Positions 1 to 64,000 of a stretch of 64,000 nt of DNA are shown here, piece by piece. Numbering within the stretch: the stretch's first letter is position 1; the number at the start of each line of letters is the position of its first letter. Below the pieces are notes generated by a model. It saw only the letters and a list, made by a program, of their open reading frames with translations, did not search any database and had not been told where the DNA came from. The stretch is from Candidatus Kapaibacteriota bacterium (lineage in GTDB: Bacteria; Bacteroidota; Ignavibacteria; OLB7): positions 10,055 to 74,054 of the forward strand of contig JBMDXA010000018.1 of NCBI GenBank assembly GCA_048594725.1. The letters run 5' to 3'. The translations under genes were made by a program, and so were the position numbers.

Positions 1-132
1 CGTCTGGACAACAGGACCAGGATCGAGGCTCTCGGCCAGCACTGAGGCCGGCGGACGCCATTGCGGCCATCGCCGTTGCGGACGCCGCCGCTGCCGGATG
101 CCAAACGACTCCCCAACATCATCTCCCGGATT

Positions 133-1833
133 ATGATCGCACGGTCTACCCGTCTGCTCTTCATGCTTCTGTTCCTTGCCGCGGTCCTGCCGGCCACGGC
201 ACAGGTGGACCACGATCACGACCACCATGAGGAGACCGGGCAGGAGCGCCGCGCGCAGTGCGGCACCATGATCTGGATGCAGTACCAGAACGGCGGCGGC
301 AGAGATCCGAAGCTGAACCGCCTGCTCTCCTCCATCCGCTGCAACGGCGCCCGCCCGATCAAGGGGAACAGCATCCTCACCGATCAGCTTCACTTCCGGA
401 TTCACTACGATACCTTCGGCGAGGATTCGGTATCGGTGACCGATCGCAACAACAACTCCATCCCCGATTACATCGACTCGGTGGCCTACTACCTGGAGGA
501 TGCGTGGACCAGAGAGACCGGTGAATACGGCTTTGCCCCCCCCCCTCCCGATAACCGGGGTCCGGGGCCGGAGATCGACGTGTTCGTCTGCAATCTGGCC
601 GGCGAGGTCTATGGGTTCGCACAGCCGGAGACCGATCTGCCCACCGGACCGAACACGGTGAGCGGCTATCTGGTGATCGATAACGATTACCGCGAGCCGT
701 ATTTCACGCAGGGGATCAAGGGGCTGCGCGTAACGCTGGCCCACGAGTTCCATCATATCATCCAGTTCAGCCGCTATCGCTTCGATTTCTCCCAGTCGTC
801 GTTCTATGAGGCCACGGCCGTCTGGTTCGAGCGGGAACTTCACCCCGACGTCAAGGACTACAGCCAGTACACCGACGAGTTTCTGCGGATTCCGCAGGAG
901 TTCGGGCTTTCCACCCATAGAACCTATCAGCAGGGGGATGTCACCGGATATGCCCACATCCTCTATCTCACCTATCTGACAACCCGGCTGAACGACAAGC
1001 AGGTGGTGCGCAAGGCATGGGATCAGTTCCGGACCCAGGAGAACGTCTTCACCGCCATCGATCTGGCGCTGCGGGAATACGGGCTGAACCTGGAGAACAG
1101 CTTCTGCGAGTTCGCCGAATGGTCCTACTATACGGGGGTGCGGGCGCAGGGAAGCAAATATTTTCTCGATGCCTCCAGTCTCCCAACCATGGGCTCGGCC
1201 TCCAGCAAGCCGTTCGATGGGGATGATCTGCTTCTGGTGCAGGGGCGGCTCTACCCGCTCGGCTTCGGGCTGTACCGGTTCTGGGTGACCGGCACCGGAA
1301 GCGGGGCCCGCGATACGGTCGATTTCCTGGTGACCAATGCCCGCACCGATTTCGGCAAGGGGGGCGCCGGCATCGCCAAGGATCTGTTCACCCTGGAACT
1401 GAGCCGCACCGAACGGAGCGGCTTCCGTCCGCTGCGATTGAAGGATACCACCGAGACGATCTTTTTCCGGCTGAACGCTCCAAGCCCGCAATTCTGCGTA
1501 AACCCGATCATCGGAGGGACCGCCGCGGTGCTTCTTGCAACCACCGTGGCGCCGCAGCCCTTTATCAGCGACGGCGCGGCACAGCTTATCTTCGGCGTCA
1601 ATCTGGCGAAGGAACAGGTGCGGAACGCGCGGCTGGTGATCTACAGCACCTCCATGGCCGCCGTTACCGAGATCAACCTCACGGAGCTGGAATCGCTCAA
1701 CAACATCCTCGGCGTGATCTGGAACGGCACCGACTTCCGTGGCGATCTGGTGCCGAGCGGCGTCTATCTCTACGAGTTCACGATCAACGATGGAACGCCG
1801 AGCTTCGGTAAAATCGCCGTGATCCGGAAATGA
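133..1833 (+). CDS. Secreted putative zinc metallopeptidase (HExxH) with Por/T9SS-type C-terminal sorting domain
   Basis: Frame of ORF 61..1833; likely start at Met 133, giving signal peptide MIARSTRLLFMLLFLAAVLPATAQ. HExxH motif in VTLAHEFHHIIQF. C-terminus ...VYLYEFTINDGTPSFGKIAVIRK resembles the CTDs of the other secreted proteins in this window. GC3-rich codon usage. Confidence 0.6.
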   Translation: MIARSTRLLFMLLFLAAVLPATAQVDHDHDHHEETGQERRAQCGTMIWMQYQNGGGRDPKLNRLLSSIRCNGARPIKGNSILTDQLHFRIHYDTFGEDSVSVTDRNNNSIPDYIDSVAYYLEDAWTRETGEYGFAPPPPDNRGPGPEIDVFVCNLAGEVYGFAQPETDLPTGPNTVSGYLVIDNDYREPYFTQGIKGLRVTLAHEFHHIIQFSRYRFDFSQSSFYEATAVWFERELHPDVKDYSQYTDEFLRIPQEFGLSTHRTYQQGDVTGYAHILYLTYLTTRLNDKQVVRKAWDQFRTQENVFTAIDLALREYGLNLENSFCEFAEWSYYTGVRAQGSKYFLDASSLPTMGSASSKPFDGDDLLLVQGRLYPLGFGLYRFWVTGTGSGARDTVDFLVTNARTDFGKGGAGIAKDLFTLELSRTERSGFRPLRLKDTTETIFFRLNAPSPQFCVNPIIGGTAAVLLATTVAPQPFISDGAAQLIFGVNLAKEQVRNARLVIYSTSMAAVTEINLTELESLNNILGVIWNGTDFRGDLVPSGVYLYEFTINDGTPSFGKIAVIRK

Positions 1834-2576
1834 TGGACGCAGCAGCGGACCGCAGCGGCCGGACCGATGGACTCCGGGAGAACCGGCCGGATGAGGGCCT
1901 CCCGGCTCTTCCCCCGTTCCCCCCGGCACTCCGGGAGCGGAACGTGGAACTGCGTGCCGAGCGTCTTACCAGGCGATTCGGCCTTCGCACCATCTTCTCC
2001 GATCTCTCCTTCACCCTGGGCTCCGGGGATATCCTCGCCATCACCGGGCGCAACGGCTCCGGCAAATCCACCCTTCTGAAGATCCTGGCAAACGCTGCGG
2101 AACACTCCTCCGGCTCGGTACGCTGGAGCCTGGAGGGGAACGCGCTGGACGCCGAACGCCTCCCCGCGCAACTCGGCTATGTGGCCCCCTACCTCCAGCT
2201 CTACGGCGAATTCGCCGCCTGGGAACATGTGGAGCTATTGCAGGAGATGCGCGGCCTCTCGTTCGATCCCGAACGGGCCTCCCTCCTGTTCGAATTGTTC
2301 GGCCTGGGCTCGCGCCGCAACGAACCGATCGAGACCTACAGCTCCGGGATGATGCAGCGGGTGAAGTTCATCTGCGCGCTGATCCATCATCCCTCCCTTC
2401 TTTTTCTGGATGAGCCGATGAGCAATCTGGACGTGCAGGGAATAGCCACCATGCGCGCCCTGATCGGACACGAAAGCGCCGGCCGGATCACGATCATCGC
2501 CACCAACGAGGAGGAGGATGTGGAATTGTGCACGAAGATGCTGTCGGTGGAGAGAAAAGGGCGGATGACTTCGTAA
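1830..2576 (+). CDS. ABC transporter ATP-binding protein, CcmA-like
   Basis: Walker A GRNGSGKST. Degenerate signature YSSGMMQRV. Walker B LLFLDEPMSNLD. Overall resemblance to the CcmA-type ATPase layout (TFTLGSGDILAITG...). The ATG at 1830 overlaps the upstream TGA (ATGA coupling). The true start may be an internal codon about 38 aa downstream. Confidence 0.7.
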   Translation: MMDAAADRSGRTDGLRENRPDEGLPALPPFPPALRERNVELRAERLTRRFGLRTIFSDLSFTLGSGDILAITGRNGSGKSTLLKILANAAEHSSGSVRWSLEGNALDAERLPAQLGYVAPYLQLYGEFAAWEHVELLQEMRGLSFDPERASLLFELFGLGSRRNEPIETYSSGMMQRVKFICALIHHPSLLFLDEPMSNLDVQGIATMRALIGHESAGRITIIATNEEEDVELCTKMLSVERKGRMTS

Positions 2577-2653
2577 TACGAGCGTTCGTGGCCGTACGGC
2601 AATTACCCGATTACCGTACCATTCCCGCAGAACGGCGCCGTACCACGAACTCT

Positions 2654-2685
2654 CCCCCCAATCGAAAATCGAAAATCGAAAATCC
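2654..2685. repeat. Copy of dispersed C-run + (AATCGAAAATC / CGAAAAT heptamer) intergenic repeat
   Basis: ccccccAATCGAAAATCGAAAATCGAAAATcc, lying between the convergent ABC ATPase and MlaD genes. It directly abuts the MlaD stop codon (rc tca at 2687-2689). Confidence 0.6.
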
Positions 2686-2686
2686 A

Positions 2687-3640
2687 TCAATCTCCAAACC
2701 CGATATTGATGCGGGTTCGGATGCCGGAGCGTTCTATGTCCCTGATGAGGAGCTGCACGGCATTGAGGGTGCTGTCGAGCTGGGAGGCGAACTGCTTGTC
2801 GTAGAGAAGTTTCGAGATGGCCCCGCCGCCGCTTCGTACATCGGTGGCGATGGAATCGAGCCCGGCCAGAAGATTATCGACGCGGTAGAGGGTGCTATCC
2901 ACGTGAAGGATGGCCTGGCGCGCATCGGTTGCGGCCCCTTCGGCGGTCACCAGCATGCGGTCCACACTCGGGCGGGTGCGATTGACCAGTTCGCGCAGAT
3001 CGGCTGTTGCGCGGTCGATGTTGGTTACGGTGCGCTCTATCGCCTCGCGGTTCCCCACGGCGATCTCGCGGGCGGTCTGGCTGGTGGCCTCCAGATTGGA
3101 GAGAGTGTTTTTCAGGCCGCTCTGAAACTGCGGCGATCCCAGCATCCCATTGACGCTCTGCATGGTGGAATCGAGCCTCTGGAGCAGCACCTTCGCACGT
3201 CCGCCGATATCCCCGACATCGGCCAGAAGGGCGGAGATATCCCCCTGGACGGTTCCGGGAATCACCGCCCCGGCCGCAAGCGGCTCCGGCGAGGCACCGG
3301 AGGAGATCTCTATCTTCTTGCCGCCGGTCACCTCCAGCATCTGAAGGGTGGCGGCCGCATCGCGTTGCAGCGGCACCCCCGACTCCACCGTGGCCGTGAT
3401 CCGCACCTCATCGGAACGCACATCGAGGCCGGTGACCGCCCCCTTGCGCACCCCCTTGACGGTGATGGGCGTGCCCACATCGACGCCGGAGGCATCATTG
3501 AAACTCATCTGAATGCTCCGCTCCGCCAGGCCGATGCCGAATCCCCCTCCCTTCCCCCAGACGATGCCACCGATCAGGATGACCAGTGCCAGCACTGCCA
3601 CCACACCAACACGTATCTCTTGCGACCTGGATATTGCCAT
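2687..3640 (-). CDS. MlaD/Mce-family protein (MCE domain, N-terminal TM anchor)
   Basis: N-terminal TM helix VGVVAVLALVILIGGIVW, then MCE-like region VKGVRKGAVTGLDVRSDEVRITATVESGVPLQRDAAATLQMLEVTGGKKIEI. No MlaE/MlaF partner is adjacent. Confidence 0.75.
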   Translation of the reverse strand: MAISRSQEIRVGVVAVLALVILIGGIVWGKGGGFGIGLAERSIQMSFNDASGVDVGTPITVKGVRKGAVTGLDVRSDEVRITATVESGVPLQRDAAATLQMLEVTGGKKIEISSGASPEPLAAGAVIPGTVQGDISALLADVGDIGGRAKVLLQRLDSTMQSVNGMLGSPQFQSGLKNTLSNLEATSQTAREIAVGNREAIERTVTNIDRATADLRELVNRTRPSVDRMLVTAEGAATDARQAILHVDSTLYRVDNLLAGLDSIATDVRSGGGAISKLLYDKQFASQLDSTLNAVQLLIRDIERSGIRTRINIGFGD

Positions 3641-3647
3641 TGAGAGA

Positions 3648-3684
3648 GGGAATTTTCGATGTACGATTTCGGATGTTCTATTGG
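3648..3684. repeat. Degenerate copy of the CGAAAAT-heptamer repeat family (reverse orientation)
   Basis: gggAATTTTCGATgtaCGATTTCGGATgttctattgg, immediately upstream of the MlaD start codon (3640). Confidence 0.35.
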
Positions 3685-3962
3685 CCGGGAGAGGGCTCAG
3701 GGGCCGGAAGAGAGGCCGGGGGTCGAAATTAGCGTGGGAAGGGTCCCTGCGCTACATTCTTTTTGCTACTATCGATCAACCGCTCGCAGCCGGCCACCGC
3801 CCGCAAGCATCTCCCGGCTCTGCTATTCCGGCAACTTCGTGCCAACACCTGCGGCCCCGTACTTCCGACGGCGGCCGGCGGCGGATGCAACGGCGCGTGG
3901 CACTCATCATCATCCTCGCAGAGCGGAGTACGGTTGACTTAACCTCTCCCCCATAACACAAG

Positions 3963-3990
3963 TAGCTCCGGAGGAATCCCCGGAGCTACT
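3963..3990 (-). terminator. Hairpin downstream of ssb (possible terminator)
   Basis: Perfect 10-bp inverted repeat GTAGCTCCGG-aggaatcc-CCGGAGCTAC, about 30 nt downstream of the ssb stop. Only a weak U-tract on the minus strand. Confidence 0.4.
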
Positions 3991-4020
3991 TCAAGTATCA
4001 GATGACGGAGCGATTCTCTC

Positions 4021-4506
4021 TTAGAACGGGAGATCGTCGTCCTTGATATCATCCACGCCGACACCGGCGGGCGAGGACTGGGCGTAGGAGTTTGCGGGGG
4101 CCGATCCGGCGGAGCGGGACATCTGTCCTCCCCCCATCTGACCTCCCATCTGGTCCCCTTCGCCGCCACGGCCGCCATCCAGGAATGCGAAATCGCTGCC
4201 GTTGATCTCGGTGATATAGCGGGTCTGCCCCTCCTTATCCTCGTACTTGCGGCTCTGGATACGCCCTTCCACATAGATCTGGCGGCCCTTCTTCATGTAC
4301 TGGCTGATGATCTCGCCGGCCTTCCCCCAGAAGACAATATTATGCCACTCCGAACGCTCTACTTGGTTACCGTCCCGGTCCTTGTAGCTTTCATCGGTCA
4401 CCAACTTGAACGTGCAGACGGGCTGCCCGTTCTGGGTGTAGCGAAGTTCCGGGTCATTCGGCTGGATATGGCCGATCAACATGACTTTATTGAGGCCTCG
4501 TGCCAT
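4021..4506 (-). CDS. ssb: Single-stranded DNA-binding protein
   Basis: MARGLNKVMLIGHIQPNDPELRYTQNGQPVCTFKLVTDESYKDRDGNQVERSEWHNIVFWGKAGEIISQYMKKGRQIYVEGRIQSRKYEDKEGQ... is an OB-fold SSB. Gly/Gln-rich linker and acidic tail DDDLPF at the C-terminus. Start at the cat at 4504-4506. Confidence 0.9.
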   Translation of the reverse strand: MARGLNKVMLIGHIQPNDPELRYTQNGQPVCTFKLVTDESYKDRDGNQVERSEWHNIVFWGKAGEIISQYMKKGRQIYVEGRIQSRKYEDKEGQTRYITEINGSDFAFLDGGRGGEGDQMGGQMGGGQMSRSAGSAPANSYAQSSPAGVGVDDIKDDDLPF

Positions 4507-4693
4507 GGGTCTACTCCCTCGTAGTAAAGAACTGAACTTGTGGCGTTTCAACCGAAGTTACAACGCCCGCGAATATAGCGTATAAGGCTCCGCTCGCCAA
4601 TAGCAAAACCGGTTACAGTTTCGGTCCCGTAGAGACGTATGAGTGCCAGGGATATGGGGGAGGGTTTCAGGGAAAAACGAAAAAATTTGTTGT

Positions 4694-4712
4694 CTGCGAC
4701 ACAGTGTCGCAG
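4694..4712. promoter_or_regulatory. Perfect 9-bp-arm palindrome in the ssb / divergent gene promoter region
   Basis: CTGCGACAC-A-GTGTCGCAG flanked by A/T-rich sequence (aaaaatttgttgt...tatttttcacc). It lies about 190 bp upstream of the ssb start and about 250 bp upstream of the divergent ORF at 4964. Confidence 0.25.
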
Positions 4713-4963
4713 TATTTTTCACCTTGATTCGGGGAGCATACCGGTCAGGGATCACCCTTCCACCCTCCGAGTTCAGATTCGGACCATCTCCTAACCAGAA
4801 CCAGAGAGTTCTCGTTAGAGTATCTCAACCCTTCTCTACATCGAATTCCAATCCGTTTTCAATAACGCTCACTGATTCCGGGCGCTGCGTTCCGTATCAT
4901 CCCGGGAGTCATTCCCGAACGCAGTGAAGAGGAATCTATCTCTCAATTGAAGGATCATTCCCT

Positions 4964-6136
4964 ATGAGCAACAATGGCGAGAAGTATAAAGGCAATCTCA
5001 TGCAGGGGTTGCTCTTTTTACTTATCCTGGTAGCGGCCACCTATAGCTTTCAGACCTTTGTCATCAAGCCGGCATTCAAGTCCGCGATGATCGGTCTGTT
5101 CGCTCCCCCGAGCGCTCGTGCTCACAGTCACCAAGAAACCATCCAGGAAGAGGAATTCATCCTCGACATGAGCAACAAGGTGCAGACGGCCAATGCCGAC
5201 GAGGGGTATGAGAAGGGCGCCGGCGAGTGGATCGTTGCCGCAGAGGGTCTTGGCGAGGCACCTATCCATATCCAGCCGTGGGTTACCTTCGGCATTTTCT
5301 CGGTGTTCTTCGGGTTCATTGTGGCTACGTTGGTTACCGCCATACTTCCCCGCCCGATCGGCTACATTGCCAACAAGATCGAACGCGAGATCGACTCGAC
5401 GATCAACCGTATCGATGAGCAGACCGGTGACAAGATCTCGCGCGAGGAGATCGAGCGTATCACCGCCGCCAATTCCAAGGATGACCTGACGCCGATCGAA
5501 AAGCAGTTCGGCCCGGTGATCGTCAGCGAAATCGAGGACGTGCGCAACGCCCGCCGCTGGAAGCGCAACCGCCTTCTGGTGTTCAAGGGGCTGCGCCTGT
5601 ACATGACCCGCCACTTCTCCGAGAAGTATGCGAACAACGTGCAGGGCTTCGCCTACGGTGGCGCCGCTATCCTTATCGTGATCATCGGTATCCGCGGTCT
5701 GAAGTTCATTCCGCCGACCCAGCCGTCGATCCTTCTGGCAGCTATCACGCTCGAGTTCTCGCTGCTTGTGCTCCTGGCCGTCACCCTCTTCTACACCGAA
5801 GAGGAACAGCGTATGGACAAGCTGATGCGCAACCTCGAGGAGAGCTCCGAAGGGCAGAAGTATGAACTCATCAACCTGGTTCGTACCTCCCAGCAGCAGC
5901 AGCGCGACCTGGCCTCGATGGTCGATTACATCCAGCGCCAGACCGATAACCTCCAGCGCATGGCCGACGCCCTTACCGGCGCCAACCGCGAGTACATCAT
6001 CCAGGTGGCCCAGCGCGCCGTGGCTGAGTACGTGACCGCGGAGACCAGCAAGGAGATCACCGAGAAGGTGATCCGCGAGAAGATCGACGCAGCTCTCGGC
6101 CAGATGTTCGGCAGCAACCGCCAGATCGAAGGCTAA
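4964..6136 (+). CDS. Hypothetical membrane protein with cytoplasmic coiled-coil region
   Basis: 390-aa ORF with GC3-rich codons. Predicted TM segments (LLFLLILVAATYSF; WVTFGIFSVFFGFIVATLVTAIL; AAILIVIIGIRGL; ILLAAITLEFSLLVLLAVTLFY). Charged coiled-coil stretches. No recognisable family motif. Confidence 0.55.
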   Translation: MSNNGEKYKGNLMQGLLFLLILVAATYSFQTFVIKPAFKSAMIGLFAPPSARAHSHQETIQEEEFILDMSNKVQTANADEGYEKGAGEWIVAAEGLGEAPIHIQPWVTFGIFSVFFGFIVATLVTAILPRPIGYIANKIEREIDSTINRIDEQTGDKISREEIERITAANSKDDLTPIEKQFGPVIVSEIEDVRNARRWKRNRLLVFKGLRLYMTRHFSEKYANNVQGFAYGGAAILIVIIGIRGLKFIPPTQPSILLAAITLEFSLLVLLAVTLFYTEEEQRMDKLMRNLEESSEGQKYELINLVRTSQQQQRDLASMVDYIQRQTDNLQRMADALTGANREYIIQVAQRAVAEYVTAETSKEITEKVIREKIDAALGQMFGSNRQIEG

Positions 6137-6350
6137 GAGCCCCGAAGACGAAACAACGAAGAGCATCCCCATGCAGGTGGGGATGCTCTTTCTTTTTTAT
6201 GGAAGGATCGTTCTTAACAGAAAGGTCGGTGGTCGGTGCGCCGGCTTCGAGCGCCTCCGGCAGTTCGTGGTCGCCGGAGAATGAAATCGCCGGTGCCGCC
6301 GGGGCTTCCGGCGCAAGGACGACGGACTACCGGCGAGGGAATTCCCCCCA

Positions 6351-7271
6351 TCACTTTACAATCGGAACTCCCCCCCACTCCCGTAGATCCCCGATCGTGC
6401 ATCGCACATCGTTCTCCAGGCGGCGGAGCCAGGTCATCTGGCGCTTTGCGTAGCGGCGGGTGGATTGCTGGATAAGATCGATCATGCGGGACTCGCTGAT
6501 TTCCCCGGCAAGCCAGGCAAGCACCTCCGCGTAGCCGACCGTTCGCATCCCCGGAGCATTCCGCTCGTAACCGGCGGCCAGCAGCCCCCTGGTCTCCTCC
6601 ACCAGCCCGGCCTCCAGCATCGACAGAACGCGCCGGTTGATCCGGTCATAGAGCGTGGCCCGCTCCGGCGCGAGAATGTGATAGACGGGTTTGAACGGAG
6701 CCGCCTGGATCGATTCTCCGCCGCTCATAAAAGTGCTGTAGGGAATCCCGGTCTGGTGGTAGCAGCAGAGCGCCCGCAGGGTTTTCACGTGGTTGTTGGG
6801 GGAATGCGCGCGCGCCGCCTCCGGATCGATCCGCATCAGCTCATCGTGGAGACGATCGAACCCCTCCTCCTCCCCCCGCTTCTGAAGCTCCGCAAGGATC
6901 TCCGGGTCCACCGTGGGAGCCCCCAGCCCCTCGAAGAGCGCCTTTACGTAGAATCCCGATCCTCCCACCACCAGCGGCGTCCCCCCGCGTTCCAGTACCC
7001 CGGCGATGGCGTTCCTGGCCGCTTCGGCATACTCACCGGCGGAGTAGAGTACGTCCGGCGCGACGATATCGATAAGATGGTGCCGGACGCGCGCCAGTTC
7101 CTCCGGCGAGGGTTTGGCGGTGCCGATATCCATGCCGGCGTAGATCTGCCGGGAATCGGCCGAGATGATCTCGATGCCGGGATGGCGCTCCGCCAGCTCC
7201 AGCGACAGAGCGGTCTTGCCGGATGCGGTAGGACCGATGATAACCGGAATGGCTCCCCTCTGCACGGTCAT
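6351..7271 (-). CDS. miaA: tRNA dimethylallyltransferase
   Basis: P-loop VIIGPTASGKTALSLELA; IISADSRQIYAGMDIGTAKPSPEE; HHLIDIV motif region. Typical MiaA length. Confidence 0.9.
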   Translation of the reverse strand: MTVQRGAIPVIIGPTASGKTALSLELAERHPGIEIISADSRQIYAGMDIGTAKPSPEELARVRHHLIDIVAPDVLYSAGEYAEAARNAIAGVLERGGTPLVVGGSGFYVKALFEGLGAPTVDPEILAELQKRGEEEGFDRLHDELMRIDPEAARAHSPNNHVKTLRALCCYHQTGIPYSTFMSGGESIQAAPFKPVYHILAPERATLYDRINRRVLSMLEAGLVEETRGLLAAGYERNAPGMRTVGYAEVLAWLAGEISESRMIDLIQQSTRRYAKRQMTWLRRLENDVRCTIGDLREWGGVPIVK

Positions 7272-7960
7272 CGCGACTCGTTCCCCGTATCATCCCTGTC
7301 CCAGGCATTGCGGCCGATCAGCGGCACGAACTTGAACTCGCCGTACTCGAACAGATCGTACTCCCCGCTATCCCCCACCTTCACCGCCATCTGCATCCGC
7401 TGCACCTGCCGGTCGCCGGTGGGGATCACCAGACGGCCATCCGGGGCGAGCTGCCGCAGAAGCGACGAGGGGATCACCGGCGCACCGGCGGTGACGATGA
7501 TACGGTCGTAGGGGGCATAGCTGGTCCAGCCGAGCGTCCCGTCGCCGAGATAGGTGGCGACATTGCAGCCGATCTTCTCCAGCGCCCTGCGCGCGCCGGC
7601 CATCAGCTCGGCGTGGCGCTCCACGGTAAACACCTTCATTCCCATCACCGAGAGCACGGCGGCCTGATAGCCGCTTCCGGTGCCGATCTCCAGCACCTTC
7701 ATGCCGGGGCGCGCTTCAAGGATCTGGCTCATCGTCGCCACGGTAAAGGGCTGCGAGATGGTCTGCCCGCACCCTATCGGGAGCGCATCGTCATCGTAGG
7801 CGCGATGGCGGAACGCCGGAGGAACGAACTCCTCGCGGGGGATGGAGCCGATGGCATGAAGCACGGCCTCGTCGTGGATGCCCCGGTCGCGCAGCAGCGC
7901 AACCAGCTCGCGGCGGGCGATGGAATTGGGGGATGAGAAGCGTCTCTGATGATCGATCAT
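7268..7960 (-). CDS. pcm: Protein-L-isoaspartate O-methyltransferase
   Basis: SAM-binding motif VLEIGTGSGYQAAVLS. ...DRIIVTAGAPVIPSSLLRQLAPDGRLVIPTG is typical of PIMT. The 4-nt overlap with the miaA start suggests coupling. Start taken at the cat at 7958-7960. Confidence 0.85.
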   Translation of the reverse strand: MIDHQRRFSSPNSIARRELVALLRDRGIHDEAVLHAIGSIPREEFVPPAFRHRAYDDDALPIGCGQTISQPFTVATMSQILEARPGMKVLEIGTGSGYQAAVLSVMGMKVFTVERHAELMAGARRALEKIGCNVATYLGDGTLGWTSYAPYDRIIVTAGAPVIPSSLLRQLAPDGRLVIPTGDRQVQRMQMAVKVGDSGEYDLFEYGEFKFVPLIGRNAWDRDDTGNESR

Positions 7961-7967
7961 TATCCTG

Positions 7968-8867
7968 TTACTGCCCATGATTTCCGGAAGAGCGTTTTGC
8001 CTTCCGTGTGCGTCGTCTCCGCAGCATCGTTCCCTGCCGCTGCGCCAGTGAATCCATGATCGCCCGCATCACCCGGCGGTCGCGCCGGTTCAGCGTCACC
8101 TCCAGCGCCTGCAGGAGCGTCAGGCGGAGCGTGTCGATCGACTGGTTGTAATACAGCTTCCCTTCCTGCGCAAAACTGATCCTGCCGGTCTCCTCGCTTA
8201 CGATGATAACGAAGACGTCGGCCTGCTCGCTGATGCCGAGTCCGGCACGATGGCGGGTTCCGAGGAGCACATCGGCGATACGGGTGGCGGCGCTGAGCGG
8301 GAGCACCACCCGCGCCGAGCGGATCTGTTCGCCGCTCACCACCACCGCGCCATCATGCAGGGGGGATTTCGGGTTGAAGATCGAGACCAGCATCTCCTTG
8401 GTCAGCTTGGAATCGATCGGCACCCCGGTATCGAACGTCAGGGAGATATCGGTGGTGCGCGTCACCACGATCAGCGCGCCGTAGCGCCGCAGCGCCAGAT
8501 CCTCCGAGGCGCTCACCAGTTCGTCCACCGCCTGGCTGATATCATATCGCTCGAACGACGTAAACAGGCCGTTGCGCCCTATCAGCAGGAGGATTCTTCG
8601 GAGTTCCGGCTGGAACAGGATGATAAGCGCTATCACCCAGATATCGCTCACCGTCCGGAGCATCCAGCTCAGAAGCTTCATATCGAGCGTCTGGCTTACG
8701 AAGCTGACGGCGATGATCAGGAGCAGACCGAGGAAGATCTGCGCCGCGATCGTTCCGCGCATCACCGAGTACAGGCGATACAGCACAAACGCCACGATCG
8801 CGATATCGATCAGGTCGATAACCGTGATCCGGAGAAAGCCGATCTGAAAAAGAAGTGGGTTGGGCAT
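7968..8867 (-). CDS. cdaA: Diadenylate cyclase (c-di-AMP synthase), CdaA-type
   Basis: Three N-terminal TM helices then a DAC domain: LHDGAVVVSGEQIRSARVVLPLS...LGTRHRAGLGISEQADVFVIIVSEETGRISFAQEG. Start chosen at MPNPLLFQ (cat at 8865-8867). The longer ORF to 9134 lacks coding character upstream. Confidence 0.85.
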   Translation of the reverse strand: MPNPLLFQIGFLRITVIDLIDIAIVAFVLYRLYSVMRGTIAAQIFLGLLLIIAVSFVSQTLDMKLLSWMLRTVSDIWVIALIILFQPELRRILLLIGRNGLFTSFERYDISQAVDELVSASEDLALRRYGALIVVTRTTDISLTFDTGVPIDSKLTKEMLVSIFNPKSPLHDGAVVVSGEQIRSARVVLPLSAATRIADVLLGTRHRAGLGISEQADVFVIIVSEETGRISFAQEGKLYYNQSIDTLRLTLLQALEVTLNRRDRRVMRAIMDSLAQRQGTMLRRRRTRKAKRSSGNHGQ

Positions 8868-9178
8868 CAGGAGCTTGTTGCCGCGTTGATGCAAGCCGGA
8901 TGGAAGACCATATCCCCCCTGTTGTTCCGCGTTATTGCTGCGCGCCGGGCCGGGACGGAAGAGCGCGCTGTTGATCCGCCGGCCAGGGGGCGCTGAAAGA
9001 GAGTAAAATAGCACATCCTCCCCAATCGCGCGCAGTGACCGTTCCAGGCAAGCGGCAACTGCGGGCCATGCCGGAAGCGATGATGCGAACAGAAGGAATG
9101 ATGGTGGGCCGGAATCCGGCAAGCGGCGCGGCAAAGATCTGCTGTCATCTTCCGCCTGCAGGATTGATTATCGGGAGA

Positions 9179-9370
9179 TCACTTCTTGCGGCTCAAGGCC
9201 AGGAACAGGGTTCCGAGCGTTATCAGCATGGTTCCGGAGACAAGGATCACCAGAGAGGGCCCCAATTCCCCCTCCATTCCGATCCGTACCATCGCGAAGA
9301 TCTCGATCAGGATGCCCAGAACGAGCATGACGATGGAGATGATTTTAAGCTGCGGTGCGGCCTCGTTCAT
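9179..9370 (-). CDS. Small (63 aa) two-TM membrane protein, hypothetical
   Basis: MNEAAPQLKIISIVMLVLGILIEIFAMVRIG...LVILVSGTMLITLGTLFLALSRKK. Strongly GC3-biased codons. Same strand as cdaA, about 310 bp upstream. Confidence 0.4.
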   Translation of the reverse strand: MNEAAPQLKIISIVMLVLGILIEIFAMVRIGMEGELGPSLVILVSGTMLITLGTLFLALSRKK

Positions 9371-9470
9371 AGACTACTCTCCCGATACTGGATGATGCTC
9401 CCGTGCGGCGCCCTGCACCGGCGGGAGCGGATATGCCACGAACAGTTCCCATGGTTTAGTTACCACGGTT

Positions 9471-9965
9471 TCAAGGGAACCGTAGATCCTTCAGATAGAC
9501 CCCGTACGGAACACCGAGGAGCGAAGGGGCGTCATGGCTGAATTCAAAGCCCATCCGCTGGTACATCCCCAGAGCCACATTCATCATCGGCGTGGTGTGC
9601 AGGGCGATGGCCCCCACGCCGTCGCGCCGGGCACGGCGGATGCATTCCTCTACCAGCGCGCGCCCGATGCCGTGCCCGCGAAAAGCGGGGTCCACCGCCA
9701 GCATGCGCACCACCGACCATTCCGGCTGGAAGAAGCTGCTCCGTGGCCTGCCGGGCCCCACATATACCACCGCTCCGGCAAGGCGGTCTCCGGCATCCGC
9801 CACGATCAGCTCACCGGTTTCCGTAAGAGAGGACATCTTCGCGATATTGCCCGCAAGCGCCGGCCAGTCGGAATAGGCCTCGCGGTACTGTTCATAGGCC
9901 GCCAGGGCAATCCGGTTGACCGCGGCATCATCGTCCGGACGAAATTCTCTGAGCTGGTACTGCAT
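9471..9965 (-). CDS. GNAT family N-acetyltransferase
   Basis: Acetyl-CoA-binding motif region VVRMLAVDPAFRGHGIGRALVEECIRRARRDGVGAIALHT. Confidence 0.8.
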   Translation of the reverse strand: MQYQLREFRPDDDAAVNRIALAAYEQYREAYSDWPALAGNIAKMSSLTETGELIVADAGDRLAGAVVYVGPGRPRSSFFQPEWSVVRMLAVDPAFRGHGIGRALVEECIRRARRDGVGAIALHTTPMMNVALGMYQRMGFEFSHDAPSLLGVPYGVYLKDLRFP

Positions 9966-10142
9966 GGGGTCGGGGCAACAATTGGGCGGAACGATAAAAC
10001 CTTCCAGGCGTCGGGGCAGTGGCCTGAAAGGTTCATCATGAAGCGCGCGGATATCACCGCCGGAGCTACCCGGCCGTGCACGGCATATTCTATCACGGAG
10101 GCGGCATACCGGGCCGCCCGGCGCAGCGGTTGCCGGAGGAGC

Positions 10143-11117
10143 CTAGAGCCCTCCGGTGACCCCGCTCTCCTCGTAGGCGCGGATGATCTCCTTGACCAGG
10201 CGATGGCGCACCACGTCGGCCTTCTCGAAGTAGGTGAAGCCGATGCCATCGATCCCCTGAAGGATGCTCTCGGCCTGCACCAGACCGCTCTCCACGTTCC
10301 TGGGCAGATCGATCTGGGTAAGATCTCCCGTGATGATCGCGCGGCTGTTGGCGCCGAGACGGGTCAGGAACATCTTCATCTGCATGGTCGTGGCGTTCTG
10401 CGCCTCGTCGAGAATCACAAACGCGTTATTGAGCGTGCGGCCGCGCATATACGCCAGCGGCACCACCTCGATCCCCCGCTTCTCCATCATCGACTTCAGC
10501 TTCTCCGAGGGGATCATATCGTCCAGCGCATCATAGAGCGGGCGGAGATACGGATCGATCTTCTCCTTGAGATCTCCCGGAAGAAACCCGAGGCTCTCCC
10601 CGGCTTCCACCGCCGGGCGTGCCAGCACCAGCTTGTTCACTTCGCGGTTGCGGAACGCGGCCACCGCCATCGCCACGGCGAGGTAGGTTTTGCCGGTACC
10701 GGCCGGGCCGATGGCGAAGACGATATCGTTCTCGCGCACCTTGCGATAATAATCCTTCTGGCGATCGCCACGGGCCTTCACCACGTTCTCCTTGCCGAAG
10801 AGGATCACCTCATCGAGGTTCTGCCCCTGAAGCTGCTGCTGCTGCTCGGCCTTGCCCCCGGCCACCAGATCGATAATCATCTCGACATCCTTCGGCAGAA
10901 GCGACCCATTGCGCTGCACCATGTAGATCATCTCGTTGATGATCTTCTCGATGGAAGCGGTTTCGGCCGGCTCGCCACGCAGGACCACCGTATCGCCACG
11001 CACCGTCACGGTGGTATCGAAGCGGCTTTCGAGCACGTTCAGATTGGCATCATTGAATCCCAGAAATGCAAGCTGGTCGATGCCGCCCAGTTTGATCTTT
11101 TTCTCGACTATCTCCAT
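10143..11117 (-). CDS. phoH: PhoH-like ATPase
   Basis: Walker A FAIGPAGTGKTYLAVAMAV. LARPAVEAGESLGFLPGDLKEKIDPYLRPLYDAL...VILDEAQNATTMQMKMFLTRLG is the PhoH/YbeZ signature. Confidence 0.9.
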   Translation of the reverse strand: MEIVEKKIKLGGIDQLAFLGFNDANLNVLESRFDTTVTVRGDTVVLRGEPAETASIEKIINEMIYMVQRNGSLLPKDVEMIIDLVAGGKAEQQQQLQGQNLDEVILFGKENVVKARGDRQKDYYRKVRENDIVFAIGPAGTGKTYLAVAMAVAAFRNREVNKLVLARPAVEAGESLGFLPGDLKEKIDPYLRPLYDALDDMIPSEKLKSMMEKRGIEVVPLAYMRGRTLNNAFVILDEAQNATTMQMKMFLTRLGANSRAIITGDLTQIDLPRNVESGLVQAESILQGIDGIGFTYFEKADVVRHRLVKEIIRAYEESGVTGGL

Positions 11118-11239
11118 GTATCAAAGATATATAATGAGAATGACTCCTCCTTCAGATACGCCGGAGCCGATACGGAAAAGCTCCCCGGGAGAGTTCTCCC
11201 GGAGAGCTTTCACTCCACTATCGATGACGCGGCAGCCGA

Positions 11240-12052
11240 TTAGCGATTGCCACTTCCGGCGTCCTGCTGGTCCACCTGCTGCTGGCGTTCGGTAGCCACG
11301 CGGCGGGTTGCCATCCGCTTCTTGCGGTAATAGAGGCGCTCGGCGCGAAGTTCCTCATCGGACTTCGGACCGGCCGGCGGGATCGTCAGAACCTGTCCCG
11401 GATAGATGATGTCCGGGTTGCGGATCTGGTCCATGTTCGCCACGTAGATCTTCGACCACATCAGCGGATCGTTGTAGATCTGCTCCTTGCCGGCGATGTT
11501 CCAGAGGCAGTCACGGTCCTGCGCCCAGGTGCCGACGGTGTAGGTGTTGCTACGGGCACGGCCACGGATGCTGTTGATCTCGCGGGCGACCTCGATGATC
11601 TTGTTATAGAACTCCGGCAGCACTGCCAGGCGCTCGCGGCGCATGGCGTTGAGCTGCGACTCCAGCGTGGCAAGCTCCGGGAGCATGCTGCCGATCTGGT
11701 CGTCGCTCATGCGGCCGATCTCACGTACGCGCGATTCGATACGCCCGAGCCTCTCGCGGAAGTTGCGAACATCGGCCTCGGTGGCGCCCACAAGAGCGTA
11801 CAGCTCCTCGTTGCAGCGGCGCGTATCGTTCATCATCTGCGTCATCTGCGAGTTGAGCGTGGAGGTCTCGGTCTCAAGACCGGCAAGCTCGCTCTGCAGC
11901 GTGTTGACGCGATTGGTGAACTCGGTGATGCGGGCTTCCGCTTCGGTCTTGGTGAGATCCTCGTCGCGCTTGTTCGGGTCAACCACCGGCGGCTGCGCAA
12001 AGAGCGGAGCCGTAATCAGTACGGCCGCCATCGAGAGGATGAATTTCTTCAT
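11240..12052 (-). CDS. Secreted coiled-coil protein with C-terminal LysM-like domain
   Basis: Signal peptide MKKFILSMAAVLITAPLFAQ (start at the cat at 12050-12052). Long coiled-coil region. C-terminal ...IYNDPLMWSKIYVANMDQIRNPDIIYPGQVLTIP is LysM-like. Confidence 0.65.
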   Translation of the reverse strand: MKKFILSMAAVLITAPLFAQPPVVDPNKRDEDLTKTEAEARITEFTNRVNTLQSELAGLETETSTLNSQMTQMMNDTRRCNEELYALVGATEADVRNFRERLGRIESRVREIGRMSDDQIGSMLPELATLESQLNAMRRERLAVLPEFYNKIIEVAREINSIRGRARSNTYTVGTWAQDRDCLWNIAGKEQIYNDPLMWSKIYVANMDQIRNPDIIYPGQVLTIPPAGPKSDEELRAERLYYRKKRMATRRVATERQQQVDQQDAGSGNR

Positions 12053-12096
12053 ATTAAGATATCTCCAGTTTGTTTCAGCTAATGAGTGGATGTGGA

Positions 12097-12423
12097 TTAA
12101 CGACGGGGAGCCGACTGAGTCCCCGAAGCGACCGTATCCTTCCAGTCCGGCCATACATCAGGCCACTGGGAGAGCTTCCCCTGGACAAACGCCTTGTCCT
12201 GGTTGCAACGGTCGAGTTCAGCCCGACGATTGTTAATCTCACCCTGGAGACGGGTTCTTTCATCCCTCTTGGCACGCACCTGCTGGGTCAGCGTCTGCTC
12301 CTGCTGCCGCAGCTCGCGAAGCCGTGCGAGCTGCTCCTCCGTGATCTTGTTCGAGCAGCTTGCGAGCGTCGCGGCACTCGCGACCGCCACCACGAGTGCT
12401 CCATACCGCAGTGCTTGTTTCAT
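12097..12423 (-). CDS. Hypothetical lipoprotein (coiled-coil)
   Basis: Signal peptide plus lipobox MKQALRYGALVVAVASAATLASC, followed by a charged coiled-coil sequence. Confidence 0.5.
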   Translation of the reverse strand: MKQALRYGALVVAVASAATLASCSNKITEEQLARLRELRQQEQTLTQQVRAKRDERTRLQGEINNRRAELDRCNQDKAFVQGKLSQWPDVWPDWKDTVASGTQSAPRR

Positions 12424-12891
12424 TAAGATTCCTCCTCAGTATTTGGATCGGTTATGTGAGAGTCGGTTCAAAAGTACATGTCGAGCGATTCACCGACAAA
12501 CACCACGCCAACTCATCAGTACGCTATCCGCTAGACACCATTCCATGGGAATGTAACGTTGGGGCTTGTGGTCAACATCGTCTGAGACGACAGACCCATT
12601 ACGCACGTTGGCTATATCGGAGATCGCGAATTTGTCTTAACAACGAAACCCCATTCGCGGAAGTTAGCGCCCGCATTTTGCGCGATAATACGAAATCCGA
12701 TCTTAACGGGAATTATGCGCATTTTTTATTACAGTTCCAGAGGAGTTTCGCCAACCCGCCGATACAGGGATCATCGCTTTTCCCGCCCCGCTGCGGGCCC
12801 ATCCCCAGTGCTCCGGCGCCATCGGTGGCGGCAGAGCGGTGGAATCTCCTGAAGCATGTTCGGCTCCGCAGAGAGAGGTAGAAAAAAAGGA

Positions 12892-12922
12892 GGGAGCGAT
12901 CTGATGTTCGCCGATCGCTCCC
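12892..12922 (-). terminator. Rho-independent terminator ending the ABC efflux operon (bidirectional hairpin)
   Basis: GGGAGCGATC-tgatgttcgcc-GATCGCTCCC, a perfect 10-bp stem. On the minus strand it is followed by TCCTTTTTTTC, on the plus strand by TTTT. It lies 55 nt downstream of the permease stop at 12979. Confidence 0.5.
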
Positions 12923-12978
12923 TTTTCATCATTCCAATTCCGGACTCCCCGGCCCCGTGTCTCCCTCCCCTCTTCCCC

Positions 12979-14208
12979 CTACTCGTATCGCAGCGCCTCG
13001 ATAGGATCGAGCCGCGACGCGCGCCACGCCGGATAGATGCCGAACAGCAGGCCGATGGCCGTGCAGCTGCCGATGGAGATCCCCACCCAGTCCCACGGCA
13101 CCGGAGGTGTTACTTGAAGCAGCGCCCCCATCGCCAGCCCGCCGAACAGCCCTATCCCGATGCCGATCAGCGCGCCAAGCTGGCAGAGCGTCACCGCCTC
13201 GATGATGAACTGCCCGAGGATATCGCCGCTTGTGGCTCCAACGGCCTTGCGTACACCGATCTCCCTCGTCCGTTCCTTCACCGACACCAGCATGATATTC
13301 ATGATCCCCACACCGGCGGCCACCAGCGCGATGCCGCCGCAGACCAGGCCGAAGATGGAGATATACTGGGTGAAGCCGCCGAACGTCTCGCTGATCGATT
13401 CGTTGGTGAGCACTTCGAAATCGTTTTCCTCTCCGATCTCCACCCCTCGTATCGCGCGGAGAATCCCTATCCCCTGCCCCATCGTCTCGTCGAGATCGGC
13501 CACCGACCGGGCCCTGACATTGATGCTGGTGGAGGTAGTCCATTCATCGAAGAAATACTTCGCGGCGCTGGTGATCGGCACCAGCACAACCTCGTCCTGG
13601 CTCTGGCCGAACACCGCCCCCTTGGCCGCCAGCACGCCGATGACGGTGTAGCGGTGGCTGTTCACCGAAAACGCCTTCCCCAGCGGGGAGCGGTTACCGA
13701 AGAGCTTTCCGGCGATCTCCGCGCCGATCACCGCCACGTCGCTCCGCAACTGCACATCCTGCGCGGTAAGGTTGCGCCCCTGCGCCATGGCGTAGTCCGC
13801 GTTGACGATGAACGCCTCGTCCCCGCCGTAGATATCCACGCTGGGATCGGTGGCGATACCTTCATACTTGGCGATGCCGCCGATGATCTGGTTTATAAGG
13901 CCGATGTTCTCGGCCGAGGTAAGCCTGCGCTTGAACTCCAGCGCCTGGCGGAGCGTGATATCCTTGCGTTCGCGGTAGCGGCGCCTGGAGTTGCCGAACT
14001 CCACCCCGGGATCTTTCTGGATGATAAAGGAGTTGCGGCCGAACGCCGAGAGCTGGTCGTCCACCTTCGCCTCCAGCGCTCCCACCGCAGCGGCCACCCC
14101 CACGATGGCGAACACGCCGATAGCTATCGAGAGCAGCGTCAGACCGGCGCGCAGCTTGTTGCCGCCGATCGACTGCACCGCCATTCTTACCGATTCGGTT
14201 ACGTTCAT
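12979..14208 (-). CDS. ABC transporter permease, FtsX/MacB-like
   Basis: N-terminal TM (LRAGLTLLSIAIGVFAIVGVAAAV), large periplasmic domain, three C-terminal TMs. ...GVGIMNIMLVSVKERTREIGVRKAVGATSGDIL is the FtsX-family motif. Confidence 0.85.
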   Translation of the reverse strand: MNVTESVRMAVQSIGGNKLRAGLTLLSIAIGVFAIVGVAAAVGALEAKVDDQLSAFGRNSFIIQKDPGVEFGNSRRRYRERKDITLRQALEFKRRLTSAENIGLINQIIGGIAKYEGIATDPSVDIYGGDEAFIVNADYAMAQGRNLTAQDVQLRSDVAVIGAEIAGKLFGNRSPLGKAFSVNSHRYTVIGVLAAKGAVFGQSQDEVVLVPITSAAKYFFDEWTTSTSINVRARSVADLDETMGQGIGILRAIRGVEIGEENDFEVLTNESISETFGGFTQYISIFGLVCGGIALVAAGVGIMNIMLVSVKERTREIGVRKAVGATSGDILGQFIIEAVTLCQLGALIGIGIGLFGGLAMGALLQVTPPVPWDWVGISIGSCTAIGLLFGIYPAWRASRLDPIEALRYE

Positions 14209-14232
14209 CCTTGCACTCCAACGTTATCTGCG

Positions 14233-15447
14233 TTACTCCGCGCGAAGAGCGTCCACCGGGTCCATTCGCGCGCCGCGATATGCCGGAATGATACCCGCCA
14301 GCACCCCCACGAACGCCGAGACCATCACGGCGATCGCCACCTGGGCGGGGGGAATGATCGGGCTGAGAAAATCGAGATCGTACGCATCCTTCAACCAGGT
14401 GGCGCCGAAGTAGGCGGCCACCGAGGTGATCGCCAGCGCTATCAGCGAGCCGAGAAGACAGAGCACCACCGCCTCCACCAGAAACTGCAGCAGGATGCGC
14501 CTGCGCGTGGCCCCCAGCGCCTTGCGGATGCCGATCTCCTTGGTGCGCTCGGTCACCGAGACGAACATGATGTTCATGATGCCGATGGAGCCCACCAGAA
14601 ACGAAAGCCCGGTCAGCGCAAGGCCCACGCCGAAGACGATAAAGCGGAGCTGCGCGGTCTGGTCGCGAAACGCCTGCTGCGTGTTCACCGCGAAGTCGTC
14701 CTTCTGCCCCGGCGCCAGCGATCGCACCTGGCGCATCACACCGATGGTCTCGTACTTCACCTCCTCCACCTTGTCCACTCCACCCGCCTTCACGTTGATG
14801 GTGATGCGGGTGTTGGTGCCATACATCGAGAAGAATTTCTTGATCGGGATCAGGATCTGGTTGTCCACGAAATCCATCCCGAGCGCGCCGCGCTTCGGCA
14901 TCACGCCGATCACCGTAAACGGCGTCCCGTCGATACGGATCGTCTTGCCGATGGGGTCCACAGCGGAGAAAAGATGATCGGCGGTCACCGGTCCGAGCAC
15001 GGCCACACCGGCGGCGCCTTCATCCTCCATCGGCGTGAAGAACCGTCCTCCCCCCATGTTCCCTCCCAGCATATCGTTGTACTGGCTGGTAACGCCCAGG
15101 GTGGCGGTGCCGCTCAACTGGATGGTGCCGTAATCCACCTTGTACGCCCCCCGCCGTGTGGTGGGGAGCACATACTCCGGCGATTCCAGCCGCTGCGCCA
15201 CCTTCAGGAACTGGTTGTAGTTGATGTTCTTCCGGTTGCGGGCCTCCATCCAGTTTCCCTGCCCGGTCCAGTCGTACTTGTCCACGTAGAGGATATCATC
15301 GCCGAAGATATCGAGCGTATCCTCGAGAGCGGTATCCAGCCCCGTCAGCAGCCACCCCATGATAAGCACGGTGGTAATGCCGATCACGACGCCGAGCGTT
15401 GTCAGCACCGCCCGCATCTTGTTCGCGGTCAGCGCCGCGAATGCCAT
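14233..15447 (-). CDS. ABC transporter permease, FtsX/MacB-like (second copy)
   Basis: Same architecture. SIGIMNIMFVSVTERTKEIGIRKALGATRRRIL. Confidence 0.85.
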   Translation of the reverse strand: MAFAALTANKMRAVLTTLGVVIGITTVLIMGWLLTGLDTALEDTLDIFGDDILYVDKYDWTGQGNWMEARNRKNINYNQFLKVAQRLESPEYVLPTTRRGAYKVDYGTIQLSGTATLGVTSQYNDMLGGNMGGGRFFTPMEDEGAAGVAVLGPVTADHLFSAVDPIGKTIRIDGTPFTVIGVMPKRGALGMDFVDNQILIPIKKFFSMYGTNTRITINVKAGGVDKVEEVKYETIGVMRQVRSLAPGQKDDFAVNTQQAFRDQTAQLRFIVFGVGLALTGLSFLVGSIGIMNIMFVSVTERTKEIGIRKALGATRRRILLQFLVEAVVLCLLGSLIALAITSVAAYFGATWLKDAYDLDFLSPIIPPAQVAIAVMVSAFVGVLAGIIPAYRGARMDPVDALRAE

Positions 15448-15474
15448 CTTTATGCTTTCTATAAGGGAGTTCAG

Positions 15475-15505
15475 GGGAATTTTCGATTTTCGATTGACGA
15501 TTTCA
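15475..15505. repeat. Copy of the CGAAAAT-heptamer repeat family inside the efflux operon
   Basis: ggggAATTTTCGATTTTCGATTgaCGATTTC, in the 111-bp gap between the ATPase stop and the permease start. Confidence 0.5.
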
Positions 15506-15558
15506 GATCGGGCAGAAACATCCGTGATCCACGGACTACCGACAGCCGGCGAAGCCTG

Positions 15559-16320
<762 letters not shown>

Positions 16321-16322
16321 CG

Positions 16323-17702
16323 CTACTCTTTCCCGGAGTTTTTATCCCGCTCCAGTTTCGTCACCTGCTCGCCATTCTTCAGATCCTTCGTGATGGCCTT
16401 GTAAGGCCCGCTCACCACGATATCTCCGGCTTTCAGGCCGCTCTTGATCTCGATATACTGATCGTCGCGGATGCCGGTCTCCACCTGGCGGGCATGCACC
16501 ACGGTTCCCTCCTGCACAAAGACGATCGGCTTCGGGCGCTCATCGCGTTGCGCGCGCACCAGCGCCGTGTTGGTGACCCCCTCCGGCTGCTCGGCCTCGT
16601 CGTCGGCAGCGGTGGAATCCTCCTCGCGCGTGGTAACCGACTGGATGGGCACGGCCACCACATTCGGCCTGGAATCGGTGCGAACGGTTGAAACCACGGT
16701 CATGCCGGGACGGAAGCGCTCATCGGGGGAGATGAAGCGGAGGCGCACCTCGAAGTTGGTGAGCTGCTCCTGTGTTCCCACCCCGCTCTGCTTCGGGGAG
16801 TTGGCGATACGGCTTACCACCGCCAGGAACTTCTGGTTCGGCAGTGCATCCACCTCCACCTCGGCGGTATCTCCCATCGAGACCTGCACCACATCGGTTT
16901 CCGAGACATCCACCACCGACTCGATCACGGAGAGATCGGCCACGGTCATGATCTCGGTGCCGGTCATCTGAATGGCTCCCACCACCTTTTCGCCGAGCTT
17001 GGAGTTGAGCTTCGTCACCACGCCGGAGATCGGGGAGGTGATGGTGGTTTTGCCGAGCGATTCGCGGATCTGGCGGTAGCTGGCCTGCGCCTCATCCACC
17101 TGGAACTTTGCGGCATCCACCTCGGCCTGGCTGATATTGACCTGTGCCTGCGCGGCCTCCAGATCCTGATCGGTGGCGAGCTTCTTCTCATGCAGCTGGC
17201 TCAGGCGGGCCAGATCCTGCTGGTTGCGCAAGAGCGATGCGCGCGACTGCGCCTGGCGGGCCTTCGAGGCGGCGATACCTGCCTCGGCCTGCTGCACCTG
17301 CGCCGCGAACGACTCCGGATTGATCCTGACCAGCACCTGTCCCTTCTTCACGCTCTCCCCCTCCTTTGCCCCCAGAAAGATGATCTCGCCGCTGACTTCC
17401 GGGGAGATCTTCACCTGGGTTTCCGGGTCCACCACGCCGGTGGCGGTCACCGTCTGCACGATCGTGCGGGCCATGACCTTTTCGGTCTCCACCGGAGTTC
17501 CCTCCGTCTTCTTCCCTCCCATCACCACCATCACCACGATCAGGGCCAGCACGAGCAGACCGATGATGGCGATGACGGGCCCCTTGCGGGATTTCTTCTT
17601 CCGCCTGACGGTGGCCCCGGCGGCATCATGCCCGCCGGCCGGTTCCCCGGCTGCCGCATTCCGTTTCCGCCTGAGCTCTTCTGATATGCGTGAATCTGCC
17701 AT
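16323..17702 (-). CDS. Efflux transporter periplasmic adaptor subunit (HlyD/MacA family)
   Basis: N-terminal [20 protein letters not shown], then ...[45 protein letters not shown] (biotin-lipoyl-like) and coiled-coil hairpin. Start chosen at MADSRISEE (cat at 17700-17702). The ORF-track extension to 17963 translates the heptamer repeat (FRFSILDFRLGRG...) and is rejected. Confidence 0.85.
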
Positions 17703-17826
17703 GCTGATATAGGACTGAATGCTTGGTGCTAGGTTCTTGTATGTAGTACTTGCTGCCTGAAAAAACCGCCGGGGATGAGCGCGGGGAAAGGGCCGGTTGT
17801 CCGTTCGAGGGCCTGACCACAATCTT

Positions 17827-17959
17827 CCCCAATCGAAAATCTCTCCCCAATCGTCCCCCTCTTCCCAATCGAAAATCCAAAATCGAAAATCGAAAATTCC
17901 CCCTCTTCCAATCCTCCCTCTTCCCAATCGAAAATCCAAAATCGAAAATCGAAAATCCC
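17827..17959. repeat. Largest block of the CGAAAAT-heptamer repeat family (about 50-bp unit duplicated)
   Basis: ccccAATCGAAAATCtctccccaatcgtccccctcttcccAATCGAAAATCCAAAATCGAAAATCGAAAATtccccctcttccaatcctccctcttcccAATCGAAAATCCAAAATCGAAAATCGAAAATccc. It fills most of the tolC-macA intergenic region and abuts the tolC stop (rc tca at 17960-17962). Confidence 0.8.
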
Positions 17960-19312
17960 TCACTCTCCCACCTGGTAGCGGATCTCGAAGATCGCCATGC
18001 GGTAATTGAACACCGCGTTCACCTGGTTGATCTGGGCGGTAAGGTACTGGTTGTTTGCCAGAAGGTAATCCGAATAACTTCCCGCTCCCAGCCTGAAGCG
18101 CTCGTCGGAGGCGTAGCGGCTCTGGCGGGTGGCGGCCACCGCCTTCTCGGCCGCGCGCAACTGCCGCTCGGCCCCTTCCAGGCGTGCGATCGACTGCTGA
18201 AGCTGCGAGCGCGCATCAAGCTCCAATCGTCTCAACTCTATCTCCGCCGACTGGCGTTGCGCCTCGGCAAGCTCCACCTGTTCGCTGGTACGGAACCCGT
18301 CGAACGGGGTGAACTGGAAATTGAGACCGAACTGGGTGTTGGCGCTTCCATCGGTTGCACCGGCCTTCTGCCAGTACCAGCCGAGCGATGTGGAGATGGT
18401 GGGATAATACCCGGAGCGCGCCACGGTGACGGAGCTTTTGGCCGCCTCCACCCGCAGCCGCGCGGCCTGCAGATCGGCACGGGTACGCCGCTGCGATTCC
18501 AGCATCATCTCCAGCGTTCCGAACTGCCCCCTGGTACGGGTCATCTCGGCCGAATCGATGCTGTTGGCAAGCCCCTCGGAGGAGAGCTGCACCTGCGTAG
18601 CCGGATCATAATTCAACAGAAGCTGAAGGTTGTTGCGCGCTATCAGCGCATCGGTGCGGGACTGCTCCAGCGAAAGCTCCGCATTGGCGACCTCCGCCTC
18701 CTGCGAGTAGACCACGCCGATCTGCGCCGCCCCCGCATCGACCAGCGCGCGGTTCTGCGCAAGCCGCTCGCCGGCCAGCTCCAGATCGGCCTCCCGTATC
18801 TCGATAAGCTGCTCGGCGCGCAGCGCGTTCAGAAAGGCGCTCCGTGCCTGCCAGCTTACATCCTGGCGGGTGCGCGCAAGGCTCTGCAGCGAGGCATCGA
18901 ACGATGCACGGGCGTTGCTGTAGCTGGCGGTGCGATTGAACCCGTCGAAGAGCACCAGGCTGGCGCCGGCCGAAGCATCGTAGCTGTAATCGGGACGGCC
19001 GGTCTGAAGGGGGATTCCCTGCACGATCACCGTGGGATCATCGCTGAGCTGCTTGGCGTAACCGCTGTTGATGCTGATCTGCGGAAGGAACGCGCCGAAG
19101 GCACCGGTCACCCGCGCCGAGGAGGTCTCCACCTGCGACTGCGAGAGCGCAACCGAGAGATTCCGTTCCAGCGCAAGCTCCACGGCCTGATCGATCGTGA
19201 GGGTTCTGGGAGGCCCGCCACCCGGCACCTGCGAGAATGCCCCGGCGGAACCTGCTACTATACCTATCGCAAGAAGAAAAGCCTGTGCGGCTCGTGTTGG
19301 TCGGTCCATCAT
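17960..19312 (-). CDS. TolC-family outer membrane efflux protein
   Basis: Signal peptide MMDRPTRAAQAFLLAIGIVAGSAGAFSQ. ...LTIDQAVELALERNLSVALSQSQVE... and internally duplicated coiled-coil/beta-barrel repeats typical of TolC/OprM. Confidence 0.85.
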   Translation of the reverse strand: MMDRPTRAAQAFLLAIGIVAGSAGAFSQVPGGGPPRTLTIDQAVELALERNLSVALSQSQVETSSARVTGAFGAFLPQISINSGYAKQLSDDPTVIVQGIPLQTGRPDYSYDASAGASLVLFDGFNRTASYSNARASFDASLQSLARTRQDVSWQARSAFLNALRAEQLIEIREADLELAGERLAQNRALVDAGAAQIGVVYSQEAEVANAELSLEQSRTDALIARNNLQLLLNYDPATQVQLSSEGLANSIDSAEMTRTRGQFGTLEMMLESQRRTRADLQAARLRVEAAKSSVTVARSGYYPTISTSLGWYWQKAGATDGSANTQFGLNFQFTPFDGFRTSEQVELAEAQRQSAEIELRRLELDARSQLQQSIARLEGAERQLRAAEKAVAATRQSRYASDERFRLGAGSYSDYLLANNQYLTAQINQVNAVFNYRMAIFEIRYQVGE

Positions 19313-20177
19313 GGTGTGGCCTTACGGGATGGTTCGCAAAGTGTTACGCCCATCATGCCGGGAGGTACGATTCGTTCGTATGATTTTATGCGGTGGATAC
19401 AGCAGCCCCCCGCTCGCCGGGGAACGAGGTGGCATCTGCGCTCCGTGCCCGCCGGGGCCGGATGGGTGATATGCGGGCGGGTACGCGCCGATAGCCCGGC
19501 ATCAGGAAACGAAGGCTCCCGGCCAGGCTATATGAATGGCTGTAGATCTAGCTCCCCTACCCCGTGCAAAACTACGAGATTTCAGCGGACTGCATGGCGG
19601 GCAGGCCGGCTATCCGTTATCTGCACTATAGACAGAGGACTACTCACAACGGAGCGATCTTCCGAGCGGCGGGTACGTGCACACCATGACAGAACACCAG
19701 GATGCATCGGGAGCGGCCGGTATAAGTAGACCGGTCCCCTGCATGCGGCTTCCGTCCGTCATGGATATGACGATTCCCTGCTCCTGGCTGCATGGGGCCA
19801 TGGCGGCACGGGAACGTGCTGGCAATCCGGCATGATCGCATCAATCCGGTAGCGGGCGCCGTACTGACAGGGATCGGCAAGGTCCGATAACGGGTCTCCT
19901 GTGACACAGGTTCCTGGTAACGATGATCTGCGTACGATCATTGTTATCAGCGGAACCGGGCGGGGTCACCGGCTGACGTTCGATCGATGAAGGATGTTCA
20001 CGATCCGGCCGTGCATCAACCACATGGGGAGCACTGCTCGTTGGATTGTAAAGAGCTGATTGAGTTCGAGAGGGAGTTACTGCATCGGGAGTGTGTACCG
20101 GTTGGCGGCGTATCCGGTCACGTTTTCGCCGTAGATATCATGGACCGAGCCGAGACATCGAGACAAGACCCGATGAC

Positions 20178-20372
20178 TCATGCAACGTTCCAGCGACGGC
20201 GCGAGCTGTTGCGGCTCATGGAGCGATATCCGCAGAACGTGTTCTTGCAGCGGTGTCCGTCCTTCTTGGCGGCTTCCATCATAAGGCTGTGCTCGCCGCA
20301 CTTCGGGCAGACGTCATAAACGTTCATGTGGAGCTTGGAATGCTTCTCGGTGTTGAAATTGTTCTGCTGCAT
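20178..20372 (-). CDS. Small zinc-ribbon protein (CxxC...CxxxxC), hypothetical
   Basis: MQQNNFNTEKHSKLHMNVYDVCPKCGEHSLMMEAAKKDGHRCKNTFCGYRS... Strongly GC3-biased codons, unlike the surrounding low-GC DNA. AGGAGT sits 8 nt upstream of the ATG. The mirror ORF 19987..20319(+) has poor codon usage and is rejected. Confidence 0.4.
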   Translation of the reverse strand: MQQNNFNTEKHSKLHMNVYDVCPKCGEHSLMMEAAKKDGHRCKNTFCGYRSMSRNSSRRRWNVA

Positions 20373-20679
20373 CGTTGGTTGACTCCTGAATCTGATTCGT
20401 AGTATCTGTTCTGATAACTCTGATTTGCTTGTTGGAAACAGCATGAATTGCTGCTCTACAGATAAATAGAACCAAAAGCCGGGCCAAAACTTTTGAAAGG
20501 GGGAGACAGATGATGAAAGCAGACCGGGTTGTAAAGGCGGAATATGCCGGAAAGCGCCTCTGACGGGCCGGAAAGGGGCCTGAAGACCGGTTTTTCCCTC
20601 CGCGTGTGCGGATTTCGGAGGATGAGCCCGGCGCAGCGGGATTCAAGAGCTTTTTTGGATGGAATGGGCCAAAAACGAA

Positions 20680-20707
20680 GAATCCCCCCCGGAACCGGAG
20701 GGGATTC
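20680..20707 (-). terminator. Rho-independent terminator of the E1 alpha/beta dehydrogenase gene
   Basis: GAATCCCC-cccggaaccgga-GGGGATTC. On the minus strand it is followed by TTCGTTTTTGG. It lies 24 nt downstream of the stop at 20731. Confidence 0.5.
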
Positions 20708-20730
20708 GTATGTTTTGCCTGCGATTTCGT

Positions 20731-22875
20731 TTAGAACGCAATCAGCTCTTTCGACTTGGAATAGATGTCATCCGCGTTCAGCAGGATAGCCCGTTCCAGA
20801 ACCGGGGAGAAGCCGACCGGCGTTTCCCTGCTTCCGAGACGGAACACCGGGGCATCCAGCTCGCGGAAACAGTTGGCCGAGATGATCCCCGCCACCTCCC
20901 CGCCGATGCCCCCCAGCACACGATCCTCGTGCGCGATCAGCACCCGGCTGGTCTTGCGAACCGTTGCCACGATCGCCTCCTCATCCAGCGGCTTCAGCGA
21001 GCGAAGATCGAGGACCTCGACTTCGATCCCCTCGGCGGCCAGCTTCTCGGCGGCCTGCAGGGCAAGATGCACCGCATTGCCGTAGGCGATGATGGACATA
21101 TGGCGTCCCTCGCGGCGCACCCGCGCCGAGCCGAACGGCACTTCGAATCCCTCCGGGATCGGGGCCTTGGCCCAGCCGTGATTGTACAGGAACTTCGGCT
21201 CCAGGAACACCGACATCCCGCGCGAACGAAGGCAGGTGCGGAGCAGGCCGGCGGCATCATCGGCGAACGCCGGATAGACGATCCTCATCCCCGGAAGAGG
21301 GAGCAGCGACGCCTCGATGTTCTGCGAATGATAGAGGCCGCCGGTGATATACCCGCCGGAGGCGATACGAACCGTGACGTTGGGGGAGAACTGCCCACGC
21401 GTGCGCCAGTATTCATGCCCCATCTCCACGCACTGCTCCATGGCCGGCCAGAAGTAATCGGCGAACTCCGCCCCTTCCACCAGCACCCGGATGTTGTCGT
21501 TGAAGCGGCTGAAGCCGTTGGCCGTGCCGACGATATAATCCTCGGCGATCGGGGCGTTGTGCACCCGCGCGCGGCCGAACTCCTGCTGCATCCCCTTGGA
21601 GACGTTGAAGATGCCCCCCTTGTCGCGGGTGGCGACATCCTGTCCCCACATGAACGTATCGGGGTTGTGGCGGAACTCCTCCTTCATGGTGGCGTTCAGC
21701 GACTGCAACAGGGTCATCTCCTCCCCGCTCCCGGTGCGGTTCTCCCTGGCCGGGTACGGATCAGCGATCAGGAAGTCCTTGTAGCTCTCCATCGTCGGGT
21801 CGGGCATGGCCTCCCCCTGATCGGCCGCGGCGAACATCTCGGCCTTGTTCTCCTTCTCGATGGCGGCCAGCTGCTCTTCGGTGGCGATGCCATCGTTCAG
21901 AAGAAGCGCGCGGAGCTTGCGGACCGGGTCCTGCTCGCGGGCCTTCCCCAGCTCATCCTCGGAGCGGTAGAGCTCGTGGCGGTCGGAGTTGGAATGCGAG
22001 CCGATACGGACGCACTGCGCGTGCACCATCGCCGGCCCCTCGCCGCTCCGGATATAGGCTATCGCCTCCTGCATACCGCGCCAGGAGTCCAGCACATCGG
22101 TGCCGTCCACCTGGATGATCTTCAGGTTGGGGAAGCCGCGGAAGTTATCGGAGATGACCGGTGTGGGGAACGACTCCTCGATCGGCACGGAGATGCCGTA
22201 GCCGTTGTTCTGGATCACGAAGACCACCGGGTACCTGTTGGTGCAGGCGCCGTTGACGGCCTCGTAGAAATAGCCCTCGGCACAGGCCGACTCGCCGCTG
22301 GAGTAGAAGCTGATGGCGTCCGACTTGTAGTACTGGATGGCCTTGGCGGTTCCCACGGCCTGCGGCGCATGGTTGCCGGTGGCGCTGGAAACGTTCTGGA
22401 TGCCGATCTCCGGCTTGGCGAAGTGGTTCGACATATGACGGCCACCGCCGGCTACATCCCCATCCTTCGACAATCCGTTCAGGATGATCTCAAGCGGCGT
22501 CAGCCCTGCGGCCAGGCAGGTCATCAGGTCGCGATAGTAGGGGAAGAGGAAATCCTTCTTCTGGCGGAACGACGCCCCGAGCGCGAGCTGAATACCTTCA
22601 TGCCCTGCGCATGGCGCGTGGTAACTCCACCCTTTTGCCTGCTTCAGATAGTTGGCGGCCTTCTCGTCGAGGATACGGCCGAGGTGCATCAGACGATACC
22701 ACCCGATCAGGGTGGTGTTGTCCGGGCGGGAATCGGCAGATGCAGGGGCTCCATTACCGCCGTTGACGGCAGCGGCCTTGCGCTGCGCCGCCCGTACCGG
22801 CTTGGCTTCCCCCCCGTTCTTCTGCTCTATCTCGCTCTTGGGCTTGCTTTTGGCTTTCGGTTGACTGGCACTCAT
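20731..22875 (-). CDS. Fused 2-oxoacid dehydrogenase E1 component, alpha and beta subunits (TPP-dependent)
   Basis: N-terminal half is E1-alpha-like (YRLMHLGRILDEKAANYLKQ...; TPP-binding region GNGAP../...NNGYGISVP). C-terminal half is E1-beta/transketolase-like (...IAYGNAVHLALQAAEKLAAEGIEVEVLDLRSLKPLD). Single 714-aa ORF. Confidence 0.85.
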   Translation of the reverse strand: MSASQPKAKSKPKSEIEQKNGGEAKPVRAAQRKAAAVNGGNGAPASADSRPDNTTLIGWYRLMHLGRILDEKAANYLKQAKGWSYHAPCAGHEGIQLALGASFRQKKDFLFPYYRDLMTCLAAGLTPLEIILNGLSKDGDVAGGGRHMSNHFAKPEIGIQNVSSATGNHAPQAVGTAKAIQYYKSDAISFYSSGESACAEGYFYEAVNGACTNRYPVVFVIQNNGYGISVPIEESFPTPVISDNFRGFPNLKIIQVDGTDVLDSWRGMQEAIAYIRSGEGPAMVHAQCVRIGSHSNSDRHELYRSEDELGKAREQDPVRKLRALLLNDGIATEEQLAAIEKENKAEMFAAADQGEAMPDPTMESYKDFLIADPYPARENRTGSGEEMTLLQSLNATMKEEFRHNPDTFMWGQDVATRDKGGIFNVSKGMQQEFGRARVHNAPIAEDYIVGTANGFSRFNDNIRVLVEGAEFADYFWPAMEQCVEMGHEYWRTRGQFSPNVTVRIASGGYITGGLYHSQNIEASLLPLPGMRIVYPAFADDAAGLLRTCLRSRGMSVFLEPKFLYNHGWAKAPIPEGFEVPFGSARVRREGRHMSIIAYGNAVHLALQAAEKLAAEGIEVEVLDLRSLKPLDEEAIVATVRKTSRVLIAHEDRVLGGIGGEVAGIISANCFRELDAPVFRLGSRETPVGFSPVLERAILLNADDIYSKSKELIAF

Positions 22876-23164
22876 AGTTTATATTCCGCCCTTCGAGGCG
22901 CCTAGTTCTCGATTGACACGTGAAGATCTTAATATACGGTTCCCTCTCTGGACGGCCATATGAAGGGCTTAATTTGTTACATGAGCGAACAAAACGAGCG
23001 GCGGCGGGGCGAACAGAGTAAAAAAAGAGGGCACCGGCGCTCAACACCGGGACATCTTCATCGTCATTTCCAGACCACACGCCCGGCCGTTACGCCGGGT
23101 ATACCGGGCCCGCGGCGGTTTCCGTGGAGATTTTCTTTCAACCTTCAGCATTCCCTGCATCCGT

Positions 23165-25288
23165 ATGAGGCATTTCAGACTACTGTGCTCCGCGCTCCTG
23201 ATTGCTCTGTGCTCCTCTCTGGCGCTGATGGCGCAGGATTCGCTCCGCTACTACCGCCTCTACCTGAAGGATAAAGGGACCCCTGAAAGAACTCTCTCCC
23301 CTGCCGATCCCTTCTACAAGCAGGCAACCGCCCATCTTACCGGCCGGGCCCTCGCCCGCCGCGCCAGGGTGCTGCCGGCCGGGAGCCTCGTCTCCACGAG
23401 CGATCTTCCCTTGTACCCCCCCTATCTAGAGGCCATCGCCGCGGCCGGAGCCGAGGTGCGGCAGACCTCCCGCTGGCTGAACACCGCCATGGTCCTGGCC
23501 GACTCGGCAACCTACGAGCGGCTCCGCTCCCTCCCCTTTCTCGATTCGGCGCGGATGATGAAGGCGCGCCGGCGCACTACCGATATCCCGTTCGGCAAGG
23601 GAAGCTCCCTCGTGCGGATACAGACTTCTCCCCCCCCTGCCGATCCCCGTTCCTTCTGCATCACCGATCACTACGGGCGCGCCGACTATCAGAACCGGAT
23701 GACCGGCATCGACAAGGGACATATGCTCGGTATCGCCGGCGAGGGGGTGCTGGTGGGAGTGCTGGACGCCGGGTTCGACTGGCGCGGGCATGCCGCGCTC
23801 CGGCATCTGAATGTGATCGCCGAACATGACTTCGTCTTCAACGACAGCAATGTGGCCGACGAGCCGGGGGAGTTCGGAGCCGAGTCGCACGGCACCACCG
23901 TGATGGGGATGATCGGGGGATATTACCAGAACGTTCTGATAGGAGGTGCCCCGCACGCCAGCTTCATCCTTGCCAAGACCGAGGATATCCGGAGCGAACG
24001 GCAGGTGGAGGAGGATAATTTCGTGGCCGGCCTGGAGTGGATAGAATCGATGGGGGCGGATGTGACCAACACCTCGCTCGGCTATACCACGTTCGATGCC
24101 CCGGAACGCTCCCACGACTATAGCGAACTGGACGGGCGCACCGCCCATGCCTCGCGCGGGCTGAACCACGCCGTATCGCTCGGGGTGGTCTGCGTGGTGG
24201 CCGCCGGCAACGAGGCCGGCAGATACAACTACGTCAGCGTCCCGGCCGAGGCCGATTCGGCGATCGCCGTGGCGGCGGTGGACTCCAGCGGCAGAGTGGC
24301 CTATTTCAGCAGCAGGGGATTCGGCGAGATGACCGTGCCGGGACGGGTCCGGCTGAAGCCGGATGTTGCCGCGTTCGGCGTGGGCAACTGGGGCGCCGAT
24401 CATAGCGATACCTTCAGAATCCTGACCGGCCAGGGAACATCCTATGCCTCGCCGATGGTGGCCGGGGCGGTGGCGATGATCCTTTCGGCACGGCCCGGAC
24501 TTACCCCCTACCAGGTGCGGGAACTTCTGTACAAGACCTCCAGCCGCGCCACCGATCCGGATACCGCCGTGGGACACGGGGTGGTGAATGTGGGAAGAGC
24601 CCTTCAGGAATTGAGCCGGAGCGCGCCGGTGGTGGGACTGCCGAAGGTGATGATGTTCGGCGATCATCTCTCCATCATCGCCGGAACCCTGTTCGAGGGG
24701 GGCATGCCGATGGGGCAGTTCCGGAACGATCTCCCCCTCTCCTCCTATCTGGCCTTGACGGTGGGGGTTCCCGGCGGGCCCGATACCACCATACTGCAAC
24801 CGCAGCCCCTGGCCGGGGTGGCACGATGGTACGTTCCGGCAACCGTGCGCGGAATCAGCCTTACCCCGGAAGACAGCGTGGACCTGATGATCCGCTATGC
24901 CTCCACCGGCGAGATCGTCCGGCAGGGACGCTTCGGCCTGGGAGCATCGCAGGGCACCTTCCAGGTGGCGCAGGGGGTTCCGGATCTGGTCACAAGCACG
25001 CTCTGCGAGATACCGGCCATGCCGGGCACATCGGTAGCGGTGGCGGTGCCGAACCCGTTCCGCCAGTTCACCATGATCGGCTTCGAGACCGGCGATAGAG
25101 CCACCGTCTCGCTGACGGTCTACAACGCGCTCGGCCAGGAGGTGGCCCGGCTTATCGACCAGCGGGAGATGGACCCCGGATTCCATACCAGCTACTTCCA
25201 GCCCGCCGGGCTGCCGGCCGGCTCCTACTACTACATGCTCCAGGTGGGAGAGGATGTGCGAAGCCAGCAGGTGATTTATACGAAGTAA
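23165..25288 (+). CDS. Subtilisin-like serine peptidase (S8) with Por/T9SS-type C-terminal domain
   Basis: Signal peptide MRHFRLLCSALLIALCSSLALMAQ. Catalytic-triad regions: VGVLDAGFD (Asp), ESHGTTVMGMIGG (His), GTSYASPMVAGAVAMI (Ser). C-terminal ...SYYYMLQVGEDVRSQQVIYTK. Confidence 0.85.
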   Translation: MRHFRLLCSALLIALCSSLALMAQDSLRYYRLYLKDKGTPERTLSPADPFYKQATAHLTGRALARRARVLPAGSLVSTSDLPLYPPYLEAIAAAGAEVRQTSRWLNTAMVLADSATYERLRSLPFLDSARMMKARRRTTDIPFGKGSSLVRIQTSPPPADPRSFCITDHYGRADYQNRMTGIDKGHMLGIAGEGVLVGVLDAGFDWRGHAALRHLNVIAEHDFVFNDSNVADEPGEFGAESHGTTVMGMIGGYYQNVLIGGAPHASFILAKTEDIRSERQVEEDNFVAGLEWIESMGADVTNTSLGYTTFDAPERSHDYSELDGRTAHASRGLNHAVSLGVVCVVAAGNEAGRYNYVSVPAEADSAIAVAAVDSSGRVAYFSSRGFGEMTVPGRVRLKPDVAAFGVGNWGADHSDTFRILTGQGTSYASPMVAGAVAMILSARPGLTPYQVRELLYKTSSRATDPDTAVGHGVVNVGRALQELSRSAPVVGLPKVMMFGDHLSIIAGTLFEGGMPMGQFRNDLPLSSYLALTVGVPGGPDTTILQPQPLAGVARWYVPATVRGISLTPEDSVDLMIRYASTGEIVRQGRFGLGASQGTFQVAQGVPDLVTSTLCEIPAMPGTSVAVAVPNPFRQFTMIGFETGDRATVSLTVYNALGQEVARLIDQREMDPGFHTSYFQPAGLPAGSYYYMLQVGEDVRSQQVIYTK

Positions 25289-25424
25289 AAGGGTCAGTGG
25301 TCAGTGCGCGGGCTGCGCCCGCTGTCCGTGGTCCGTGGCTGGTGGAGCAGGGGCTTGCGGCAACTGGGGAGAAGATCTTCTCTCCAACTCCGGACCCCGA
25401 ACTCGGGGGCTCCAGAACTATTCT

Positions 25425-25456
25425 CCCCGATCGAAAATCCAAAATCGAAAATCTCC
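25425..25456. repeat. Copy of the CGAAAAT-heptamer repeat family
   Basis: ccccgATCGAAAATCCAAAATCGAAAATctcc, between the S8 peptidase and the ABC exporter genes. Confidence 0.5.
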
Positions 25457-25672
25457 AGGAACGATTTGTATCCCTCCCCCGTTCCTGCTTCCCGTAGATT
25501 CCCGCAAGAGCGGGCTAGTCCCTGCCGGGGGCCGGCTCCGGAGCCATAGAGTTCCTCTCCGGCCGGGTGCCGGCATGGCGCCCCTGCTACTGAACGCGGC
25601 GGATACACCTTCATTCAATCCCCCGGCGCCGCGCCGCGATGGCCGCGGCCGTGGGGATATCATACAGGCACG

Positions 25673-27517
25673 ATGTCCGATTCCTCAAAGACACCCGAGA
25701 CGGGGAGCGAAGAGAAAAAAGGGTTCGATTTCAAAAAACTGAAAATCACCCGGGGCTCCATCGATGGCGCCCGGTTCCTGTTCCGCTACCTTCGCCCCTA
25801 CCGCTGGAAGTTCATTCTCGCCCTGGTCGCGCTTCTGTTCTCGTCGCTCGCCGGACTTGTCTTTCCGGGTCTCACCGGAAGGCTCGTGGATGCTACCACC
25901 GGGAGCGATCCGGACCGCCTTTCGCTGAACCAGATCACCCTCATCCTGATAGCGGCGCTCTTTGCGCAGTCGGCATTCAGCTACATCCGGAGCTACTTCA
26001 TCACCGAGGTGGCCGAGCGTACCCTCTCGGATCTCCGCCACGATCTGTACGGCCGCATCCTCCGCCTTCCGATGGAGTTCTTCCACAAGAACAGGGTCGG
26101 GGAGCTTACCAGCCGCATCACCACTGATGTGGGGCAGATCCAGTACACCATCACCACCGCCCTGTCGGAGCTGATCCGCCAGGTGGTGATCCTGATAGGC
26201 GGCATCGCGCTGGTGGCCTATACATCGCCGCAGCTGACGCTGGTGATGCTGGTGGCAGTGCCGCTGCTGGTGCTGATGGCACTGGTCTTCGGACGGCTGA
26301 TCCGCAAGGCGAGCAAGCAGCTGCACGATCTCCACGCAAAGCTGAACACCGTGGCGGAGGAGACCTTCCAGGGGATCAGCGCGGTAAAGGCGTTTACCGC
26401 GGAGAGCCGGGAAACCGCCCGCTACAGCCGGACGCTCGGGGAGCTTGTGGGCGTTGCGCTCCGGGTGGGACGCGCACGCGGTGCGTTTATCGCGCTCATC
26501 ATCTTCATCCTGTTCGGCGGCATCGTCGGGGTGATCTGGTACGGCGGCCATATGGTGATGGATGGAACGCTGACGATAGGCTCGCTTACCTCGTTCGTCC
26601 TGTACGCCCTGTTCGTGGGAGGGGCGATGGGGAGCTTCGCCGATCTGTACGGATCGGTGCAGAGCGCCATGGGCGCCAGCGAGCGGGTGCGGGATCTGCT
26701 CCAGAGTTCCGCCGAGGATATCGACCGCTCGCTGGGTGCGATCCCGGCGCGCGGGCATATCCAGTTCCGCGATATCTCCTTTGCCTACCCCTCCCGCCCC
26801 GATCTTCCGGTGCTTCAGGGGATCACGCTCGATGTCCCGGCCGGAACCAGCCTGGCGCTGGTGGGCCCCTCGGGAGCGGGCAAGTCCACCGTGGCCGGCA
26901 TCCTGATGCGGTTCTACGAGCCCACCTCCGGCGAGCTGGTGGTGGACGGCCGCGCGGCCGTGGATTATACGCTGCTGGACTTCCGCTCATCGGTGGCGAT
27001 CGTGCCGCAGGATGTGATACTCTTCGGCGGCACCATCGCCGAGAACATCGCCTACGGCAACCCCGATGTGGGAGAGGAACGGATCAGAGAGGCCGCCCGC
27101 CTGGCGAACGCCGCCGATTTCATCGAGTCGTTCCCGGAGGGATACCAGACGGTGGTGGGTGAACGGGGAGTGCAGCTTTCCGGCGGCCAGCGCCAGCGCA
27201 TAGCCATAGCCAGGGCGATCGTGAAAGACCCCGCGATCCTGATCCTGGACGAGGCCACCAGTTCGCTCGACTCGGAATCCGAGCGCCTGGTGCAGGATGC
27301 GCTGGACAAGGTGATGAAGAACCGCACCACGCTGGTGATAGCCCACCGCCTCAGCACCATCCGCAATGCCGACCGCGTGGCGGTGCTGCGCCAGGGAACC
27401 ATCATCGAGAACGGCAGCTACGATGAGCTGATCGCCGCCGGAGGAGTATTCGCCCGCCTGGTGTCATTGCAGAGCCGGGGCGAGATCGACGACTTCCGGC
27501 TGACCATCGACGAGTGA
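25673..27517 (+). CDS. ABC exporter, fused permease/ATP-binding protein (MsbA-like)
   Basis: Six-TM domain, then NBD with Walker [26 protein letters not shown], Walker B ILILDEATSSLD and H-loop LVIAHRLSTI. Confidence 0.9.
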   Translation: MSDSSKTPETGSEEKKGFDFKKLKITRGSIDGARFLFRYLRPYRWKFILALVALLFSSLAGLVFPGLTGRLVDATTGSDPDRLSLNQITLILIAALFAQSAFSYIRSYFITEVAERTLSDLRHDLYGRILRLPMEFFHKNRVGELTSRITTDVGQIQYTITTALSELIRQVVILIGGIALVAYTSPQLTLVMLVAVPLLVLMALVFGRLIRKASKQLHDLHAKLNTVAEETFQGISAVKAFTAESRETARYSRTLGELVGVALRVGRARGAFIALIIFILFGGIVGVIWYGGHMVMDGTLTIGSLTSFVLYALFVGGAMGSFADLYGSVQSAMGASERVRDLLQSSAEDIDRSLGAIPARGHIQFRDISFAYPSRPDLPVLQGITLDVPAGTSLALVGPSGAGKSTVAGILMRFYEPTSGELVVDGRAAVDYTLLDFRSSVAIVPQDVILFGGTIAENIAYGNPDVGEERIREAARLANAADFIESFPEGYQTVVGERGVQLSGGQRQRIAIARAIVKDPAILILDEATSSLDSESERLVQDALDKVMKNRTTLVIAHRLSTIRNADRVAVLRQGTIIENGSYDELIAAGGVFARLVSLQSRGEIDDFRLTIDE

Positions 27518-27520
27518 GGC

Positions 27521-27559
27521 GATTTACGATTTCGGATTTTCGATTGGCGATTTTCGATT
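27521..27559. repeat. Copy of the CGAAAAT-heptamer repeat family abutting the ABC exporter stop
   Basis: GATTTaCGATTTCGGATTTTCGATTggCGATTTTCGATT begins 4 nt after the TGA at 27515-27517. Confidence 0.5.
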
Positions 27560-27714
27560 ATAGACCTGATAGAGCCAACCACGCCAGATGCATCACGCGA
27601 AGGCGCAAAGAAGATGTATTCCTTTGCGCCTTCGCGCCTTCCCGTGGGATTCTTCAAAGATTGGCGATTGTGAGGAGAGTCCGTGGCGGTTCCAACTGAA
27701 CGGCTGGTTCCATC

Positions 27715-28266
27715 TCACTCATGCTCCGGGCAGCGGCCGCTCAGGTTTCTGGTGGTCTCGCGGCAGTACTCTCCTGCGGAACTGCGGTAGGAGCAGCGCA
27801 CCGCCCGCGCCCGATCCCGTCCCCACGCCCCCCGCTCCATCACGCGGGCTTCGGCAGCCGCTACGAAGAACTGTTCGCGCGACCCATGGGCCGAGATTGT
27901 GGTGGGAGCGGCATAGCCATCTCGCAGCATCTGCACGTTCACCATCATGCCGTCGGCAAAGACGAAGCGTTCCTCCTGCGGGTGATCCAGCGTCGTATCC
28001 CGCACCAGGAACACCTGCCGGCCGCCGATAAGCTCGCCCAGATGTTTCTTTGCGTCGGCCTCGGTGATGGCGAGCGTGCGCGGAGGAAACCGGAGGCCCA
28101 GCAGCACGATCCTCCGCCCGCCCGCGGTGATGAAGGTGGTGCCGTTGACCACCTCGGCCACGGTGGCGGTATCCCTGACGGGCTCCTGTGCATGCAGCCG
28201 GCCGGCCTGGGCCAGCCACATCATTCCCATGAACATCGCGGTGATGGTGGCGTTTCGAAAGTTCAT
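27715..28266 (-). CDS. Secreted thermonuclease (SNase-like) family protein
   Basis: Signal-like N-terminus MNFRNATITAMFMGMMWLAQA. VVNGTTFITAGGRRIVLLGLRFPP...AKKHLGELIGGRQVFLVRDTTLDHPQEERFVFADGMMVNVQMLRDGYAAP resembles staphylococcal nuclease. Confidence 0.7.
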   Translation of the reverse strand: MNFRNATITAMFMGMMWLAQAGRLHAQEPVRDTATVAEVVNGTTFITAGGRRIVLLGLRFPPRTLAITEADAKKHLGELIGGRQVFLVRDTTLDHPQEERFVFADGMMVNVQMLRDGYAAPTTISAHGSREQFFVAAAEARVMERGAWGRDRARAVRCSYRSSAGEYCRETTRNLSGRCPEHE

Positions 28267-28619
28267 CCGGGGATCTCCTGTGCAATGGTGTTTTCTGCCT
28301 CCGGCAACCGCTCCGCAGATCGGGCGGAAGCGGCGCCGACAAGGATTCGGCGCCGCACAAGATAGAGCCGGAGAAGCTGCCTGTCAACAGATCGTCCCCA
28401 CTCCCGGTGATGCCGCCGGCGGGCCCGGCCGGCCCGCGCCCGGAATGAATTTCCCGGCCGGGGGATCCCCCTGGGTTACACTATTGCATAACATCGGGAT
28501 GATGGCTATCTTCGTCCCTATTGTGAAGGCCGATCATCACCCCAGATGACGATCCGCCGGCTCACGTTACAAGAGGTTCACTTGTAGGTCATCCACAATT
28601 TAATCGCAGGTCCAGCACA

Positions 28620-28841
28620 ATGAGCACATTGTATGCCCCTGGAGGCACATCCCCATCCTGGCAGAATCGTGATGCAAGCACGCTGAATGATACATGGGGG
28701 GCAGATATCCAGAACGCTCCCACGTTTATCCCCGTATCGGATTACGAAGCAGGCCGTCGCGACGGTGTGATGATCGGTCTTATCCTCGGCGCCCTCTCCG
28801 GTGCAATCATCTCGATGCTCTTCGGATTCATCATCTGGTGA
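28620..28841 (+). CDS. Small hypothetical protein with C-terminal TM helix
   Basis: 73 aa. C-terminal GVMIGLILGALSGAIISMLFGFIIW. Codon bias only moderate. Confidence 0.3.
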   Translation: MSTLYAPGGTSPSWQNRDASTLNDTWGADIQNAPTFIPVSDYEAGRRDGVMIGLILGALSGAIISMLFGFIIW

Positions 28842-28969
28842 GGCCGGAATACCAGAAGAATTGCTGTTAGAAACGAAGGCCCGGCCGGGAATACTGCTCC
28901 CAGCCGGGCTTTTGCATAACAGGCCGGTTTTGCCAGTGCCAGCAGCGCCCTCCGGGCTCCCGGCACGGA

Positions 28970-30448
28970 CTACCCGGCCATGGCTATCTCCCCGGCGCGT
29001 GCGTCGCACACATCGCAGTTGCCGCAGGGGGGCTCGTCGTGGAAGCCGAAATACTCGGCGATGAAGACGCGGCGGCAGCTCTCGCTCCGGAAATAATGCA
29101 CCATCGCCAGCAGCTTCCGGTTGGCGGCGGTCAGCTTTTCCTGCAGGGCGTCCTCGTCCAGCAGCTCGTCCGGCAGCGCATCCACCACCCGGAGATTCCG
29201 CTCCTCGATCGATCCCTCCGTGACGCCATAACGATCCAGCATGCCCAGCGCGGTCTCCAGACGGAAATCGCGGCGGTTCCTGAAGTTGAGCTGCTCGCGG
29301 AGATGGTCCATGCCGAGCGCATTCGCCATCTCCCCCTCCCCTTCCAGCAGGCCGTACAGGCGCCCGTAGAAGCCCGCGTTCGGGTTGGACCATTTGATGA
29401 AATCCATCTGGATCTGAAGATCATCCTGGTCGTACAGCAGCAGGCAGAGCGCATCCCTGCCATCGCGCCCGGCGCGGCCGATCTCCTGGTAATACGATTC
29501 CACCGACGATGGAACCTCCGCATGGATGATATAGCGGATATCCGGCTTGTCGATCCCCATGCCGAACGCGTTGGTGGCGAGTATCAGCATATTCTCCCCT
29601 TCGATGAACCGCCGCCCGGTGCTCTTGCGAGCGTTCGCCGGCAGCTTGCCGTGGTAGACGCTGTGGCGCACCCCCTTGCTCCGCAGGGTCTCGGAGAACC
29701 GCTCCAGCGTCCCGATCAGAGAGAAGTAGATGATGCCGGAACCGCCGTAGCGCCGGGCCACATCGATCATCGATTCGATCTTCTCCCGCTCCGAGAAGAT
29801 CTCCCGCCCCTGAAGCCTGAGGTTCGGGCGGCGTATCCCCTCGTGGATGATCTCCACATCCTCCAGCCCCAGCCGCGCCACGATATCCTTCTGCACCTCC
29901 TGCGTGGCCGTGGCGGTAAGGGCCACGGTAACCGGATTGCCGATAAGCTCGCGGAACTCGCCGAGCCGCGAATAATCGGGACGGAAATCGTGCCCCCACT
30001 CGGAGATGCAGTGCGCCTCGTCAACCGCCAGCAGCGATATCCGCGCCTCTCGTATGCGCTGCACGAACTCCGGCTTGCGGAAGCGTTCCGGGGTGACATA
30101 CAGCAGCTTGTAGCGCCCGGCGAGGAAATCCTCCAGACGCTTCTCGCGATCGGCCTTCGAGACCGTGGAGTTGATGAACGCCGCCGGGATGCCCCGCCGG
30201 CGCAGGGCATCCACCTGATCCTGCATCAGCGCTATCAGGGGGCTTATCACCAGGGTTCCCCCCTCAAGCGCCAGGGCCGGCACCTGGTAGCAGAGCGATT
30301 TTCCTCCGCCGGTGGGCATCAGCACCAGACAGTGCCCCCGCTCCCCGCCGATGCCGAGCAGGCGGTTGATGATATGTTCCTGCTCTCCGCGAAAGCTCTC
30401 GAAACCGAACGATGAACGGAGGATATCGATTGGGGGGTGAAGAAGCAT
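28970..30448 (-). CDS. recQ: ATP-dependent DNA helicase RecQ
   Basis: [18 protein letters not shown]; Walker [18 protein letters not shown]; DEAH box [21 protein letters not shown]; helicase C motifs; zinc-binding/RQC region. Start chosen at MLLHPP (cat at 30446-30448). The upstream part of the ORF has no coding character and is full of repeats. Confidence 0.9.
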
Positions 30449-30469
30449 GGAAAAGATAGGAGTGCTTGG

Positions 30470-30665
30470 ATTGTAGAACGTAGTTCGTAGTCTGCCGCCT
30501 GCGGCGGCTGTAGATAGTAGTCTGCAGGGAGAAGGTCCGTGCTCGGTAGTCCGCCGTCGGCCGGACGGCACTGCACACCATACTGGTAGATTCAGGAATA
30601 ACGGCGACGGACTACTGATAGCGTACCGACAGCGGGCGAAGCCCGCGAACGGACTACGCACATCT
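30470..30665. repeat. Cluster of GTAGTC / ACGGACTAC REP-like motifs upstream of recQ
   Basis: gtagtctgccgcctgcggcggc...gtagtctgcag...ggtagtccgccgtcggccggacgg...acggactactgatagcgtaccgacaGCGGGCgaaGCCCGCgaACGGACTACgcac. Multiple copies of GTAGTC and its complement, including a hairpin+ACGGACTAC unit that recurs elsewhere in the window. Confidence 0.5.
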
Positions 30666-30872
30666 CTGCCAGTCGTCAATCGAAAATCTTCAAGGCCGGC
30701 CAAAATCGTCATTCCCGCCGAATAGGGAAAATGTTCGTAGCATTGCCGGACGTTCCAGATGTGTTATCTTTGGGCATTCCCAAACGGCCGGGCGCTGCTG
30801 CATCATGGCGACACGATAGAGAGTTTCGGAACGTCGGTACAAGGCAGCGCTCAGCAGTCGCACGGTATATCC

Positions 30873-30954
30873 GGAGGGCTCGCATAATGGTATTGCAGCG
30901 GTCTTGAAAACCGCCGGGCGCAAGCCTGTGGGGGTTCGAGTCCCTCGCCCTCCG
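30873..30954 (+). tRNA. tRNA-Ser (anticodon UGA)
   Basis: Acceptor stem GGAGGGC/GCCCTCC (7 bp perfect). D-arm GCA-TAATGGTAT-TGC. Anticodon arm GCGGT-CTTGAAA-ACCGC, so U33 and anticodon TGA. Long variable arm with GGGC-GCAA-GCCT. T-arm GGGGG-TTCGAGT-CCCTC. Discriminator G. CCA not encoded. Confidence 0.8.
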
Positions 30955-30965
30955 CTTCCTCATAC

Positions 30966-30983
30966 GTCCCAGGGGTCTGGGAC
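30966..30983 (+). terminator. Hairpin immediately after the tRNA-Ser (terminator-like)
   Basis: GTCCCAG-gggt-CTGGGAC followed by CTTCTTG. Confidence 0.45.
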
Positions 30984-31140
30984 CTTCTTGTAATCAGGAT
31001 GGATGGTGGTGCTCTGCCGTTTGTAGCGATTGGTCCTCCTCGCGGCGACCTGTAGGGGCATCGTCCATCAACATTCTCCGCGATCGCATCCCATACGCTG
31101 CCAAACTTCCTCTCCTGCGTAGATCCGATATGTATTCGAT

Positions 31141-31713
31141 ATGATCAATCCCATAAAGAGTCGTGTTCTTACTGCTATATTGCTGCTTCTGTGCGCCCTC
31201 GGCACCGGCGGCTGCCTTACTGCCGAGCGGAAGGAAATCGTTCTGAAGGTGAAACCCGATGGCTCCGGCTCCGGTACCATCACCTTCTACAACATCGGCT
31301 CGATAGAGGAAAACGGCAGCGATATCAGCATCCGCGATTATACCGATCTGATGAGCAATTATCTGAAAGGGAAGAAGTTCGAGGAGACCTATCCCGAATA
31401 TATCAACCTGAAGAAACGGCTCTACGAGAACGATGGACAGCTCAACGGCGAGGTCACCTTCGACTTCATCCATTACGAGGACGCCGGCCTGTATCGCTAT
31501 CAGGAGAAGGGCCCGTGGATGTATCACGTGGGGCAGCGCTCCGATTTCGCCGTCGAAACCTTCGATGCCAGCAGCGGCACCGTGCCGAACACCCTGATGC
31601 CGGTGGCATTCTGGCCTGCGGAAACCACCGAGTTCCGCATCACCTCGAAATTCGATGGCTCCGAAGCGACCCGTTCCCTCCTCCCCCTGTTCAGGCGTAT
31701 CGGAACCGACTAA
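31141..31713 (+). CDS. Hypothetical lipoprotein
   Basis: Signal peptide plus lipobox MINPIKSRVLTAILLLLCALGTGGC. Lower GC than neighbours. Confidence 0.6.
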   Translation: MINPIKSRVLTAILLLLCALGTGGCLTAERKEIVLKVKPDGSGSGTITFYNIGSIEENGSDISIRDYTDLMSNYLKGKKFEETYPEYINLKKRLYENDGQLNGEVTFDFIHYEDAGLYRYQEKGPWMYHVGQRSDFAVETFDASSGTVPNTLMPVAFWPAETTEFRITSKFDGSEATRSLLPLFRRIGTD

Positions 31714-31719
31714 CAGCCC

Positions 31720-32529
31720 ATGCGAACAGAGGAATTTCTAGCCCGCTTTGCACGGGAATTGCCGCTGGAACTGGCGATGGCCGATGATCCGGTGGGAATC
31801 CAGGTGATGGCGGAGGACCGCGAACTGCACACCGTTGCAGTTGCCTACGAAGTGAACGAACAGATGGTGGCGCGCGCCGCCGAGGCGGGAGCCGAACTTA
31901 TCGTCGCCTTCCACCCGCTGATCTATCCCTCGCTGAAACGGATCACCAGAGGCAGCCGTGTGGAACGCACGGTGGTGGAGCTTATCAGCCGCCGTATCGC
32001 GCTCTATATCGTGCACACGGCGTTCGATGCCCACCCCGATGGTACCAGCGCCCTTCTGGGACGCCGGCTAGGTCTGGCCGCTCTGCGTCCCCTGGTCCCG
32101 GACTCACGCCATGAAGGGGCCGGCATGGGGGCGATAGGTATTCTGCCGGAACCGATGGAACTGCACCAGCTTGCACGCCTGCTGAAAGATGCCTGCGGAG
32201 CCCAGGGGGTACGGATATCGGTTTCCCCGGATCGCCCGCAGAGCCCGGTGGTGCAGAGGGTGGCGATCCTCGGCGGAAGCGGGATGAGTTTTTACGACCG
32301 CGCGGTAGAGGCCGGGGCCGATGCATTTATTACCGCCGATGTGCGCTATCATGCGTTTCATGCGGCCAACGATCACATCCCCCTGCTCGATCCCGGCCAT
32401 GCCGAATCCGAGGCGCTGGTAACCGGCGGGATGGCGGCGCTTCTGGCACGGGCGGCCCAGGGGCTGGAACCGGCGGTTGGCGTGGTGGCGCTGGAGGATT
32501 CTACCAATCCCGTGCGCCTGATCGTATAA
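31720..32529 (+). CDS. Nif3-family dinuclear metal centre protein (YqfO/YbgI-like)
   Basis: ...IQVMAEDRELHTVAVAYEVNEQMVARAAEAGAELIVAFHPLIYPSLKRI... and C-terminal ...ITADVRYHAFHAANDHIPLLDPGHAESE are typical of the Nif3/NGG1p-interacting factor 3 family. Confidence 0.85.
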   Translation: MRTEEFLARFARELPLELAMADDPVGIQVMAEDRELHTVAVAYEVNEQMVARAAEAGAELIVAFHPLIYPSLKRITRGSRVERTVVELISRRIALYIVHTAFDAHPDGTSALLGRRLGLAALRPLVPDSRHEGAGMGAIGILPEPMELHQLARLLKDACGAQGVRISVSPDRPQSPVVQRVAILGGSGMSFYDRAVEAGADAFITADVRYHAFHAANDHIPLLDPGHAESEALVTGGMAALLARAAQGLEPAVGVVALEDSTNPVRLIV

Positions 32530-32583
32530 CAAGAATTTGAAATTTACATTCAACGGCTGAGATCATAACGGAGGCAATCAATC

Positions 32584-33306
32584 GTGGAAGAAGTACTTCG
32601 AGCACTCTACAGACTACAACAGATCGATCTGGAGCTCGATGAGCTGAATGACGGAGGGGGCGATCTGCCGGCCGAGGTCGATCAGCTTCAGAAGAAAATC
32701 GATGAGCTCTCGGCCGCCATGGCGGTTGAAGAGGGGAAGCTCCGCGATCTCCGTGAGTCGCGCACCGGCGCCAACAACGCCATCAACGATATGCGCGAGC
32801 GGGTGAAGATGCTGAACGAACGGCTTCGTACGGTGCGCAACAACAAGGAATACGAGGCCACCACCGCCGATATCGCTTCGGCCGAGGAGGAGCTTCTTGC
32901 CATGGAACGCTCCACCACCACGGTCAATACCCAGGAGGCGATGCTGATCCGCGATATCGAAACGATCAACCGGCAGCGCGAGGAACTGGTCAAGGAGATG
33001 GACGAGAAGAACGATACTCTCACCACCATCCGCGATACGCACGCCGATGAGATCAACTCTCTTCGCACCGCCCGCGAGGAAGTGGCATCCCAGATCAGCC
33101 CCGATCTGCTGAAGCGCTACCGCCATATCCGCACCGCTCACGACGACGCAGTGGTGAAGGTGCGCAAGGGAGCCTGCAACGGCTGCTACCGCGCCATCCC
33201 CCCGCAGACGCTCGTGGAGATGCGCCGCTCCGAACAGCTCTTCAGCTGCGAACACTGCGGCCGTATCATCGTCGATGAGGAAATCGCCGCATCGGTGACG
33301 GTGTAG
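32584..33306 (+). CDS. C4-type zinc-ribbon domain protein (COG1579/DUF164-like), coiled-coil
   Basis: Long coiled-coil (ALYRLQQIDLELDELN...), then C-terminal CNGCYRAIPPQTLVEMRRSEQLFSCEHCGRIIV. This is the classic genomic partner of Nif3. Confidence 0.8.
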   Translation: MEEVLRALYRLQQIDLELDELNDGGGDLPAEVDQLQKKIDELSAAMAVEEGKLRDLRESRTGANNAINDMRERVKMLNERLRTVRNNKEYEATTADIASAEEELLAMERSTTTVNTQEAMLIRDIETINRQREELVKEMDEKNDTLTTIRDTHADEINSLRTAREEVASQISPDLLKRYRHIRTAHDDAVVKVRKGACNGCYRAIPPQTLVEMRRSEQLFSCEHCGRIIVDEEIAASVTV

Positions 33307-33365
33307 TCAGTAGTCAGTAGTCAGTAGTCAGTAGTCAGTAGTCAGTAGTCAGTAGTCAGTAGTCA
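33303..33365. repeat. Heptanucleotide microsatellite (GTAGTCA)x9
   Basis: Nine perfect tandem copies starting inside the TAG stop codon of the zinc-ribbon gene (stop 33304-33306). The complement GACTACT is the core of the ACGGACTAC(T) REP-like motif. Confidence 0.9.
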
Positions 33366-33549
33366 AAATGGCGAAGCTGCTAGCCATGTCAATGCTAATC
33401 AATCACGCTTCGCCGGCTCTACTCCGGATGCCGGGGTTTCAGCCACGAACGACGGACTACTGACGACGGACCAATACCTGATAACCAGAGAAATGCCTCA
33501 GCCAGCCGTATAGCGTTGGCGGCGCTATCTGAATCCCGATCTTTGACAT

Positions 33550-33998
33550 CTCCGGAGTGTGTCGGGCAGTCGCTCGCCGATCATTCGGCGGGAGGAACGT
33601 CCGAACTCCATAGGGCAACGTGCCAGCTAACGGCTGGGCGCCCAATCCCGCGCCGGAAACGGCCGGGAGAGGCGACGGAAAGTGCAACAGAAAGGATACC
33701 GCCCCGTTCCGGCCCGCAGCTGCAATACCAGATGCGGGCCGGGACGGGGTAAGGGTGAAATGGCGAGGTAAGAGCTCACCGCATCCCGGGCAACCGGGAT
33801 GGCAGTGCAAACCCCACGTGGAGCAAGGCCAAATAGGGTGTCGTCATGGAGCTGCCCGCTCCCGATCCTCCCCTCGCGGGAAAAGATCACGGCACCGGGT
33901 AGGCTGCTAGAGGGCGCGGGCGACCGCGCTCCCAGAGAAATGACTGCCTCCACCACCAGGTGTAGACAGAATTCGGCGTACAGACACGCTTCGGAGTA
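33550..33998 (+). ncRNA. rnpB: RNase P RNA, bacterial type A
   Basis: Conserved blocks: GGAGGAACGTCCGAACTCCATAGGGCAA (P4 5' strand), GTGCAACAGAAAGGATACCGCC, GGGGTAAGGGTGAAATGGCGAGGTAAGAGCTCACC, GGAGCAAGGCCAAATAGGG, ACAGAATTCGGCGTACAG (P4 3' strand). P1 pairing CCGGAGTGTGTC (33552-33563) with GACACGCTTCGG (33983-33994). Ends are approximate to within about 10 nt. Confidence 0.85.
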
Positions 33999-34227
33999 TG
34001 TTGTTTTCAGGATTGCGGATGGCGATTGCAGAAGCGATCCGTAACGGCCATGGAAGATCGGACCGATCGATCGTACCGATCTCCCCCCCGTTCGTCGCAG
34101 CGGAAACTTCCGGCCGGTTCCGGTATGATTCATCGATGGGGACCCCGAGGGTCCCTTTTCCTTTTCCCCTTCATTCCTCCTCCCCACGCCCCGGCGCGGG
34201 ACCACGTTCATCAACTTGCACCCGTAG

Positions 34228-34545
34228 ATGACACGCCTGGAACAGATGCTCTCCTTTCTGGAGCAGGACCCGAACGACAGCTTCACCCGCTATGCCGTGG
34301 GGCTGGAATATATGAGCCTCAAGGACTATCCGACCGCAGCACGATATCTGAATGAACTGCGCGAGCGCGATCCCGCCTATGTGGCAACCTACTACCAGCT
34401 CGGCCAGCTCTATACGACCCTGGAGGAATGGGACAAGGCCGAGGAAGCCTATACGGCCGGCACCGCCGTGGCCCGCAATGTCCGCGATCTGCATGCCCTC
34501 AGCGAACTGCAGGCCGCACTCGATGATCTGGAAACGCTGCGATAG
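34228..34545 (+). CDS. Small TPR-repeat protein
   Basis: Two to three TPR-like units: ...DSFTRYAVGLEYMSLKDYPTAARYLNELRERDPAYVATYYQLGQLYTTLEEWDKAEEAY... Confidence 0.5.
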   Translation: MTRLEQMLSFLEQDPNDSFTRYAVGLEYMSLKDYPTAARYLNELRERDPAYVATYYQLGQLYTTLEEWDKAEEAYTAGTAVARNVRDLHALSELQAALDDLETLR

Positions 34546-34701
34546 AAGAGCCGAGTCGGGAGAAAAGCCGGGGAGCCGGAAAGCAGATATACGGTGGAGT
34601 GTGGGATGTCAGGGTGGCGACCTGTTCGCATATCTCGCATGAGAGATTATCAGCAGGCAGCAACCCGCGTTATCGATAGAACTCCATCCCCTGCCACGAA
34701 C

Positions 34702-34728
34702 CGCGGGCAGAGCCCGCGCACGGACTAC
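34702..34728. repeat. REP-like element (GC hairpin + ACGGACTAC)
   Basis: CGCGGGCagaGCCCGCGcACGGACTAC. Near-identical in layout to 30632-30657 (aGCGGGCgaaGCCCGCgaACGGACTAC). It lies between convergent genes. Confidence 0.5.
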
Positions 34729-34756
34729 TGGCCCCGGTACCACCGGCCCCGCCCCA

Positions 34757-35650
34757 TTATTTCCCCTCCGCTTTTTCTCTCCATTCCTCCTCCTCTCTTC
34801 CGGCCAGCCGTGCGGTGGCAACGGCAAGCTCGGTGAACAGAGTGGAATATTCCGGCGCCAGCCGCCGCACCGCCTCCCCCTGCATGGCAACCACATCCCC
34901 ATCACCCCGTGATATGGGCCCGGTAAGGGCGGCGGACGGCCCTACCTCCTCCCCCCGCTCCGCGCTGGCAGCGATGAACTGCGCCACGATCCGCCGCGCC
35001 TGCGCCTCCGGGATTCCGGCACGCCGGTACAGATCCAGCGCGATGGCAAAAAGCGCTACCGAATAATTGGCCGCAACCGAGGCCGCAGCATGGTAGAGCG
35101 GGCGATACTCGTCGGAAAGCGAAACCAGCTGCGGCGCCACATCACCGATCAACCGCCGCACAACCGGCAGAAGATCCTCGTCCGGTTCCGAAATACTCCA
35201 TACAAGCCCCGGCGGAATCGCCTCGGTGCCGGTGAACGAGCCATTCGGATGCAGGGCGAAGATCGTGGCACCGCGATCGGCGAGAGGGGCCAGAACGCCG
35301 GCAGATGTGGCTCCCGACGAGTGGAGCACCGCAATCCCCTTCCAGTCCCCGCGCTGCCGCGCAAGCATGCCCGCCACCTCGCGCAGCGATATATCGGCAG
35401 TCACAATCCAGACGATATCGTACGACTCCGGATCGATGGCTTCAAGTGATGCGATAACCGGAACACCGCGAAGAAGTACTTCAAGTGCCTTCCCTTTCGC
35501 CATGTCGCGCAACAATACGGCGCCTATAGCCTCGGGGATCGTGCGAAGAATCGATTGCGCGAACCGTCCCCCTCCTACAAGGATCACTCCCCTCTTTTTT
35601 CCCCCGGCTCCTCCCTTCTCTCCGGAATTTTCGCTGCTGTGCTGTGCCAT
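34757..35650 (-). CDS. Rossmann-fold NAD(P)-binding protein (DUF2520-like)
   Basis: GxGxxA motif VILVGGGRFAQSI near the N-terminus. C-terminal helical domain resembling ketopantoate reductase/prephenate dehydrogenase folds. Start chosen at MAQHSS (cat at 35648-35650). Confidence 0.65.
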   Translation of the reverse strand: MAQHSSENSGEKGGAGGKKRGVILVGGGRFAQSILRTIPEAIGAVLLRDMAKGKALEVLLRGVPVIASLEAIDPESYDIVWIVTADISLREVAGMLARQRGDWKGIAVLHSSGATSAGVLAPLADRGATIFALHPNGSFTGTEAIPPGLVWSISEPDEDLLPVVRRLIGDVAPQLVSLSDEYRPLYHAAASVAANYSVALFAIALDLYRRAGIPEAQARRIVAQFIAASAERGEEVGPSAALTGPISRGDGDVVAMQGEAVRRLAPEYSTLFTELAVATARLAGREEEEWREKAEGK

Positions 35651-35822
35651 GATCGGTTTGTACGCTTGCTGGCTGGTGTTGAAAAAATGCAAACTGAATT
35701 ACAAATAACTTGCAAATGAAATATCCATTAGTCGTATTTTTGCCGGTCGAAATTCCGAACGGGCATTGTCCGCAAAAAAAGGACAATGCGTCATCCAATT
35801 CCTACTTACTAACTTAACGAAC

Positions 35823-36080
35823 ATGAAGATGCGCGCGTTCTTCTTTACTGCGCTTCTCGCTTCCGGTCTCCTCTTCACCGCATGCGGTGGCAATCACGAA
35901 GAGGGTGCTACTGGTGACACGACGACGATGGCTCCGGCAACCGAGACCTCGACGACGACCACGACCACCACGACGGCTCCGTCGGCCGACACTGCGGTCC
36001 TGGTTCCGAACGGCGATACGGCTGTCGTCAACACCAGCAGCACGACTACGACCACGACCACTGACACCACGAAGAAGTAA
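35823..36080 (+). CDS. Small Thr-rich lipoprotein, hypothetical
   Basis: MKMRAFFFTALLASGLLFTACGG lipobox, followed by Thr/Ser-rich low-complexity sequence. A strong terminator follows. Confidence 0.5.
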   Translation: MKMRAFFFTALLASGLLFTACGGNHEEGATGDTTTMAPATETSTTTTTTTTAPSADTAVLVPNGDTAVVNTSSTTTTTTTDTTKK

Positions 36081-36109
36081 TTTCTTCCGGTATACTGGAA
36101 GTGTTTATA

Positions 36110-36150
36110 AAATCCCCTACCGATGGCAACATGGGTAGGGGATTTCTTAT
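36110..36150 (+). terminator. Rho-independent terminator
   Basis: AAATCCCCTACC-gatggcaacat-GGTAGGGGATTT (12-bp perfect stem) followed by CTTATT. Confidence 0.6.
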
Positions 36151-36312
36151 TGAGAGTGCTGGCTTTTTCGTCCGCCACCTGCGGCGGCTGTGGTTGGCCG
36201 ATTGTAGTGCGTGGTTTTTAGCGCCTGGGTCCTGGGAAGAACGCCGGTATTCAGCCCGCGGGCGCCGCCGTCTTCCGGCCCCGGACTTCGTTCTCCTGGC
36301 CCGGAGTTCCTC

Positions 36313-39300
36313 TCACTTCACGATCCGTACGCTCTCCCGCAGAACCGCCGATGGCGTCTGCAGCAGAAGCCAGTAGCTGCCGCTGGGCAGGGCGGTGGCG
36401 TCGATTGTGGCGGCATAACGGCCGGGCGCCGCATCGGCGTCGGCAAACGGCACCAGGACCTCGTTGCCTTGCGGATCGTACAGCAGAAGCCGCGTGGCCC
36501 CCTGCTCTATCGTCTCGAACTCCACGATGCCCCGCTCGCGAATGGGATTGGGACGGGAGACCGACAGACGGAGAAAGCCCTGCGAGCCGAGCAACCGCAC
36601 GCCCCCTTCGCGGCACAGCCCGAGCGTGCGGAAGATGCCGTCGATGGTGTCATGCAGGCGCACCGGGGAGCTATCGGCGGCGCGGCGAAGATCGGAGCCG
36701 GCAAAGGCAAGCGGCGTGGTCTCGGCCGCGCCGAGAGCCGCGGTCGCATGAAGCTCCGCCAGCACCCCCGAGTCCGGGAATACCCCCTCCACCTCGATGG
36801 TGACGATCCGGCCGCCCCCGCGAACCTCATCGCCGATGATGCGCGCACGCAGGCGGCCATCCCCCGCATCCACGCCGAGAGGAAAGAGCATCGACGCATC
36901 GAACCGCACGGCGGTACGCAGCCGCAACGTATCGGCGGGAACGGGGATGGTGCGCTGCTCCACGCGCAGACGCAGCACGGCATCCTCACCGATCATCCCC
37001 TCGCTCTCCTCCCAGCGAAGCCCCAGCGTCCGCTGCTCGCTCCGCCCCCGCACGGCAAGACGCAGCGAGTCGGGACAGGGAGAAAGCTCCCGCAGCACGG
37101 CCATGCCGTTCAGACTATCACCGGCCACGGAGGGCGTGTAGAGAACTTCCAGTTCCACCATCTCCCCCGGCAGCAGCACCGTATCGCTGCCAGGACGCAC
37201 GATCCGCACGCCATCCAGATCGCCGGCCAGCGATGCGGCCGACAGCGTGCGCGCCACCGTTGAAGCGTTGGTGACGGTGACGATCGCACGCGCTGTAAGC
37301 GGGGTCTGTACGGCCCCGAAATCGATAACGGAGGAGGAGAGTACAAAGCCGCCGCCATCGCGCGCGCCGCGCAGGTAGACCACCCGCTCGCTGCCGCACG
37401 CCCTGGAGCGGAGCACGATGCTGTCGCGGAACGCACCATCGCCCACGGGCCGGAAACGGACCGTCACCGGCACCCGCACCCCCACCGGCGTCTCGATCGG
37501 GGAACCAGGGAGCACCACCTGGAACACTCCCGTGGAAGGGAGATGCACCACATCGAACGTGTCGGGGAGTTCGCCCCTGTTCTCCAGCATCAGGCCGGTC
37601 TCCAAGAGGCTGTCGCAACGGTTCAGCAAACCGAAGTCGATACTGTCGCCGGAGAATACCACTGCCGCGCCGGTGCGGCGGCCACGCGCCGGCACGAAGA
37701 ATTCCTGGCCGCACTCTCCCAGCCGCAGCCGGATACCGCCGTTGAAGGCTCCGGCCGCTGTAAGCCCCACTACGAAATCGAACGTCACGGTATCCCCCGG
37801 CGCCGCCAGATCGCTTGTGGCGGAGCTGATCGCCACGCCGTCCAGTTCCAGCCGCTCGCGGATGCCCGCCACCGTCACGGTTCCCCGGTTGGCGAACCGC
37901 AGGCTCAGCACCGGAGAGGGAGCACAGAAATCGGTGACGCCGAAATCGAGCGATCCCTCTATCGGCACCAGCAGAAGCGAGTCGTTGCGGACATCGAACG
38001 GAATGGCGCTGGTATCGGCGTCGCTGCTTATCAGACGGAGCGCGGCAACACGAACCCCGAGCGGCCCCGGCGTATAGATCACCTGCGAGCTGCCGCTCTC
38101 CCCCGGCTGAAGAACGGTTCCCACCGGAGAGACCGGCAGGGAGAACTCGGCGGCGGCCGGACCGATGATATCCGCCTGAACGATGGTAACCGGAGAGTCG
38201 GTCCGGTTCACGAACGCGGCAACTATGGTATCAGGAGATTTCGGCGCGCAGAGCAGCCGTACAGAATCGAGCGGACCGGAGGATAGCGCCCCCCCTTCCA
38301 GCCGCACTCCGCGAAGAAGCACGGTCTGCGGCTCCGGACAGTTGGACGAGATGAACGTGATGCGCCCATCGAAGGACCCGGCCGCCAGCGGCATGAACCG
38401 CAGCGTTACGGGGATGGATTCTCCCGGAGCTATCACCGCCGGGAACGACGGGGCTACGACGGTGAACTCCGGGGGAGTGATCGCCGGAGAGAGAACCGTC
38501 ATGGGAACCTGCGCCGGATTGCTCAGCGTGATGGTGCGCTCCGCATACGGCACCAGAGCCGGGAGGCTCCCGAAATCGAGCGTGGCCCCGGCTCCCGGCG
38601 TAACAAGGAGGCGATCATCGGTAAAGCGCACCCGTATCACGAAGATCCTCGGATTGCAGCCATCGCCATGCAGGACGATGCGCCCTTCGCGCGGCGCGGC
38701 CCCATCGGCGGCGATCCGCACTCTCAGCCTGATCGTCCCTCTCCCCTGCGCCGGAAGGGGGATGGGATTGTTCCGGATATCATCGAGCGCCGTACCGGTC
38801 ACGCCGCCGAGAAATTCCACCGAGTCGATCTTCACCGGAGGGATGGTATCGGGAAGAATGAAGTTGAGCGTGAGAGTGGTATCGATCGTGGCCGGATCGA
38901 GACAGGTGTTGATAATCACATCCTCCAGCCTCACCGGCCAGGGAACCGTGACGCTCCCCGGCGATGCTGCAAACGCATCGGTAGCGGAATATCCGTACAC
39001 GTACGTGGCGAACGGCTCCCCGGCATCCACCAGATGATCTCCCGGCCCCACCTCCACCGCTCCGGCGATAAACGATCCGGCGGCATGGCGCTCCGCCCAG
39101 ACCGGCGGCAGGCCATCCACCAGCAATCCTGCTTCGGCGCGGGAGGGGATCATCACCTGGATGAAATATCGCCAGTCAACCGGATTGGAGCCGGACATGC
39201 GCGCGGCCATCGCCGGCACATACAGGCGTGCCCCCGCGCCCCACTGCCAGACCGACGGCACCACCACCATCGACGGATCGCCGAAGGGGGTATTCAGATC

Positions 39301-40263
39301 CTGAAGCGAGCGGGCGGTGCTGGTCCCCCACTGCACCATCATCACCGGCTGCGAGGCCGTCACATGGGAGAGCCCGAAATTCTCGAACTCCACCGTCTCC
39401 CCATTCATCAGCACGGCTATCTCCCCGCCATTGACCCTGACCGATGTGCCATCGCAGCGGGCCACCACGCTATACAGACCGCGCTCCTGGCGTACCAGCG
39501 GCCCCACCACAAACTGGTTGCCCCAGGAGTCGATATCGGGAAGCTGCTCGATAAGCGGGTTGCAGGCGCGCTCCGCCCCTATCGAAAAATTACCGCAGAT
39601 GGCACCGCTCAGCACTCCTACCGGACGGCTGGCAACCACCCGGCTTCCGGTAAGATCCACCGGGCCGGAGCCGGAGGTGAGCATCTGATAGACCTCTCCC
39701 CGGTCCAGCGCCACGGTAAACGGCGCATCCGCCGGCAGGCCGCCCCGCGTGGGGACCGCTGGCGTGATAGTGATCTCTGTTTCATCCTCGATCCCGATCA
39801 CCGTCATAAACGAGCCGCTGATGGCGCTTCTCGTGGAGACGGCGATATACTCGAACCCCAGAAGCGAATCGGGAATGGCGGCATACGATTCGCTCTCCGA
39901 CGCCTCCCCCTTATCGAGCAGAAGAGCGGCGGTGATCCCAGCCGAGGCATCGATCTGCACGGTTCTGCGGAACGTCCCCTCCTGCTGCGGGAGGATAAGC
40001 TCGGACGAGTCGATGGCGATCTCCACGGCCCCGCCGGGAGGGAGCGTGAGGGTCTGAACGCGGCCGGTGGCGGTGAACAGCAGACGCACCTCCGCACCAG
40101 GCCCGCTGTTCAGCAGCAGGCGGGCCACGGGGGTTGCCGAGCCGAACAGGGGAAGGGTGCCGGGAAGCGTCAGGACGAACGAACGCCCCGCGCCGGAGAC
40201 CTGTGCGGCCGCGCCGGCGCAAAGCAGAAGGAACAGGAGCAGAGAGGAAAGAATTCGGACCAT
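36313..40263 (-). CDS. Very large (1316 aa) secreted surface protein with repeated Ig-like/beta-sandwich domains and Por/T9SS-type C-terminal domain
   Basis: Signal peptide MVRILSSLLLFLLLCAGAAAQ. Multiple internally similar roughly 100-aa segments (..LDFG...TVTNAS..., ..TFDVVHLPSTGVFQV..). C-terminus ...SGSYWLLLQTPSAVLRESVRIVK. Confidence 0.8.
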   Translation of the reverse strand: MVRILSSLLLFLLLCAGAAAQVSGAGRSFVLTLPGTLPLFGSATPVARLLLNSGPGAEVRLLFTATGRVQTLTLPPGGAVEIAIDSSELILPQQEGTFRRTVQIDASAGITAALLLDKGEASESESYAAIPDSLLGFEYIAVSTRSAISGSFMTVIGIEDETEITITPAVPTRGGLPADAPFTVALDRGEVYQMLTSGSGPVDLTGSRVVASRPVGVLSGAICGNFSIGAERACNPLIEQLPDIDSWGNQFVVGPLVRQERGLYSVVARCDGTSVRVNGGEIAVLMNGETVEFENFGLSHVTASQPVMMVQWGTSTARSLQDLNTPFGDPSMVVVPSVWQWGAGARLYVPAMAARMSGSNPVDWRYFIQVMIPSRAEAGLLVDGLPPVWAERHAAGSFIAGAVEVGPGDHLVDAGEPFATYVYGYSATDAFAASPGSVTVPWPVRLEDVIINTCLDPATIDTTLTLNFILPDTIPPVKIDSVEFLGGVTGTALDDIRNNPIPLPAQGRGTIRLRVRIAADGAAPREGRIVLHGDGCNPRIFVIRVRFTDDRLLVTPGAGATLDFGSLPALVPYAERTITLSNPAQVPMTVLSPAITPPEFTVVAPSFPAVIAPGESIPVTLRFMPLAAGSFDGRITFISSNCPEPQTVLLRGVRLEGGALSSGPLDSVRLLCAPKSPDTIVAAFVNRTDSPVTIVQADIIGPAAAEFSLPVSPVGTVLQPGESGSSQVIYTPGPLGVRVAALRLISSDADTSAIPFDVRNDSLLLVPIEGSLDFGVTDFCAPSPVLSLRFANRGTVTVAGIRERLELDGVAISSATSDLAAPGDTVTFDFVVGLTAAGAFNGGIRLRLGECGQEFFVPARGRRTGAAVVFSGDSIDFGLLNRCDSLLETGLMLENRGELPDTFDVVHLPSTGVFQVVLPGSPIETPVGVRVPVTVRFRPVGDGAFRDSIVLRSRACGSERVVYLRGARDGGGFVLSSSVIDFGAVQTPLTARAIVTVTNASTVARTLSAASLAGDLDGVRIVRPGSDTVLLPGEMVELEVLYTPSVAGDSLNGMAVLRELSPCPDSLRLAVRGRSEQRTLGLRWEESEGMIGEDAVLRLRVEQRTIPVPADTLRLRTAVRFDASMLFPLGVDAGDGRLRARIIGDEVRGGGRIVTIEVEGVFPDSGVLAELHATAALGAAETTPLAFAGSDLRRAADSSPVRLHDTIDGIFRTLGLCREGGVRLLGSQGFLRLSVSRPNPIRERGIVEFETIEQGATRLLLYDPQGNEVLVPFADADAAPGRYAATIDATALPSGSYWLLLQTPSAVLRESVRIVK

Positions 40264-40499
40264 ACCTGCACAAGAATGAAGGGATTCTATCGGAATGGCT
40301 TGCCGGTCTCAATGTATGACGATACAGGGAAGGATCTGAGTAAAAAGACCACGGTGATAATCCCGAAAAAAATAAAGGCGCCCCGTCATGTTCCGAAGAA
40401 CGGAAACGGAGCGCCTTGAACCATGAAGGGTCTGCACGGGAACGATTCCCGCCTGCACATGCTTTTTCGAATCGGACGGCTGATAGCAGCCGGTGTGAA

Positions 40500-41069
40500 T
40501 TACGGGTTCAGAACCACGTCGGTCTTCTCCAGAACGAACCCTACGGTGCCATCCTCGGCAATGAATTCCAGCGGCTTGTCCTGCTGGACGTTCACCCCCT
40601 GAAGCGGCAGGCTGTTGACGTTGCTGGCACGGAGGTTCAGCGGGCCGTTCGAGAGATAACTCTGTCCGCCCAGAGCCGAACCGGTGGCCTGGAGGTTGAT
40701 ATTCAGATCAAGCTCGGCCGGGAAGAGCGTGGGGCTGCCGGCAGCACCGGTAAGGGTGGTGGGCTGCGAGGTCGGGACCAGGTTGGCATCGATCGTGCCG
40801 ATCTCGCCGGCGCCGTTGGAGCTGAACTGGTCCACCTCGAAGATCACCTGGCAGGGATTGTACTGCAGGCCGGTAACATGCACCACAGCCTGGCCGCTGC
40901 TGTTGGTGGGAGCCGGACCGCCCGGCAGCACCACCACCTTGCCGCCATTGACGAAGTAGCAGATATAGGTATCACCGATATTGGGGAGATCCGGGCACTG
41001 GGCATACGCCTTGCCGCCCACCAGAATCCCGGCGATCATAAGAGCGAAGAGATAAAAGAACTTGCGCAT
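40500..41069 (-). CDS. Secreted hypothetical protein (189 aa)
   Basis: Signal peptide MRKFFYLFALMIAGILVGGKAYAQ. Gly/Asn/Ser-rich beta-strand-like sequence. Same strand as the 1316-aa gene and immediately upstream of it. Confidence 0.6.
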   Translation of the reverse strand: MRKFFYLFALMIAGILVGGKAYAQCPDLPNIGDTYICYFVNGGKVVVLPGGPAPTNSSGQAVVHVTGLQYNPCQVIFEVDQFSSNGAGEIGTIDANLVPTSQPTTLTGAAGSPTLFPAELDLNINLQATGSALGGQSYLSNGPLNLRASNVNSLPLQGVNVQQDKPLEFIAEDGTVGFVLEKTDVVLNP

Positions 41070-41526
41070 GATTAATCCCTGTTCGGAGGTTTATACTTGT
41101 TGGTATCGCCGATTATCCTCTCGGAACATCTACGGCGTTCATCGTTTTACATGGTGCAATAATAGGGGTATGGTGGTGGCCCGAACTTCTCCCGGATTGC
41201 TCTCTTTACGCATCGCCCAGCTCTATCAGCCAGAAGGGATCACAGTATATCCGATAGCCTCACCGGATAGATTACGCAAAGCCGCCAAGGCGCAAAGGGA
41301 CGCAAAGAAAGAGAGAAAAAAAATGAGGCATATCACAGGAGAAATTGATTTTTTTCTTCTCAGCGATCTTTGCGGCTTTGCGCGAAATTCTTTGCACGAA
41401 TCCGGCTCTGCCATGTAATGATACTGGGCGCGAACCGCTGAAACGGCCGCGCCCAGTATCGTGCATTTCCCGGATAATTATTCCGCTATCCGCCGCCGGC
41501 TGCGATGCCGCCGTGCCAATAGGGGA

Positions 41527-42516
41527 TTATCCGACTCTCTTCACCGTGTTGATGAGGGTGCCGAGCATATCTATCTCGCACTCCACCACATCGCCATCCT
41601 TCAGCCACCAGTTATCGGTGATCTTGGAGCCGTTCAGTTCCAGGAAGCAGCCGGTTCCCACGGTGCCGGAGCCTATCACATCGCCGGGGTGAAGGGTAAC
41701 GCCGTAGGAGGCGCGCTCGAGGATCTGCGCGAACGTCCAGCTCATATCCTTCAGGTTGCCGCGCGACACCTCCGTGCCGTTGACACGGGTAACCATCGTC
41801 AGATCGTAGCGCTCCCCGTACTGCCCGGCGATCATCTTCGAGGAAAGCTCGTCGCGCGTGGCGAGGTACGGTCCGATCGAGGTGGCGAAATCCTTTCCCT
41901 TGGCCGGTCCCAGGCTCAGCTTCATCTCCTCCATCTGGAGGGCACGGGCCGACCAGTCGTTCATGACCGTATATCCGGCGATATATTCATCGGCCTCCGA
42001 AGCCTTGATATTACGCCCCTTGCGGCCGATCACGATGGCGCACTCCAGCTCGAAATCGAGCCGGTTGAGATGCTCCTCCATCACCTCCACCTCCCCGGGG
42101 CCGGTAACGGCCATATGGTTGGTGAAATAGAAGACCGGGAAGTGATCGAACTCCGGGATCATCTCCACACCGCGATTACGCCGTGCGGCCTCCACATGCT
42201 GGCGGAACGCATAGCCGTCGCGCATGGAGGTGGGACGGGGCACCGGTGCAAGAAGGGTCACATCGGAGATCAGAGGGCTGGAGGAGAGCAGGCTCCCCTC
42301 ATCCTGGGCACGGGCGATAAGCTCCCGCACCGCCGCCATCCCCCCCTCTCCCGCTTCCAGCAGGGAGATCATCGAGGAGAACGCGACGCCCCCGGCCTGA
42401 AGTGTCTCGGCCCCGCGCTGCAGATCGAGCACATGATCGCCGACAAGCGCGCCGAGGCGCCCACCGGAGATATCTCCTCCTGCATGTTCGCCAGATAGAT
42501 ACGTGACAAGTTTCAT
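41527..42516 (-). CDS. Fumarylacetoacetate hydrolase (FAH) family protein
   Basis: ...FELECAIVIGRKGRNIKASEADEYIAGYTVMNDWSARALQ...GSGTVGTGCFLELN... is typical of the FAH fold. Start at MKLVTYL (cat at 42514-42516). Confidence 0.85.
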   Translation of the reverse strand: MKLVTYLSGEHAGGDISGGRLGALVGDHVLDLQRGAETLQAGGVAFSSMISLLEAGEGGMAAVRELIARAQDEGSLLSSSPLISDVTLLAPVPRPTSMRDGYAFRQHVEAARRNRGVEMIPEFDHFPVFYFTNHMAVTGPGEVEVMEEHLNRLDFELECAIVIGRKGRNIKASEADEYIAGYTVMNDWSARALQMEEMKLSLGPAKGKDFATSIGPYLATRDELSSKMIAGQYGERYDLTMVTRVNGTEVSRGNLKDMSWTFAQILERASYGVTLHPGDVIGSGTVGTGCFLELNGSKITDNWWLKDGDVVECEIDMLGTLINTVKRVG

Positions 42517-42636
42517 CGGTATATATGATTCTATTGATTGAGCCGCAGGGGAGATCGGCCTCCCCCGCCCCTGCCATGAATTTCGCGCCGATCGATCCGG
42601 AATATGATGCCGGAACGGATGGCTCATCGGAACGGA

Positions 42637-42945
42637 TTATTCCCCGGCGAGCGTTCCGGGGAATTTATTCTGTTCCTGGAGATATTTTCTCTCGGTATAG
42701 GACCATGTCCAGGCACCCCAGGCGTACCCTATCACCGGGAAGAGCAGAAGATTGATAACGAGCTGGCGTATCAGGAAATAGGGATTGAAGGAGCTCTCTT
42801 CGAAGAGCATGTTCAGGACGCTTATCACCACGGCCATGCAGAGCGCCATCACCAGGCCGAACCCCAGCACCCCCTGCATCCAGATAAATGATTTCCTCCC
42901 GCCCTTGCGCATCCTTCCCCAGCGTTCGAATTCCTTGAGAGTCAT
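42637..42945 (-). CDS. Small two-TM membrane protein, hypothetical
   Basis: 102 aa. TM segments VLGFGLVMALCMAVVISVL and LVINLLLFPVIGYAWGAW. GC3-biased codons. Confidence 0.5.
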   Translation of the reverse strand: MTLKEFERWGRMRKGGRKSFIWMQGVLGFGLVMALCMAVVISVLNMLFEESSFNPYFLIRQLVINLLLFPVIGYAWGAWTWSYTERKYLQEQNKFPGTLAGE

Positions 42946-43021
42946 TACCCTGCCCCGGCATTATTGAACGATATCCGATACCAGCGGCGAGGATACCACG
43001 ATCACACGCCGGATAGTTCTT

Positions 43022-43456
43022 CTACACGAACAGCAGCACCGCCGCATAGCGGAGCACGCGCACGCTGAACGTGACGGCCACGAAAAAGAGGAGATGAATT
43101 CTCATGATCCCCGCGATGATGGTAAGGGGATCGCCCACGAACGGAAGCCACGACGCCAGAAGCGACCATTTGCCATAGCGTTCCGACCACGCCAGCGCCC
43201 GCCGCCCCACACGGCTCTGAGCGGTCTTGCGCCGCACCGCGCCGCTCCCCCATCGCCCCAGACCGTAATTCAGAAGCACGCCCAGGCAGTTGCCCACCGA
43301 GGCATACAGAAGCACCTCCCACGAAGGCATGCCAAGACGAAGCGCCGCATAGACGGCAGCCTCCGAGCTGAGAGGAAGGATCGTGGCCGCGATAAACGAT
43401 ACCAGCAGCAGCCCGAGCCCGCCATGTGTTACCACCAGATGTTGCAGTTCTTCCAT
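43022..43456 (-). CDS. DedA/YqaA-family (SNARE-associated, TVP38-like) membrane protein
   Basis: MEELQHLVVTHGGLGLLLVSFIAATILPLSSEAAVYAAL...LASWLPFVGDPLTIIAGIMRIH. Start at the cat at 43454-43456. Confidence 0.75.
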   Translation of the reverse strand: MEELQHLVVTHGGLGLLLVSFIAATILPLSSEAAVYAALRLGMPSWEVLLYASVGNCLGVLLNYGLGRWGSGAVRRKTAQSRVGRRALAWSERYGKWSLLASWLPFVGDPLTIIAGIMRIHLLFFVAVTFSVRVLRYAAVLLFV

Positions 43457-43770
43457 AGCTGAACCGATAATATACGAGGAGGAGGCGGAAGAATGGGGCA
43501 GGAGATGGCAGTGAGAGGCCGGAAGAAGGCCGGCCGCCGATGGCTGGTAGCGCGAAGTTCTACTGCGCGACCCACAGTTCAGTTGTGGTGCTCCGGCAGC
43601 AACCGAGGAATGGCTCGCTCCTGCCGGAGCTTCCGACGGCAAGAGAATGAAACTCTCCTGCTCCAACCGGGCGCCCCCTCCAGGGGCCATCCACCCGGTA
43701 CATCATCTCGAACTCCTCCCCTGCCGGCTTCCTCTGCCAGACTCCTGCACCCCAGCCCCCATGTGCCTTC

Positions 43771-43810
43771 TCCCCAATCGAAAATCGAAAATCGCCAATC
43801 GAAAATCCCC
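43771..43810. repeat. Copy of the CGAAAAT-heptamer repeat family abutting the ppk stop
   Basis: ccccAATCGAAAATCGAAAATCGccAATCGAAAATccccc, immediately followed by the ppk stop codon (rc cta at 43811-43813). Confidence 0.6.
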
Positions 43811-45982
<2,172 letters not shown>

Positions 45983-46430
45983 AATGCTTGCATACCCGTG
46001 AAGGGGCACAGTTCCGGGGGATGACCCGCTGCGGCATCCGCTCGGGCCCTTCCTGTAGCGTACAGGGGGAGCCGGAGGGCGCCGGCATCGATGCGATGGG
46101 CCCGCCGGGAGGGGGCCATCTGCGGGACCGGGTTTGAAGCGACCGGCCGATGACGCTGACACCGAACCGCCGGGAGCGATGCGAGGTTCCCGGCGGGCGC
46201 GACACGGCCCCATCGCACCGCAGGATATACGGCGGTAACGATGGCGCTTTTAAAGTAGTGTTTCACCGCACCGCTGGCAAGTAATGTTATGGCTATCGGC
46301 CCCCTCCCCTGCAAGGAAGTATTACACGCCGGCTCATCGCTTTAACGTCACCATCGTTGGCCGTAAGTTTACCCGAAACATCGTACCGAACGGAAGTTCA
46401 TAACAACGTACTATAACTGGAGAATCTTCC

Positions 46431-46862
46431 ATGTTCCCCATGTATGATCCCAACCTCGTGCAGCCGATGCGCGATGAGGTCACCCGGCTCGGCGTGCAGG
46501 AGCTTACCACTCCCGAGCAGGTCGACGAGACCCTGAATGCCCCCGGCACCGTGCTGGTGTTCGTCAACTCCGTCTGCGGCTGCGCCGCCGGAGGAGCGCG
46601 TCCGGGACTTCGCCTTGCGCTTCAGCACGGCACCCTCCCGGACAAGATGGTCTCGGTCTTCGCCGGTATGGACCGCGAGGCCGTGGACCGCGCACGCCAG
46701 CATTTCCTGGGCTATCCCCCTTCCTCCCCGCAGATCGCGCTGATGCGCGACGGCAAGGTGGTGCATATGATCCCGCGCCATCATATCGAGGGACGCTCGC
46801 CGGAGATGATCGCCCAGAACCTGAAGGATGCCTTCGACGAGTACTGCTCGGTCAAGGCGTAA
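46431..46862 (+). CDS. Bacilliredoxin (BrxA/BrxB, YphP/YqiW, DUF1094) family thiol-disulfide oxidoreductase
   Basis: Near-collinear match to the B. subtilis YphP pattern: ...ELTTPEQVDETLNAPGTVLVFVNSVCGCAAGGARP...LPDKMVSVFAGMDREAVDRARQHFLGYPPSSPQIALMRDGKVVHMIPRHHIEG...FDEYC, with CGC active site. GGAGAA RBS upstream. Confidence 0.85.
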   Translation: MFPMYDPNLVQPMRDEVTRLGVQELTTPEQVDETLNAPGTVLVFVNSVCGCAAGGARPGLRLALQHGTLPDKMVSVFAGMDREAVDRARQHFLGYPPSSPQIALMRDGKVVHMIPRHHIEGRSPEMIAQNLKDAFDEYCSVKA

Positions 46863-47373
46863 CAGCTCCCTCTGCACAGGATGCTTTCCAGCGAAGGCCC
46901 GCTCCCTCCACGGGGGACGGGCCTTTGCCGTTGCAGGAGAGGAAGCATGCGCACAGCCCACCTGATGGGGAACGGCCGGAACGATACGTCCGGCACGGCC
47001 CGGTTCTCCTCCCCCCGGAAAGCACCTGCCTCCTCCTCGTATACATCGTGAAACCATTTGAAAGAATCGCGGCCCGGAAGGGATGCTCCCTCCCCCGGAA
47101 CCGGCCGTACCGGCTCCGGGAACCCCGGTTTTACGTGCTCCGGCGGCGATCCGGCCCCCTGGTTCCGGTTGAATCGCCGTACGGACCGGGCCTGGCGGAA
47201 ACCGGCCGCGGCGGCTGATACCACTATCGCAGCGGGCATATCGGTGCCAGATGGAAACGTTCGGCTATATTTGCGTTCTTCAGCACCGGGAAGCCGGCAT
47301 CCTCCACGGACGCACCTACGGCTGCCGCTGTTCGGAACAACCTTCATCGAATTACTCTTAGAAAGATCTCAAC

Positions 47374-48489
47374 ATGATTATCGGCGTACCTCGCGAAATC
47401 AAGCCGAACGAGAACAGGGTCGGCGTTGTGCCTTCGGGCGTGGAACTTCTGGTAAAGAACGGCCACACCGTTCTGGTGGAGACCAACGCCGGCGTCGGCT
47501 CCGGATTCCAGGATGATGACTACGTCCGCGCCGGCGCCAGGATGGTGAACACCCCGGCCGATGTCTACGGCGAGGCCGAGATGATCGTCAAGGTGAAGGA
47601 GCCGATCAAGCCGGAATACGACCTGATCCGTCCCGGACAGGTGCTCTTCACCTACTTCCACTTCGCGGCCAGCCGCGAGCTGACCGAGGCGATCATCAAG
47701 AGCAAGTCGGTCGCCATCGCCTACGAGACCGTTCAGCGCGCCGACCGCTCGCTGCCGCTGCTGATCCCGATGTCGGAGGTGGCAGGGCGCATGGCACCGC
47801 AGGAAGGGGCAAAGTACCTTGAGAAGCCGATGGGCGGCCGTGGCGTCCTGCTGGGCGGCATCCCCGGAACCCGTCCGGCCGATGTCATCATCCTCGGCGG
47901 CGGCATCGTGGGAACCAACGCGGCAAAGATCGCCGCCGGATTCGGCGCCCGCGTCACGATCTTCGATCGCGACCTGTATCGCCTCCGCTACCTGGATGAC
48001 GTGATGCCGAAGAACGTGCAGACGATGATGTCCACGCCGCACTCCATCCGCGAAGCGGTGAAGCAGGCCGACCTGGTGATCGGCGCGGTGCTGGTACCGG
48101 GCGCCAAGGCCCCGTATCTCATCACCCGCGATATGCTCCCGACCATGCGCGAGGGCTCGGTGGTGGTTGACGTGTCGGTGGACCAGGGAGGCTGCATCGA
48201 GACCACCCACCCGACCACGCATGCCGACCCCACCTACGTGGTGGACGGGGTGGTGCATTACTGCGTGGCGAACATGCCGGGCGCCGTGCCGTTCACCTCC
48301 ACGATCGGCCTTACCAACGCAACGCTCCCGTACATGCTCCAGCTTGCCGATCTCGGATACCGCGAGGCGCTCCGCCAGAACCCGGAACTCCGCCCCGGCC
48401 TGAACGTGATCGACGGCCTGGTGACCTACGACGGCGTCGCCGAGGCGTTCGGTCTGGAGTACACGCCGGTGGATCAGGCGCTGGCATAA
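47374..48489 (+). CDS. ald: Alanine dehydrogenase
   Basis: [36 protein letters not shown]... NAD-binding site [24 protein letters not shown]. Typical 371-aa length. Confidence 0.9.
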
Positions 48490-48553
48490 CCAGTAGCGAA
48501 CGGGTGTCAGATACTCGTTGGCGCCAGTTCGTATGATTAATTTCCGATTCATG

Positions 48554-48586
48554 GCTGGCAGGAGATGATCCTGCCAGTCTTTTTTC
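48554..48586 (+). terminator. Rho-independent terminator after ald
   Basis: CTGGCAGG-agatgat-CCTGCCAG followed by TCTTTTTTCC. Confidence 0.65.
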
Positions 48587-48599
48587 CGCTCCTATCACT

Positions 48600-49112
48600 A
48601 TGAGCCTTATCCCCTTCAACCAGCTTCCTGACGATGCGCGGCTCTGGGTGTTCAACGCCGAGCGCCCGCTCAGCAGCAGCGAACTGGCACGTCTCGACGA
48701 GGCGCTGGCCGGTTTCGTAGCCTCCTGGGCGGCCCACCGGAAGGATCTTACCGCGGCCTATGAGCTGCGCTACAACCAGTTCATCTTCATCGGCGTGGAC
48801 GAATCGCGGCTCCCCCCGTCCGGCTGCTCCATCGATAGCCTGGTGCGCGCACTGGGATCGTTCGGTGCGGAGCTTGGCATGGAGCTGATCGATGCCCCCG
48901 ATGTGGCCTACCGCGACGGCGATGCCGTGCGCGCGGTGGATCGAAAAGAGTTCACCCGTCTGGCCGGAACCGGCGCGGTAAACGCAGGCACGATCGTGTT
49001 CGACAAGACCGCCGCGCGCGTGGGGGATCTGCGGGGCGGACGCTGGGAACGCCCGGCACGGGAGTCGTGGCACGGCCGCGCGTTCGATCTGAAGGAAAAA
49101 CAAACCGCATAA
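48600..49112 (+). CDS. Hypothetical protein (170 aa)
   Basis: GC3-rich ORF MSLIPFNQLPDDARLWVFNAERPLSSSELARLDEALAGFVASW... No recognisable family. A strong terminator follows. Confidence 0.6.
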   Translation: MSLIPFNQLPDDARLWVFNAERPLSSSELARLDEALAGFVASWAAHRKDLTAAYELRYNQFIFIGVDESRLPPSGCSIDSLVRALGSFGAELGMELIDAPDVAYRDGDAVRAVDRKEFTRLAGTGAVNAGTIVFDKTAARVGDLRGGRWERPARESWHGRAFDLKEKQTA

Positions 49113-49146
49113 GCCAGAGAACAAACGCTCGCGGCGATAACGATCA

Positions 49147-49186
49147 GGGGAGGATGCCTTGCAGGCATCCTCCCCTTGTTTTTTTC
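49147..49186 (+). terminator. Rho-independent terminator
   Basis: GGGGAGGATGCC-ttgca-GGCATCCTCCCC (12-bp stem) followed by TTGTTTTTTTC. Confidence 0.65.
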
Positions 49187-49213
49187 ATGATAATAGTATG
49201 GAGGAATAATTCC

Positions 49214-49372
49214 ATGCGCAGTGAATTAAGATATCAGGGAGAGAACCGTGGGATACTCAGGGGAGTTGCCATTACATGGCATTGCAATAATGTCCCGGCA
49301 GGTGCATATTCTCTCTCAGCGTTCGACCTCGCCGGCGCTCTGATCTCTTCCATAAATGTTATCAAACAATGA
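49214..49372 (+). pseudogene. Possible orphan fragment of a T9SS cargo C-terminal domain
   Basis: 52-aa ORF MRSELRYQGENRGILRGVAITWHCNNVPAGAYSLSAFDLAGALISSINVIKQ. Its tail resembles the CTD ends of neighbouring cargo proteins (e.g. ...PAGVYMLSIYDRDGDRISATRIPKR). AT-rich, no upstream partner. Confidence 0.3.
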
Positions 49373-49469
49373 GATTTCGTATATATACTGCTGATTCTGG
49401 ATGAGCAGAATGCCATACGGGCCAGCCAGAGAATCATCAAGGGATAATGAGAATAATCAATATTGTTTT

Positions 49470-51113
49470 ATGAAACCTTTGTATCGGTTGCACTCCGGGT
49501 ATCCCCTTGTGCTGTTGACGGTGATCGCACTGATGCAGATGATCCTCCTGTGCGACGACGTGGCCGCACAGGTCGACACCATCCGTCCCAGCCCGAAGGC
49601 AGTACGGCTGCGGGAGATCTGGCGCATTGAGGGACCCAACGAGGGCGGTGGGGATCGGGTGGGACTAGGAGTGGGATCGGTAGGAGATATCAACAACGAC
49701 GGCCTTAGCGATTTTGCTGTGAACTGGGGGAAGCTGGAACAATGGAAGGTATATCTGGGGAAATCTCCTGCGCCATCGACGATTCCCTCCTGGATAGTGG
49801 ACACGGCCGGGGGAAGCAAGCCACTGGCCGGCGACTTCTGGGGCACCGGCAGAAAAGCTGTAACATTTGCAACCGCTGAATCGGATACCAGCGGAGGCCG
49901 CACAAAGTTTTTTCGGAAACTGTTGTTCTTCCGGACTGAAGGAGATACGCTTGCGACGGCTCCAGACCTGATCCTGAATTACCGCCACTCAGATCCACCA
50001 GTTAGGTTCTCTTACACGACCATGCTTGCAGCGGATCTGGATAGTGATGGGGATGACGAGCTTATCCTGTTCAATTATCTGGTGGTTCGGGGAGACTCTA
50101 CGTGGCCTGCCGAGATCTGGATCTATCGTGGCGGACCTGATTTCCAGGTCGGTGCTCCAAGCCTCATTATCCGCGATCCGTTCGAGAATACTATACGTGG
50201 CAATTTCTACGCAGGCATCGGCGACTTCGACGGCGACTCCAGACTCGATATGGTCACCTGGATCGACAACACCGACATCGGACGACTCCGCTTCTGGTGG
50301 GGTGCTCCAGGCGCCCCCTGGAACTGGAACCAGCCCGACCGCATCATCCCCACCGAAGCAGATGCTGCCGGTGGCATCTTCTACCTGCTGGATTGCGACG
50401 GCGACCGCATCCAGGATCTGCTCATCAATTCCCCCACCGGGCCACGCCTGTACCGCTCGGCAACCGGCAAGAGCATGCGCACTCGATCACTCCTCATCGA
50501 TGACTCCGATGCCGATTTCCGCAGCCTTACCTACGGCGGGTTCTTCGCGATGGGACCTCTGAATGACAGCAGCCGGCGATACGATATGATCGGTAAAGTC
50601 GGCTCCAGCCTCATCGCCTTCTCCGGCGGACCGAACGGGCCGGATCTTCAGTACGACGCTACTCACAGCGACAACTTCGGTGTCCCATATGGGTATCCAA
50701 CTCCTTTGTCTGATGTCAACGGCGATGGATGGCCGGATGTGCTGTTCGGCAACTACACCTATTTTTTCCAGAGCGGTGTTGCATTGATCCTGAGCGGCGG
50801 CCCCTACATTCCGCGCGATGGCGTTTCCGGCGTGCAGGATCTCTCGATCAACGGCCAGGAGTCCGCCGTGAGCATCTGGCCGATCCCGATGCGCGATGAG
50901 CTGCACATCGCATGGCGAGGCGATTTGAGGCGTCCTCCGGCGCGCTTCGAGGTACACGATATTACCGGAAAACTGGTTGCGATTGGCGATGCCGATCCGG
51001 CCACCGGAGAAGCCCTCTGGACTTGTTCAACAGCTCCGGCCGGCGTATATATGCTGAGTATATATGATCGAGACGGAGATCGGATCTCGGCGACACGCAT
51101 TCCAAAACGCTAG
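49470..51113 (+). CDS. FG-GAP repeat (integrin-alpha-like beta-propeller) protein with Por/T9SS-type C-terminal domain
   Basis: Signal peptide MKPLYRLHSGYPLVLLTVIALMQMILLCDDVAAQ. Repeated Ca-binding-like motifs DINNDGLSDF, DLDSDGDDELILF, DFDGDSRLDMV, DCDGDRIQDLLI, DVNGDGWPDVLFG. C-terminus ...GVYMLSIYDRDGDRISATRIPKR. Confidence 0.8.
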   Translation: MKPLYRLHSGYPLVLLTVIALMQMILLCDDVAAQVDTIRPSPKAVRLREIWRIEGPNEGGGDRVGLGVGSVGDINNDGLSDFAVNWGKLEQWKVYLGKSPAPSTIPSWIVDTAGGSKPLAGDFWGTGRKAVTFATAESDTSGGRTKFFRKLLFFRTEGDTLATAPDLILNYRHSDPPVRFSYTTMLAADLDSDGDDELILFNYLVVRGDSTWPAEIWIYRGGPDFQVGAPSLIIRDPFENTIRGNFYAGIGDFDGDSRLDMVTWIDNTDIGRLRFWWGAPGAPWNWNQPDRIIPTEADAAGGIFYLLDCDGDRIQDLLINSPTGPRLYRSATGKSMRTRSLLIDDSDADFRSLTYGGFFAMGPLNDSSRRYDMIGKVGSSLIAFSGGPNGPDLQYDATHSDNFGVPYGYPTPLSDVNGDGWPDVLFGNYTYFFQSGVALILSGGPYIPRDGVSGVQDLSINGQESAVSIWPIPMRDELHIAWRGDLRRPPARFEVHDITGKLVAIGDADPATGEALWTCSTAPAGVYMLSIYDRDGDRISATRIPKR

Positions 51114-51164
51114 AGCTTCGCCGGGCGATGTTGCTTCACCCCACTGTACCACACTTCCATAGTT

Positions 51165-51192
51165 GTCTTCTATAGCTACCGGGATCATTCCA
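51165..51192. other. Perfect 11-bp-stem hairpin between T9SS cargo genes
   Basis: GCTACCGGGAT-cattcc-ATCCCGGTAGC, followed by AT-rich sequence without a clean U-tract. Confidence 0.35.
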
Positions 51193-51238
51193 TCCCGGTA
51201 GCAACTTCCTATATGTATATATAATTAATGAGGAATCT

Positions 51239-54200
51239 ATGAGAACCTACCGTAGCAGGAGGCACGACAGAATAATCCTGTTGCTCCTGATGCTGCCACT
51301 GGTGCTACCGCTGGTATTTTGCCCTGCGACAGCACAAACATCTCCAGCACCGATCGTACCGATGCACGGCGTTGGAGATGATGAATTCCTTATCAGTTCC
51401 AATGTAGCTACCTATCCGGATTCCGGAGGAATCGGAAAACTCTGGGAGTTCGCCAGAGCGATGGGAATAAGCACGCTGATGCCTGGAGCAAGCGTCAATC
51501 AGATCGATACACTGGTCAATGACACATTGGAGGCATCGAAGAATCGGCTGATTATCCGTGGCATCGATCCGGTGCAGCTTGCGGGAGCCGGGCGCGAGGT
51601 GCAGTTCTATCCGTTCGATTCGGTGCAGGTACCGTTATATAAATGGCTCTTTACGGATAGAAGCGGCGGTACAGATTTATATAATGCATTGAACGACCCG
51701 GAGAGGTCCCCTGTACGTGAACGAGAGTACAATAGCTCCAATACCATCCCGGGCCAGCTGATCCTAAAAGATATCGTGTACGACTGGCGGCCCTGGCAGA
51801 CCAACCGCTTTCCGGCTTTTGCACATGATTCAACGGCACACAATGCCAGTGATTTTATCGAATGGTACCGCTATCGCTGGCAGACTAATAGTAACAAGCC
51901 TACTTTCAATATTGTCGTAACCGGACATATACTTGATAATGGTTCTGCGGATGAGGAGGATAGTCTACTCAAGATCGAGATAATTTATGAGATCCCCGCA
52001 GGAATGCAATATCAGATCCCTGCTGGAGTGCCTCATCTGGCGGAGACTGATACATCATATCTCTATACTACTGCATATGTCAAAAAAGCATCTCTAGCGC
52101 CCCTCTTCAGCTCTACTCCAAACTATAATGAGTACCGCGACACCTCCATCGCCATAGACTTTGCGCAGTGTGCGGGATGCCCTCCCGGGCCGATGTATGG
52201 CCCCAATGAATCCCGCCGTTTCAACCTGCGTGTGTACTGGACAGGCGCCGAGGCAGTTGCCCTGCGAAGCATCGCACTTCGTGATTCGATCGGGGAGCTT
52301 GTGATGGGCAACCGCCAGCCAAGCGTCGATTTCAGGGCAAGCATGCTGAATGCCGCGCGCCGCGTGGTGTATGGAACGACCACACCGGACAGCACCGCCG
52401 AGCCGCGACAGACGATCCTCCGTATCATGAGCGGCATCGAGCAGCATCCCATGGAGTCATCCATGTTCGCGGCCGTCGAAGATCTGCTCCGTAAAAACCT
52501 GCGAACCGGATTTGCGCCGGGCGACAGCATTTCCTGCCACACCGAGGGGGGAACCAGTACGCCTGGCGTCCCGACCTTCCATCATATCACATATTCCGAT
52601 GCGGTATTTCCGGAGATCGGTCTGGCCACCCCTATCGATACCTCCACCTACTATGCCGGAAACGGCCACTCATACTTACAGGCCACCTACAAGCTGGAGA
52701 ATGTAAGGCTCCCATCGATCGCACAGCACAACGGCAACCGGTTTCAGATCCCTCTGCTGAACCTCACCCGCCAGGCGATCGAGTCAGACTATGAGCCCGC
52801 CCTCCAGATCAACAAATTCGGCCATTACGATCCGCGCTATCCATACGATTTTCCCTATCCCTGGAAAGCCGACGTCATGAACCTGGGACAGGGCGCCGAG
52901 ATCATGCGCGACAAAGGGCGCCGCATGATCTCCACGGTGTTTCCTACCTGCGAGCTTCATCTGCGCGTCAAGAAGTCCGGCGATCCCCTGGATACGATGA
53001 TGACTCACACGCCGGAGGCAGCGGAGCTGCGCGCAATGGTCAATCTGAGCCTCTGTTACGGGGCACGCGGCATCCATTATTACTGGCTCGGCAACTACAC
53101 AAACTATATGTACCGCTCGCCGGTCGATAGCAATCTCTGGATAGGCGTCAACGATTCATGGGGCCCGAACGGTCCCCTCACCAATGATACGCTTCTCGAC
53201 TGGTCTCCGGCATTTCATCTCACTGATAATATTCCAACCCCAACCTACCCGAACGGCACTCCCCGGGTGACGCTCAATAATTTCTATGTAGGCTACCGTG
53301 TCCGCACGCGTGAACTCAGGAAGATCAACTCCTGGCTTGCCGAGATCGGACCGGAGATGGCGAAACTGCGCTGGCGCGATGCCTATAGTATGCATGCGGC
53401 GGTCAGGCATCCGAACATGGACTCTCCGAATATGATGACCCGACCGCTTCCCAACGGGGAAATCGTAACAGGGATACAAACCTTTTCGCCGGATGGTACG
53501 CCCGACACCACCTATGCCACATACGTGGAACTTGGTTTGTTCGAAACCCAGCTCGGCCGCGACACCTCCCTGATCGACAGCTCCGTCACATTGAATCCGT
53601 TGAAGGATGTCAATCATATTTTCGTGGTCAACCGCCGCACGTTCGAACGTCCGGAGGATATCTCCGCGGCAAGCGACAGCGGGCGCACGATGGATTCGCT
53701 GGCAGAGACCCGCACGATTCGTATCGGTTTCAACCTCAGGCACCCGGATACTACCCAGTATAATTTTATACGCGTCAGAGAAGTGGTTCCTGATACCCTG
53801 CCCCTCGCTCTTACGGGAACTAGCCGCCGCTGGTCCCTGGACACGGTCGTTCATGACAATGGGGTTGTTGACCTCACCTTGCGCCCGGGAGGCGGTGCTC
53901 TGCTGCGCATCACCTACTGCCCCCCGGATACCAGCATTGTCAACGGCGACCTTCAGACGAACAGCCAGCGCAAGCTCCTGTACTTCAACGATCGCTATCA
54001 TATGGTCTTCTGGCGCAAGTCGCCCGGGCCTCCCGCCAAGGACACGGTTCTGTACCGCCGCTCCCTACGCACCAGCCAGTGCTGCGGAGCAATCCTCTGG
54101 GAACCGAAGGAGTACGTGGTCAGCCCCAGAAACCCCTCCGACTCTACCTTTGCCAACGACTGCTATCCATCGCTGACCGCTCGCAACATCAATGGAGATA

Positions 54201-56125
54201 CCGTTGTCACCGTGGTCTGGACCAACAGGAATACAGCCGTGCCCGACCCGCGGCGTTATATCTGGATGCGCAACATCCTCGTCAACGAGGGAGAGCCGCA
54301 AGTGAGCGGCAAGACGATGGTCGCACGCTATCGCGGAATCGATCCGCAGCAATGGGGAACGCCGGTCGTCTCCTCGGCTCATGGAGGCGATATCATTGCC
54401 TGGAGCGATAGCTCCGTCGGCATCGTGGCAGCAGTCCGGAAACTGGATGCCGGCGTCAACGGCTGGTCGCGTAGCGGGCAGCTCAGCCGATTGGACTCGG
54501 CCAGCTTGTACGATCCCAGCTACGGCGGCGGCTTCGACATGTTCCCGACGATGCCGGCATTCACCCACGTCCGCTCGCTTGATTCCAATGTCGGCATGGC
54601 ATGGCAACGGATCTTCCCGGTCTCCGAGCCTCCCATCAGCGGCATCATGTACATGCGCCTGGAGCATGCCGACAGCACCATTACCGGGCGCGACTCCCTT
54701 ATCAATCACAATTATACCTGGCTCAGCACCACCAGCGAACGTGCATTCCATCCATCGATGGATATGGCCCAGGGCATCTGGAACAACGTCTATGAAGGGG
54801 TAACCTGGGAAAGCCTGGAGCCGGCAACGAGCAGTCCGGGGGGATGGGACACCTGGTTGAACTTCCGCAGCCTCTGGACCCCCACCAACGAACGGGATGG
54901 ATGGGACCGGATAGATCCGACCTGGTTGTGGGGGCTTGCACAGTTACGCGTGGCCGAGGATCAGACCTGGTCGCTGGCGCATCCTTATCTGCTGCCGAAC
55001 ACCTCATCGACAAACTCTGTGTATGATTCGGATGACTCGAATGAGTCACTTATTTTCTCGGTGGCCTACGTCGATCCGGCGGGAGGAATGCGCCAGGCGA
55101 AAATCAAGTTCTCGGAGGTGAACTTCCAGGACGATGCACCGCAGTATTATGCCTTCGGAGGCAAACACCCGAATGGCTCGGCTTCAACTCTCCGTCAGCC
55201 GAAACGCCATGCGGTGATCTACGAGTCACTGGAGCCGGGGGGAAAGCATCTGCGCAGCACCCGGGAATTCTTTCCGAAGATGCGCCCGCAAGATTATATG
55301 GCTAGCGGGCGGCGAGCAGCACTACTGCTGGACACCTCCGCACACACCGGAATTTCAGTCATGCTGCACGATCCCTGGAAAGCAGATCCATCCGGCGCAG
55401 GGGGAATCAAGATGGCGGTTCGCGGCTTCCAGGACTCGGTGCCGGTGCAGAACCTGACACAGATGTCGGAGTTGCTGCGCACCGGATACTTCCATTCATA
55501 CGACAGCACCGTGCTGGGGCTGGAACTGTCCGGGCACTACTTCGGGGACTATAATCGTGCACCCGACGCCACGCTGACGGCTGTTGCGGAACTTGTCGAC
55601 TCGGCAACACACAATGTTATCTGCCAGTTGGACTCGTTTACGATCTCGGCGGCAACACCGACATATGGAGTACGCCTGGAGCCGACGCTCGATCTTCTGA
55701 GCGGCACATACTACGTGCGGCTGCGGATCGACACCAGCGGTATCACCGGAGAGATAGGTCCCGAAGGAGTACGGTATTCGGTGGCAGAGGTGGCAAGCGA
55801 GGTACGAGCGGAGATGGCAGGCAAGCTGCGCCGCGTGGATCGCTCGGCCGATGCCGGAAGGATTTCGGTCTGGCCGAACCCGGCCAGCGGATCGGCGGAA
55901 ATACAATTCTCGGTGCCAACTGCCGCAACGACATCGGTGACGATCTACGATGCCGGCGGCCGCCAGGTATTCCGTCCGGTGGAGTCGGCACCGATGGAGC
56001 CGGGACGGTACTCCATTCTCACGGATCTCTCCTCCCTTCCGGGCGGAACGTATCTTCTGGAATTGAACTACACAACTGGAACAACGGTTCGCCGCGCCGT
56101 GGGCAAGATGGTAATAACCCGGTAG
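51239..56125 (+). CDS. Very large (1628 aa) secreted protein of unknown function with Por/T9SS-type C-terminal domain
   Basis: Signal peptide MRTYRSRRHDRIILLLLMLPLVLPLVFCPATAQ. No recognised catalytic motif. C-terminus ...GGTYLLELNYTTGTTVRRAVGKMVITR. The 5' roughly 1 kb is markedly lower in GC than the rest. Confidence 0.8.
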   Translation: MRTYRSRRHDRIILLLLMLPLVLPLVFCPATAQTSPAPIVPMHGVGDDEFLISSNVATYPDSGGIGKLWEFARAMGISTLMPGASVNQIDTLVNDTLEASKNRLIIRGIDPVQLAGAGREVQFYPFDSVQVPLYKWLFTDRSGGTDLYNALNDPERSPVREREYNSSNTIPGQLILKDIVYDWRPWQTNRFPAFAHDSTAHNASDFIEWYRYRWQTNSNKPTFNIVVTGHILDNGSADEEDSLLKIEIIYEIPAGMQYQIPAGVPHLAETDTSYLYTTAYVKKASLAPLFSSTPNYNEYRDTSIAIDFAQCAGCPPGPMYGPNESRRFNLRVYWTGAEAVALRSIALRDSIGELVMGNRQPSVDFRASMLNAARRVVYGTTTPDSTAEPRQTILRIMSGIEQHPMESSMFAAVEDLLRKNLRTGFAPGDSISCHTEGGTSTPGVPTFHHITYSDAVFPEIGLATPIDTSTYYAGNGHSYLQATYKLENVRLPSIAQHNGNRFQIPLLNLTRQAIESDYEPALQINKFGHYDPRYPYDFPYPWKADVMNLGQGAEIMRDKGRRMISTVFPTCELHLRVKKSGDPLDTMMTHTPEAAELRAMVNLSLCYGARGIHYYWLGNYTNYMYRSPVDSNLWIGVNDSWGPNGPLTNDTLLDWSPAFHLTDNIPTPTYPNGTPRVTLNNFYVGYRVRTRELRKINSWLAEIGPEMAKLRWRDAYSMHAAVRHPNMDSPNMMTRPLPNGEIVTGIQTFSPDGTPDTTYATYVELGLFETQLGRDTSLIDSSVTLNPLKDVNHIFVVNRRTFERPEDISAASDSGRTMDSLAETRTIRIGFNLRHPDTTQYNFIRVREVVPDTLPLALTGTSRRWSLDTVVHDNGVVDLTLRPGGGALLRITYCPPDTSIVNGDLQTNSQRKLLYFNDRYHMVFWRKSPGPPAKDTVLYRRSLRTSQCCGAILWEPKEYVVSPRNPSDSTFANDCYPSLTARNINGDTVVTVVWTNRNTAVPDPRRYIWMRNILVNEGEPQVSGKTMVARYRGIDPQQWGTPVVSSAHGGDIIAWSDSSVGIVAAVRKLDAGVNGWSRSGQLSRLDSASLYDPSYGGGFDMFPTMPAFTHVRSLDSNVGMAWQRIFPVSEPPISGIMYMRLEHADSTITGRDSLINHNYTWLSTTSERAFHPSMDMAQGIWNNVYEGVTWESLEPATSSPGGWDTWLNFRSLWTPTNERDGWDRIDPTWLWGLAQLRVAEDQTWSLAHPYLLPNTSSTNSVYDSDDSNESLIFSVAYVDPAGGMRQAKIKFSEVNFQDDAPQYYAFGGKHPNGSASTLRQPKRHAVIYESLEPGGKHLRSTREFFPKMRPQDYMASGRRAALLLDTSAHTGISVMLHDPWKADPSGAGGIKMAVRGFQDSVPVQNLTQMSELLRTGYFHSYDSTVLGLELSGHYFGDYNRAPDATLTAVAELVDSATHNVICQLDSFTISAATPTYGVRLEPTLDLLSGTYYVRLRIDTSGITGEIGPEGVRYSVAEVASEVRAEMAGKLRRVDRSADAGRISVWPNPASGSAEIQFSVPTAATTSVTIYDAGGRQVFRPVESAPMEPGRYSILTDLSSLPGGTYLLELNYTTGTTVRRAVGKMVITR

Positions 56126-56153
56126 TGAGTTTTCCCTGAAGGTGAATGCGATC

Positions 56154-56193
56154 AGCGCCGGACGACGGGCTATCAGTCCCGTTGTCCGGCGCT
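56154..56193. terminator. Long hairpin between convergent genes (bidirectional terminator candidate)
   Basis: AGCGCCGGACGACGGG-ctatcagt-CCCGTTGTCCGGCGCT (16-bp stem, one G-U pair) between the stop of the 1628-aa gene and the stop of the CHAP gene. Confidence 0.4.
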
Positions 56194-56232
56194 TCTATTG
56201 ATACTGCCGGTGGCCTCCATGGCGGGCACACG

Positions 56233-57108
56233 CTACACGAAAAGGCCGCTGTAATCGATGAAGCCCTTGTTGATGCTGGCGATCTTCCGCTGCTCGCGGC
56301 GGAACACCCCCACCCCTTCGCGCGAGCCGCCGTCGTTGGTGTTTCCTTCGATCGTCACCAGCTTGCCTCCCACGACCTTCTCCACGATGCCGGCATGACC
56401 TCGCCCGCCGCCGTAATCCATGATGAAGATGTGCCCCGGCTTCACCAGATGAGGATCGCCGGAGGCTTTTGCGGTGCTTATTCTGGGCACCTTCTTCGAT
56501 CCGGCACGGTTCCAGAGATCCAGCACGCCGGCGGTTCGTATCATCGGGTTCTGCAGCTCCAGCTCATCGGCCGCCTCCTGGAAGCAGTAGTAGACGAACG
56601 CCACGCACCACGCATAACTGCCGGAGGCGGGATTGAGCCCCACCGATTTTATGAACTTGTCCACCTGCGGACCACGGTTGGAGCCGGCGGGCCGCTCCAT
56701 CACCCCCACATGCGAACCGGCTATCTTCACCACCTTCACCAGCGGGCTTGCCGGGACCGGCTTCTCATCGGCGGGCACCGACTTCAGCCCGAAAAGCACT
56801 CCCCAGGTGATCGATCCTATCTGCCCGTCCACCTTCAGGGGCTGCCCGTCGGTATCGGGGAAACGCGCCTGGAAGAGCCGTACCGCCCCCTCGGTGTTCT
56901 TTCCGAAATCGCCATCCTCGTCGATCGGTCCCACCCCCGACTCGTTCAACCGGCGCTGCACGGCCATGACGATGGCCTTGTCCTTCTCTCCTTTCTTGAT
57001 AAGCCTGCCGGGATATGGCAGCGCGGGGGCACTGCTGCGGGTAACGATTGCGCCTGCAAGTCGTGGCATACCTGCTCCTTGGTGTACTACAATAGATGAT
57101 GGATGCAT
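56233..57108 (-). CDS. Peptidoglycan hydrolase: N-terminal PG-binding domain (PG_binding_1-like) + C-terminal CHAP domain; no signal peptide
   Basis: PG-binding-like GEKDKAIVMAVQRRLNESGVGPIDEDGDFGKNTEGAVRLFQ. CHAP region with catalytic Cys in GSYAWCVAFVYYCF and His in GHIFIMDYGGGRGHAGIV, then ...IEGNTN. The N-terminus MHPSS.../MPRLAGAIVTRSSAP has no hydrophobic signal sequence. Alternative start at the cat at 57067-57069. Confidence 0.8.
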   Translation of the reverse strand: MHPSSIVVHQGAGMPRLAGAIVTRSSAPALPYPGRLIKKGEKDKAIVMAVQRRLNESGVGPIDEDGDFGKNTEGAVRLFQARFPDTDGQPLKVDGQIGSITWGVLFGLKSVPADEKPVPASPLVKVVKIAGSHVGVMERPAGSNRGPQVDKFIKSVGLNPASGSYAWCVAFVYYCFQEAADELELQNPMIRTAGVLDLWNRAGSKKVPRISTAKASGDPHLVKPGHIFIMDYGGGRGHAGIVEKVVGGKLVTIEGNTNDGGSREGVGVFRREQRKIASINKGFIDYSGLFV

Positions 57109-57267
57109 TGTGGGGGGAACAACACGTATCGCCGCAATGATACAGCTATCGCACCGTGCAGGTCAATAGCGCCGGCGCCGGCGAAATCGATTCCCGGTTC
57201 GTACATTTGCCTCCTGTATCATGGCCCGGTTGCACTGGCGCAACCGGTTTCAATTATCGGAGACGAC

Positions 57268-57966
57268 ATGCGCGAAGTGGTTTTGCTTCTGGCTGCGGCC
57301 ACACTGTCATTGCTTCTACCATCCTGCGGCAAGGGGGATGATGCGCCGGAACGGACCCAGGGGGGCGACAGCACAACCGGACGCCCCGCTACCGGCACCG
57401 GAGGCGATCCGGTTCCGTTTGCGCAGATACGTATGCTCCCGTTCGACCTGAAGAACATTCCGCCGCACTATGACTACGACGGCGATGCGATCGGAGGGGC
57501 GCGCTGGAGCGATGCGAACGGAGAAAATGTGGTGATCGTCTCGATGAGTTCCGCACCGGCCGAGGAGGGAACCACACAGAATATATTCGGCTATCAGTAC
57601 GTGGGGACCGGAGCGTCCGTGCGGCGTCTCTGGAAAATTCAGGATGCCGCCGAGAACTGGTGCGACAAGGGGGACGGCCTGGTTTCCGGGATCACCGTAA
57701 AAGATCTGGATGGCAACGGCATCGCCGAAAATGCGTTCGTCTACAACGTGCAGGGCTCCTGCGATGTCTCCCCGCGCCCGTTTAAACTGATGCTCCACAG
57801 CGGCGAGACGAAATATGCACTGCGCGGCACCAACACCGTGCTGGCAAGCCAGGAGCCCGGCACCAAGCCGGATGGAGGAGAAAAGAATTTCGATCCGGCG
57901 TTCGATTCGGCGCCACCGGTTTTCCGGAAGTTCGCCTCGGAGATGTGGGACGAGCATGTGAAATAA
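57268..57966 (+). CDS. Hypothetical lipoprotein (divergent from the CHAP gene)
   Basis: MREVVLLLAAATLSLLLPSCGKGDD lipobox. Gly/Asp-rich mature region. No family recognised. Confidence 0.55.
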   Translation: MREVVLLLAAATLSLLLPSCGKGDDAPERTQGGDSTTGRPATGTGGDPVPFAQIRMLPFDLKNIPPHYDYDGDAIGGARWSDANGENVVIVSMSSAPAEEGTTQNIFGYQYVGTGASVRRLWKIQDAAENWCDKGDGLVSGITVKDLDGNGIAENAFVYNVQGSCDVSPRPFKLMLHSGETKYALRGTNTVLASQEPGTKPDGGEKNFDPAFDSAPPVFRKFASEMWDEHVK

Positions 57967-58065
57967 GCGAGCGATTCCGGTGCTGTGCCGCCGCTTGCGC
58001 CCCAGGATGACAGACACCCCGATGGCAATTCACACTTCGGACAACTACGCTCTGAAATGCCATAT

Positions 58066-60312
58066 CTATTTCGCCACAACCATCGGACGCGACTCCACGG
58101 TGCCTGCGGTGCTCAGGCGGCAATAATAGACTCCGGCGGGAAGCCCTTCCGCATCAAACCGGATCTGATGCTCACCAGCGGAAAAATCACCCTCGGCGGG
58201 GCGTGCAACTTCACGACCCAGAAGATCATGCAGGGTTATCACCACAGGGCCGGCCACCGGAATTTCGAACGGAATGATCGCCGAGGATGAAACCGGATTC
58301 GGATGACTTTCGCCAAGCCTGCTCATCCCCGCATCCCTCCGGCCGGGCCCCGGCACGCCCATCACATAATAGGCGCTTTTGAACAGGCCATATCCGGAAA
58401 TGGATAGATAGAGATTACCATCCCCTCCCAGCACGGCATGGTGGCCGACATTCATATACCCATCCGGCAGCCCATCCTCCAGAGGAGCCCACGTACTGCC
58501 CGAGCCCAACCACCCATACATCCTGCCGTTACGAGCCACCCCGAATATCTGCTGCCTCCATCGCGGCGTAATGGCGGTTACCGGCCCATCGGCCCAGGGA
58601 ATACGCTCCCAGGTTTTCCCATCATCATGCGAACGTATGATCTCCTCGGCGGTTTCGTATTCAAGGACGTCACCGTTGCGGCGCAACTCGCTGGAATGAG
58701 GCGGCATGCTGTCGCCGGCAATGGCCCAGTGCTCCCCCCCGTCACTGGAAGCGTAGAGCTTCGTATCGCCGGATTTACGTCCGTCCACGATAGGCTCTCC
58801 AACCACCAGCGGTACCGAGTTCGGCCCCGCGAGGATCGATGAGGCCAGAACACCATCCATCACCTGCCGCCAGGTTACCCCCGCATCGGTGGTGCGAAAA
58901 ATCCCGCCGCTGGCATGCCCCGCATCATCGGCCGTCCCGGCAGTAGCAAGCGCTTCATTTCCATTGCCCGCCCATACGGCCTGTACCCCCCAGGGGAGCC
59001 TCGCGGTATTCCAGATCGTGCTCCCATAGGGCTTGTACAGAACCGTCCCCGAATCTCCCTTCTTCTCCGGATCGAGCCCCGCTACGAAACGTCTCGCAAA
59101 GCTGCTGACAACGGATTTCCCGATACCGATATGGCTCCAGGTCCGGCCGCCATCGGTGGAATGAACGAGATCATGACGGGTTTCGGCGCTATCAGGAGAG
59201 GATAGTTCCACTCTCTCCCGCTCGGCGAATATATCCGCCGACTCGGCGGCATGAATAATCCGGGCGATGGTGTCGTTCAGAAGCGTGGTCCGGCCGAGAC
59301 CATGAGAATAGAGCTTCCCGTGCGACGCAACATAGACACCCTGCGGGCCGGGAGCGGAATCGATCTGCACGGAATAATTGCTCAGACCGGAATCGATTTC
59401 CGTCCACGTCAGCCCCCCGTCATCGGAACGGGAGAGAGTCCGATGCCCGGAAAGAAAAAGAGTCCCGTTTCTGCCGGGGAAAATTCGCTCCGCTCCGGCA
59501 ACCGCAAGCTTCATCCAGGTAGCACCGTTATCGGTGGAACGATAGAGTCCGTTCCCTGCGATATTGAACGGCCACGGATCGTTGACGACCATCACAAGAT
59601 CGCTCCCCTCAAGTGCGACAATCCGGGTGGCGAACAGGGTGGCAACGCTGCTCCAGGTGGCCCCGCCATCGGCGGAACGATGAACCGCAGTATTGCCCGC
59701 CACCAGCATCGTCCCATTTTCCGTGACGGCCACGGACCTCACATTATTCCAGGAGGCGGGAAAATTCGTCTCCGGGGCCCAGGTAGCGCCGCTATCGGCG
59801 GAAGCGGATATTCCGCTCCGTGTCACCTTATAGACCAGGCCGTTTTTTCCGCGGACAATGTGAGTGATCTTTGGGGTACTGCCGAGTTCCCACGATTTCC
59901 CGCCATCGGTGGAACGGTCCAGAAGATTCCCGCCTGCCTGCAAGAACACTTCCCCTCCGGCATGCGCTATTGCCGTTATCCGCAGATCAGCGCCGACCAG
60001 GGACCAGCCATAGCCCCCATCAGTGACAGAGAAGAGCAGATCCTGTCTGGAATCTCTGGCGATCATGTTTCCTTTTTCGGAGATCACCAGCTCGTCAATG
60101 CTGTGGGAGCTTATCAGATACCAGCTCTTCCCGGCATCGTCGGAGCGGTAGACGCCCATCCCGGATGAGGCGAAAAGAGTCCCGTCAGAAGCGGACGCAA
60201 CGGAGGTGATCGTTCCGTCCCGGAATTCCTGGACCGGCAGCCAGAACCCCTGGGCCTTGAGAACGCCGCCCCACAGGAGCATAGGAAGCAGGAGAAATGC
60301 AATACGTCTCAT
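58066..60312 (-). CDS. BNR/Asp-box repeat beta-propeller protein with Por/T9SS-type C-terminal domain
   Basis: Signal peptide MRRIAFLLLPMLLWGGVLKAQ. At least 10 S/TxDxGxTW Asp-box motifs (SDDAGKSW, STDGGKSW, SADSGATW, SADGGATW, STDNGATW, SDDGGLTW, STDGGRTW, TTDAGVTW, SSDGGEHW, SHDDGKTW). C-terminus ...GVYYCRLSTAGTVESRPMVVAK. Confidence 0.85.
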   Translation of the reverse strand: MRRIAFLLLPMLLWGGVLKAQGFWLPVQEFRDGTITSVASASDGTLFASSGMGVYRSDDAGKSWYLISSHSIDELVISEKGNMIARDSRQDLLFSVTDGGYGWSLVGADLRITAIAHAGGEVFLQAGGNLLDRSTDGGKSWELGSTPKITHIVRGKNGLVYKVTRSGISASADSGATWAPETNFPASWNNVRSVAVTENGTMLVAGNTAVHRSADGGATWSSVATLFATRIVALEGSDLVMVVNDPWPFNIAGNGLYRSTDNGATWMKLAVAGAERIFPGRNGTLFLSGHRTLSRSDDGGLTWTEIDSGLSNYSVQIDSAPGPQGVYVASHGKLYSHGLGRTTLLNDTIARIIHAAESADIFAERERVELSSPDSAETRHDLVHSTDGGRTWSHIGIGKSVVSSFARRFVAGLDPEKKGDSGTVLYKPYGSTIWNTARLPWGVQAVWAGNGNEALATAGTADDAGHASGGIFRTTDAGVTWRQVMDGVLASSILAGPNSVPLVVGEPIVDGRKSGDTKLYASSDGGEHWAIAGDSMPPHSSELRRNGDVLEYETAEEIIRSHDDGKTWERIPWADGPVTAITPRWRQQIFGVARNGRMYGWLGSGSTWAPLEDGLPDGYMNVGHHAVLGGDGNLYLSISGYGLFKSAYYVMGVPGPGRRDAGMSRLGESHPNPVSSSAIIPFEIPVAGPVVITLHDLLGREVARPAEGDFSAGEHQIRFDAEGLPAGVYYCRLSTAGTVESRPMVVAK

Positions 60313-60364
60313 AATGCTCTCGATGAATAATAGTGCATGGGACTACAAATACATGTGCACCCAT

Positions 60365-63100
60365 CTACCTCCGCACCATAAACCGGCCGATGGCGCTGGA
60401 ACCGTTATCCTGCACCAGCGTGAGGAAATACGCTCCCGGAGGAAATCCACTTACATCCAGCGTAAGCATTTTCACTCCCCCCTTCACTTCGGCGATATAT
60501 TCGCTGGACATCACCTGTCCGGCGTCATCACTGACGATAATTCTTCCCTTCCCCTCATACGGGGTTTCCAGCACCACATTTACCTGCCGGTCCGCCGGGA
60601 CCGGATACGCACCGAGCTGGCGCCCCCTGTCATCCGGCTCCGACTGGACCCCGCTTGGGAAATCCCCCGCCGGATAGGCCGCACCGTAGATATCGGGATT
60701 GCCGTTGCGATAATCCTCCCACACGATAAACAGGGAATCATTTCTGAAGACCGCCGCGGCACTCCTCACCTTGCCGGCCGTGGCACTGATCCGTTGCGGC
60801 CGGGATGCGCTCTCCATACCGGCGCTGATAACGCTCAGCCACAGACCGCTATCGCTCGGCCAGAGGACGTACAGGGAGAAATCAGCAGGGCGCTGGATGA
60901 TGGTGGGATCGAAAGAACTCCCCGATGCATCGATCCGCACGGAGCCGGTGCGATTGCCCTGGAGGTCATACTGCTCGAACTGAACCTGAGCGCTCGTCAG
61001 CGCGCCATTCGCATCGAGCGGATCGGCCGGATAATAACGGAAGAACCGGTTGCCGAGCGCTTTCTGGTACCGGGCGTTCCGGGTTGCCCGGGAAGATTCA
61101 AAAGAAAATACCTGGCCCCCCGCCGGATTGAACGCGACATCGTCATGAATATTCAGATAATCACGTTCCCCTGTGACGATCAGGCTGCCAAGCGAGGGAT
61201 GGACATGGGCGGTATCCCAGAGGATAGTTCCGCCGGGACCGAACATAATCATCCGCCGCTGAGGTTTATCATTATGGCCGGGGGTAAAACTTCCGAGCGT
61301 ATTTCCCGTGACGGGATCATACGTATATCGTGCATCGAACAGAGGCTCATTGACGCTGGTGTACTCATAGCCGATCGACTTCCGATTCCAGCCGCTGTCG
61401 GTAGGTATATACGAGCGGAACGTATACACCGCTGCTCCCCCCATATCATGCTTCCACCCATCAACCCCTGTATAATCAACAATCCCTCCTCCGGAGAAGG
61501 AATTTATCTTGGCGCGATTCTCATGGCTGCGCGTACCATGATTATAGGATGCCACCGAATCGGGAATAAAAACGGGGAGCGGTAGTACAGGGTTATCGGA
61601 GCCGGAAAAGAATTTCGCCTGATGGAACCGGGGGCGGCTTTCCGGATGGCGCCATAGCGCGACGATCTCGCCATTGGCAAGTGCCAGCGCAGGAGTGGTC
61701 TGCGGTAGATTCTGTGCCACGGGTGCAAGAGGCATCCCGAGCATTATCCCCTCGGACCCGCCTGAAAGCCTGACGATAGTGGAATCCGGGCTCACCGTTC
61801 GTGTGACGGCTGGGCGAGTTCTGCGATCCCCCGGAAAGCTCTCCCCTTCTGTCAGATCGAGCGGCAATAGATTTCCATCGCCGTCCAGGACTATCTTATA
61901 CTCACTGGTCGTGGTGGATGTATGATCGTTGCCGGCACGCCCCCTCTGGCTGAACAGGCCATTGAACGTGATGCGATGGCCGTTATCATCGCCGCCGCTA
62001 TAGCGGAAAGCCGAATAGAGGGTGGCGAACGTATAGCTCCCGCCGGTATAATCTGCTCCGTTGGCGACCGTCCAGAGCCGGGCCGGCTCGCTGAAGCTGC
62101 CATCGCCGCGAAGCGTGGTAGCGTACAGGTTTATCAGCTTGCTCAACTGGTCCCGCTCCTCCGCCAGAAAATATATCCGATATCCTCCGGATGAATCGGC
62201 AACGATCGCACCGGCCGATCTCACCCTCCCCTCGAAGGGAGGAACAAGGATGCGGCGGAGGGGACTGGCATCGAAAACGTTCGCATAATATTCGAAATAG
62301 CAGGCGCCACTCTCCTCATATCGCAGCATCGCGAGCGATGTATCGCTCCCCAGATAATGCGGTTGTGCGAATCGATCGGCGGGAATCAGGCGCTCGTCGA
62401 GCCGGCCGTCGGCATGATAGAAGCTGATAGGATCATCCACCACGATACGGATGCCGGGGAGGCCGGCATAGGTACGCTCCGCATCGAAATTCAAGGAATG
62501 AAGCTGCTGGCGTGCTCCCGAGAGAGAGCCGGACGGATCGAGATGCTGCCGGAAATAATTCGGCTGGTCTCCGGCAACCGCCTCGCTCCAGATGACATCG
62601 TATCCCGTACTATCGCGCATCAGCCATACCTGCGCATCCGATTGCAGCTTCGTCTGCGCCGGAAACCGCTCCTCCTCCCCAATGCGGGCTCCGTTCAGAT
62701 CGACCCGCTGCATATACACGCCGGCGTTCCCCGGACGCATATCGTTCCAGAGCACCACGAAGCGATCAGCAAGCGGCAGCACGCTCGCCACACCGGTGGG
62801 ATGGGCCATGGTTCCGGTAAGCATTACCGGCTCCCCCTGCCGGGCCGTCCCTTGAACAATCGCTCCCCAGAGCACCGGCCGCACCCCCGTATCGGCAACA
62901 GGAGCGGTCCCTCCCCATGCAACCAGCGTGGCGTTTCCCGACTGGTCTGCCGATTGAATGGCGGCACCTGCCGGAAAGGGATAGGTCACCGGATCGGCCG
63001 GCGATATGCGGATATCCTCCCGTTGCGCCATGGAAGTACCGTATGGCAGCAAGGCCGCGACCATGAAAAGCGAGAGACGAACAGTATATGCTGTAGCCAT
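60365..63100 (-). CDS. Large secreted PD40/TolB-like beta-propeller repeat protein with Por/T9SS-type C-terminal domain
   Basis: Signal peptide MATAYTVRLSLFMVAALLPYGTSMAQ (cat at 63098-63100). Recurrent W..D.R.GN.DIY motifs (VLWNDMRPGNAGVYM, VIWSEAVAGDQPNYF, IVWEDYRNGNPDIYGA) like PD40 blades. C-terminus ...GAYFLTLVQDNGSSAIGRFMVRR. Confidence 0.75.
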   Translation of the reverse strand: MATAYTVRLSLFMVAALLPYGTSMAQREDIRISPADPVTYPFPAGAAIQSADQSGNATLVAWGGTAPVADTGVRPVLWGAIVQGTARQGEPVMLTGTMAHPTGVASVLPLADRFVVLWNDMRPGNAGVYMQRVDLNGARIGEEERFPAQTKLQSDAQVWLMRDSTGYDVIWSEAVAGDQPNYFRQHLDPSGSLSGARQQLHSLNFDAERTYAGLPGIRIVVDDPISFYHADGRLDERLIPADRFAQPHYLGSDTSLAMLRYEESGACYFEYYANVFDASPLRRILVPPFEGRVRSAGAIVADSSGGYRIYFLAEERDQLSKLINLYATTLRGDGSFSEPARLWTVANGADYTGGSYTFATLYSAFRYSGGDDNGHRITFNGLFSQRGRAGNDHTSTTTSEYKIVLDGDGNLLPLDLTEGESFPGDRRTRPAVTRTVSPDSTIVRLSGGSEGIMLGMPLAPVAQNLPQTTPALALANGEIVALWRHPESRPRFHQAKFFSGSDNPVLPLPVFIPDSVASYNHGTRSHENRAKINSFSGGGIVDYTGVDGWKHDMGGAAVYTFRSYIPTDSGWNRKSIGYEYTSVNEPLFDARYTYDPVTGNTLGSFTPGHNDKPQRRMIMFGPGGTILWDTAHVHPSLGSLIVTGERDYLNIHDDVAFNPAGGQVFSFESSRATRNARYQKALGNRFFRYYPADPLDANGALTSAQVQFEQYDLQGNRTGSVRIDASGSSFDPTIIQRPADFSLYVLWPSDSGLWLSVISAGMESASRPQRISATAGKVRSAAAVFRNDSLFIVWEDYRNGNPDIYGAAYPAGDFPSGVQSEPDDRGRQLGAYPVPADRQVNVVLETPYEGKGRIIVSDDAGQVMSSEYIAEVKGGVKMLTLDVSGFPPGAYFLTLVQDNGSSAIGRFMVRR

Positions 63101-63245
63101 GGTTTTCCGCAGAAGAGAAAAAAATGAGAATGCGAGCCTGCCCCGGCCAGGGAAAATAGAGGCAAAAAATGCCACTGAAAATCGATCACCACCATATCAT
63201 GTAACGCCTCTGCATATCATGTAACGCATCTGCCATGAAAAATTC

Positions 63246-64000
63246 TCACTGCCGTACGATCAGGGGGAATGTTGCGCTGAGACCTCCCGGAACGCTCAGC
63301 ACAAGCAGATAGGGTCCTGCGGCGAGACTCCCCAGATCAATATCGATAGCGTTGTGGCCGGCAACGGCATCCTGCCGGATAGCCGGGAGAGCAGAGGCTC
63401 CCAGCATATCGAAGAGCGCAAGATGCACCCCGGCAGCTTCAGGGATGGAATATTCCACATGCGCCCGCCTGCCGGCAGCACCGTACCGTACGCCGTGCAC
63501 GAGAATACGCGCTCCCCCTGCCGCACGATTCCGGTCACCATTGATGAAAGCCCCCGACGTATTCTCCTTCCATTCCGGCATAGGGAACGGAGTCCCATAA
63601 ATCTCCGGTTCGCCGGTACGATGATCCTCCCAGACCACCATGAGCGTATCATGGCGGAACCGGGCGGCTGGAGAACGCACCACTCCCTTTGTAGCACTGA
63701 TCGCGGTATCGGCCAGCAGGGTGCGGAGCGAGCGCGGTTCGAGGAATATTCCCCGCACCCCTGAATCGCCACCGTAGACTACGGCAATCGTTGAATCCTC
63801 GCGGCTCTGCGCCATCGCCATGCCGGCCGGCTTCCGCCTGAACAGGAGAGGACTACTCCTCAACATCTCGCCACCGGGGGAATACCGTGCAATCTCATAG
63901 CGTAATCCGCTGGTATCGGCGGCGCGGATACGAAAGAATGTTCCATCGCGCAAGGGATGATACAGCGACCAGCTCTTCGGATTATCGAGCTCGAATCGTC
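63246..64000 (-). CDS. Paralogue of the preceding PD40-like T9SS cargo protein (3' part only; gene runs off the window)
   Basis: ...RFRHDTLMVVWEDHRTGEPEIYGTPFP parallels FRNDSLFIVWEDYRNGNPDIYGAAYP of the neighbour. C-terminus ...GPYLLVLSVPGGLSATFPLIVRQ. The reading frame stays open to the window edge. Confidence 0.6.
   Translation of the reverse strand, partial: RFELDNPKSWSLYHPLRDGTFFRIRAADTSGLRYEIARYSPGGEMLRSSPLLFRRKPAGMAMAQSREDSTIAVVYGGDSGVRGIFLEPRSLRTLLADTAISATKGVVRSPAARFRHDTLMVVWEDHRTGEPEIYGTPFPMPEWKENTSGAFINGDRNRAAGGARILVHGVRYGAAGRRAHVEYSIPEAAGVHLALFDMLGASALPAIRQDAVAGHNAIDIDLGSLAAGPYLLVLSVPGGLSATFPLIVRQ

What the first reader, a model, noticed from the sequence alone, without database searches (positions are those of the whole stretch)
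33303..33365. (GTAGTCA)x9 microsatellite starting inside the stop codon of the COG1579 zinc-ribbon gene, about 190 bp upstream of rnpB
Perfect heptanucleotide tandem repeats are rare in bacterial chromosomes and are classic slipped-strand mutation substrates. The array uses the TAG stop of the upstream gene as part of its first unit. Every reading frame of the repeat contains TAG, so copy-number change cannot extend the ORF. It could, however, alter spacing between the upstream operon's end and the rnpB promoter. The unit is the complement of the GACTACT core of the REP-like motif, so it may be an expanded REP core.
Basis: seen in the sequence. Interest (0 to 1): 0.5.

Follow-up and report, generated by a model that had tools for sequence, protein, structure and literature searches.

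The report
Expanded heptamer arm of REP-like hairpin
The nine perfect GTAGTCA copies are real, but they are most likely the slippage-expanded outer arm of a small species-specific palindromic repeat element sitting in the spacer between a zinc-ribbon gene and the RNase P RNA gene; this kind of repeat is already known and it is unlikely to be a genetic switch.

Summary
Positions 33303-33365 are a perfect (GTAGTCA)x9. Its first unit holds the TAG stop (33304-33306) of a Zn_ribbon_9/CT398-type gene, and rnpB starts 188 nt downstream.

It is not a free-standing microsatellite. A degenerate inverted copy lies 83 nt downstream (33449-33471), and the two arms enclose two stem-loops. This 150-nt unit folds much better than shuffles (z = -4.0).

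The window also carries a dispersed motif, GTAGTCCG. It often appears as two 7-nt units followed by a GC hairpin, just 3' of several genes. The motif is absent from about 62 kb of orthologous DNA from eight more distant relatives.

Those relatives keep the gene-to-rnpB order but have no array. Their spacer is about 30-55 nt in seven and about 145 nt in one. Species-level metagenome strains do have an array at the same site, with unit GTAGTTA, a matching G-to-A change in the inverted arm, and a different distance to rnpB.

(GTAGTYA)>=3 arrays are common in metagenomes. Their inverted partner lies downstream 25-31 times and upstream 1-2 times, so the GTAG ends face outward, as in head-to-head REP doublets.

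My reading: this is the slippage-expanded tail of a REP/STRR-like hairpin element in a probably transcribed spacer. It is probably length-variable and has no switch function. The kind is ordinary and the interest modest.

The parts
32584..33306 (+). COG1579/CT398-type zinc-ribbon gene (240 aa). Its TAG stop (33304-33306) lies inside the first repeat unit.
   Evidence: ORF list. Pfam Zn_ribbon_9 43.9 bits and CT398_CC 26.4 bits. Homologues at 42-97% identity all carry PF02591. It is preceded by a NIF3/DUF34 gene at 31720-32529.
33303..33365 (+). (GTAGTCA)x9, perfect. This is the 5' (outer, GTAG-bearing) arm of the inverted-repeat element.
   Evidence: TRF score 126, 100% matches. Sequence. Pairs with 33449-33471 in the predicted fold.
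33370..33414 (+). Inner stem-loop 1: GGCGAAGC, a 29-nt loop, then GCTTCGCC.
   Evidence: 8-bp perfect inverted repeat (I14). Present in the MFE and centroid folds. In L135/L136 the stem is kept, with two A-to-G changes that turn A-U pairs into G-U pairs.
33415..33444 (+). Inner stem-loop 2: GGCT..CTCCGG ATG CCGGGG..AGCC.
   Evidence: Predicted in the MFE and centroid folds. Coordinates. A hairpin occupies the same position in L135.
33449..33471 (-). 3' arm, made of degenerate inverted heptamers. Read on the - strand it is GTCCGTC GTCAGTA GTCCGTC GT and contains the dispersed motif GTAGTCCG.
   Evidence: 23 nt, 83% complementary to the array, with a 10-nt perfect core GACTACTGAC. Two-unit heptamer matches at 33448 and 33455 on the - strand.
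33476..33530 (.). Extra spacer found only in the window's strain. No counterpart in sister strains L135/L136.
   Evidence: Alignments and raw sequences.
33538..33549 (+). Conserved box GATCTTTGACAT, 4 nt before the first rnpB model position. It is a candidate Bacteroidetes-type -7 promoter element (TAnnTTTG-like), which would place the transcription start at about the mature 5' end.
   Evidence: Identical or nearly so in the window, L001-L005, L011, L135 and L136, and partly in L007, while everything upstream differs. The promoter assignment is inference from the known FCB-group consensus. No sigma-70-type site was found.
33554..33996 (+). rnpB, RNase P RNA class A.
   Evidence: RF00010, 278.8 bits, full length. 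It occupies the same position after the zinc-ribbon gene in L001-L008.

Best explanation
The tract is the outer 5' arm (the 'tail') of a small, lineage-specific palindromic element of the REP/STRR type. The element was inserted between the stop codon of the zinc-ribbon gene and the rnpB promoter box.

Layout: GTAG-bearing heptamers (33303-33365), stem-loop 1, stem-loop 2, then inverted heptamers (33449-33471). The GTAG ends face outward, as in head-to-head REP doublets (REPIN/BIME).

The tail of this genome's dispersed motif already has a 7-nt period (GTAGTCC GTCGTCC). That makes it a ready proto-microsatellite. Replication slippage has amplified and homogenised one unit into nine identical copies, and the inverted arm has stayed short and degenerate.

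The array cannot affect the protein, because TAG occurs in every frame. It lies too far from the only conserved rnpB upstream element, at a non-conserved distance, to set promoter geometry.

The element is probably transcribed as the 3' UTR or intercistronic spacer of the NIF3/zinc-ribbon operon. There the two arms close a three-way junction, which may protect the mRNA 3' end as REPs do.

Array length itself is most likely neutral and fast-changing.

Shown: anatomy, lineage restriction, motif enrichment, fold excess, and orientation rule. Inferred: origin by insertion, expansion by slippage, transcription, and neutrality.
For: (1) Anatomy. A 23-nt arm, 83% complementary with a 10-nt perfect core, lies 83 nt downstream. 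By my calculation the chance of a 10-nt perfect match within 250 nt is about 0.002. Positions 33331-33480 fold at -55.2 kcal/mol against -39.5 +/- 3.9 for shuffles (z = -4.0, 0 of 200 shuffles as good), with an outer arm-arm stem and two inner hairpins.

(2) Dispersed family.
- CGGACTAC occurs 9 times against 1.3 expected.
- Two-unit heptamers occur at 6318(-), 30480(+), 33448(-) and 33455(-) against 0.05 expected.
- GTAGTC lies on the sense strand 0-30 nt after the stops of the genes ending at 6351, 15559, 19644, 28970 and 34757. None lies in the opposite orientation in truly intergenic 3' flanks.
- In two cases (30650 and 34721) it is followed directly by a GCGGGC-NNN-GCCCGC hairpin.

(3) Lineage restriction.
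- The motif is absent from about 62 kb of L001-L008 and present in sister strain L010.
- L001-L008 and L011 keep the gene-to-rnpB order but have no array. The spacer is about 30-55 nt, and about 145 nt in L006.

(4) Persistence with turnover in species-level strains.
- L013 has (GTAGTTA)>=8.9 starting in the TAG stop.
- L010 and L012 have a TGA stop followed by (GTAGTTA)n.
- L135 and L136 show the right flank with the same stem-loops and an inverted AACTACTA.
- The C/T difference in the unit is matched by a G/A difference in the inverted arm.

(5) Generality. Among (GTAGTYA)>=3 arrays in 120 metagenome contigs, a reverse-complement copy lies downstream in 25-31 cases and upstream in 1-2 (p about 1e-6).

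(6) Literature. This orientation is the head-to-head type, GTAG termini outside, which Di Nocera et al. describe as predominant for GTAG REPs. They also report that REPs lie mostly downstream of coding regions (PMC3733652).

(7) Heptamer SSRs just 3' of ORFs, overlapping stop codons, absent from close relatives and breaking assemblies are all documented (PMC4679880; PMC4692102).
Against: - No REP-associated transposase (RAYT) was found, though only 7 small ORFs of a 64-kb window were scanned.
- The family is small in the window (9 motif copies), and the hairpins next to the motif are heterogeneous. It is therefore REP-like and not a demonstrated REP.
- The orthology of the inverted arm between the window and L135/L136 depends on the alignment. 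MAFFT placed it differently from my reading. The covariation rests on a single substitution between two lineages.
- L135 folds no better than shuffles (z = -0.7).
- Copy-number variation, transcription and any RNA role are untested.
- The insertion has no recognisable target-site duplication and no second full-length copy in the window.
Confidence: 0.6

Rival explanations
1. A plain, neutral microsatellite born by slippage from a chance proto-repeat. It would be unrelated to any dispersed element, and the downstream inverted copy and the motif enrichment would be coincidental.
For: Heptanucleotide SSRs are the commonest long SSR class in bacteria and are mostly intergenic (PMC4679880; PMC4692102). 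The array is perfect and lineage-restricted. No other GTAGTCA array exists in the window.
Against: A 10-nt perfect inverted core within 90 nt has a chance probability of about 0.002. The same inverted arrangement recurs in about a quarter of unrelated GTAGTYA arrays, with a strong orientation rule. The motif is enriched 7-fold, and the two-unit tails about 80-fold, in the window.
Confidence: 0.15
2. A selected RNA element. The array and its inverted arm would form a long-range stem in the 3' UTR or pre-rnpB spacer. That stem would stabilise the upstream mRNA, terminate or insulate transcription, or guide processing, and array length would be under selection.
For: Fold excess z = -4.0. The same three-way topology appears in L135. 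The unit C/T change is matched by G/A in the other arm, and stem-loop 1 is kept through A-U to G-U changes that are tolerated in RNA. REPs are known to act as RNA elements downstream of genes (PMC3733652).
Against: Nine units far exceed what the 23-nt 3' arm can pair with. In the sister strains the arms share only 8 complementary bases, and the fold is not better than shuffles. There is no terminator-like U tract. Relatives manage without the element. The covariation can equally come from DNA-level quasi-palindrome correction by template switching (established mechanism, from my own knowledge).
Confidence: 0.15
3. A phase-variable contingency locus. Copy-number change would alter spacing and so tune rnpB transcription or expression of the upstream operon.
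For: Perfect SSRs are hypermutable. The array sits between an operon end and an essential RNA gene.
Against: The array lies after the stop codon and has stops in all frames. It is 172 nt from the only conserved upstream box. That distance is about 90-105 nt in sister strains, and the element is absent in relatives. No sigma-70-type promoter lies nearby. rnpB is a housekeeping gene, which makes it an unlikely target for on/off switching (general knowledge).
Confidence: 0.03
4. An assembly artefact, with the repeat created or its length distorted by the assembler.
For: Short-read assemblies break at this site, so the nine copies in the window may not be exact.
Against: Five contigs from three other samples independently enter a heptamer array at the same junction from the left or from the right.
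Confidence: 0.02

Closest known systems
GTAG-tagged REP head-to-head dimers (REPIN / BIME)
   Same: A dispersed, lineage-specific extragenic motif with a GTAG head next to GC hairpins. It sits just downstream of coding regions. At this locus there are two copies in inverted orientation with the GTAG ends outside, enclosing structured spacers, and they are predicted to fold as one large hairpin or cloverleaf (definitions in PMC3733652 and PMC3116915).
   Different: The head is a tandem heptamer array and not a single GTAG tail. The adjacent hairpins are heterogeneous. Copy number in the 64 kb is low, and no RAYT gene was seen. The host belongs to the FCB group (Kapaibacteria-like), where that survey reported only CGTC-type REPs for Chlorobi and Bacteroidetes.
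Intergenic heptanucleotide long SSRs: TAACTGA repeats (Beggiatoaceae, Cyanobacteria, Bacteroidetes) and GGGAATC / GGGGAYT repeats (Xanthomonas, Nostoc)
   Same: The unit is 7 nt and the arrays are intergenic. They are often within a few nt of, or overlapping, the stop codon of the upstream ORF, with stops in all forward frames. Close relatives have shorter spacers without repeats. Contigs end inside the arrays, and some arrays come as inverted pairs (PMC4679880; PMC4692102).
   Different: The unit sequence is different (GTAGTCA/GTAGTTA). Here there is one long array, not hundreds. TAACTGA repeats in the best-studied genome cluster just upstream of start codons, which is not the case here.
STRR (short tandemly repeated repetitive) heptamers of heterocystous cyanobacteria, including those inside rnpB helix P12
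   Same: Tandem heptamers that build long hairpin arms. One metagenome contig (L040) has (TGACTAC)x4 inside an rnpB gene at the P12 position, the situation named in the title of Vioque 1997 (reference list of PMC2858038).
   Different: The organism is not a cyanobacterium. In the window the array is outside rnpB, 188 nt upstream. The classical STRR units (CCCCAGT, TTGGTCA, CAACAGT, from my memory) differ.
Phase-variable contingency SSRs (Haemophilus, Neisseria, Moraxella)
   Same: A perfect short tandem repeat prone to slipped-strand mispairing.
   Different: The array is not inside an ORF, not between promoter hexamers, and not in a 5' UTR. No expression consequence of a length change can be derived.

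Membership tests
Long simple sequence repeat (heptanucleotide SSR) | Head-to-tail copies of a 1-11 nt unit, longer than chance allows | tested here: met
   9.0 perfect copies, TRF score 126. 13 matches against 0.5 expected.
Long simple sequence repeat (heptanucleotide SSR) | Length polymorphism between strains | tested here: inconclusive
   Every contig from the sister strains ends inside the array: L013 at least 8.9 units, L010/L012/L135/L136 at least 4. The unit sequence (C/T) and the junction with the stop codon (TAG in the unit, or TGA before it) do differ.
REP / REPIN (GTAG-tagged, head-to-head dimer) | Short motif over-represented in extragenic DNA | tested here: met
   CGGACTAC occurs 9 times against 1.3 expected. 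8 of the 9 lie outside confident coding sequence. The test covers only 64 kb.
REP / REPIN (GTAG-tagged, head-to-head dimer) | Unpaired GTAG tag next to a stem-loop | tested here: inconclusive
   GTAGTCCG followed by GCGGGC-NNN-GCCCGC at 30650(-) and 34721(-). Other copies have different hairpins or use the motif as part of the stem.
REP / REPIN (GTAG-tagged, head-to-head dimer) | Inverted doublet with GTAG ends outside, folding as one hairpin | tested here: met
   Arms at 33303-33365 and 33449-33471. Fold z = -4.0. The same orientation holds in 25-31 of the unrelated arrays against 1-2 in the reverse orientation.
REP / REPIN (GTAG-tagged, head-to-head dimer) | Cognate RAYT (Y1 transposase) gene in the genome, flanked by the REPs | not testable with these tools
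   None found among 7 small ORFs scanned.
Cyanobacterial STRR | Many dispersed arrays of the same heptamer in the genome of a heterocystous cyanobacterium | tested here: not met
   There is only one GTAGTCA array in 64 kb. The host is related to Kapaibacteria/Chlorobiota MAGs.
Phase-variation contingency locus | Repeat placed where a change in unit number alters the reading frame or promoter geometry | tested here: not met
   The array starts at the stop codon and has stops in all frames. It is 172 nt from the conserved rnpB box, and that distance is not conserved.
Intrinsic terminator | GC-rich hairpin followed by a U tract | tested here: not met
   No terminator-like site lies between 33100 and 33553. 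The only one is after rnpB, at 34138.

The most novel reading that the evidence does not exclude
GTRGNYA-type heptamer arrays may be a widespread, directional class of palindromic element spanning many phyla, with the layout 5'-(GTAGTCA)n, then 15-130 nt, then (TGACTAC)m-3'. On this reading they are the amplified GTAG tails of REP-like doublets. They land at gene 3' ends, where they often supply the stop codon (36 long ORFs abut them in the sense orientation against 4 in the antisense orientation).

If their amplification or spread depends on GTAG-recognising Y1 (RAYT-like) enzymes and not only on polymerase slippage, this would connect the long-noted excess of heptanucleotide SSRs in bacteria, and cyanobacterial STRRs, to REP/RAYT biology.
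Probability: 0.12. Interest if true: 0.6.

Novelty: new member of a known kind. Interest (0 to 1): 0.3.

Why it matters
For this locus the result removes a tempting but unsupported idea, a repeat-length switch acting on RNase P RNA. It replaces that idea with an ordinary one: a species-specific REP/STRR-like hairpin element whose tail has been blown up by slippage.

Practical consequences:
- The site will break short-read assemblies.
- It could serve as a strain-typing marker for this Kapaibacteria-like lineage.

The side result deserves a proper genome-wide census. Such heptamer arrays almost always sit as outward-facing inverted pairs and abut gene ends in one orientation. That may help explain why 7-nt units dominate long bacterial SSRs.

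Tried and rejected
- Exact-protein look-ups of the window's zinc-ribbon and TPR proteins found no record, so the same strain could not be re-sampled.
- ERR12037361 has the gene on a contig that ends 41 nt after it, but no DNA was served.
- L014 ends 7 nt after the stop codon and is uninformative.
It returned no orthologous locus, so it gave class-level data only and no copy numbers.
- BLAST of the 258-nt spacer against the window and the relatives found no second copy of the whole insert. Only the 12-14-nt motif matched.
- An Rfam search at E<=1 over 33200-33600 gave only a chance-level hit.
- A 31-codon ORF inside the insert (33368-33463) was rejected as a gene. The homologous ATG in L135 opens only 4 codons.
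- No sigma-70 promoter or terminator lies in the spacer.
- A -33 TTTG partner for the putative -7 box is not conserved, so the promoter assignment remains an inference.
- I looked for a remnant of an ancestral stop codon in TCTGAATCCCG, which the window shares with L002. It is suggestive only, and no target-site duplication could be defined.
- Vioque 1997 (PMC146911) is not held, so it is cited only from a reference list.
Full report
**Observation.** The sequence at 33303-33365 is exactly nine head-to-tail copies of GTAGTCA: TRF period 7, 9.0 copies, 100% matches, score 126 (raw sequence). The period does not extend by one base on either side. The ORF 32584-33306 (+) ends GTG TAG. The array's first G is therefore the last base of the final Val codon, and TAG (33304-33306) lies inside unit 1. 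The protein carries Pfam Zn_ribbon_9 above its cutoff and the CT398-like coiled coil just below its cutoff. All 83 homologues found carry PF02591. rnpB (RF00010, 278.8 bits) occupies 33554-33996 on the same strand, 188 nt beyond the array. By direct reading, each + frame of the repeat meets TAG and each - frame meets TGA once per 21 nt. The claim that such repeats are rare is overstated, because heptamers are reported as the commonest long SSR unit in bacteria (Mrazek 2007 as summarised in PMC4679880).

**Organism and synteny.** The closest genomes are uncultured Kapaibacteria/Chlorobiota-like MAGs, with 59-85% identity for the zinc-ribbon protein. In all eight (L001-L008) the order tRNA-Ser, NIF3, zinc-ribbon gene, rnpB is kept. 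None has a heptamer array. The stop codon lies only about 30-55 nt from the rnpB model start, and about 145 nt in L006. An 88%-identical Logan contig (L011) is the same, with a spacer of about 45 nt. The window therefore carries roughly 200 extra nucleotides. The only upstream sequence shared by the window and most of these relatives (not L006 or L008) is the box G(A/T)TC(T/C)TTGACAT, directly 5' of the first rnpB position (33538-33549). It resembles the Bacteroidetes-type -7 element TAnnTTTG and would place the transcription start at about the mature 5' end. This is my inference, not a measurement. No sigma-70-type site and no terminator-like site lies in the spacer.

**Anatomy of the extra DNA.**
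- 83 nt after the array lies ACGACGG ACTACTG ACGACGG AC (33449-33471). It is a degenerate inverted copy of about three heptamers, 23 nt and 83% complementary to the array, with a perfect 10-nt core.
- Between the arms are two local stem-loops, at 33370-33414 and 33415-33444.
- The 150-nt unit 33331-33480 folds at -55.2 kcal/mol against -39.5 +/- 3.9 for 200 shuffles (z = -4.0). The fold is an arm-arm outer stem closing a three-way junction.
- The whole 271-nt spacer, with all nine units, is less exceptional (z = -1.9). Nine units far exceed what the short 3' arm can pair with.

**A dispersed motif.**
- The 8-mer CGGACTAC/GTAGTCCG occurs 9 times in the window against 1.3 expected.
- The two-unit form GTMGTYNGTMGTY occurs at four places outside the array against 0.05 expected: 6318-, 30480+, 33448-, 33455-.
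- With a heuristic gene map (spot-checked by Pfam), GTAGTC lies on the sense strand 0-30 nt after the stop codons of the genes ending at 6351, 15559, 19644, 28970 and 34757. At 28970 the TAG stop is inside the motif, as it is at 33304. No copy lies in the opposite orientation in a truly intergenic 3' flank.
- At 30650 and 34721 the motif is followed directly by a GCGGGC-NNN-GCCCGC hairpin. The same hairpin occurs at 25308, flanked by other short heptamer repeats.
- A cluster at 30478-30660, upstream of tRNA-Ser and of the probable true start of a RecQ-like gene, has GTAG-type copies on the left and CTAC-type copies on the right.
- The motif is absent from about 62 kb of L001-L008 but present in sister strain L010.
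- This is the behaviour of a species-specific REP family.

**Sister strains.** A cluster of proteins at least 90% identical to the window's zinc-ribbon protein comes from five other samples.
- L013 (an ENA scaffold) reads GTG TAG TTA and continues as (GTAGTTA) for at least 8.9 units to the contig end.
- L010 and L012 read GTG TGA TA and then (GTAGTTA)n to the contig end.
- From the other side, contigs L135 and L136 were found through the downstream TPR gene, in the same samples as L010 and L012. They start inside (GTAGTTA)n and run through AAGATGGCGGGGCC...GCTTCGCCGG, a second hairpin and (A/G)AACTACTAC into CGATCTTTGACAT and rnpB.

These contigs show four things.
- The array is a stable feature of this species-level lineage.
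- All units have been homogenised to a different sequence (T instead of C) and the junction with the stop codon differs, which is what rapid contraction and re-expansion produces.
- The inverted arm carries the matching change (AACTAC instead of GACTAC), and stem-loop 1 is kept through A-U to G-U changes.
- The distance from the array to the rnpB box is about 90-105 nt instead of 172. L136 has in addition acquired a GCCGCC-GCAG-GCGGCGG hairpin resembling the hairpins at 30493 and about 36070 in the window.

There are caveats. The covariation is a single event. MAFFT aligned the arms differently from my reading. L135 does not fold better than shuffles. DNA-level quasi-palindrome correction could explain the covariation without any RNA selection. 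Copy numbers could not be compared, because every short-read contig breaks in the array.

**The wider class.** A capped scan of JGI metagenome contigs for (GTAGTYA)3 returned at least 120 contigs, with G+C 0.30-0.73 and arrays of up to 17 units. None is the orthologous locus.
- Of about 100 arrays with enough flank, 25-31 have a reverse-complement copy of 8-12 nt or more within 150-250 nt downstream, against 1-2 upstream. Binomial p is about 1e-6, and reversed-sequence controls give 0-4.
- The common architecture is 5'-(GTAGTCA-like heptamers)n, then 15-130 nt, then (TGACTAC-like heptamers)m-3'. The window's element fits it.
- 36 arrays abut the end of a long open frame in the GTAGTYA (sense) orientation, against 4 in the opposite orientation. 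Several of these ORFs have strongly coding GC3. In most of them the array's TAG is the stop codon.
- One contig (L040) has (TGACTAC)x4 inside an rnpB gene, just before the conserved GGUAAGGGUGAAA, which is the P12 region.
- These counts come from the first 120 contigs of a capped scan, and pairs with two long arms are counted twice. The asymmetry is too large to be explained by that.

**Comparison with known systems.** The outward-facing GTAG arrangement is what Di Nocera et al. call head-to-head dimers, the predominant form of GTAG-tagged REPs. Those REPs lie mostly downstream of coding regions, have spacers of 20-100 bp that are often structured, and are thought to be mobilised by RAYT transposases (PMC3733652; REPIN concept in PMC3116915). 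Several features of this locus are described for intergenic heptamer repeats:
- Position within a few nucleotides of the upstream ORF (28 nt on average in Xanthomonas; PMC4692102).
- Overlap with stop codons, and stops in all forward frames.
- Absence from the closest relatives, which have shorter spacers.
- Contigs that end in the repeat.

The last three are described for TAACTGA repeats (PMC4679880). STRR heptamers inside cyanobacterial rnpB are named in the title of Vioque 1997 (reference list of PMC2858038). I found no mention of heptamer expansion of REP tails in PMC3733652, but I did not survey the literature exhaustively.

**Membership.**
- As a long heptanucleotide SSR the tract qualifies outright.
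- As a REP/REPIN it meets three criteria: enrichment, extragenic 3' location and an outward-facing inverted doublet. The tag-plus-stem criterion is only partly met, and the RAYT criterion could not be tested.
- It is not a cyanobacterial STRR. The host is wrong and there is a single array.
- It fails the defining feature of a contingency locus, because no frame or promoter geometry depends on its length.
- It is not an intrinsic terminator.

**Mechanism, committed.** A REP-like doublet, with its tail already periodic at 7 nt, was inserted or assembled in the spacer after the zinc-ribbon gene in the ancestor of this species-level lineage. Slipped-strand mispairing then amplified one tail unit, and repeated contraction and expansion keeps the array perfect while letting the unit drift (C or T). 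The element is probably transcribed with the upstream operon and may cap its 3' end. rnpB is driven from the box at 33538-33549 and is indifferent to the array. I put about 0.6 on this.

**Verdict.** This is a real feature, correctly described, and a new member of known kinds (intergenic heptamer SSR and REP-like hairpin doublet). The proposed regulatory role is not supported. Interest is modest, at 0.3. The class-level orientation rule is the most interesting by-product.

Noticed in passing
window 2660-2684, 15479-15503, 17821-17957, 25430-25453, 27520-27559, 43776-43807: A second heptamer family, AATCGAA / GATTTTC, occurs as 3-6-unit arrays. These typically start right after the stop codon on the sense strand (genes ending at 2687, 17960, 27517 and 43811) and end in a G run (GATTGGGG). 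At 17821-17957 there are two direct blocks between co-directional genes. No inverted partners were seen, so this family behaves differently from the GTAGTCA type.
   Followed up: partly
window 25292-25338: (GGTCAGT)x2, then the hairpin GCGGGCTGCGCCCGC, then (GTCCGTG)x2, directly after the TAA stop of a subtilase gene (23165-25288). This is another heptamer-flanked copy of the GCGGGC-NNN-GCCCGC hairpin, which is also found at 30632 and 34703.
   Followed up: partly
window 30478-30660: A cluster of GTAG-type motifs (GTAGTTC GTAGTCT; GTAGATA GTAGTCT; GGTAGTCCG) is followed by CTAC-type motifs (CGGACTACTGA; CGGACTACGC) with GC hairpins between them. The cluster lies upstream of tRNA-Ser(TGA) (30873-30955). 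It falls inside the over-long ORF call 28970-30712, whose helicase domain starts only at residue 111, so the region is probably intergenic.
   Followed up: partly
window 2590, 2640, 6270s, 9440, 33443, 34690: The short motif GCCACGAAC / GTTCGTGGC recurs in intergenic hairpin regions next to the GTAGTC motif. It looks like another piece of the same small-repeat repertoire.
   Followed up: no
window 33538-33549 and the same position in L001-L005, L007, L011, L135, L136: The box G(A/T)TC(T/C)TTGACAT immediately 5' of the rnpB mature end is conserved, while everything upstream diverges. In most relatives the zinc-ribbon stop codon is only 20-45 nt away. Either the rnpB promoter overlaps the gene end, or rnpB is also made by processing of read-through transcripts.
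   Followed up: partly
L040 1-278 (soil metagenome contig Ga0182033_10516148): (TGACTAC)x4 lies inside an RNase P RNA gene (RF00010, 139 bits, 5'-truncated), just before the conserved GGUAAGGGUGAAA. This is the variable P12 helix, as reported for STRR repeats in cyanobacterial rnpB.
   Followed up: partly
L124 3285-3386 (metagenome contig Ga... 13.6 kb, GC 0.69): (GTAGTCA)x14 sits immediately upstream of the ribosome-binding site of an ABC-transporter ATPase. That gene is homologous (67% nt identity) to window gene 15559-16320, which itself has a GTAGTCCG motif 19 nt after its stop codon.
   Followed up: no
L055 and L122 (metagenome contigs, GC 0.53 and 0.71): In two unrelated organisms the 3' arm of an inverted heptamer element ends a few nucleotides before the start codon of the same kind of gene. 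The N-termini are MIKLGVIGYGYWGPN and MPISVGVIGCGYWGPN, which look like Gfo/Idh/MocA oxidoreductases.
   Followed up: no
L136 95-120 versus window 30493-30510 and about 36070: One sister strain has an extra hairpin, GCCGCC-GCAG-GCGGCGG, in the spacer between the array and rnpB. It resembles the GCCGCC-TGC-GGCGGC hairpins elsewhere in the window. Small hairpin motifs seem to come and go at this spot.
   Followed up: no
window 63193-63233: A 20-nt unit, CATATCATGTAACGCATCTG, is repeated twice in tandem (95% identity) just downstream of the gene ending at 63296.
   Followed up: no

What the first reader, a model, noticed from the sequence alone, without database searches (positions are those of the whole stretch)
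49130..64000. Island of six T9SS-cargo genes with compositional heterogeneity
From 49.1 kb to the window end, 5 of 7 genes encode large beta-propeller or unknown proteins with N-terminal signal peptides and Por/T9SS-type C-termini (FG-GAP, the 1628-aa unknown, BNR/Asp-box, and two PD40-like paralogues). The regions 49130-49470 and 51114 to about 52100 are visibly AT-richer (about 50% GC by eye) than the about 65% background. The rest of the 1628-aa gene has normal GC. This pattern suggests horizontal acquisition or recombination-driven mosaicism in a cell-surface locus. The 1628-aa protein matches no family I recognise and may be a novel surface enzyme or adhesin.
Basis: partly seen in the sequence, partly recalled or inferred. 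Interest (0 to 1): 0.5.

Follow-up and report, generated by a model that had tools for sequence, protein, structure and literature searches.

The report
Inserted secreted-protein gene cassette, variable locus
The last 15 kb of the window is a variable stretch of a Kapaibacterium-like genome where genes for secreted surface proteins have been added to an otherwise conserved housekeeping backbone, including a 7-kb two-gene cassette whose 1628-residue protein is predicted to be an undescribed sugar-cleaving enzyme.

Summary
Five genes, not six, carry T9SS sorting domains. Window GC is 60.7%, not 65%. The dip at 49.13-49.47 kb (44.9% GC) is an ordinary spacer. The dip over the first ~290 codons of the 1628-aa gene is the lowest 900-bp stretch in the window and is a synonymous-site effect (GC3 0.52, against 0.67-0.77 for the rest of the gene and about 0.80 for backbone genes).

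Synteny is decisive. In a close relative (L025; flanking genes 82-96% identical) and in a more distant one (L026/L027), hyp170 and the CHAP hydrolase gene are adjacent. The FG-GAP gene plus the 1628-aa gene (~49192-56232) therefore form a 7-kb insertion. The BNR gene is also absent from L025, and the two right-hand paralogues are only 51-55% identical to their positional counterparts.

The parts
48600..49112 (+). hyp170, the last backbone gene to the left of the insertion
   Evidence: 90.6% aa and 87.9% nt identity to L025, and 68% aa to L026. In both relatives it lies next to the CHAP gene.
49146..49176 (+). Intrinsic terminator hairpin (14-bp stem plus T-run) after hyp170; ancestral spacer sequence retained at the left junction
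   Evidence: I22. Window 49135-49191 aligns to the single L025 spacer with z = 8.1 against shuffles. L026 has a hairpin at the same place.
49192..56232 (+). G1-G2 cassette, about 7.0 kb, present here and absent from the same spacer in L025 and L026/L027. The right boundary is uncertain, between 56140 and 56232.
   Evidence: Nucleotide homology to L025 stops at 49097/49191 and resumes at 56232. GC is 0.565 against a backbone of 0.616. The right-junction sequence 56190-56232 recurs in an independent sample, L028 (39/43 nt).
49192..49469 (+).
   Evidence: GC about 0.45-0.47. No Rfam match.
49470..51113 (+). G1: FG-GAP beta-propeller protein with a signal peptide and a divergent T9SS sorting domain (the ORF opens at ATG 49401; ATG 49470 gives the signal peptide)
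   Evidence: PF13517 and PF01839 pass their cut-offs. The CTD is supported through the family. One to three tandem homologues lie next to long-form G2 homologues in 9 loci, upstream in 8 of them.
51175..51202 (+). GC-rich hairpin in the G1-G2 spacer (GCTACCGGGAT-cattcc-ATCCCGGTAGC)
   Evidence: A stable hairpin is predicted by RNAfold in 7 of the 8 FG-GAP-to-G2 spacers examined; it is not conserved in sequence.
51239..56125 (+). G2: 1628-aa T9SS cargo, made of a signal peptide, a GH42/GH164-like TIM-barrel module with beta domains (aa ~30-900), a seven-bladed beta-propeller plus beta-sandwich (aa ~900-1540) and a sorting domain (aa 1544-1628)
51239..52108 (+).
   Evidence: GC 0.498 and GC3 0.524, with a minimum of 0.38-0.42 at codons 201-280. 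It is not explained by amino-acid usage or by conservation, and most homologues lack it.
55868..56122 (+). T9SS type-A C-terminal sorting domain of G2
   Evidence: PF18962 scores 36.0 bits (cut-off 27) and TIGR04183 scores 31.2 bits (cut-off 23).
56154..56193 (+). Terminator-like hairpin (16-bp arms) between the convergent genes G2 and G3, at the right junction
   Evidence: (I20). Similarity of 56140-56215 to the L025 spacer is only marginal (p about 0.018).
56233..57108 (-). G3: PG_binding_1 + CHAP peptidoglycan hydrolase (backbone gene; database homologues are about 278 aa, which would put the start near 57069)
   Evidence: Pfam. 96% aa identity to L025, 98% to L028 and 73% to L026. The family is widespread (1740 hits).
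57268..57966 (+). G4: lipoprotein of the M949_RS01915 family (backbone gene; the ORF opens at 57103)
   Evidence: NF046077 scores 115.6 bits (cut-off 60). 82% aa identity to L025 and 48% to L026.
58066..60312 (-). G5: BNR/Asp-box double-propeller-like T9SS cargo, absent from L025, where the G4 and G6-homologue stop codons are 18 bp apart
60365..63175 (-). G6: near-orphan T9SS cargo (936-aa ORF; 899 aa in the database)
   Evidence: The CTD passes the NCBIfam cut-off. Only 2 proteins were found among 5.8 billion clusters. It is 51% identical to its positional counterpart P0170 in L025, while flanking genes are 82-96% identical.
63246..64000 (-). G7: C-terminal part of a distant paralogue of G6, with a sorting domain; cut by the window end
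   Evidence: 30% identity to G6 over 151 aa (E 5e-16). CTD HMM E 1.3e-8. 54.6% identical to the 926-aa gene of L025.

Best explanation
The region is a variable (accessory) stretch inside a conserved housekeeping backbone of a Kapaibacteriaceae-like genome (Bacteroidota). The backbone runs DUF2520 - FAA hydrolase - ppk - disulphide isomerase - alanine dehydrogenase - hyp170 - CHAP hydrolase - G4 lipoprotein - (enolase). T9SS cargo genes have been added at two points.

(1) Shown: a ~7-kb two-gene cassette (G1 FG-GAP propeller plus the 1628-aa G2) sits between the hyp170 terminator and the stop codon of the CHAP gene. Relatives at two divergence levels have an empty site there.

(2) Shown: to the right of G4 lie G5 and the fast-diverging tandem paralogues G6/G7.

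Shown: FG-GAP plus G2 is a conserved, multi-copy cassette of this lineage. It sits at other genomic sites in other genomes, and its members exchange C-terminal segments.

Inferred from predicted structure: G2 is exported by Sec and then by the T9SS, which recognises its C-terminal domain. It is displayed on or released from the cell surface, where its N-terminal GH42/GH164-like (beta/alpha)8 module acts on a glycan. The seven-bladed propeller and beta-sandwich would bind or position the substrate. The co-encoded FG-GAP propeller would be a secreted partner.

The lower GC3 of all the cargo genes fits accessory, frequently exchanged genes. The extra-AT-rich first 290 codons of G2 are a copy-specific synonymous-site anomaly. 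I most readily read it as a tract imported by homologous recombination from a lower-GC relative, but this is not shown.
For: Insertion: (hyp170 and CHAP are adjacent in L025 and in L026/L027; flanks are 88-90% nt identical to L025). One search shows the window-type right junction in a second sample. One search shows that none of the 24 G2-family loci carries hyp170, CHAP, ald or ppk, so the cassettes lie elsewhere. Genome GCA_964455525.1 has an empty site (L026) and cassettes at L001 and L002.

Cassette conservation: (FG-GAP homologues at 34-44% identity, adjacent to long-form homologues in L001, L002, L007, L008, L009, L011, L013, L016 and L020; none next to short forms). One search shows FG-GAP triplets upstream of a related T9SS protein in a Melioribacter MAG.

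Family: 28 proteins, all from Kapaibacterium/Chlorobiota-type MAGs; 243 cluster representatives.

Mosaicism. P0002 is 78% identical to G2 over aa 38-800 but 33.6% over aa 1058-1490, where P0002 is 48.8% identical to P0014. Bootstrap support for G2+P0002 as sisters is 100% in the N-half and 0% for aa 1201-1540.

Composition.
Against: No catalytic activity or substrate is known, and the canonical clan GH-A Asn-Glu motif is not evident. I had no model coordinates, so catalytic residues could not be placed. The most conserved part of the N-half is the beta-rich region aa 700-870 (W712, R735, D756, E764, N798-R799-R800, R825), not the barrel. The functional site may therefore lie elsewhere.

No mobility gene, tRNA, target-site duplication or terminal repeat marks the insertion, so the mechanism of insertion is unknown. 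The similarity of the right junction to the ancestral spacer is marginal (p 0.018).

Lower GC3 is also seen in cargo genes of other genomes, so it may reflect weak codon selection rather than foreign origin. No donor is identified. T9SS machinery genes are not in the window. NJ trees on about 30-40% identical sequences are crude.
Confidence: 0.6

Rival explanations
1. The cassette is ancestral at this site and was deleted in the relatives, for example by recombination between the two terminator-like modules that bracket it.
For: Both junctions carry a hairpin module, and the right one resembles the ancestral spacer weakly (p about 0.018). A deletion between such repeats would leave the single spacer seen in L025. 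L028 shows that the window-type junction exists in another strain.
Against: Two independent levels of relatives (L025 at about 90% nt, and L026/L027 at about 73% CHAP aa identity) both have the empty site, which would need two deletions. Left and right modules are not significantly similar to each other (p about 0.1). The cassette is compositionally unlike the backbone. Cassettes sit at other sites in other genomes.
Confidence: 0.12
2. The compositional heterogeneity has nothing to do with transfer. Large secreted, weakly expressed, fast-evolving genes simply have weaker selection for GC-ending codons, and the dips are spacers plus noise.
For: Cargo genes in other genomes also have lower GC3 than their backbone (L001 cassette 0.57-0.60 against 0.685; L025 G6-like genes 0.62-0.70 against 0.80). 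Patch 1 is an ordinary spacer. GC3 is also patchy within G1 and G6.
Against: The 1331-aa surface protein in the same window has GC3 of 0.78. The 5' tract of G2 is a contiguous block of about 1 kb at GC3 0.52, with no link to conservation (rho 0.02) or to amino-acid usage. Most homologues have no such dip. The presence/absence polymorphism stands regardless.
Confidence: 0.3
3. G2 is not an enzyme but a surface adhesin or binding protein that has kept a degenerate TIM-barrel scaffold.
For: No canonical NEP motif is visible. The strongest conservation lies outside the barrel. The C-half is a generic propeller of the kind found in lectins and integrins. The C-terminal segment is hypervariable and swapped, as in surface recognition proteins.
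Confidence: 0.3
4. The arrangement is a metagenome-assembly chimera joining a multi-copy cassette to an unrelated backbone.
For: The source is a MAG contig (82,813 bp, NCBI). The cassette family is multi-copy within genomes, a known cause of mis-joins.
Against: Both junctions fall within one 116-bp ancestral spacer, with backbone on both sides. A second sample (L028) independently assembles the right junction.
Confidence: 0.04

Closest known systems
GH42 beta-galactosidases and GH164 beta-mannosidase (clan GH-A; e.g. PDB 3tts, 1kwk, 6t5o; PMC7105311)
   Different: Sequence identity is 9-13%, and there is no Pfam or PDB sequence match even at E <= 10. The Asn-Glu acid/base motif is not evident. 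The insertion is an all-beta domain of about 200 residues rather than a helical subdomain. The protein continues into a propeller and a T9SS sorting domain. It is always paired with an FG-GAP gene. Trimer formation is unknown.
T9SS type-A cargo proteins of Bacteroidota (TIGR04183 / PF18962 C-terminal domain)
   Same: G2, G5 and G6 (above cut-off) and G1 and G7 (by family evidence) combine an N-terminal signal peptide with a C-terminal sorting domain of about 80 residues.
   Different: The passenger domains of G2 and of G6/G7 belong to no described family. G1's sorting domain is unusually divergent.
Flexible genomic islands / hypervariable surface-protein loci in otherwise syntenic bacterial genomes
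   Same: There is a conserved backbone with presence/absence of surface-protein genes between relatives of about 90% nucleotide identity. Composition is lower in GC and deviant. Positional orthologues are hyperdivergent (G6/G7 at 51-55% against flanks at 82-96%).
   Different: No integrase, transposase, tRNA or flanking repeats were found. The inserted unit is a recurrent two-gene cassette with its own upstream region and terminator.
FG-GAP / VCBS seven-bladed propeller proteins (integrin-alpha-like; PF13517, PF01839)
   Same: G1 has FG-GAP repeats with DxDxDG calcium-type loops.
   Different: No function is known for this subfamily. It is linked to the G2 family by gene order only. Its propeller is not detectably homologous to the G2 propeller; hhalign aligns only the sorting domains.

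Membership tests
T9SS type-A cargo | C-terminal sorting domain matching TIGR04183 / PF18962 above the curated cut-off | tested here: met
   G2 scores 31.2/36.0 bits, G5 28.0 (TIGR04183) and G6 26.9 (TIGR04183; cut-off 23). G1 is sub-threshold (18.8 against 27), but 10 of 14 family members hit and hhalign to the G2 CTD gives 92%. G7 is supported by a custom HMM (E 1.3e-8) and by alignment to G6.
T9SS type-A cargo | N-terminal Sec signal peptide | tested here: inconclusive
   Read by eye from the translations: a basic n-region, a hydrophobic core and an A-x-A/Q site in G1 (from M24), G2, G5 and G6 (from M26). No signal-peptide predictor was available.
T9SS type-A cargo | The host encodes the T9SS machinery (PorK/L/M/N, SprA/Sov, PorU/V) | not testable with these tools
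   No such gene lies in the 64-kb window, and the rest of the genome is not available. The lineage (Bacteroidota) generally has it, which is my own knowledge.
Clan GH-A glycoside hydrolases (GH42/GH164-like) | (beta/alpha)8 barrel catalytic domain | tested here: met
Clan GH-A glycoside hydrolases (GH42/GH164-like) | Acid/base Glu at the end of strand 4 (usually Asn-Glu) and nucleophile Glu at the end of strand 7 | tested here: inconclusive
   No coordinates or residue-level structural alignment were returned. The conserved acidic residues after predicted strands are D127 (93%) and E401 (96%). No conserved Asn-Glu is present. E596 (86%) lies in a helix.
GH42 (PF02449) / GH164 as sequence families | Significant match to the family's sequence profile | tested here: not met
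   Pfam and NCBIfam on the whole protein and Pfam on five segments at E <= 10 gave no GH family. A profile search of PDB sequences at E <= 10 gave only noise.
Horizontally acquired genomic island (classical) | Presence/absence against close relatives at a conserved site | tested here: met
   G1-G2 and G5 are absent at the syntenic site in L025, and G1-G2 in L026/L027.
Horizontally acquired genomic island (classical) | Mobility signatures: integrase or transposase, tRNA target, flanking direct repeats | tested here: not met
   The only tRNA is at 30873. No mobility domain appears in any gene of the region. No significant flanking repeats were found.
Horizontally acquired genomic island (classical) | Composition deviating from the host genome | tested here: met
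   Cassette GC is 0.565 against 0.616. GC3 is 0.63-0.67 against 0.72-0.86. The tetranucleotide correlation is lower. Cargo genes in other genomes show the same tendency, so this is weak evidence of foreign origin.

The most novel reading that the evidence does not exclude
FG-GAP plus G2 is a self-contained, multi-copy surface-enzyme cassette of Kapaibacteria. It relocates into terminator-proximal intergenic sites without any recognisable mobility gene and diversifies by swapping C-terminal propeller/sandwich segments between copies. Its N-terminal module would found a new glycoside hydrolase family whose catalytic apparatus departs from the canonical clan GH-A Asn-Glu/Glu pair.
Probability: 0.2. 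Interest if true: 0.6.

Novelty: new variant of a known kind. Interest (0 to 1): 0.4.

Why it matters
Kapaibacteria are common in activated sludge, bioreactors and sediments but remain uncultured, and almost nothing is known about what they secrete. A lineage-specific, repeatedly duplicated and reshuffled pair of T9SS-secreted proteins, one with a GH42/GH164-like barrel invisible to sequence profiles, is a concrete candidate for a new carbohydrate-active enzyme family. It is also a marker of strain-level variation in how these organisms deal with polymers or surfaces. The locus gives a clean natural example of cargo genes being slotted into a housekeeping backbone, with an empty site and a filled site in relatives of about 90% identity. 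The interest is moderate. Variable surface-protein loci and unannotated TIM-barrel hydrolases are both familiar, and no activity has been shown.

Tried and rejected
- Exact-sequence contig look-ups for P0001 and P0002 (the closest G2 homologue) found nothing on record. I therefore could not test whether the orthologue shares the AT-rich 5' tract.
- A scan of JGI metagenomes with G2 found no relative.
- The afdb50 fold library was unavailable. Protein comparison on A5/A4 failed, so I ran hhalign locally instead.
- Is the G2 propeller a fused FG-GAP gene? Rejected: only the sorting domains align.
- Is the 5' AT-richness a family-wide property? Rejected: GC3 of the segment aligned to aa 38-290 is about equal to the rest in most of 22 homologous genes, with mild dips only in L002, L009 and L015.
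- Is it caused by amino-acid composition or relaxed constraint? Rejected: FYMINK content is 25.5% against 23.7%, and Spearman rho between conservation and GC3 is 0.02.
- Is it an RNA element? No Rfam match at E <= 0.1.
- Is the cassette bracketed by a duplicated terminator module? Only marginal: right junction against the ancestral spacer gives p about 0.018, and left against right p about 0.1. I do not rely on it.
- Transposon-like terminal repeats were not found.
- A sub-profile search of PDB sequences was judged pointless after the whole-profile search gave only noise.
- A literature search for Kapabacteria plus type IX secretion gave one unrelated paper.

Full report
**1. What is in the region**

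ORF listing and translation give seven genes from 49.1 kb to the window end:

- G1, 49401/49470-51113 (+)
- G2, 51239-56125 (+), 1628 aa
- G3, 56233-57108 (-)
- G4, 57103/57268-57966 (+)
- G5, 58066-60312 (-)
- G6, 60365-63175 (-)
- G7, 63246->64000 (-), truncated by the window end

Pfam and NCBIfam assign them as follows:

- G1 is an FG-GAP protein.
- G3 is PG_binding_1 + CHAP.
- G4 belongs to lipoprotein family NF046077.
- G5 is a BNR/Asp-box protein.
- G2 and G6 match nothing apart from the T9SS type-A sorting domain.

The sorting domain passes the curated cut-off in G2, G5 and G6. G7 has one by a custom HMM (E 1.3e-8) and by its alignment to G6. G1's is sub-threshold, but 10 of 14 G1 homologues hit PF18962, and hhalign aligns its tail to the G2 sorting domain.

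'PD40-like' for G6/G7 is not confirmed.

The first 49 kb is housekeeping: ABC transporters, SSB, MiaA, CdaA, PhoH, MacB/HlyD/TolC, RecQ, ppk and alanine dehydrogenase. It holds two further sorting-domain proteins, an S8 subtilase and a 1331-aa IgGFc-binding-like protein. The clustering at the right end is therefore real (Fisher p about 1.6e-4 with an approximate gene count).

**2. Composition**

Window GC is 0.607 and the backbone is 0.616, not about 0.65.

Patch 1 (49130-49470) has GC 0.449. It is non-coding. It holds the strong terminator of the upstream gene (49146-49176) and the region upstream of G1. Other spacers in the window run near 0.50, so this patch is unremarkable.

Patch 2 (51114-52100) has GC 0.490. 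It is the 125-bp G1-G2 spacer plus the first ~290 codons of G2.

- It is the lowest 900-bp stretch of the window (0.487; mean 0.607, sd 0.033).
- It is a synonymous-site effect. GC3 is 0.524, falling to 0.38-0.42 at codons 201-280, against 0.67-0.77 for the rest of the gene.
- Amino-acid usage barely differs, and GC3 does not track protein conservation (rho 0.02).
- Most homologous genes show no 5' dip, so it is a property of this copy.

All five cargo genes have GC3 of 0.63-0.67, against 0.72-0.86 for 24 backbone genes (p 6e-4). Tetranucleotide usage of 50-64 kb also deviates from the backbone.

**3. Synteny: the decisive result**

G6 has only one homologue in the protein collection (P0170, 52%). 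Its contig, L025 (12.8 kb), comes from a close relative:

| Gene | Identity to L025 |
|---|---|
| hyp170 | 90.6% aa |
| G3 (CHAP) | 96.2% aa |
| G4 | 81.7% aa |
| Flanking DNA | 88-90% nt |

In L025, hyp170 and the CHAP gene are convergent neighbours, separated by a 116-bp spacer with a single terminator hairpin. G1 and G2 are absent.

The left junction of the window (to 49191) aligns to that spacer with z = 8.1. Homology resumes at the CHAP stop codon at 56233.

A more distant genome (L026 = GCA_964455525.1, with L027 identical in the gene used) keeps the whole backbone: DUF2520 - FAA hydrolase - ppk - disulphide isomerase - Ald - hyp - CHAP - G4 - enolase. Here too hyp and CHAP are adjacent. 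Two outgroup levels with an empty site make insertion in the window's lineage the parsimonious reading.

A 1.9-kb contig from a third sample (L028, 91.4% nt) ends 43 nt past the CHAP stop. Those 43 nt match the window's right junction (39/43) and not the L025 spacer. The filled state therefore exists elsewhere, which makes a mis-assembly unlikely.

G5 is likewise absent from L025, where the G4 and P0170 stop codons are 18 bp apart.

G6 and G7 are only 51% and 54.6% identical to their positional counterparts in L025. L025 has three such tandem genes before enolase. L026 retains only a 164-aa ORF with a 76-residue, 50%-identical remnant of G6.

No tRNA, mobility gene or significant flanking repeat marks the G1-G2 insertion.

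**4. The cassette and its family**

G2 has 28 relatives in the word-indexed search, all from Kapaibacterium/'Chlorobi'-type MAGs. An exhaustive profile search finds 243 cluster representatives. Two forms exist:

- **Long forms** (~1600-1750 aa) carry the sorting domain.
- **Short forms** (~870-1030 aa) cover only aa ~38-893. They end in unrelated Arg-rich tails, and the closest clade of them lies in conserved synteny.

Several genomes hold three or four copies.

G1 homologues (34-44% identity) occur in one to three tandem copies. They lie immediately upstream of long-form genes in eight loci and downstream in one. They are never next to short forms. In 7 of the 8 FG-GAP-to-G2 spacers examined, RNAfold predicts a stable GC-rich hairpin that is not conserved in sequence.

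None of these loci carries the window's backbone genes. Genome GCA_964455525.1 has the empty site (L026) while holding cassettes elsewhere (L001, L002). The cassette's location is therefore not conserved.

A Melioribacter MAG has three tandem FG-GAP sorting-domain genes upstream of a beta-helix T9SS protein. That protein shares a module with G2 aa 568-891.

**5. Mosaicism**

Identity between G2 and its closest relative P0002 changes sharply along the protein:

| Segment (aa) | G2 vs P0002 identity |
|---|---|
| 1-800 | 58-93%, 78% overall |
| 816-1057 | 45-52% |
| 1058-1490 | 25-42% |
| Sorting domain | 57-72% |

In aa 1058-1490, P0002 is 48.8% identical to P0014 and 43.6% to P0015, but only 33.6% to G2. 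In aa 38-800, P0002 is 78% identical to G2 and only 33% to those two.

Bootstrapped NJ trees recover G2+P0002 as sisters in 100% of replicates for aa 38-700 and in 0% for aa 1201-1540.

Rate differences cannot explain a segment that is closer to another paralogue lineage, so C-terminal segments have been exchanged between copies.

The N-half of G2 and P0002 also groups with the short-form clade (50-65% identity) rather than with other long forms (25-38%).

**6. What G2 probably is**

Sequence methods find nothing. Pfam on the whole protein and on five segments at E <= 10 gave no family, and neither did a profile search of PDB sequences.

The secondary-structure map shows four beta-alpha units. 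A ~200-residue all-beta insertion follows, and then the rest of the barrel and further beta domains. GH42 and GH164 carry a subdomain at the same topological place, after strand 4 (PMC7105311).

The C-half model (pLDDT 76) is a generic seven-bladed propeller plus beta-sandwich(es) plus the sorting domain.

In a 90-sequence alignment, conserved acidic residues after predicted strands are D127 (93%) and E401 (96%). There is no conserved Asn-Glu. The densest conservation is at aa 700-870, covering W712, Y716, R735, D756, E764, N798-R799-R800 and R825.

I could not obtain coordinates, so the catalytic assignment is open. The protein works like, and may be, a distant clan GH-A enzyme, but it is not a member of GH42 or GH164 as sequence families.

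**7. Mechanism proposed**

- **Shown:** the gene pair is an inserted accessory unit, and the family is multi-copy, mobile in location and recombining.
- **Inferred:**
  - Sec export, followed by T9SS recognition of the sorting domain and surface display or release.
  - Glycan cleavage or remodelling by the barrel.
  - Substrate binding by the propeller/sandwich.
  - G1 acts as a secreted partner.
- **Unexplained:** the ~1-kb AT-rich tract at the 5' end of G2.
  - Its 3' edge coincides with a jump of G2-P0002 identity from about 73% to 85-93%, and lower-GC relatives exist (L007, 51% GC).
  - A recombinational import is therefore plausible, but it cannot be tested without the orthologue's DNA.

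**8. Verdict**

The finding is a familiar kind of variable surface-protein locus. It contains an undescribed, lineage-restricted cassette and a candidate new glycoside hydrolase family, and its interest is moderate.

Noticed in passing
window 36313-40308 (-) and 40500-41090 (-): A 1331-aa IgGFc_binding / Ig-like protein with a T9SS sorting domain (custom HMM E 2.4e-13), together with the neighbouring 196-aa ORF, has no counterpart at the syntenic site of L026/L027. There DUF2520 and FAA hydrolase are nearly adjacent. This looks like a third cargo-gene insertion in the same backbone. Its GC3 is normal (0.78).
   Followed up: partly
window 22985-25288 (+): An S8 subtilase of 767 aa also carries a T9SS sorting domain (custom HMM E 3e-14 at aa 687-765). 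My Pfam run, cut at E 1e-4, did not list the domain.
   Followed up: no
L026 8626-9120 (and L027 1473-1967): A 164-aa ORF between the G4 homologue and enolase is 50% identical to G6 aa 674-749. It appears to be a remnant of a G6-like gene, so a G6-type gene at this site may be old, and decayed in that lineage.
   Followed up: partly
L025 1617-10250: The close relative has three tandem G6-like genes (944, 926 and 921 aa). They are only 27-55% identical to G6/G7, while the adjacent backbone genes are 82-96% identical. The G6 family has just two members among 5.8 billion protein clusters. These are extremely fast-evolving or frequently replaced surface proteins.
   Followed up: partly
L003, L004, L005, L018, L012 (short-form G2 homologues): Short forms stop just after the '...LLEITY' strand and run into unrelated Arg-rich tails. 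Yet they are conserved (about 50-90% among themselves), lie in conserved synteny, and have signal peptides but no sorting domain. They are probably a truncated, non-T9SS derivative of the N-terminal enzyme module.
   Followed up: partly
window 51175-51202; spacers in L001, L002, L007, L008, L009, L013, L016: RNAfold predicts a stable GC-rich hairpin in 7 of the 8 spacers between the FG-GAP gene(s) and the G2-type gene. Its sequence is not conserved. It could be an internal attenuator or a processing or stabilising structure that sets the ratio of the two products.
   Followed up: partly
L023 1877-10688 (Melioribacter MAG): Three tandem FG-GAP sorting-domain genes precede a beta-helix + TPR + sorting-domain protein that shares a ~200-residue module with G2 aa 568-891. 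The pairing of FG-GAP genes with a large T9SS protein therefore extends beyond Kapaibacteria.
   Followed up: partly
window 52083-52054 (-): The best sigma-70-like match of the whole 15-kb region (TTGACA-18-TATGAT, 11 of 12) is antisense, inside G2 at the 3' edge of the AT-rich tract. It may be chance in AT-rich DNA, and Bacteroidota promoters differ from this consensus.
   Followed up: no
window 56233-57108 (-) G3: The PG_binding_1 + CHAP protein has no obvious signal peptide. It is about 60% identical to proteins from unrelated phyla (Acidobacteriota, Herbaspirillum, Larkinella; 1740 hits at E <= 1e-40). That is unusually high conservation for a cell-wall hydrolase.
   Followed up: no

What the first reader, a model, noticed from the sequence alone, without database searches (positions are those of the whole stretch)
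56233..57966. CHAP + peptidoglycan-binding hydrolase lacking a signal peptide, paired divergently with a lipoprotein
PG_binding_1 + CHAP is the architecture of phage endolysins and of secreted antibacterial amidase effectors. This copy has no N-terminal signal peptide, although it must reach the periplasm or an extracellular target to act. The divergently transcribed neighbour encodes a lipoprotein of unknown function, a possible immunity or regulator protein. No phage structural genes, holin or secretion apparatus are nearby. Its export route is therefore unexplained: a prophage remnant, a non-classical secretion substrate, or an effector of a system encoded elsewhere.
Basis: partly seen in the sequence, partly recalled or inferred. 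Interest (0 to 1): 0.5.

Follow-up and report, generated by a model that had tools for sequence, protein, structure and literature searches.

The report
Stand-alone endolysin-like cell-wall hydrolase gene
This is an intact gene for a phage-endolysin-type cell-wall-cutting enzyme with no export signal, sitting alone in an ordinary chromosome next to a lipoprotein; the kind of enzyme is well known, and how it reaches the cell wall is still unexplained.

Summary
Window 56233..57069 (-) encodes a 278-aa protein with PG_binding_1 and CHAP domains. The catalytic residues Cys155, His225, Glu241 and Asn243 are present, and no in-frame start gives a signal peptide. The divergent gene 57268..57966 (+) encodes a lipoprotein.

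- **The enzyme family.** It is compact (250-290 aa) and lacks a signal peptide in every member examined. Members share 50-75% identity across at least eight phyla, but the search found it in only about 161 of 185,579 species genomes. Its catalytic domain is 40-54% identical to hundreds of single-domain CHAP proteins on viral contigs.
- **No conserved partner.** Across 82 genome loci there is no conserved neighbour: no holin, no immunity gene, no secretion gene. The whole 64-kb window is housekeeping genes plus T9SS cargo.
- **The lipoprotein is not of unknown family.** It is a clear member of NCBIfam NF046077 (M949_RS01915 family). A 2026 paper assigns another protein that NCBI names as this family, Tai5b, as immunity to a CHAP-like T6SS amidase domain. 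That revives the immunity idea.
- **But the two genes are distributed independently.** 79 of 82 CHAP loci lack the lipoprotein, and 8 of 8 further lipoprotein loci with enough flank lack the CHAP gene. The adjacency is part of lineage-wide synteny.

Verdict: an ordinary but uncharacterised endolysin-derived hydrolase. An effector-immunity pairing is possible but unproven. Low to moderate interest.

The parts
56233..57069 (-). Gene for the 278-aa PG_binding_1 + CHAP hydrolase (stop codon included). An alternative, less likely start lies at 57108 (291 aa).
   Evidence: ORF. Pfam domains. Start supported by GGAG 5 nt upstream and by homologue N-termini. More than 1,100 homologues. AlphaFold2 model with mean pLDDT 92.
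56794..56970 (-). PG_binding_1 domain (residues 34-92 of the 278-aa protein).
   Evidence: Pfam PF01471, 35.4 bits against cut-off 23. Sequence match to the PG-binding domain of phiKZ gp144 (E 0.015). Fold matches to the SleB and SleC N-terminal domains.
56254..56736 (-). Catalytic CHAP-type domain (residues about 112-272). The Pfam CHAP core is residues 150-243, at 56341-56622.
   Evidence: Pfam PF05257, 44.7 bits against cut-off 26. phrog_9589 endolysin, 2e-20, over residues 112-266. 40-54% identity to single-domain CHAP proteins on IMG/VR contigs and Aeromonas phage-plasmids.
56605..56607 (-). Codon of the predicted nucleophile Cys155 (TGC), preceded by the invariant Trp154.
   Evidence: Read directly from the sequence. 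Cys is present in 81 of 82 genome homologues and Trp in 82 of 82.
56395..56397 (-). Codon of the predicted catalytic His225 (CAT). Glu241 lies at 56347-56349 and Asn243 at 56341-56343.
   Evidence: Read directly from the sequence. His, Glu and Asn are each invariant in 82 of 82 homologues. The spacing H-x15-E-x-N resembles the Cys-His-Glu(-Asn) arrangement of CHAP endolysins such as LysK CHAPk; that comparison is from my own memory and was not tested here.
57070..57267 (.). 198-bp divergent intergenic spacer. It holds a sigma-70-like site for the CHAP gene (57166..57137, - strand) and a perfect 8-bp-stem palindrome (57226-57247) just upstream of the lipoprotein start.
   Evidence: Consensus scan (TTGACC-18-TATCAT, 10 of 12 matches; 1 site found against 0.7 expected, so not significant). 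The palindrome is listed in the same call. Function is not shown.
57268..57966 (+). Gene for a 232-aa lipoprotein of the M949_RS01915 family. It has a signal peptide with lipobox Cys20 (codon 57325-57327) and a disordered linker to about residue 48, followed by a beta-rich domain.
   Evidence: NCBIfam NF046077, 1.9e-33, 115.6 bits against cut-off 60. The same 232-aa product is called on a public contig. Lipobox Cys conserved. Model pLDDT 82, below 50 for almost all of residues 1-48.
57502..57954 (+). Stretch of the lipoprotein that matches the NF046077 profile (profile positions 3-153 of 154).
   Evidence: residues 134-284 of the 287-aa ORF reading. The invariant Cys132 and nearly invariant Cys165 of the mature numbering suggest a disulphide, which fits an extracytoplasmic location (inference).

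Best explanation
The gene encodes a functional, phage-derived cell-wall hydrolase of endolysin type. An N-terminal PG_binding_1 module anchors it to murein. A C-terminal CHAP cysteine amidase/endopeptidase (Cys155-His225-Glu241/Asn243) cuts the peptide part of peptidoglycan.

It is made in the cytoplasm without any Sec, Tat or lipoprotein signal. It is a stand-alone, horizontally mobile gene with no dedicated holin, immunity or secretion partner. Like an endolysin, it is kept harmless by compartment. It reaches the wall only when the inner membrane is breached, by an unlinked holin-like protein, a tailocin or prophage lysis system, or membrane damage. It then lyses the producing cell (autolysis or lysis-mediated release).

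Its position next to the M949-family lipoprotein in this lineage is conserved chromosomal synteny, not an obligate two-gene module.

**Shown:** domain architecture, catalytic residues, absence of a signal peptide, relatedness to phage lysins, purifying selection, absence of a conserved partner, housekeeping context.

**Inferred:** gating by compartment, the trigger, the bond cleaved, and the physiological role.
For: - **Domains and fold.** Both domains score above the Pfam cut-offs. The model is confident (pLDDT 92). Its best structural matches are CHAP endolysins (Ly7917, LysIME-EF1, PlyGRCS, PlyPy) and PG-binding domains of phage and spore lysins.
- **Phage relatedness.** It matches PHROG endolysin families. 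At least 466 IMG/VR stretches encode relatives; among the 79 loci kept, all but one match mainly the catalytic domain, at 32-54% identity. One phage-like contig carries the full two-domain form at 57%. Myxococcus phage Mx4 has the same architecture at 30% over 88% of the protein. Aeromonas phage-plasmids carry a CHAP-only relative in a region that also encodes a 3TM holin.
- **Maintained function.** The catalytic Trp, His, Glu and Asn are invariant in 82 genome homologues, and Cys is present in 81 of 82. All 82 have intact ORFs and no hydrophobic N-terminus. dN/dS is 0.13-0.32.
- **No conserved partner.** BLAST clustering of three genes on each side in 82 loci finds only lineage-specific synteny. 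A Pfam scan of 132 flanking genes finds no family in more than 5 of them.
- **Sporadic spread.** The family is found in Acidobacteriota, Bacteroidota, Ignavibacteria, Nitrospira, Proteobacteria, Cyanobacteria, Verrucomicrobia and Armatimonadota at 50-75% identity.
- **Context.** The window is housekeeping and syntenic with a relative.
- **A hint of unlinked holin-like partners.** A Transgly_assoc small membrane protein lies directly beside the gene in four loci from two phyla.
Against: - No holin, spanin, tailocin or prophage gene was found in the 64-kb window, and no Transgly_assoc homologue either. The gating factor is therefore purely hypothetical here.
- A gene whose only effect is lysis of its bearer needs a population-level benefit, and that has not been shown.
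- The neighbouring lipoprotein belongs to the same NCBIfam family that a recent paper assigns as immunity to a CHAP-like T6SS amidase. That coincidence is not explained by synteny alone.
- The bond specificity and even the enzymatic activity are untested.
- The rest of the genome could not be searched.
Confidence: 0.4

Rival explanations
1. Effector-immunity pair. The CHAP protein is an antibacterial amidase delivered into neighbouring cells' periplasm by a machine encoded elsewhere, such as a T6SS or an extracellular contractile injection system. Effectors of such machines characteristically lack signal peptides. The divergently transcribed M949-family lipoprotein is the periplasmic immunity protein that blocks the active site in kin cells.
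For: - The lipoprotein is a clear NF046077 member (115.6 bits against cut-off 60).
- In S. rhizophila, the protein NCBI names as this family, Tai5b, is assigned as immunity to the CHAP-like C-terminal domain of the T6SS effector Tae5. NCBI names Tae5 a TIGR02594 family protein (PMC13340143).
- The window enzyme has a weak, sub-threshold TIGR02594 match.
- The lipoprotein has a signal peptide and a Cys pair conserved in at least 90% of homologues, so it is extracytoplasmic.
- The two genes lie within about 1 kb of each other in the window, L007 and L009. Equal contig lengths suggest four more short contigs carry both genes.
- One CHAP-family locus lies beside a contractile-injection-system tape-measure gene.
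Against: - 79 of 82 CHAP-family loci have no M949-family ORF within 8 kb (HMM search) and no other recurrent neighbour. True effector families normally travel with a cognate immunity gene.
- All 8 further M949-family loci with flank lack any CHAP gene. In two Acidobacteriota the gene sits between sdhA and sdhB.
- In L089 the same synteny block holds the lipoprotein with an ABC transporter where the CHAP gene would be.
- In L009 another gene separates the two.
- No vgrG, hcp, PAAR or T6SS gene was seen in the window.
- The family occurs in Nitrospira and Cyanobacteria, where T6SS is rare (my own knowledge).
- Foldseek finds no significant solved relative of the lipoprotein, so the inhibitor-like fold is weak evidence.
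- The Tai5b assignment itself rests on gene position and an AlphaFold3 score.
Confidence: 0.3
2. Cytoplasmic enzyme. The protein never leaves the cytoplasm and trims imported muropeptides (cell-wall recycling) or another gamma-glutamyl or amide substrate. In this reading the PG_binding_1 domain binds soluble muropeptides.
For: - No export signal is present in any of 82 homologues.
- No immunity, holin or secretion partner is conserved.
- The gene is under purifying selection in housekeeping surroundings.
- Cytoplasmic NlpC/P60 and CHAP enzymes exist, for example the Gsp amidase and B. subtilis YkfC (my own knowledge).
Against: - The distribution is sporadic and looks horizontally transferred: about 161 of 185,579 species genomes by the motif scan. 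That does not fit a housekeeping recycling role.
- The gene is not linked to recycling or permease genes.
- The nearest relatives with a known setting are phage lysins.
- About nine family members carry an extra N-terminal domain of about 200 aa in front of the PG-binding and CHAP modules.
- The window protein has no match to glutathionylspermidine amidase models.
Confidence: 0.12
3. Inert leftover. The gene is a surviving fragment of a decayed prophage lysis cassette and has no present function.
For: - The gene has endolysin ancestry.
- It is isolated, without a holin.
Against: - The ORF is intact and the catalytic residues invariant in 81-82 of 82 genomes from many phyla.
- dN/dS is well below 1.
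- The gene is retained at the same chromosomal position in relatives whose enzymes are only 63-75% identical.
- No other phage gene and no tRNA or integrase boundary lies nearby; the only tRNA is at 30873.
Confidence: 0.08

Closest known systems
Modular endolysins of phages of Gram-negative bacteria (N-terminal PG_binding_1 plus a C-terminal catalytic domain, e.g. phiKZ gp144/KZ144 and Burkholderia phage AP3 gp15)
   Same: The domain order is the same: the PG-binding module comes first. There is no signal peptide. There is direct sequence similarity to the gp144 PG-binding domain and fold matches to the AP3 and gp144 endolysins. Myxococcus phage Mx4 and one IMG/VR contig encode the same PG_binding_1 + CHAP form.
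   Different: The catalytic domain here is CHAP, not a transglycosylase or lysozyme. The gene is not in a phage or a lysis cassette, and there is no holin or spanin. It belongs to a tight family maintained in bacterial chromosomes of many phyla.
Single-domain CHAP / TIGR02594-like endolysins of phages and phage-plasmids (e.g. the Aeromonas plasmid pKAM376_1 CHAP protein)
   Same: 40-54% identity over the whole catalytic domain. The Cys/His/Glu/Asn set is the same. The profile relationship to TIGR02594 is weak for the window protein and stronger for the Aeromonas protein (46.5 bits).
   Different: Those proteins lack the PG-binding module and sit in mobile elements, with small membrane-protein ORFs nearby about twice as often (39% against 19% of loci in a crude scan). 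The window protein is below the TIGR02594 cut-off (22.5 bits against 70.55).
T6SS amidase effector Tae5 (V5) with immunity Tai5b of Stenotrophomonas rhizophila CFBP13503 (PMC13340143)
   Same: A CHAP-like amidase without a signal peptide lies next to an exported protein that NCBI names as the M949_RS01915 family, the family the window lipoprotein matches. In both cases a peptidoglycan-directed module is combined with a CHAP-like catalytic domain.
   Different: Tae5 lies in a vgrG operon, is larger and has an N-terminal transglycosylase-like domain. Here there is no vgrG or T6SS gene in 64 kb, the genes are divergent rather than in one operon, and the CHAP family as a whole does not co-occur with the M949 family.
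Holin/peptidoglycan-hydrolase-dependent secretion (type 10 secretion: Serratia ChiW/ChiX, Salmonella Typhi TtsA)
   Same: A chromosomal, domesticated, signal-less endolysin-type enzyme is used by the cell itself (my own knowledge; reviewed in PMC9527704, which was found but not read in detail).
   Different: Those enzymes are encoded next to a holin and their cargo. No such genes flank this one, either in the window or in 82 homologous loci.
Ivy and other periplasmic proteinaceous inhibitors of cell-wall hydrolases (compared with the lipoprotein)
   Different: The similarity is weak: Foldseek finds nothing significant and identity is 7-10%. No inhibitory activity is known for this family. Its only experimental phenotype is an altered LPS pattern in a Riemerella transposon mutant (PMC5294843).

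Membership tests
Pfam CHAP (PF05257), papain-like cysteine amidase/peptidase | Profile score above the gathering cut-off | tested here: met
   44.7 bits against 26, residues 163-256 of the 291-aa reading.
Pfam CHAP (PF05257), papain-like cysteine amidase/peptidase | Conserved nucleophile Cys and general-base His, with a polar third residue | tested here: met
   Cys155, His225, Glu241 and Asn243 are present. His, Glu and Asn are invariant in 82 of 82 genome homologues and Cys in 81 of 82. The codons were checked in the sequence.
Pfam PG_binding_1 (PF01471) | Profile score above the gathering cut-off | tested here: met
   35.4 bits against 23. Confident three-helix model. Fold matches to the SleB and SleC PG-binding domains.
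Phage endolysin (functional class) | Homology to phage lysis enzymes | tested here: met
   phrog_9589 at 2e-20, plus 11 further PHROGs annotated endolysin or tail lysozyme. Relatives in phages and viral contigs.
Phage endolysin (functional class) | Encoded in a phage or prophage, in a lysis cassette with a holin (and spanins in diderms) | tested here: not met
   No phage, holin or integrase gene was found among the window genes scanned. Neighbours are a T9SS cargo gene and a lipoprotein gene. The flanks are syntenic with a relative's chromosome.
NCBIfam TIGR02594 family | Score at or above the curated cut-off (70.55 bits) | tested here: not met
   22.5 bits, E 1.1e-4. Homologues P0016 and L094 are also below the cut-off. 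The protein is related to this family but is not a member.
T6SS peptidoglycan amidase effector (Tae-type) | Genetic linkage to vgrG, hcp, PAAR or a T6SS cluster | tested here: not met
   None was found among the window genes scanned. None appears among the most frequent neighbour families at 82 loci. The rest of the genome could not be searched.
T6SS peptidoglycan amidase effector (Tae-type) | Adjacent cognate immunity gene encoding an exported protein | tested here: inconclusive
   Here an exported lipoprotein of the family NCBI assigns to Tai5b is adjacent. However, it is absent from 79 of 82 family loci, and it is present without a CHAP gene in 8 of 8 other loci.
T6SS peptidoglycan amidase effector (Tae-type) | Secretion dependent on the T6SS, and killing of cells that lack immunity | not testable with these tools
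   This needs experiments.
NCBIfam NF046077, M949_RS01915 family (the lipoprotein) | Score at or above the curated cut-off (60 bits) | tested here: met
   115.6 bits, E 1.9e-33, covering profile positions 3-153 of 154.
Bacterial lipoprotein (the neighbour) | N-terminal signal peptide ending in a lipobox with an invariant Cys | tested here: met
   MREVVLLLAAATLSLLLPSC|G. The Cys is at least 90% conserved, with L-x-[GA]-C type lipoboxes in most of the 23 homologues. No SignalP or LipoP program was available, so this was judged from the sequence.
Type 10 (holin/hydrolase-dependent) secretion | Adjacent holin and secreted cargo genes | tested here: not met
   There is no small membrane-protein gene in the 108-bp and 198-bp flanking spacers. 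No Transgly_assoc homologue is present in the window.
Glutathionylspermidine-type cytoplasmic CHAP amidase | Similarity to Gsp amidase models, or fusion to or adjacency with a synthetase | tested here: not met
   The window protein has no PRK10507 hit, although a different CHAP protein in Variovorax does. There is no synthetase domain and no Gsp structure among the matches.

The most novel reading that the evidence does not exclude
The M949_RS01915 family would be a widespread class of exported, Ivy-like proteinaceous inhibitors of CHAP/NlpC-P60-type peptidoglycan amidases. Most copies would act as stand-alone envelope defence against foreign amidases. A few would have been recruited next to an amidase gene: Tai5b in a Stenotrophomonas T6SS operon, and the lipoprotein here. 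The window pair would then be a self-contained lysin/anti-lysin module for a signal-less hydrolase family that leaves the cell by a route not yet described.
Probability: 0.2. Interest if true: 0.55.

Novelty: new member of a known kind. Interest (0 to 1): 0.3.

Why it matters
**As it stands.** This adds one more chromosomal, endolysin-derived hydrolase to a very large known class, so its impact is modest. Two things give it some value.

- **An uncharacterised, coherent family.** The family is tightly conserved, lacks a signal peptide throughout, has no linked partner, and is spread by horizontal transfer through at least eight diderm phyla. How such enzymes reach the wall without a linked holin or secretion signal is a general open question for domesticated lysins. 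This family would be a clean test case.
- **A cheap experiment on the lipoprotein family.** An M949_RS01915-family protein lies next to CHAP-like amidases in two unrelated settings: here and in a Stenotrophomonas T6SS operon. That suggests a simple binding and inhibition test, which could give a biochemical function to a family currently named after an indirect LPS phenotype.

Tried and rejected
1. **Alternative in-frame start with a signal peptide.** Rejected. The ORF cannot extend beyond 57108, and the extra 13 residues are polar.
2. **Conserved partner gene.** BLAST clustering of three genes on each side in 82 loci, an HMM of the lipoprotein family against all ORFs of those loci, and a Pfam scan of 132 immediate neighbours found only lineage-specific synteny.
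3. **Hidden holin.** In a crude hydropathy scan, small ORFs with two or more predicted membrane segments lie within 1 kb in 15 of 81 bacterial loci, against 3 of 81 in a control ring. In viral loci the figures are 31 of 79 against 11 of 79. On inspection most bacterial hits are permease fragments or antisense ORFs. Only the Transgly_assoc genes in four loci look real, and there is none in the window.
4. **Anti-phage defence system.** No PADLOC match for either protein.
5. **Solved homologues by sequence.** Only the PG-binding domain matches weakly.
7. **M949-family genes elsewhere as amidase neighbours.** None of 8 loci has one. The metagenome scan added only 9 loci.
8. **Exact look-up of the window enzyme in public assemblies.** Not on record.
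9. **Organism identity.** Not resolved. The many T9SS sorting domains, and lipoprotein relatives labelled Bacteroidetes or Bacteroidia, point to the Bacteroidota-Ignavibacteria group. The closest genome record (L007) is labelled 'uncultured Alphaproteobacteria', which I could not check.
10. **Literature.** Searches for signal-less PG_binding + CHAP proteins and for domesticated or orphan endolysins found nothing on this family.
11. **Two failed calls.** NCBIfam searches failed on frame errors in viral loci and were rerun without those loci.
Full report
**1. What is in the sequence**

The finding spans two divergent genes. On the minus strand, the ORF 56233..57108 (291 aa) matches Pfam CHAP (PF05257, 44.7 bits, cut-off 26) and PG_binding_1 (PF01471, 35.4 bits, cut-off 23). 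Its GC by codon position (0.64/0.45/0.76) is typical of the window's real genes.

The likely start is the second Met, at 57069, which gives 278 aa. GGAG lies 5 nt upstream, and homologues begin at the same MPxL(A/T)GAV motif. The ORF listing reports each ORF from the first start codon after the upstream stop. The 13 extra residues of the longest reading (MHPSSIVVHQGAG) are polar.

On the plus strand, the ORF listed from 57103 really starts at 57268 (MREVVLLLAAATLSLLLPSC|GKG...). An independent gene call on a public contig gives the same 232-aa product. In 23 homologues the lipobox Cys is at least 90% conserved. The spacer between the genes is 198 bp.

**2. The enzyme**

An AlphaFold2 model built on 52 homologues is confident (mean pLDDT 92, pTM 0.86). 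Its best Foldseek matches in the PDB are:
- CHAP endolysins (Ly7917 5d74, LysIME-EF1 6ist, PlyGRCS, PlyPy, the phi812 hub CHAP domain);
- the PG_binding_1-bearing endolysins AP3 gp15 and phiKZ gp144;
- the PG-binding domains of SleB and SleC.

The E-values are only about 1e-2, as expected for a two-domain query.

By sequence, only the PG-binding domain matches solved structures (phiKZ gp144, E 0.015). The protein matches 12 PHROG families, 11 of them annotated endolysin; the best is phrog_9589 at 2e-20 over residues 112-266.

Trp154, His225, Glu241 and Asn243 are invariant in 82 of 82 genome homologues, and Cys155 is present in 81 of 82. I checked the codons directly in the sequence. The H-x15-E-x-N spacing resembles the Cys-His-Glu(-Asn) set of CHAP endolysins such as LysK CHAPk; that is from my memory and was not tested.

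The window protein does not reach the TIGR02594 cut-off (22.5 bits against 70.55) and has no glutathionylspermidine-amidase match.

**3. The family and its relatives**

The word-indexed protein search returned 1,115 homologues. The best 120 are all 259-291 aa, all carry both domains, and are 56-98% identical. Sources label them Herbaspirillum, Larkinella, Blastocatellia, Thermoanaerobaculia and Bacteroidota.

A motif scan of one genome per species confirmed 161 relatives among 185,579 species. The 80 loci kept come from Acidobacteriota, Bacteroidota, Ignavibacteria, Nitrospira, Alpha-, Beta- and Gammaproteobacteria, Cyanobacteria (Microcoleus), Verrucomicrobia and Armatimonadota, at 49-75% identity. 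That is a rare, sporadic, horizontally spread distribution.

None of the 82 proteins has a hydrophobic N-terminus. Against three relatives, dN/dS is 0.13, 0.30 and 0.32, with dS near saturation. The gene is therefore maintained by selection.

The catalytic domain alone is common in viruses. At least 466 IMG/VR stretches encode relatives; among the 79 loci kept, all but one match mainly the catalytic domain, at 32-54% identity. One 85-kb contig has the full two-domain form at 57%. That contig also carries PHROG matches to a DNA methyltransferase and a tail assembly chaperone.

Myxococcus phage Mx4 encodes the same architecture at 30% identity over 88% of the protein. Aeromonas phage-plasmids carry a CHAP-only relative at 44-46%, about 5.6 kb from a 3TM holin gene. 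The family is therefore derived from phage endolysins, and phages are a plausible vehicle for its spread.

**4. Is there a partner gene?**

I called ORFs in 82 loci and clustered three genes on each side by BLAST. The largest clusters cover 6 loci and are lineage-specific (Nitrospira, Angelobacter, Methylococcales, Ignavibacteria). They encode a P450, an AI-2E permease, a DEAD-box helicase, MutM, a NUDIX protein and a class 3 lipase.

A Pfam scan of 132 immediate neighbours found no family in more than 5 of them. One neighbour is a contractile-injection-system tape-measure protein.

A crude hydropathy scan for small ORFs with two or more predicted membrane segments within 1 kb gave 15 of 81 loci, against 3 of 81 in a control ring. 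For the viral relatives the figures were 31 of 79 against 11 of 79. Most bacterial hits are fragments of permeases or antisense ORFs. The only convincing ones are Transgly_assoc (PF04226) proteins of 83-86 aa directly beside the gene in three Ignavibacteria and one Armatimonadota locus. The window has no such gene.

Annotated chromids of Variovorax and Burkholderia also show unrelated neighbours. The family is therefore a stand-alone gene.

**5. The lipoprotein**

It is a clear member of NCBIfam NF046077, the 'M949_RS01915 family surface polysaccharide biosynthesis protein' (115.6 bits against cut-off 60). The name comes from a Riemerella anatipestifer transposon mutant with an altered LPS pattern. 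The paper shows no biochemical function (PMC5294843).

The important lead comes from PMC13340143. In Stenotrophomonas rhizophila the vgrG5 operon is vgrG5-tai5a-tae5-tai5b.
- Tae5 (V5) is named by NCBI a TIGR02594 family protein. Its C-terminal domain resembles the Gsp (CHAP) amidase.
- Tai5b is named by NCBI an M949_RS01915 family protein. It has a signal peptide and is assigned as the immunity protein for that C-terminal domain.
- The paper's stated method for calling effector-immunity interactions is an AlphaFold3 score (ipTM above 0.75).
- A second paper describes LysM + TIGR02594 T6SS effectors in S. maltophilia (PMC13055248).

So the same rare family lies next to CHAP-like amidases in two unrelated settings.

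**6. Does the pair behave as a module?**

- An HMM of 23 lipoprotein homologues finds a member within 8 kb of the CHAP gene only in the window, L007 and L009, that is 3 of 82 loci. Equal contig lengths suggest four more short contigs carry both genes.
- L008 and L010, whose enzymes are 66% and 63% identical, have no such ORF.
- In L009 a gene for a secreted protein separates the two.
- Conversely, lipoprotein homologues 50-57% identical to the window's lack any CHAP gene within 5-6 kb in L088, L089, L090 and L177. More distant members lack one in L173-L176. In two Acidobacteriota the gene sits between sdhA and sdhB.
- The window shares a synteny block with L001/L007 and L089: FAA hydrolase, VTT protein and polyphosphate kinase (window and L001), then alanine dehydrogenase..., [CHAP or an ABC transporter], lipoprotein, (T9SS cargo), enolase, phosphoglucomutase.

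The adjacency is therefore no better conserved than the surrounding housekeeping order. It does not by itself argue for a functional link.

**7. Wider context**

Pfam scans of genes across the 64 kb found:
- Mla and ABC components, SSB, MiaA, PCMT, CdaA, PhoH;
- a MacAB-TolC-type efflux set, an E1 dehydrogenase, a subtilase, RecQ;
- polyphosphate kinase and an FG-GAP protein;
- at least four proteins with T9SS C-terminal sorting-domain matches, two of them below Pfam's gathering cut-off.

There is one tRNA-Ser, far away at 30873. No phage, holin, integrase or T6SS gene was found. Neither protein matches PADLOC. A sigma-70-like site lies upstream of the CHAP gene, but it is not more than chance would give.

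**8. Interpretation**

*Best supported (about 0.4).* This is a functional, endolysin-derived hydrolase kept harmless by being cytoplasmic. It acts only when the inner membrane is breached by an unlinked factor, and it has no dedicated immunity gene. The enzyme's nature, its lack of a signal peptide, its phage ancestry, its selection and its lack of a partner are shown. The gating and the physiological role are inferred.

*Main rival (about 0.3).* An effector-immunity pair. The Tai5b precedent and the exported, inhibitor-like lipoprotein support it. The independent distributions of the two families and the absence of any delivery genes count against it.

*Minor rivals.* A cytoplasmic muropeptide amidase (about 0.12) and an inert prophage remnant (about 0.08).

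A unifying but speculative reading is that M949-family proteins are Ivy-like general inhibitors of CHAP-type amidases, occasionally recruited beside an amidase gene (about 0.2).

**9. Novelty and score**

The kind of enzyme is well known. This particular family is uncharacterised, and its export route is open, as it is for many domesticated lysins. I rate it a new member of a known kind, with interest about 0.3.

Noticed in passing
L074:7386-8030, L033:7392-8000, and the matching N-terminal parts in L031, L042, L047, L050, L053, L058: About nine of the 82 genome homologues are 460-520 aa long. They carry an extra, mutually conserved N-terminal domain of about 200 aa in front of PG_binding_1 + CHAP, again without a signal peptide. 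Conserved motifs include HAMESSLRFDxHLHNGDPL, LE(A/S)YNGWGYR and SPYLWSFSNHYTKGK. The domain has no match in Pfam, PHROGs or PDB sequences. The E-S...YNGxGY pattern recalls lytic transglycosylase motifs (from memory, untested). If that holds, these would be bifunctional lysins.
   Followed up: partly
L035:8833-9090, L070:8808-9059, L071:1143-1394, L064:8889-9149: A Transgly_assoc (PF04226, GlsB/YeaQ/YmgE-type) membrane protein of 83-86 aa lies directly beside the CHAP gene in three Ignavibacteria loci and one Armatimonadota locus. This family has been proposed as holin-like (my memory of TCDB). It is the only recurrent candidate for a membrane-permeabilising partner, and it is absent from the window.
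   Followed up: partly
L173:5001-5543 and L174:5001-5687: In two Acidobacteriota genomes, one of them Chloracidobacterium, the M949_RS01915-family gene sits between the succinate dehydrogenase flavoprotein and iron-sulphur subunit genes. That is an odd, stable position for a putative immunity or surface-polysaccharide protein.
   Followed up: no
window 49401-56125 and 58066-63175: The pair is flanked by very large secreted proteins of unknown function, three of them with T9SS C-terminal sorting-domain matches: 1628 aa at 51239-56125, a 748-aa BNR/sortilin-like protein at 58066-60312, and 936 aa at 60365-63175. A 570-aa FG-GAP protein lies at 49401-51113. Compared with the syntenic relative L001, the genes at 49401-56125 look like insertions between the alanine dehydrogenase and CHAP genes.
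   Followed up: partly
window 58066-60312 (-), residues 351-399: The BNR-repeat protein next to the lipoprotein gene has a borderline Pfam match to Tli3, a T6SS lipase immunity protein (27.1 bits against cut-off 27). The match overlaps BNR/Asp-box repeats and is probably driven by the repeats rather than being a true immunity domain.
   Followed up: no
window 57226-57247: A perfect 8-bp-stem palindrome (CCGGTTGC-ACTGGC-GCAACCGG) lies 21 nt upstream of the lipoprotein start codon. The terminator scan picked it up. It could be a regulator binding site or a 5'-UTR hairpin.
   Followed up: no
L091 (Variovorax paradoxus chromid CP063167.1), locus 8004-11010: Here the family member is followed 12 bp later by a 523-aa hypothetical protein with no NCBIfam match. 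A second, convergent CHAP protein of 203 aa follows, and it weakly matches the glutathionylspermidine amidase model. This is a local cluster of two different CHAP enzymes.
   Followed up: no
L007 / L001 (CAYVWR010000002.1, GCA_964455525.1): The closest genome relative is labelled 'uncultured Alphaproteobacteria bacterium'. Yet it shares gene order with the window, which is rich in T9SS cargo genes, and its lipoprotein's other relatives are labelled Bacteroidetes or Bacteroidia. The label may be wrong. I could not test the taxonomy.
   Followed up: no
L009:1255-1816 (+) and L088:5290-5856 (-): A gene for a small secreted protein of about 185 aa lies next to the lipoprotein gene in two relatives. 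In L088 it is annotated DUF1579. In L009 it sits between the lipoprotein and CHAP genes. I did not compare the two proteins directly, so their relatedness is an assumption.
   Followed up: no
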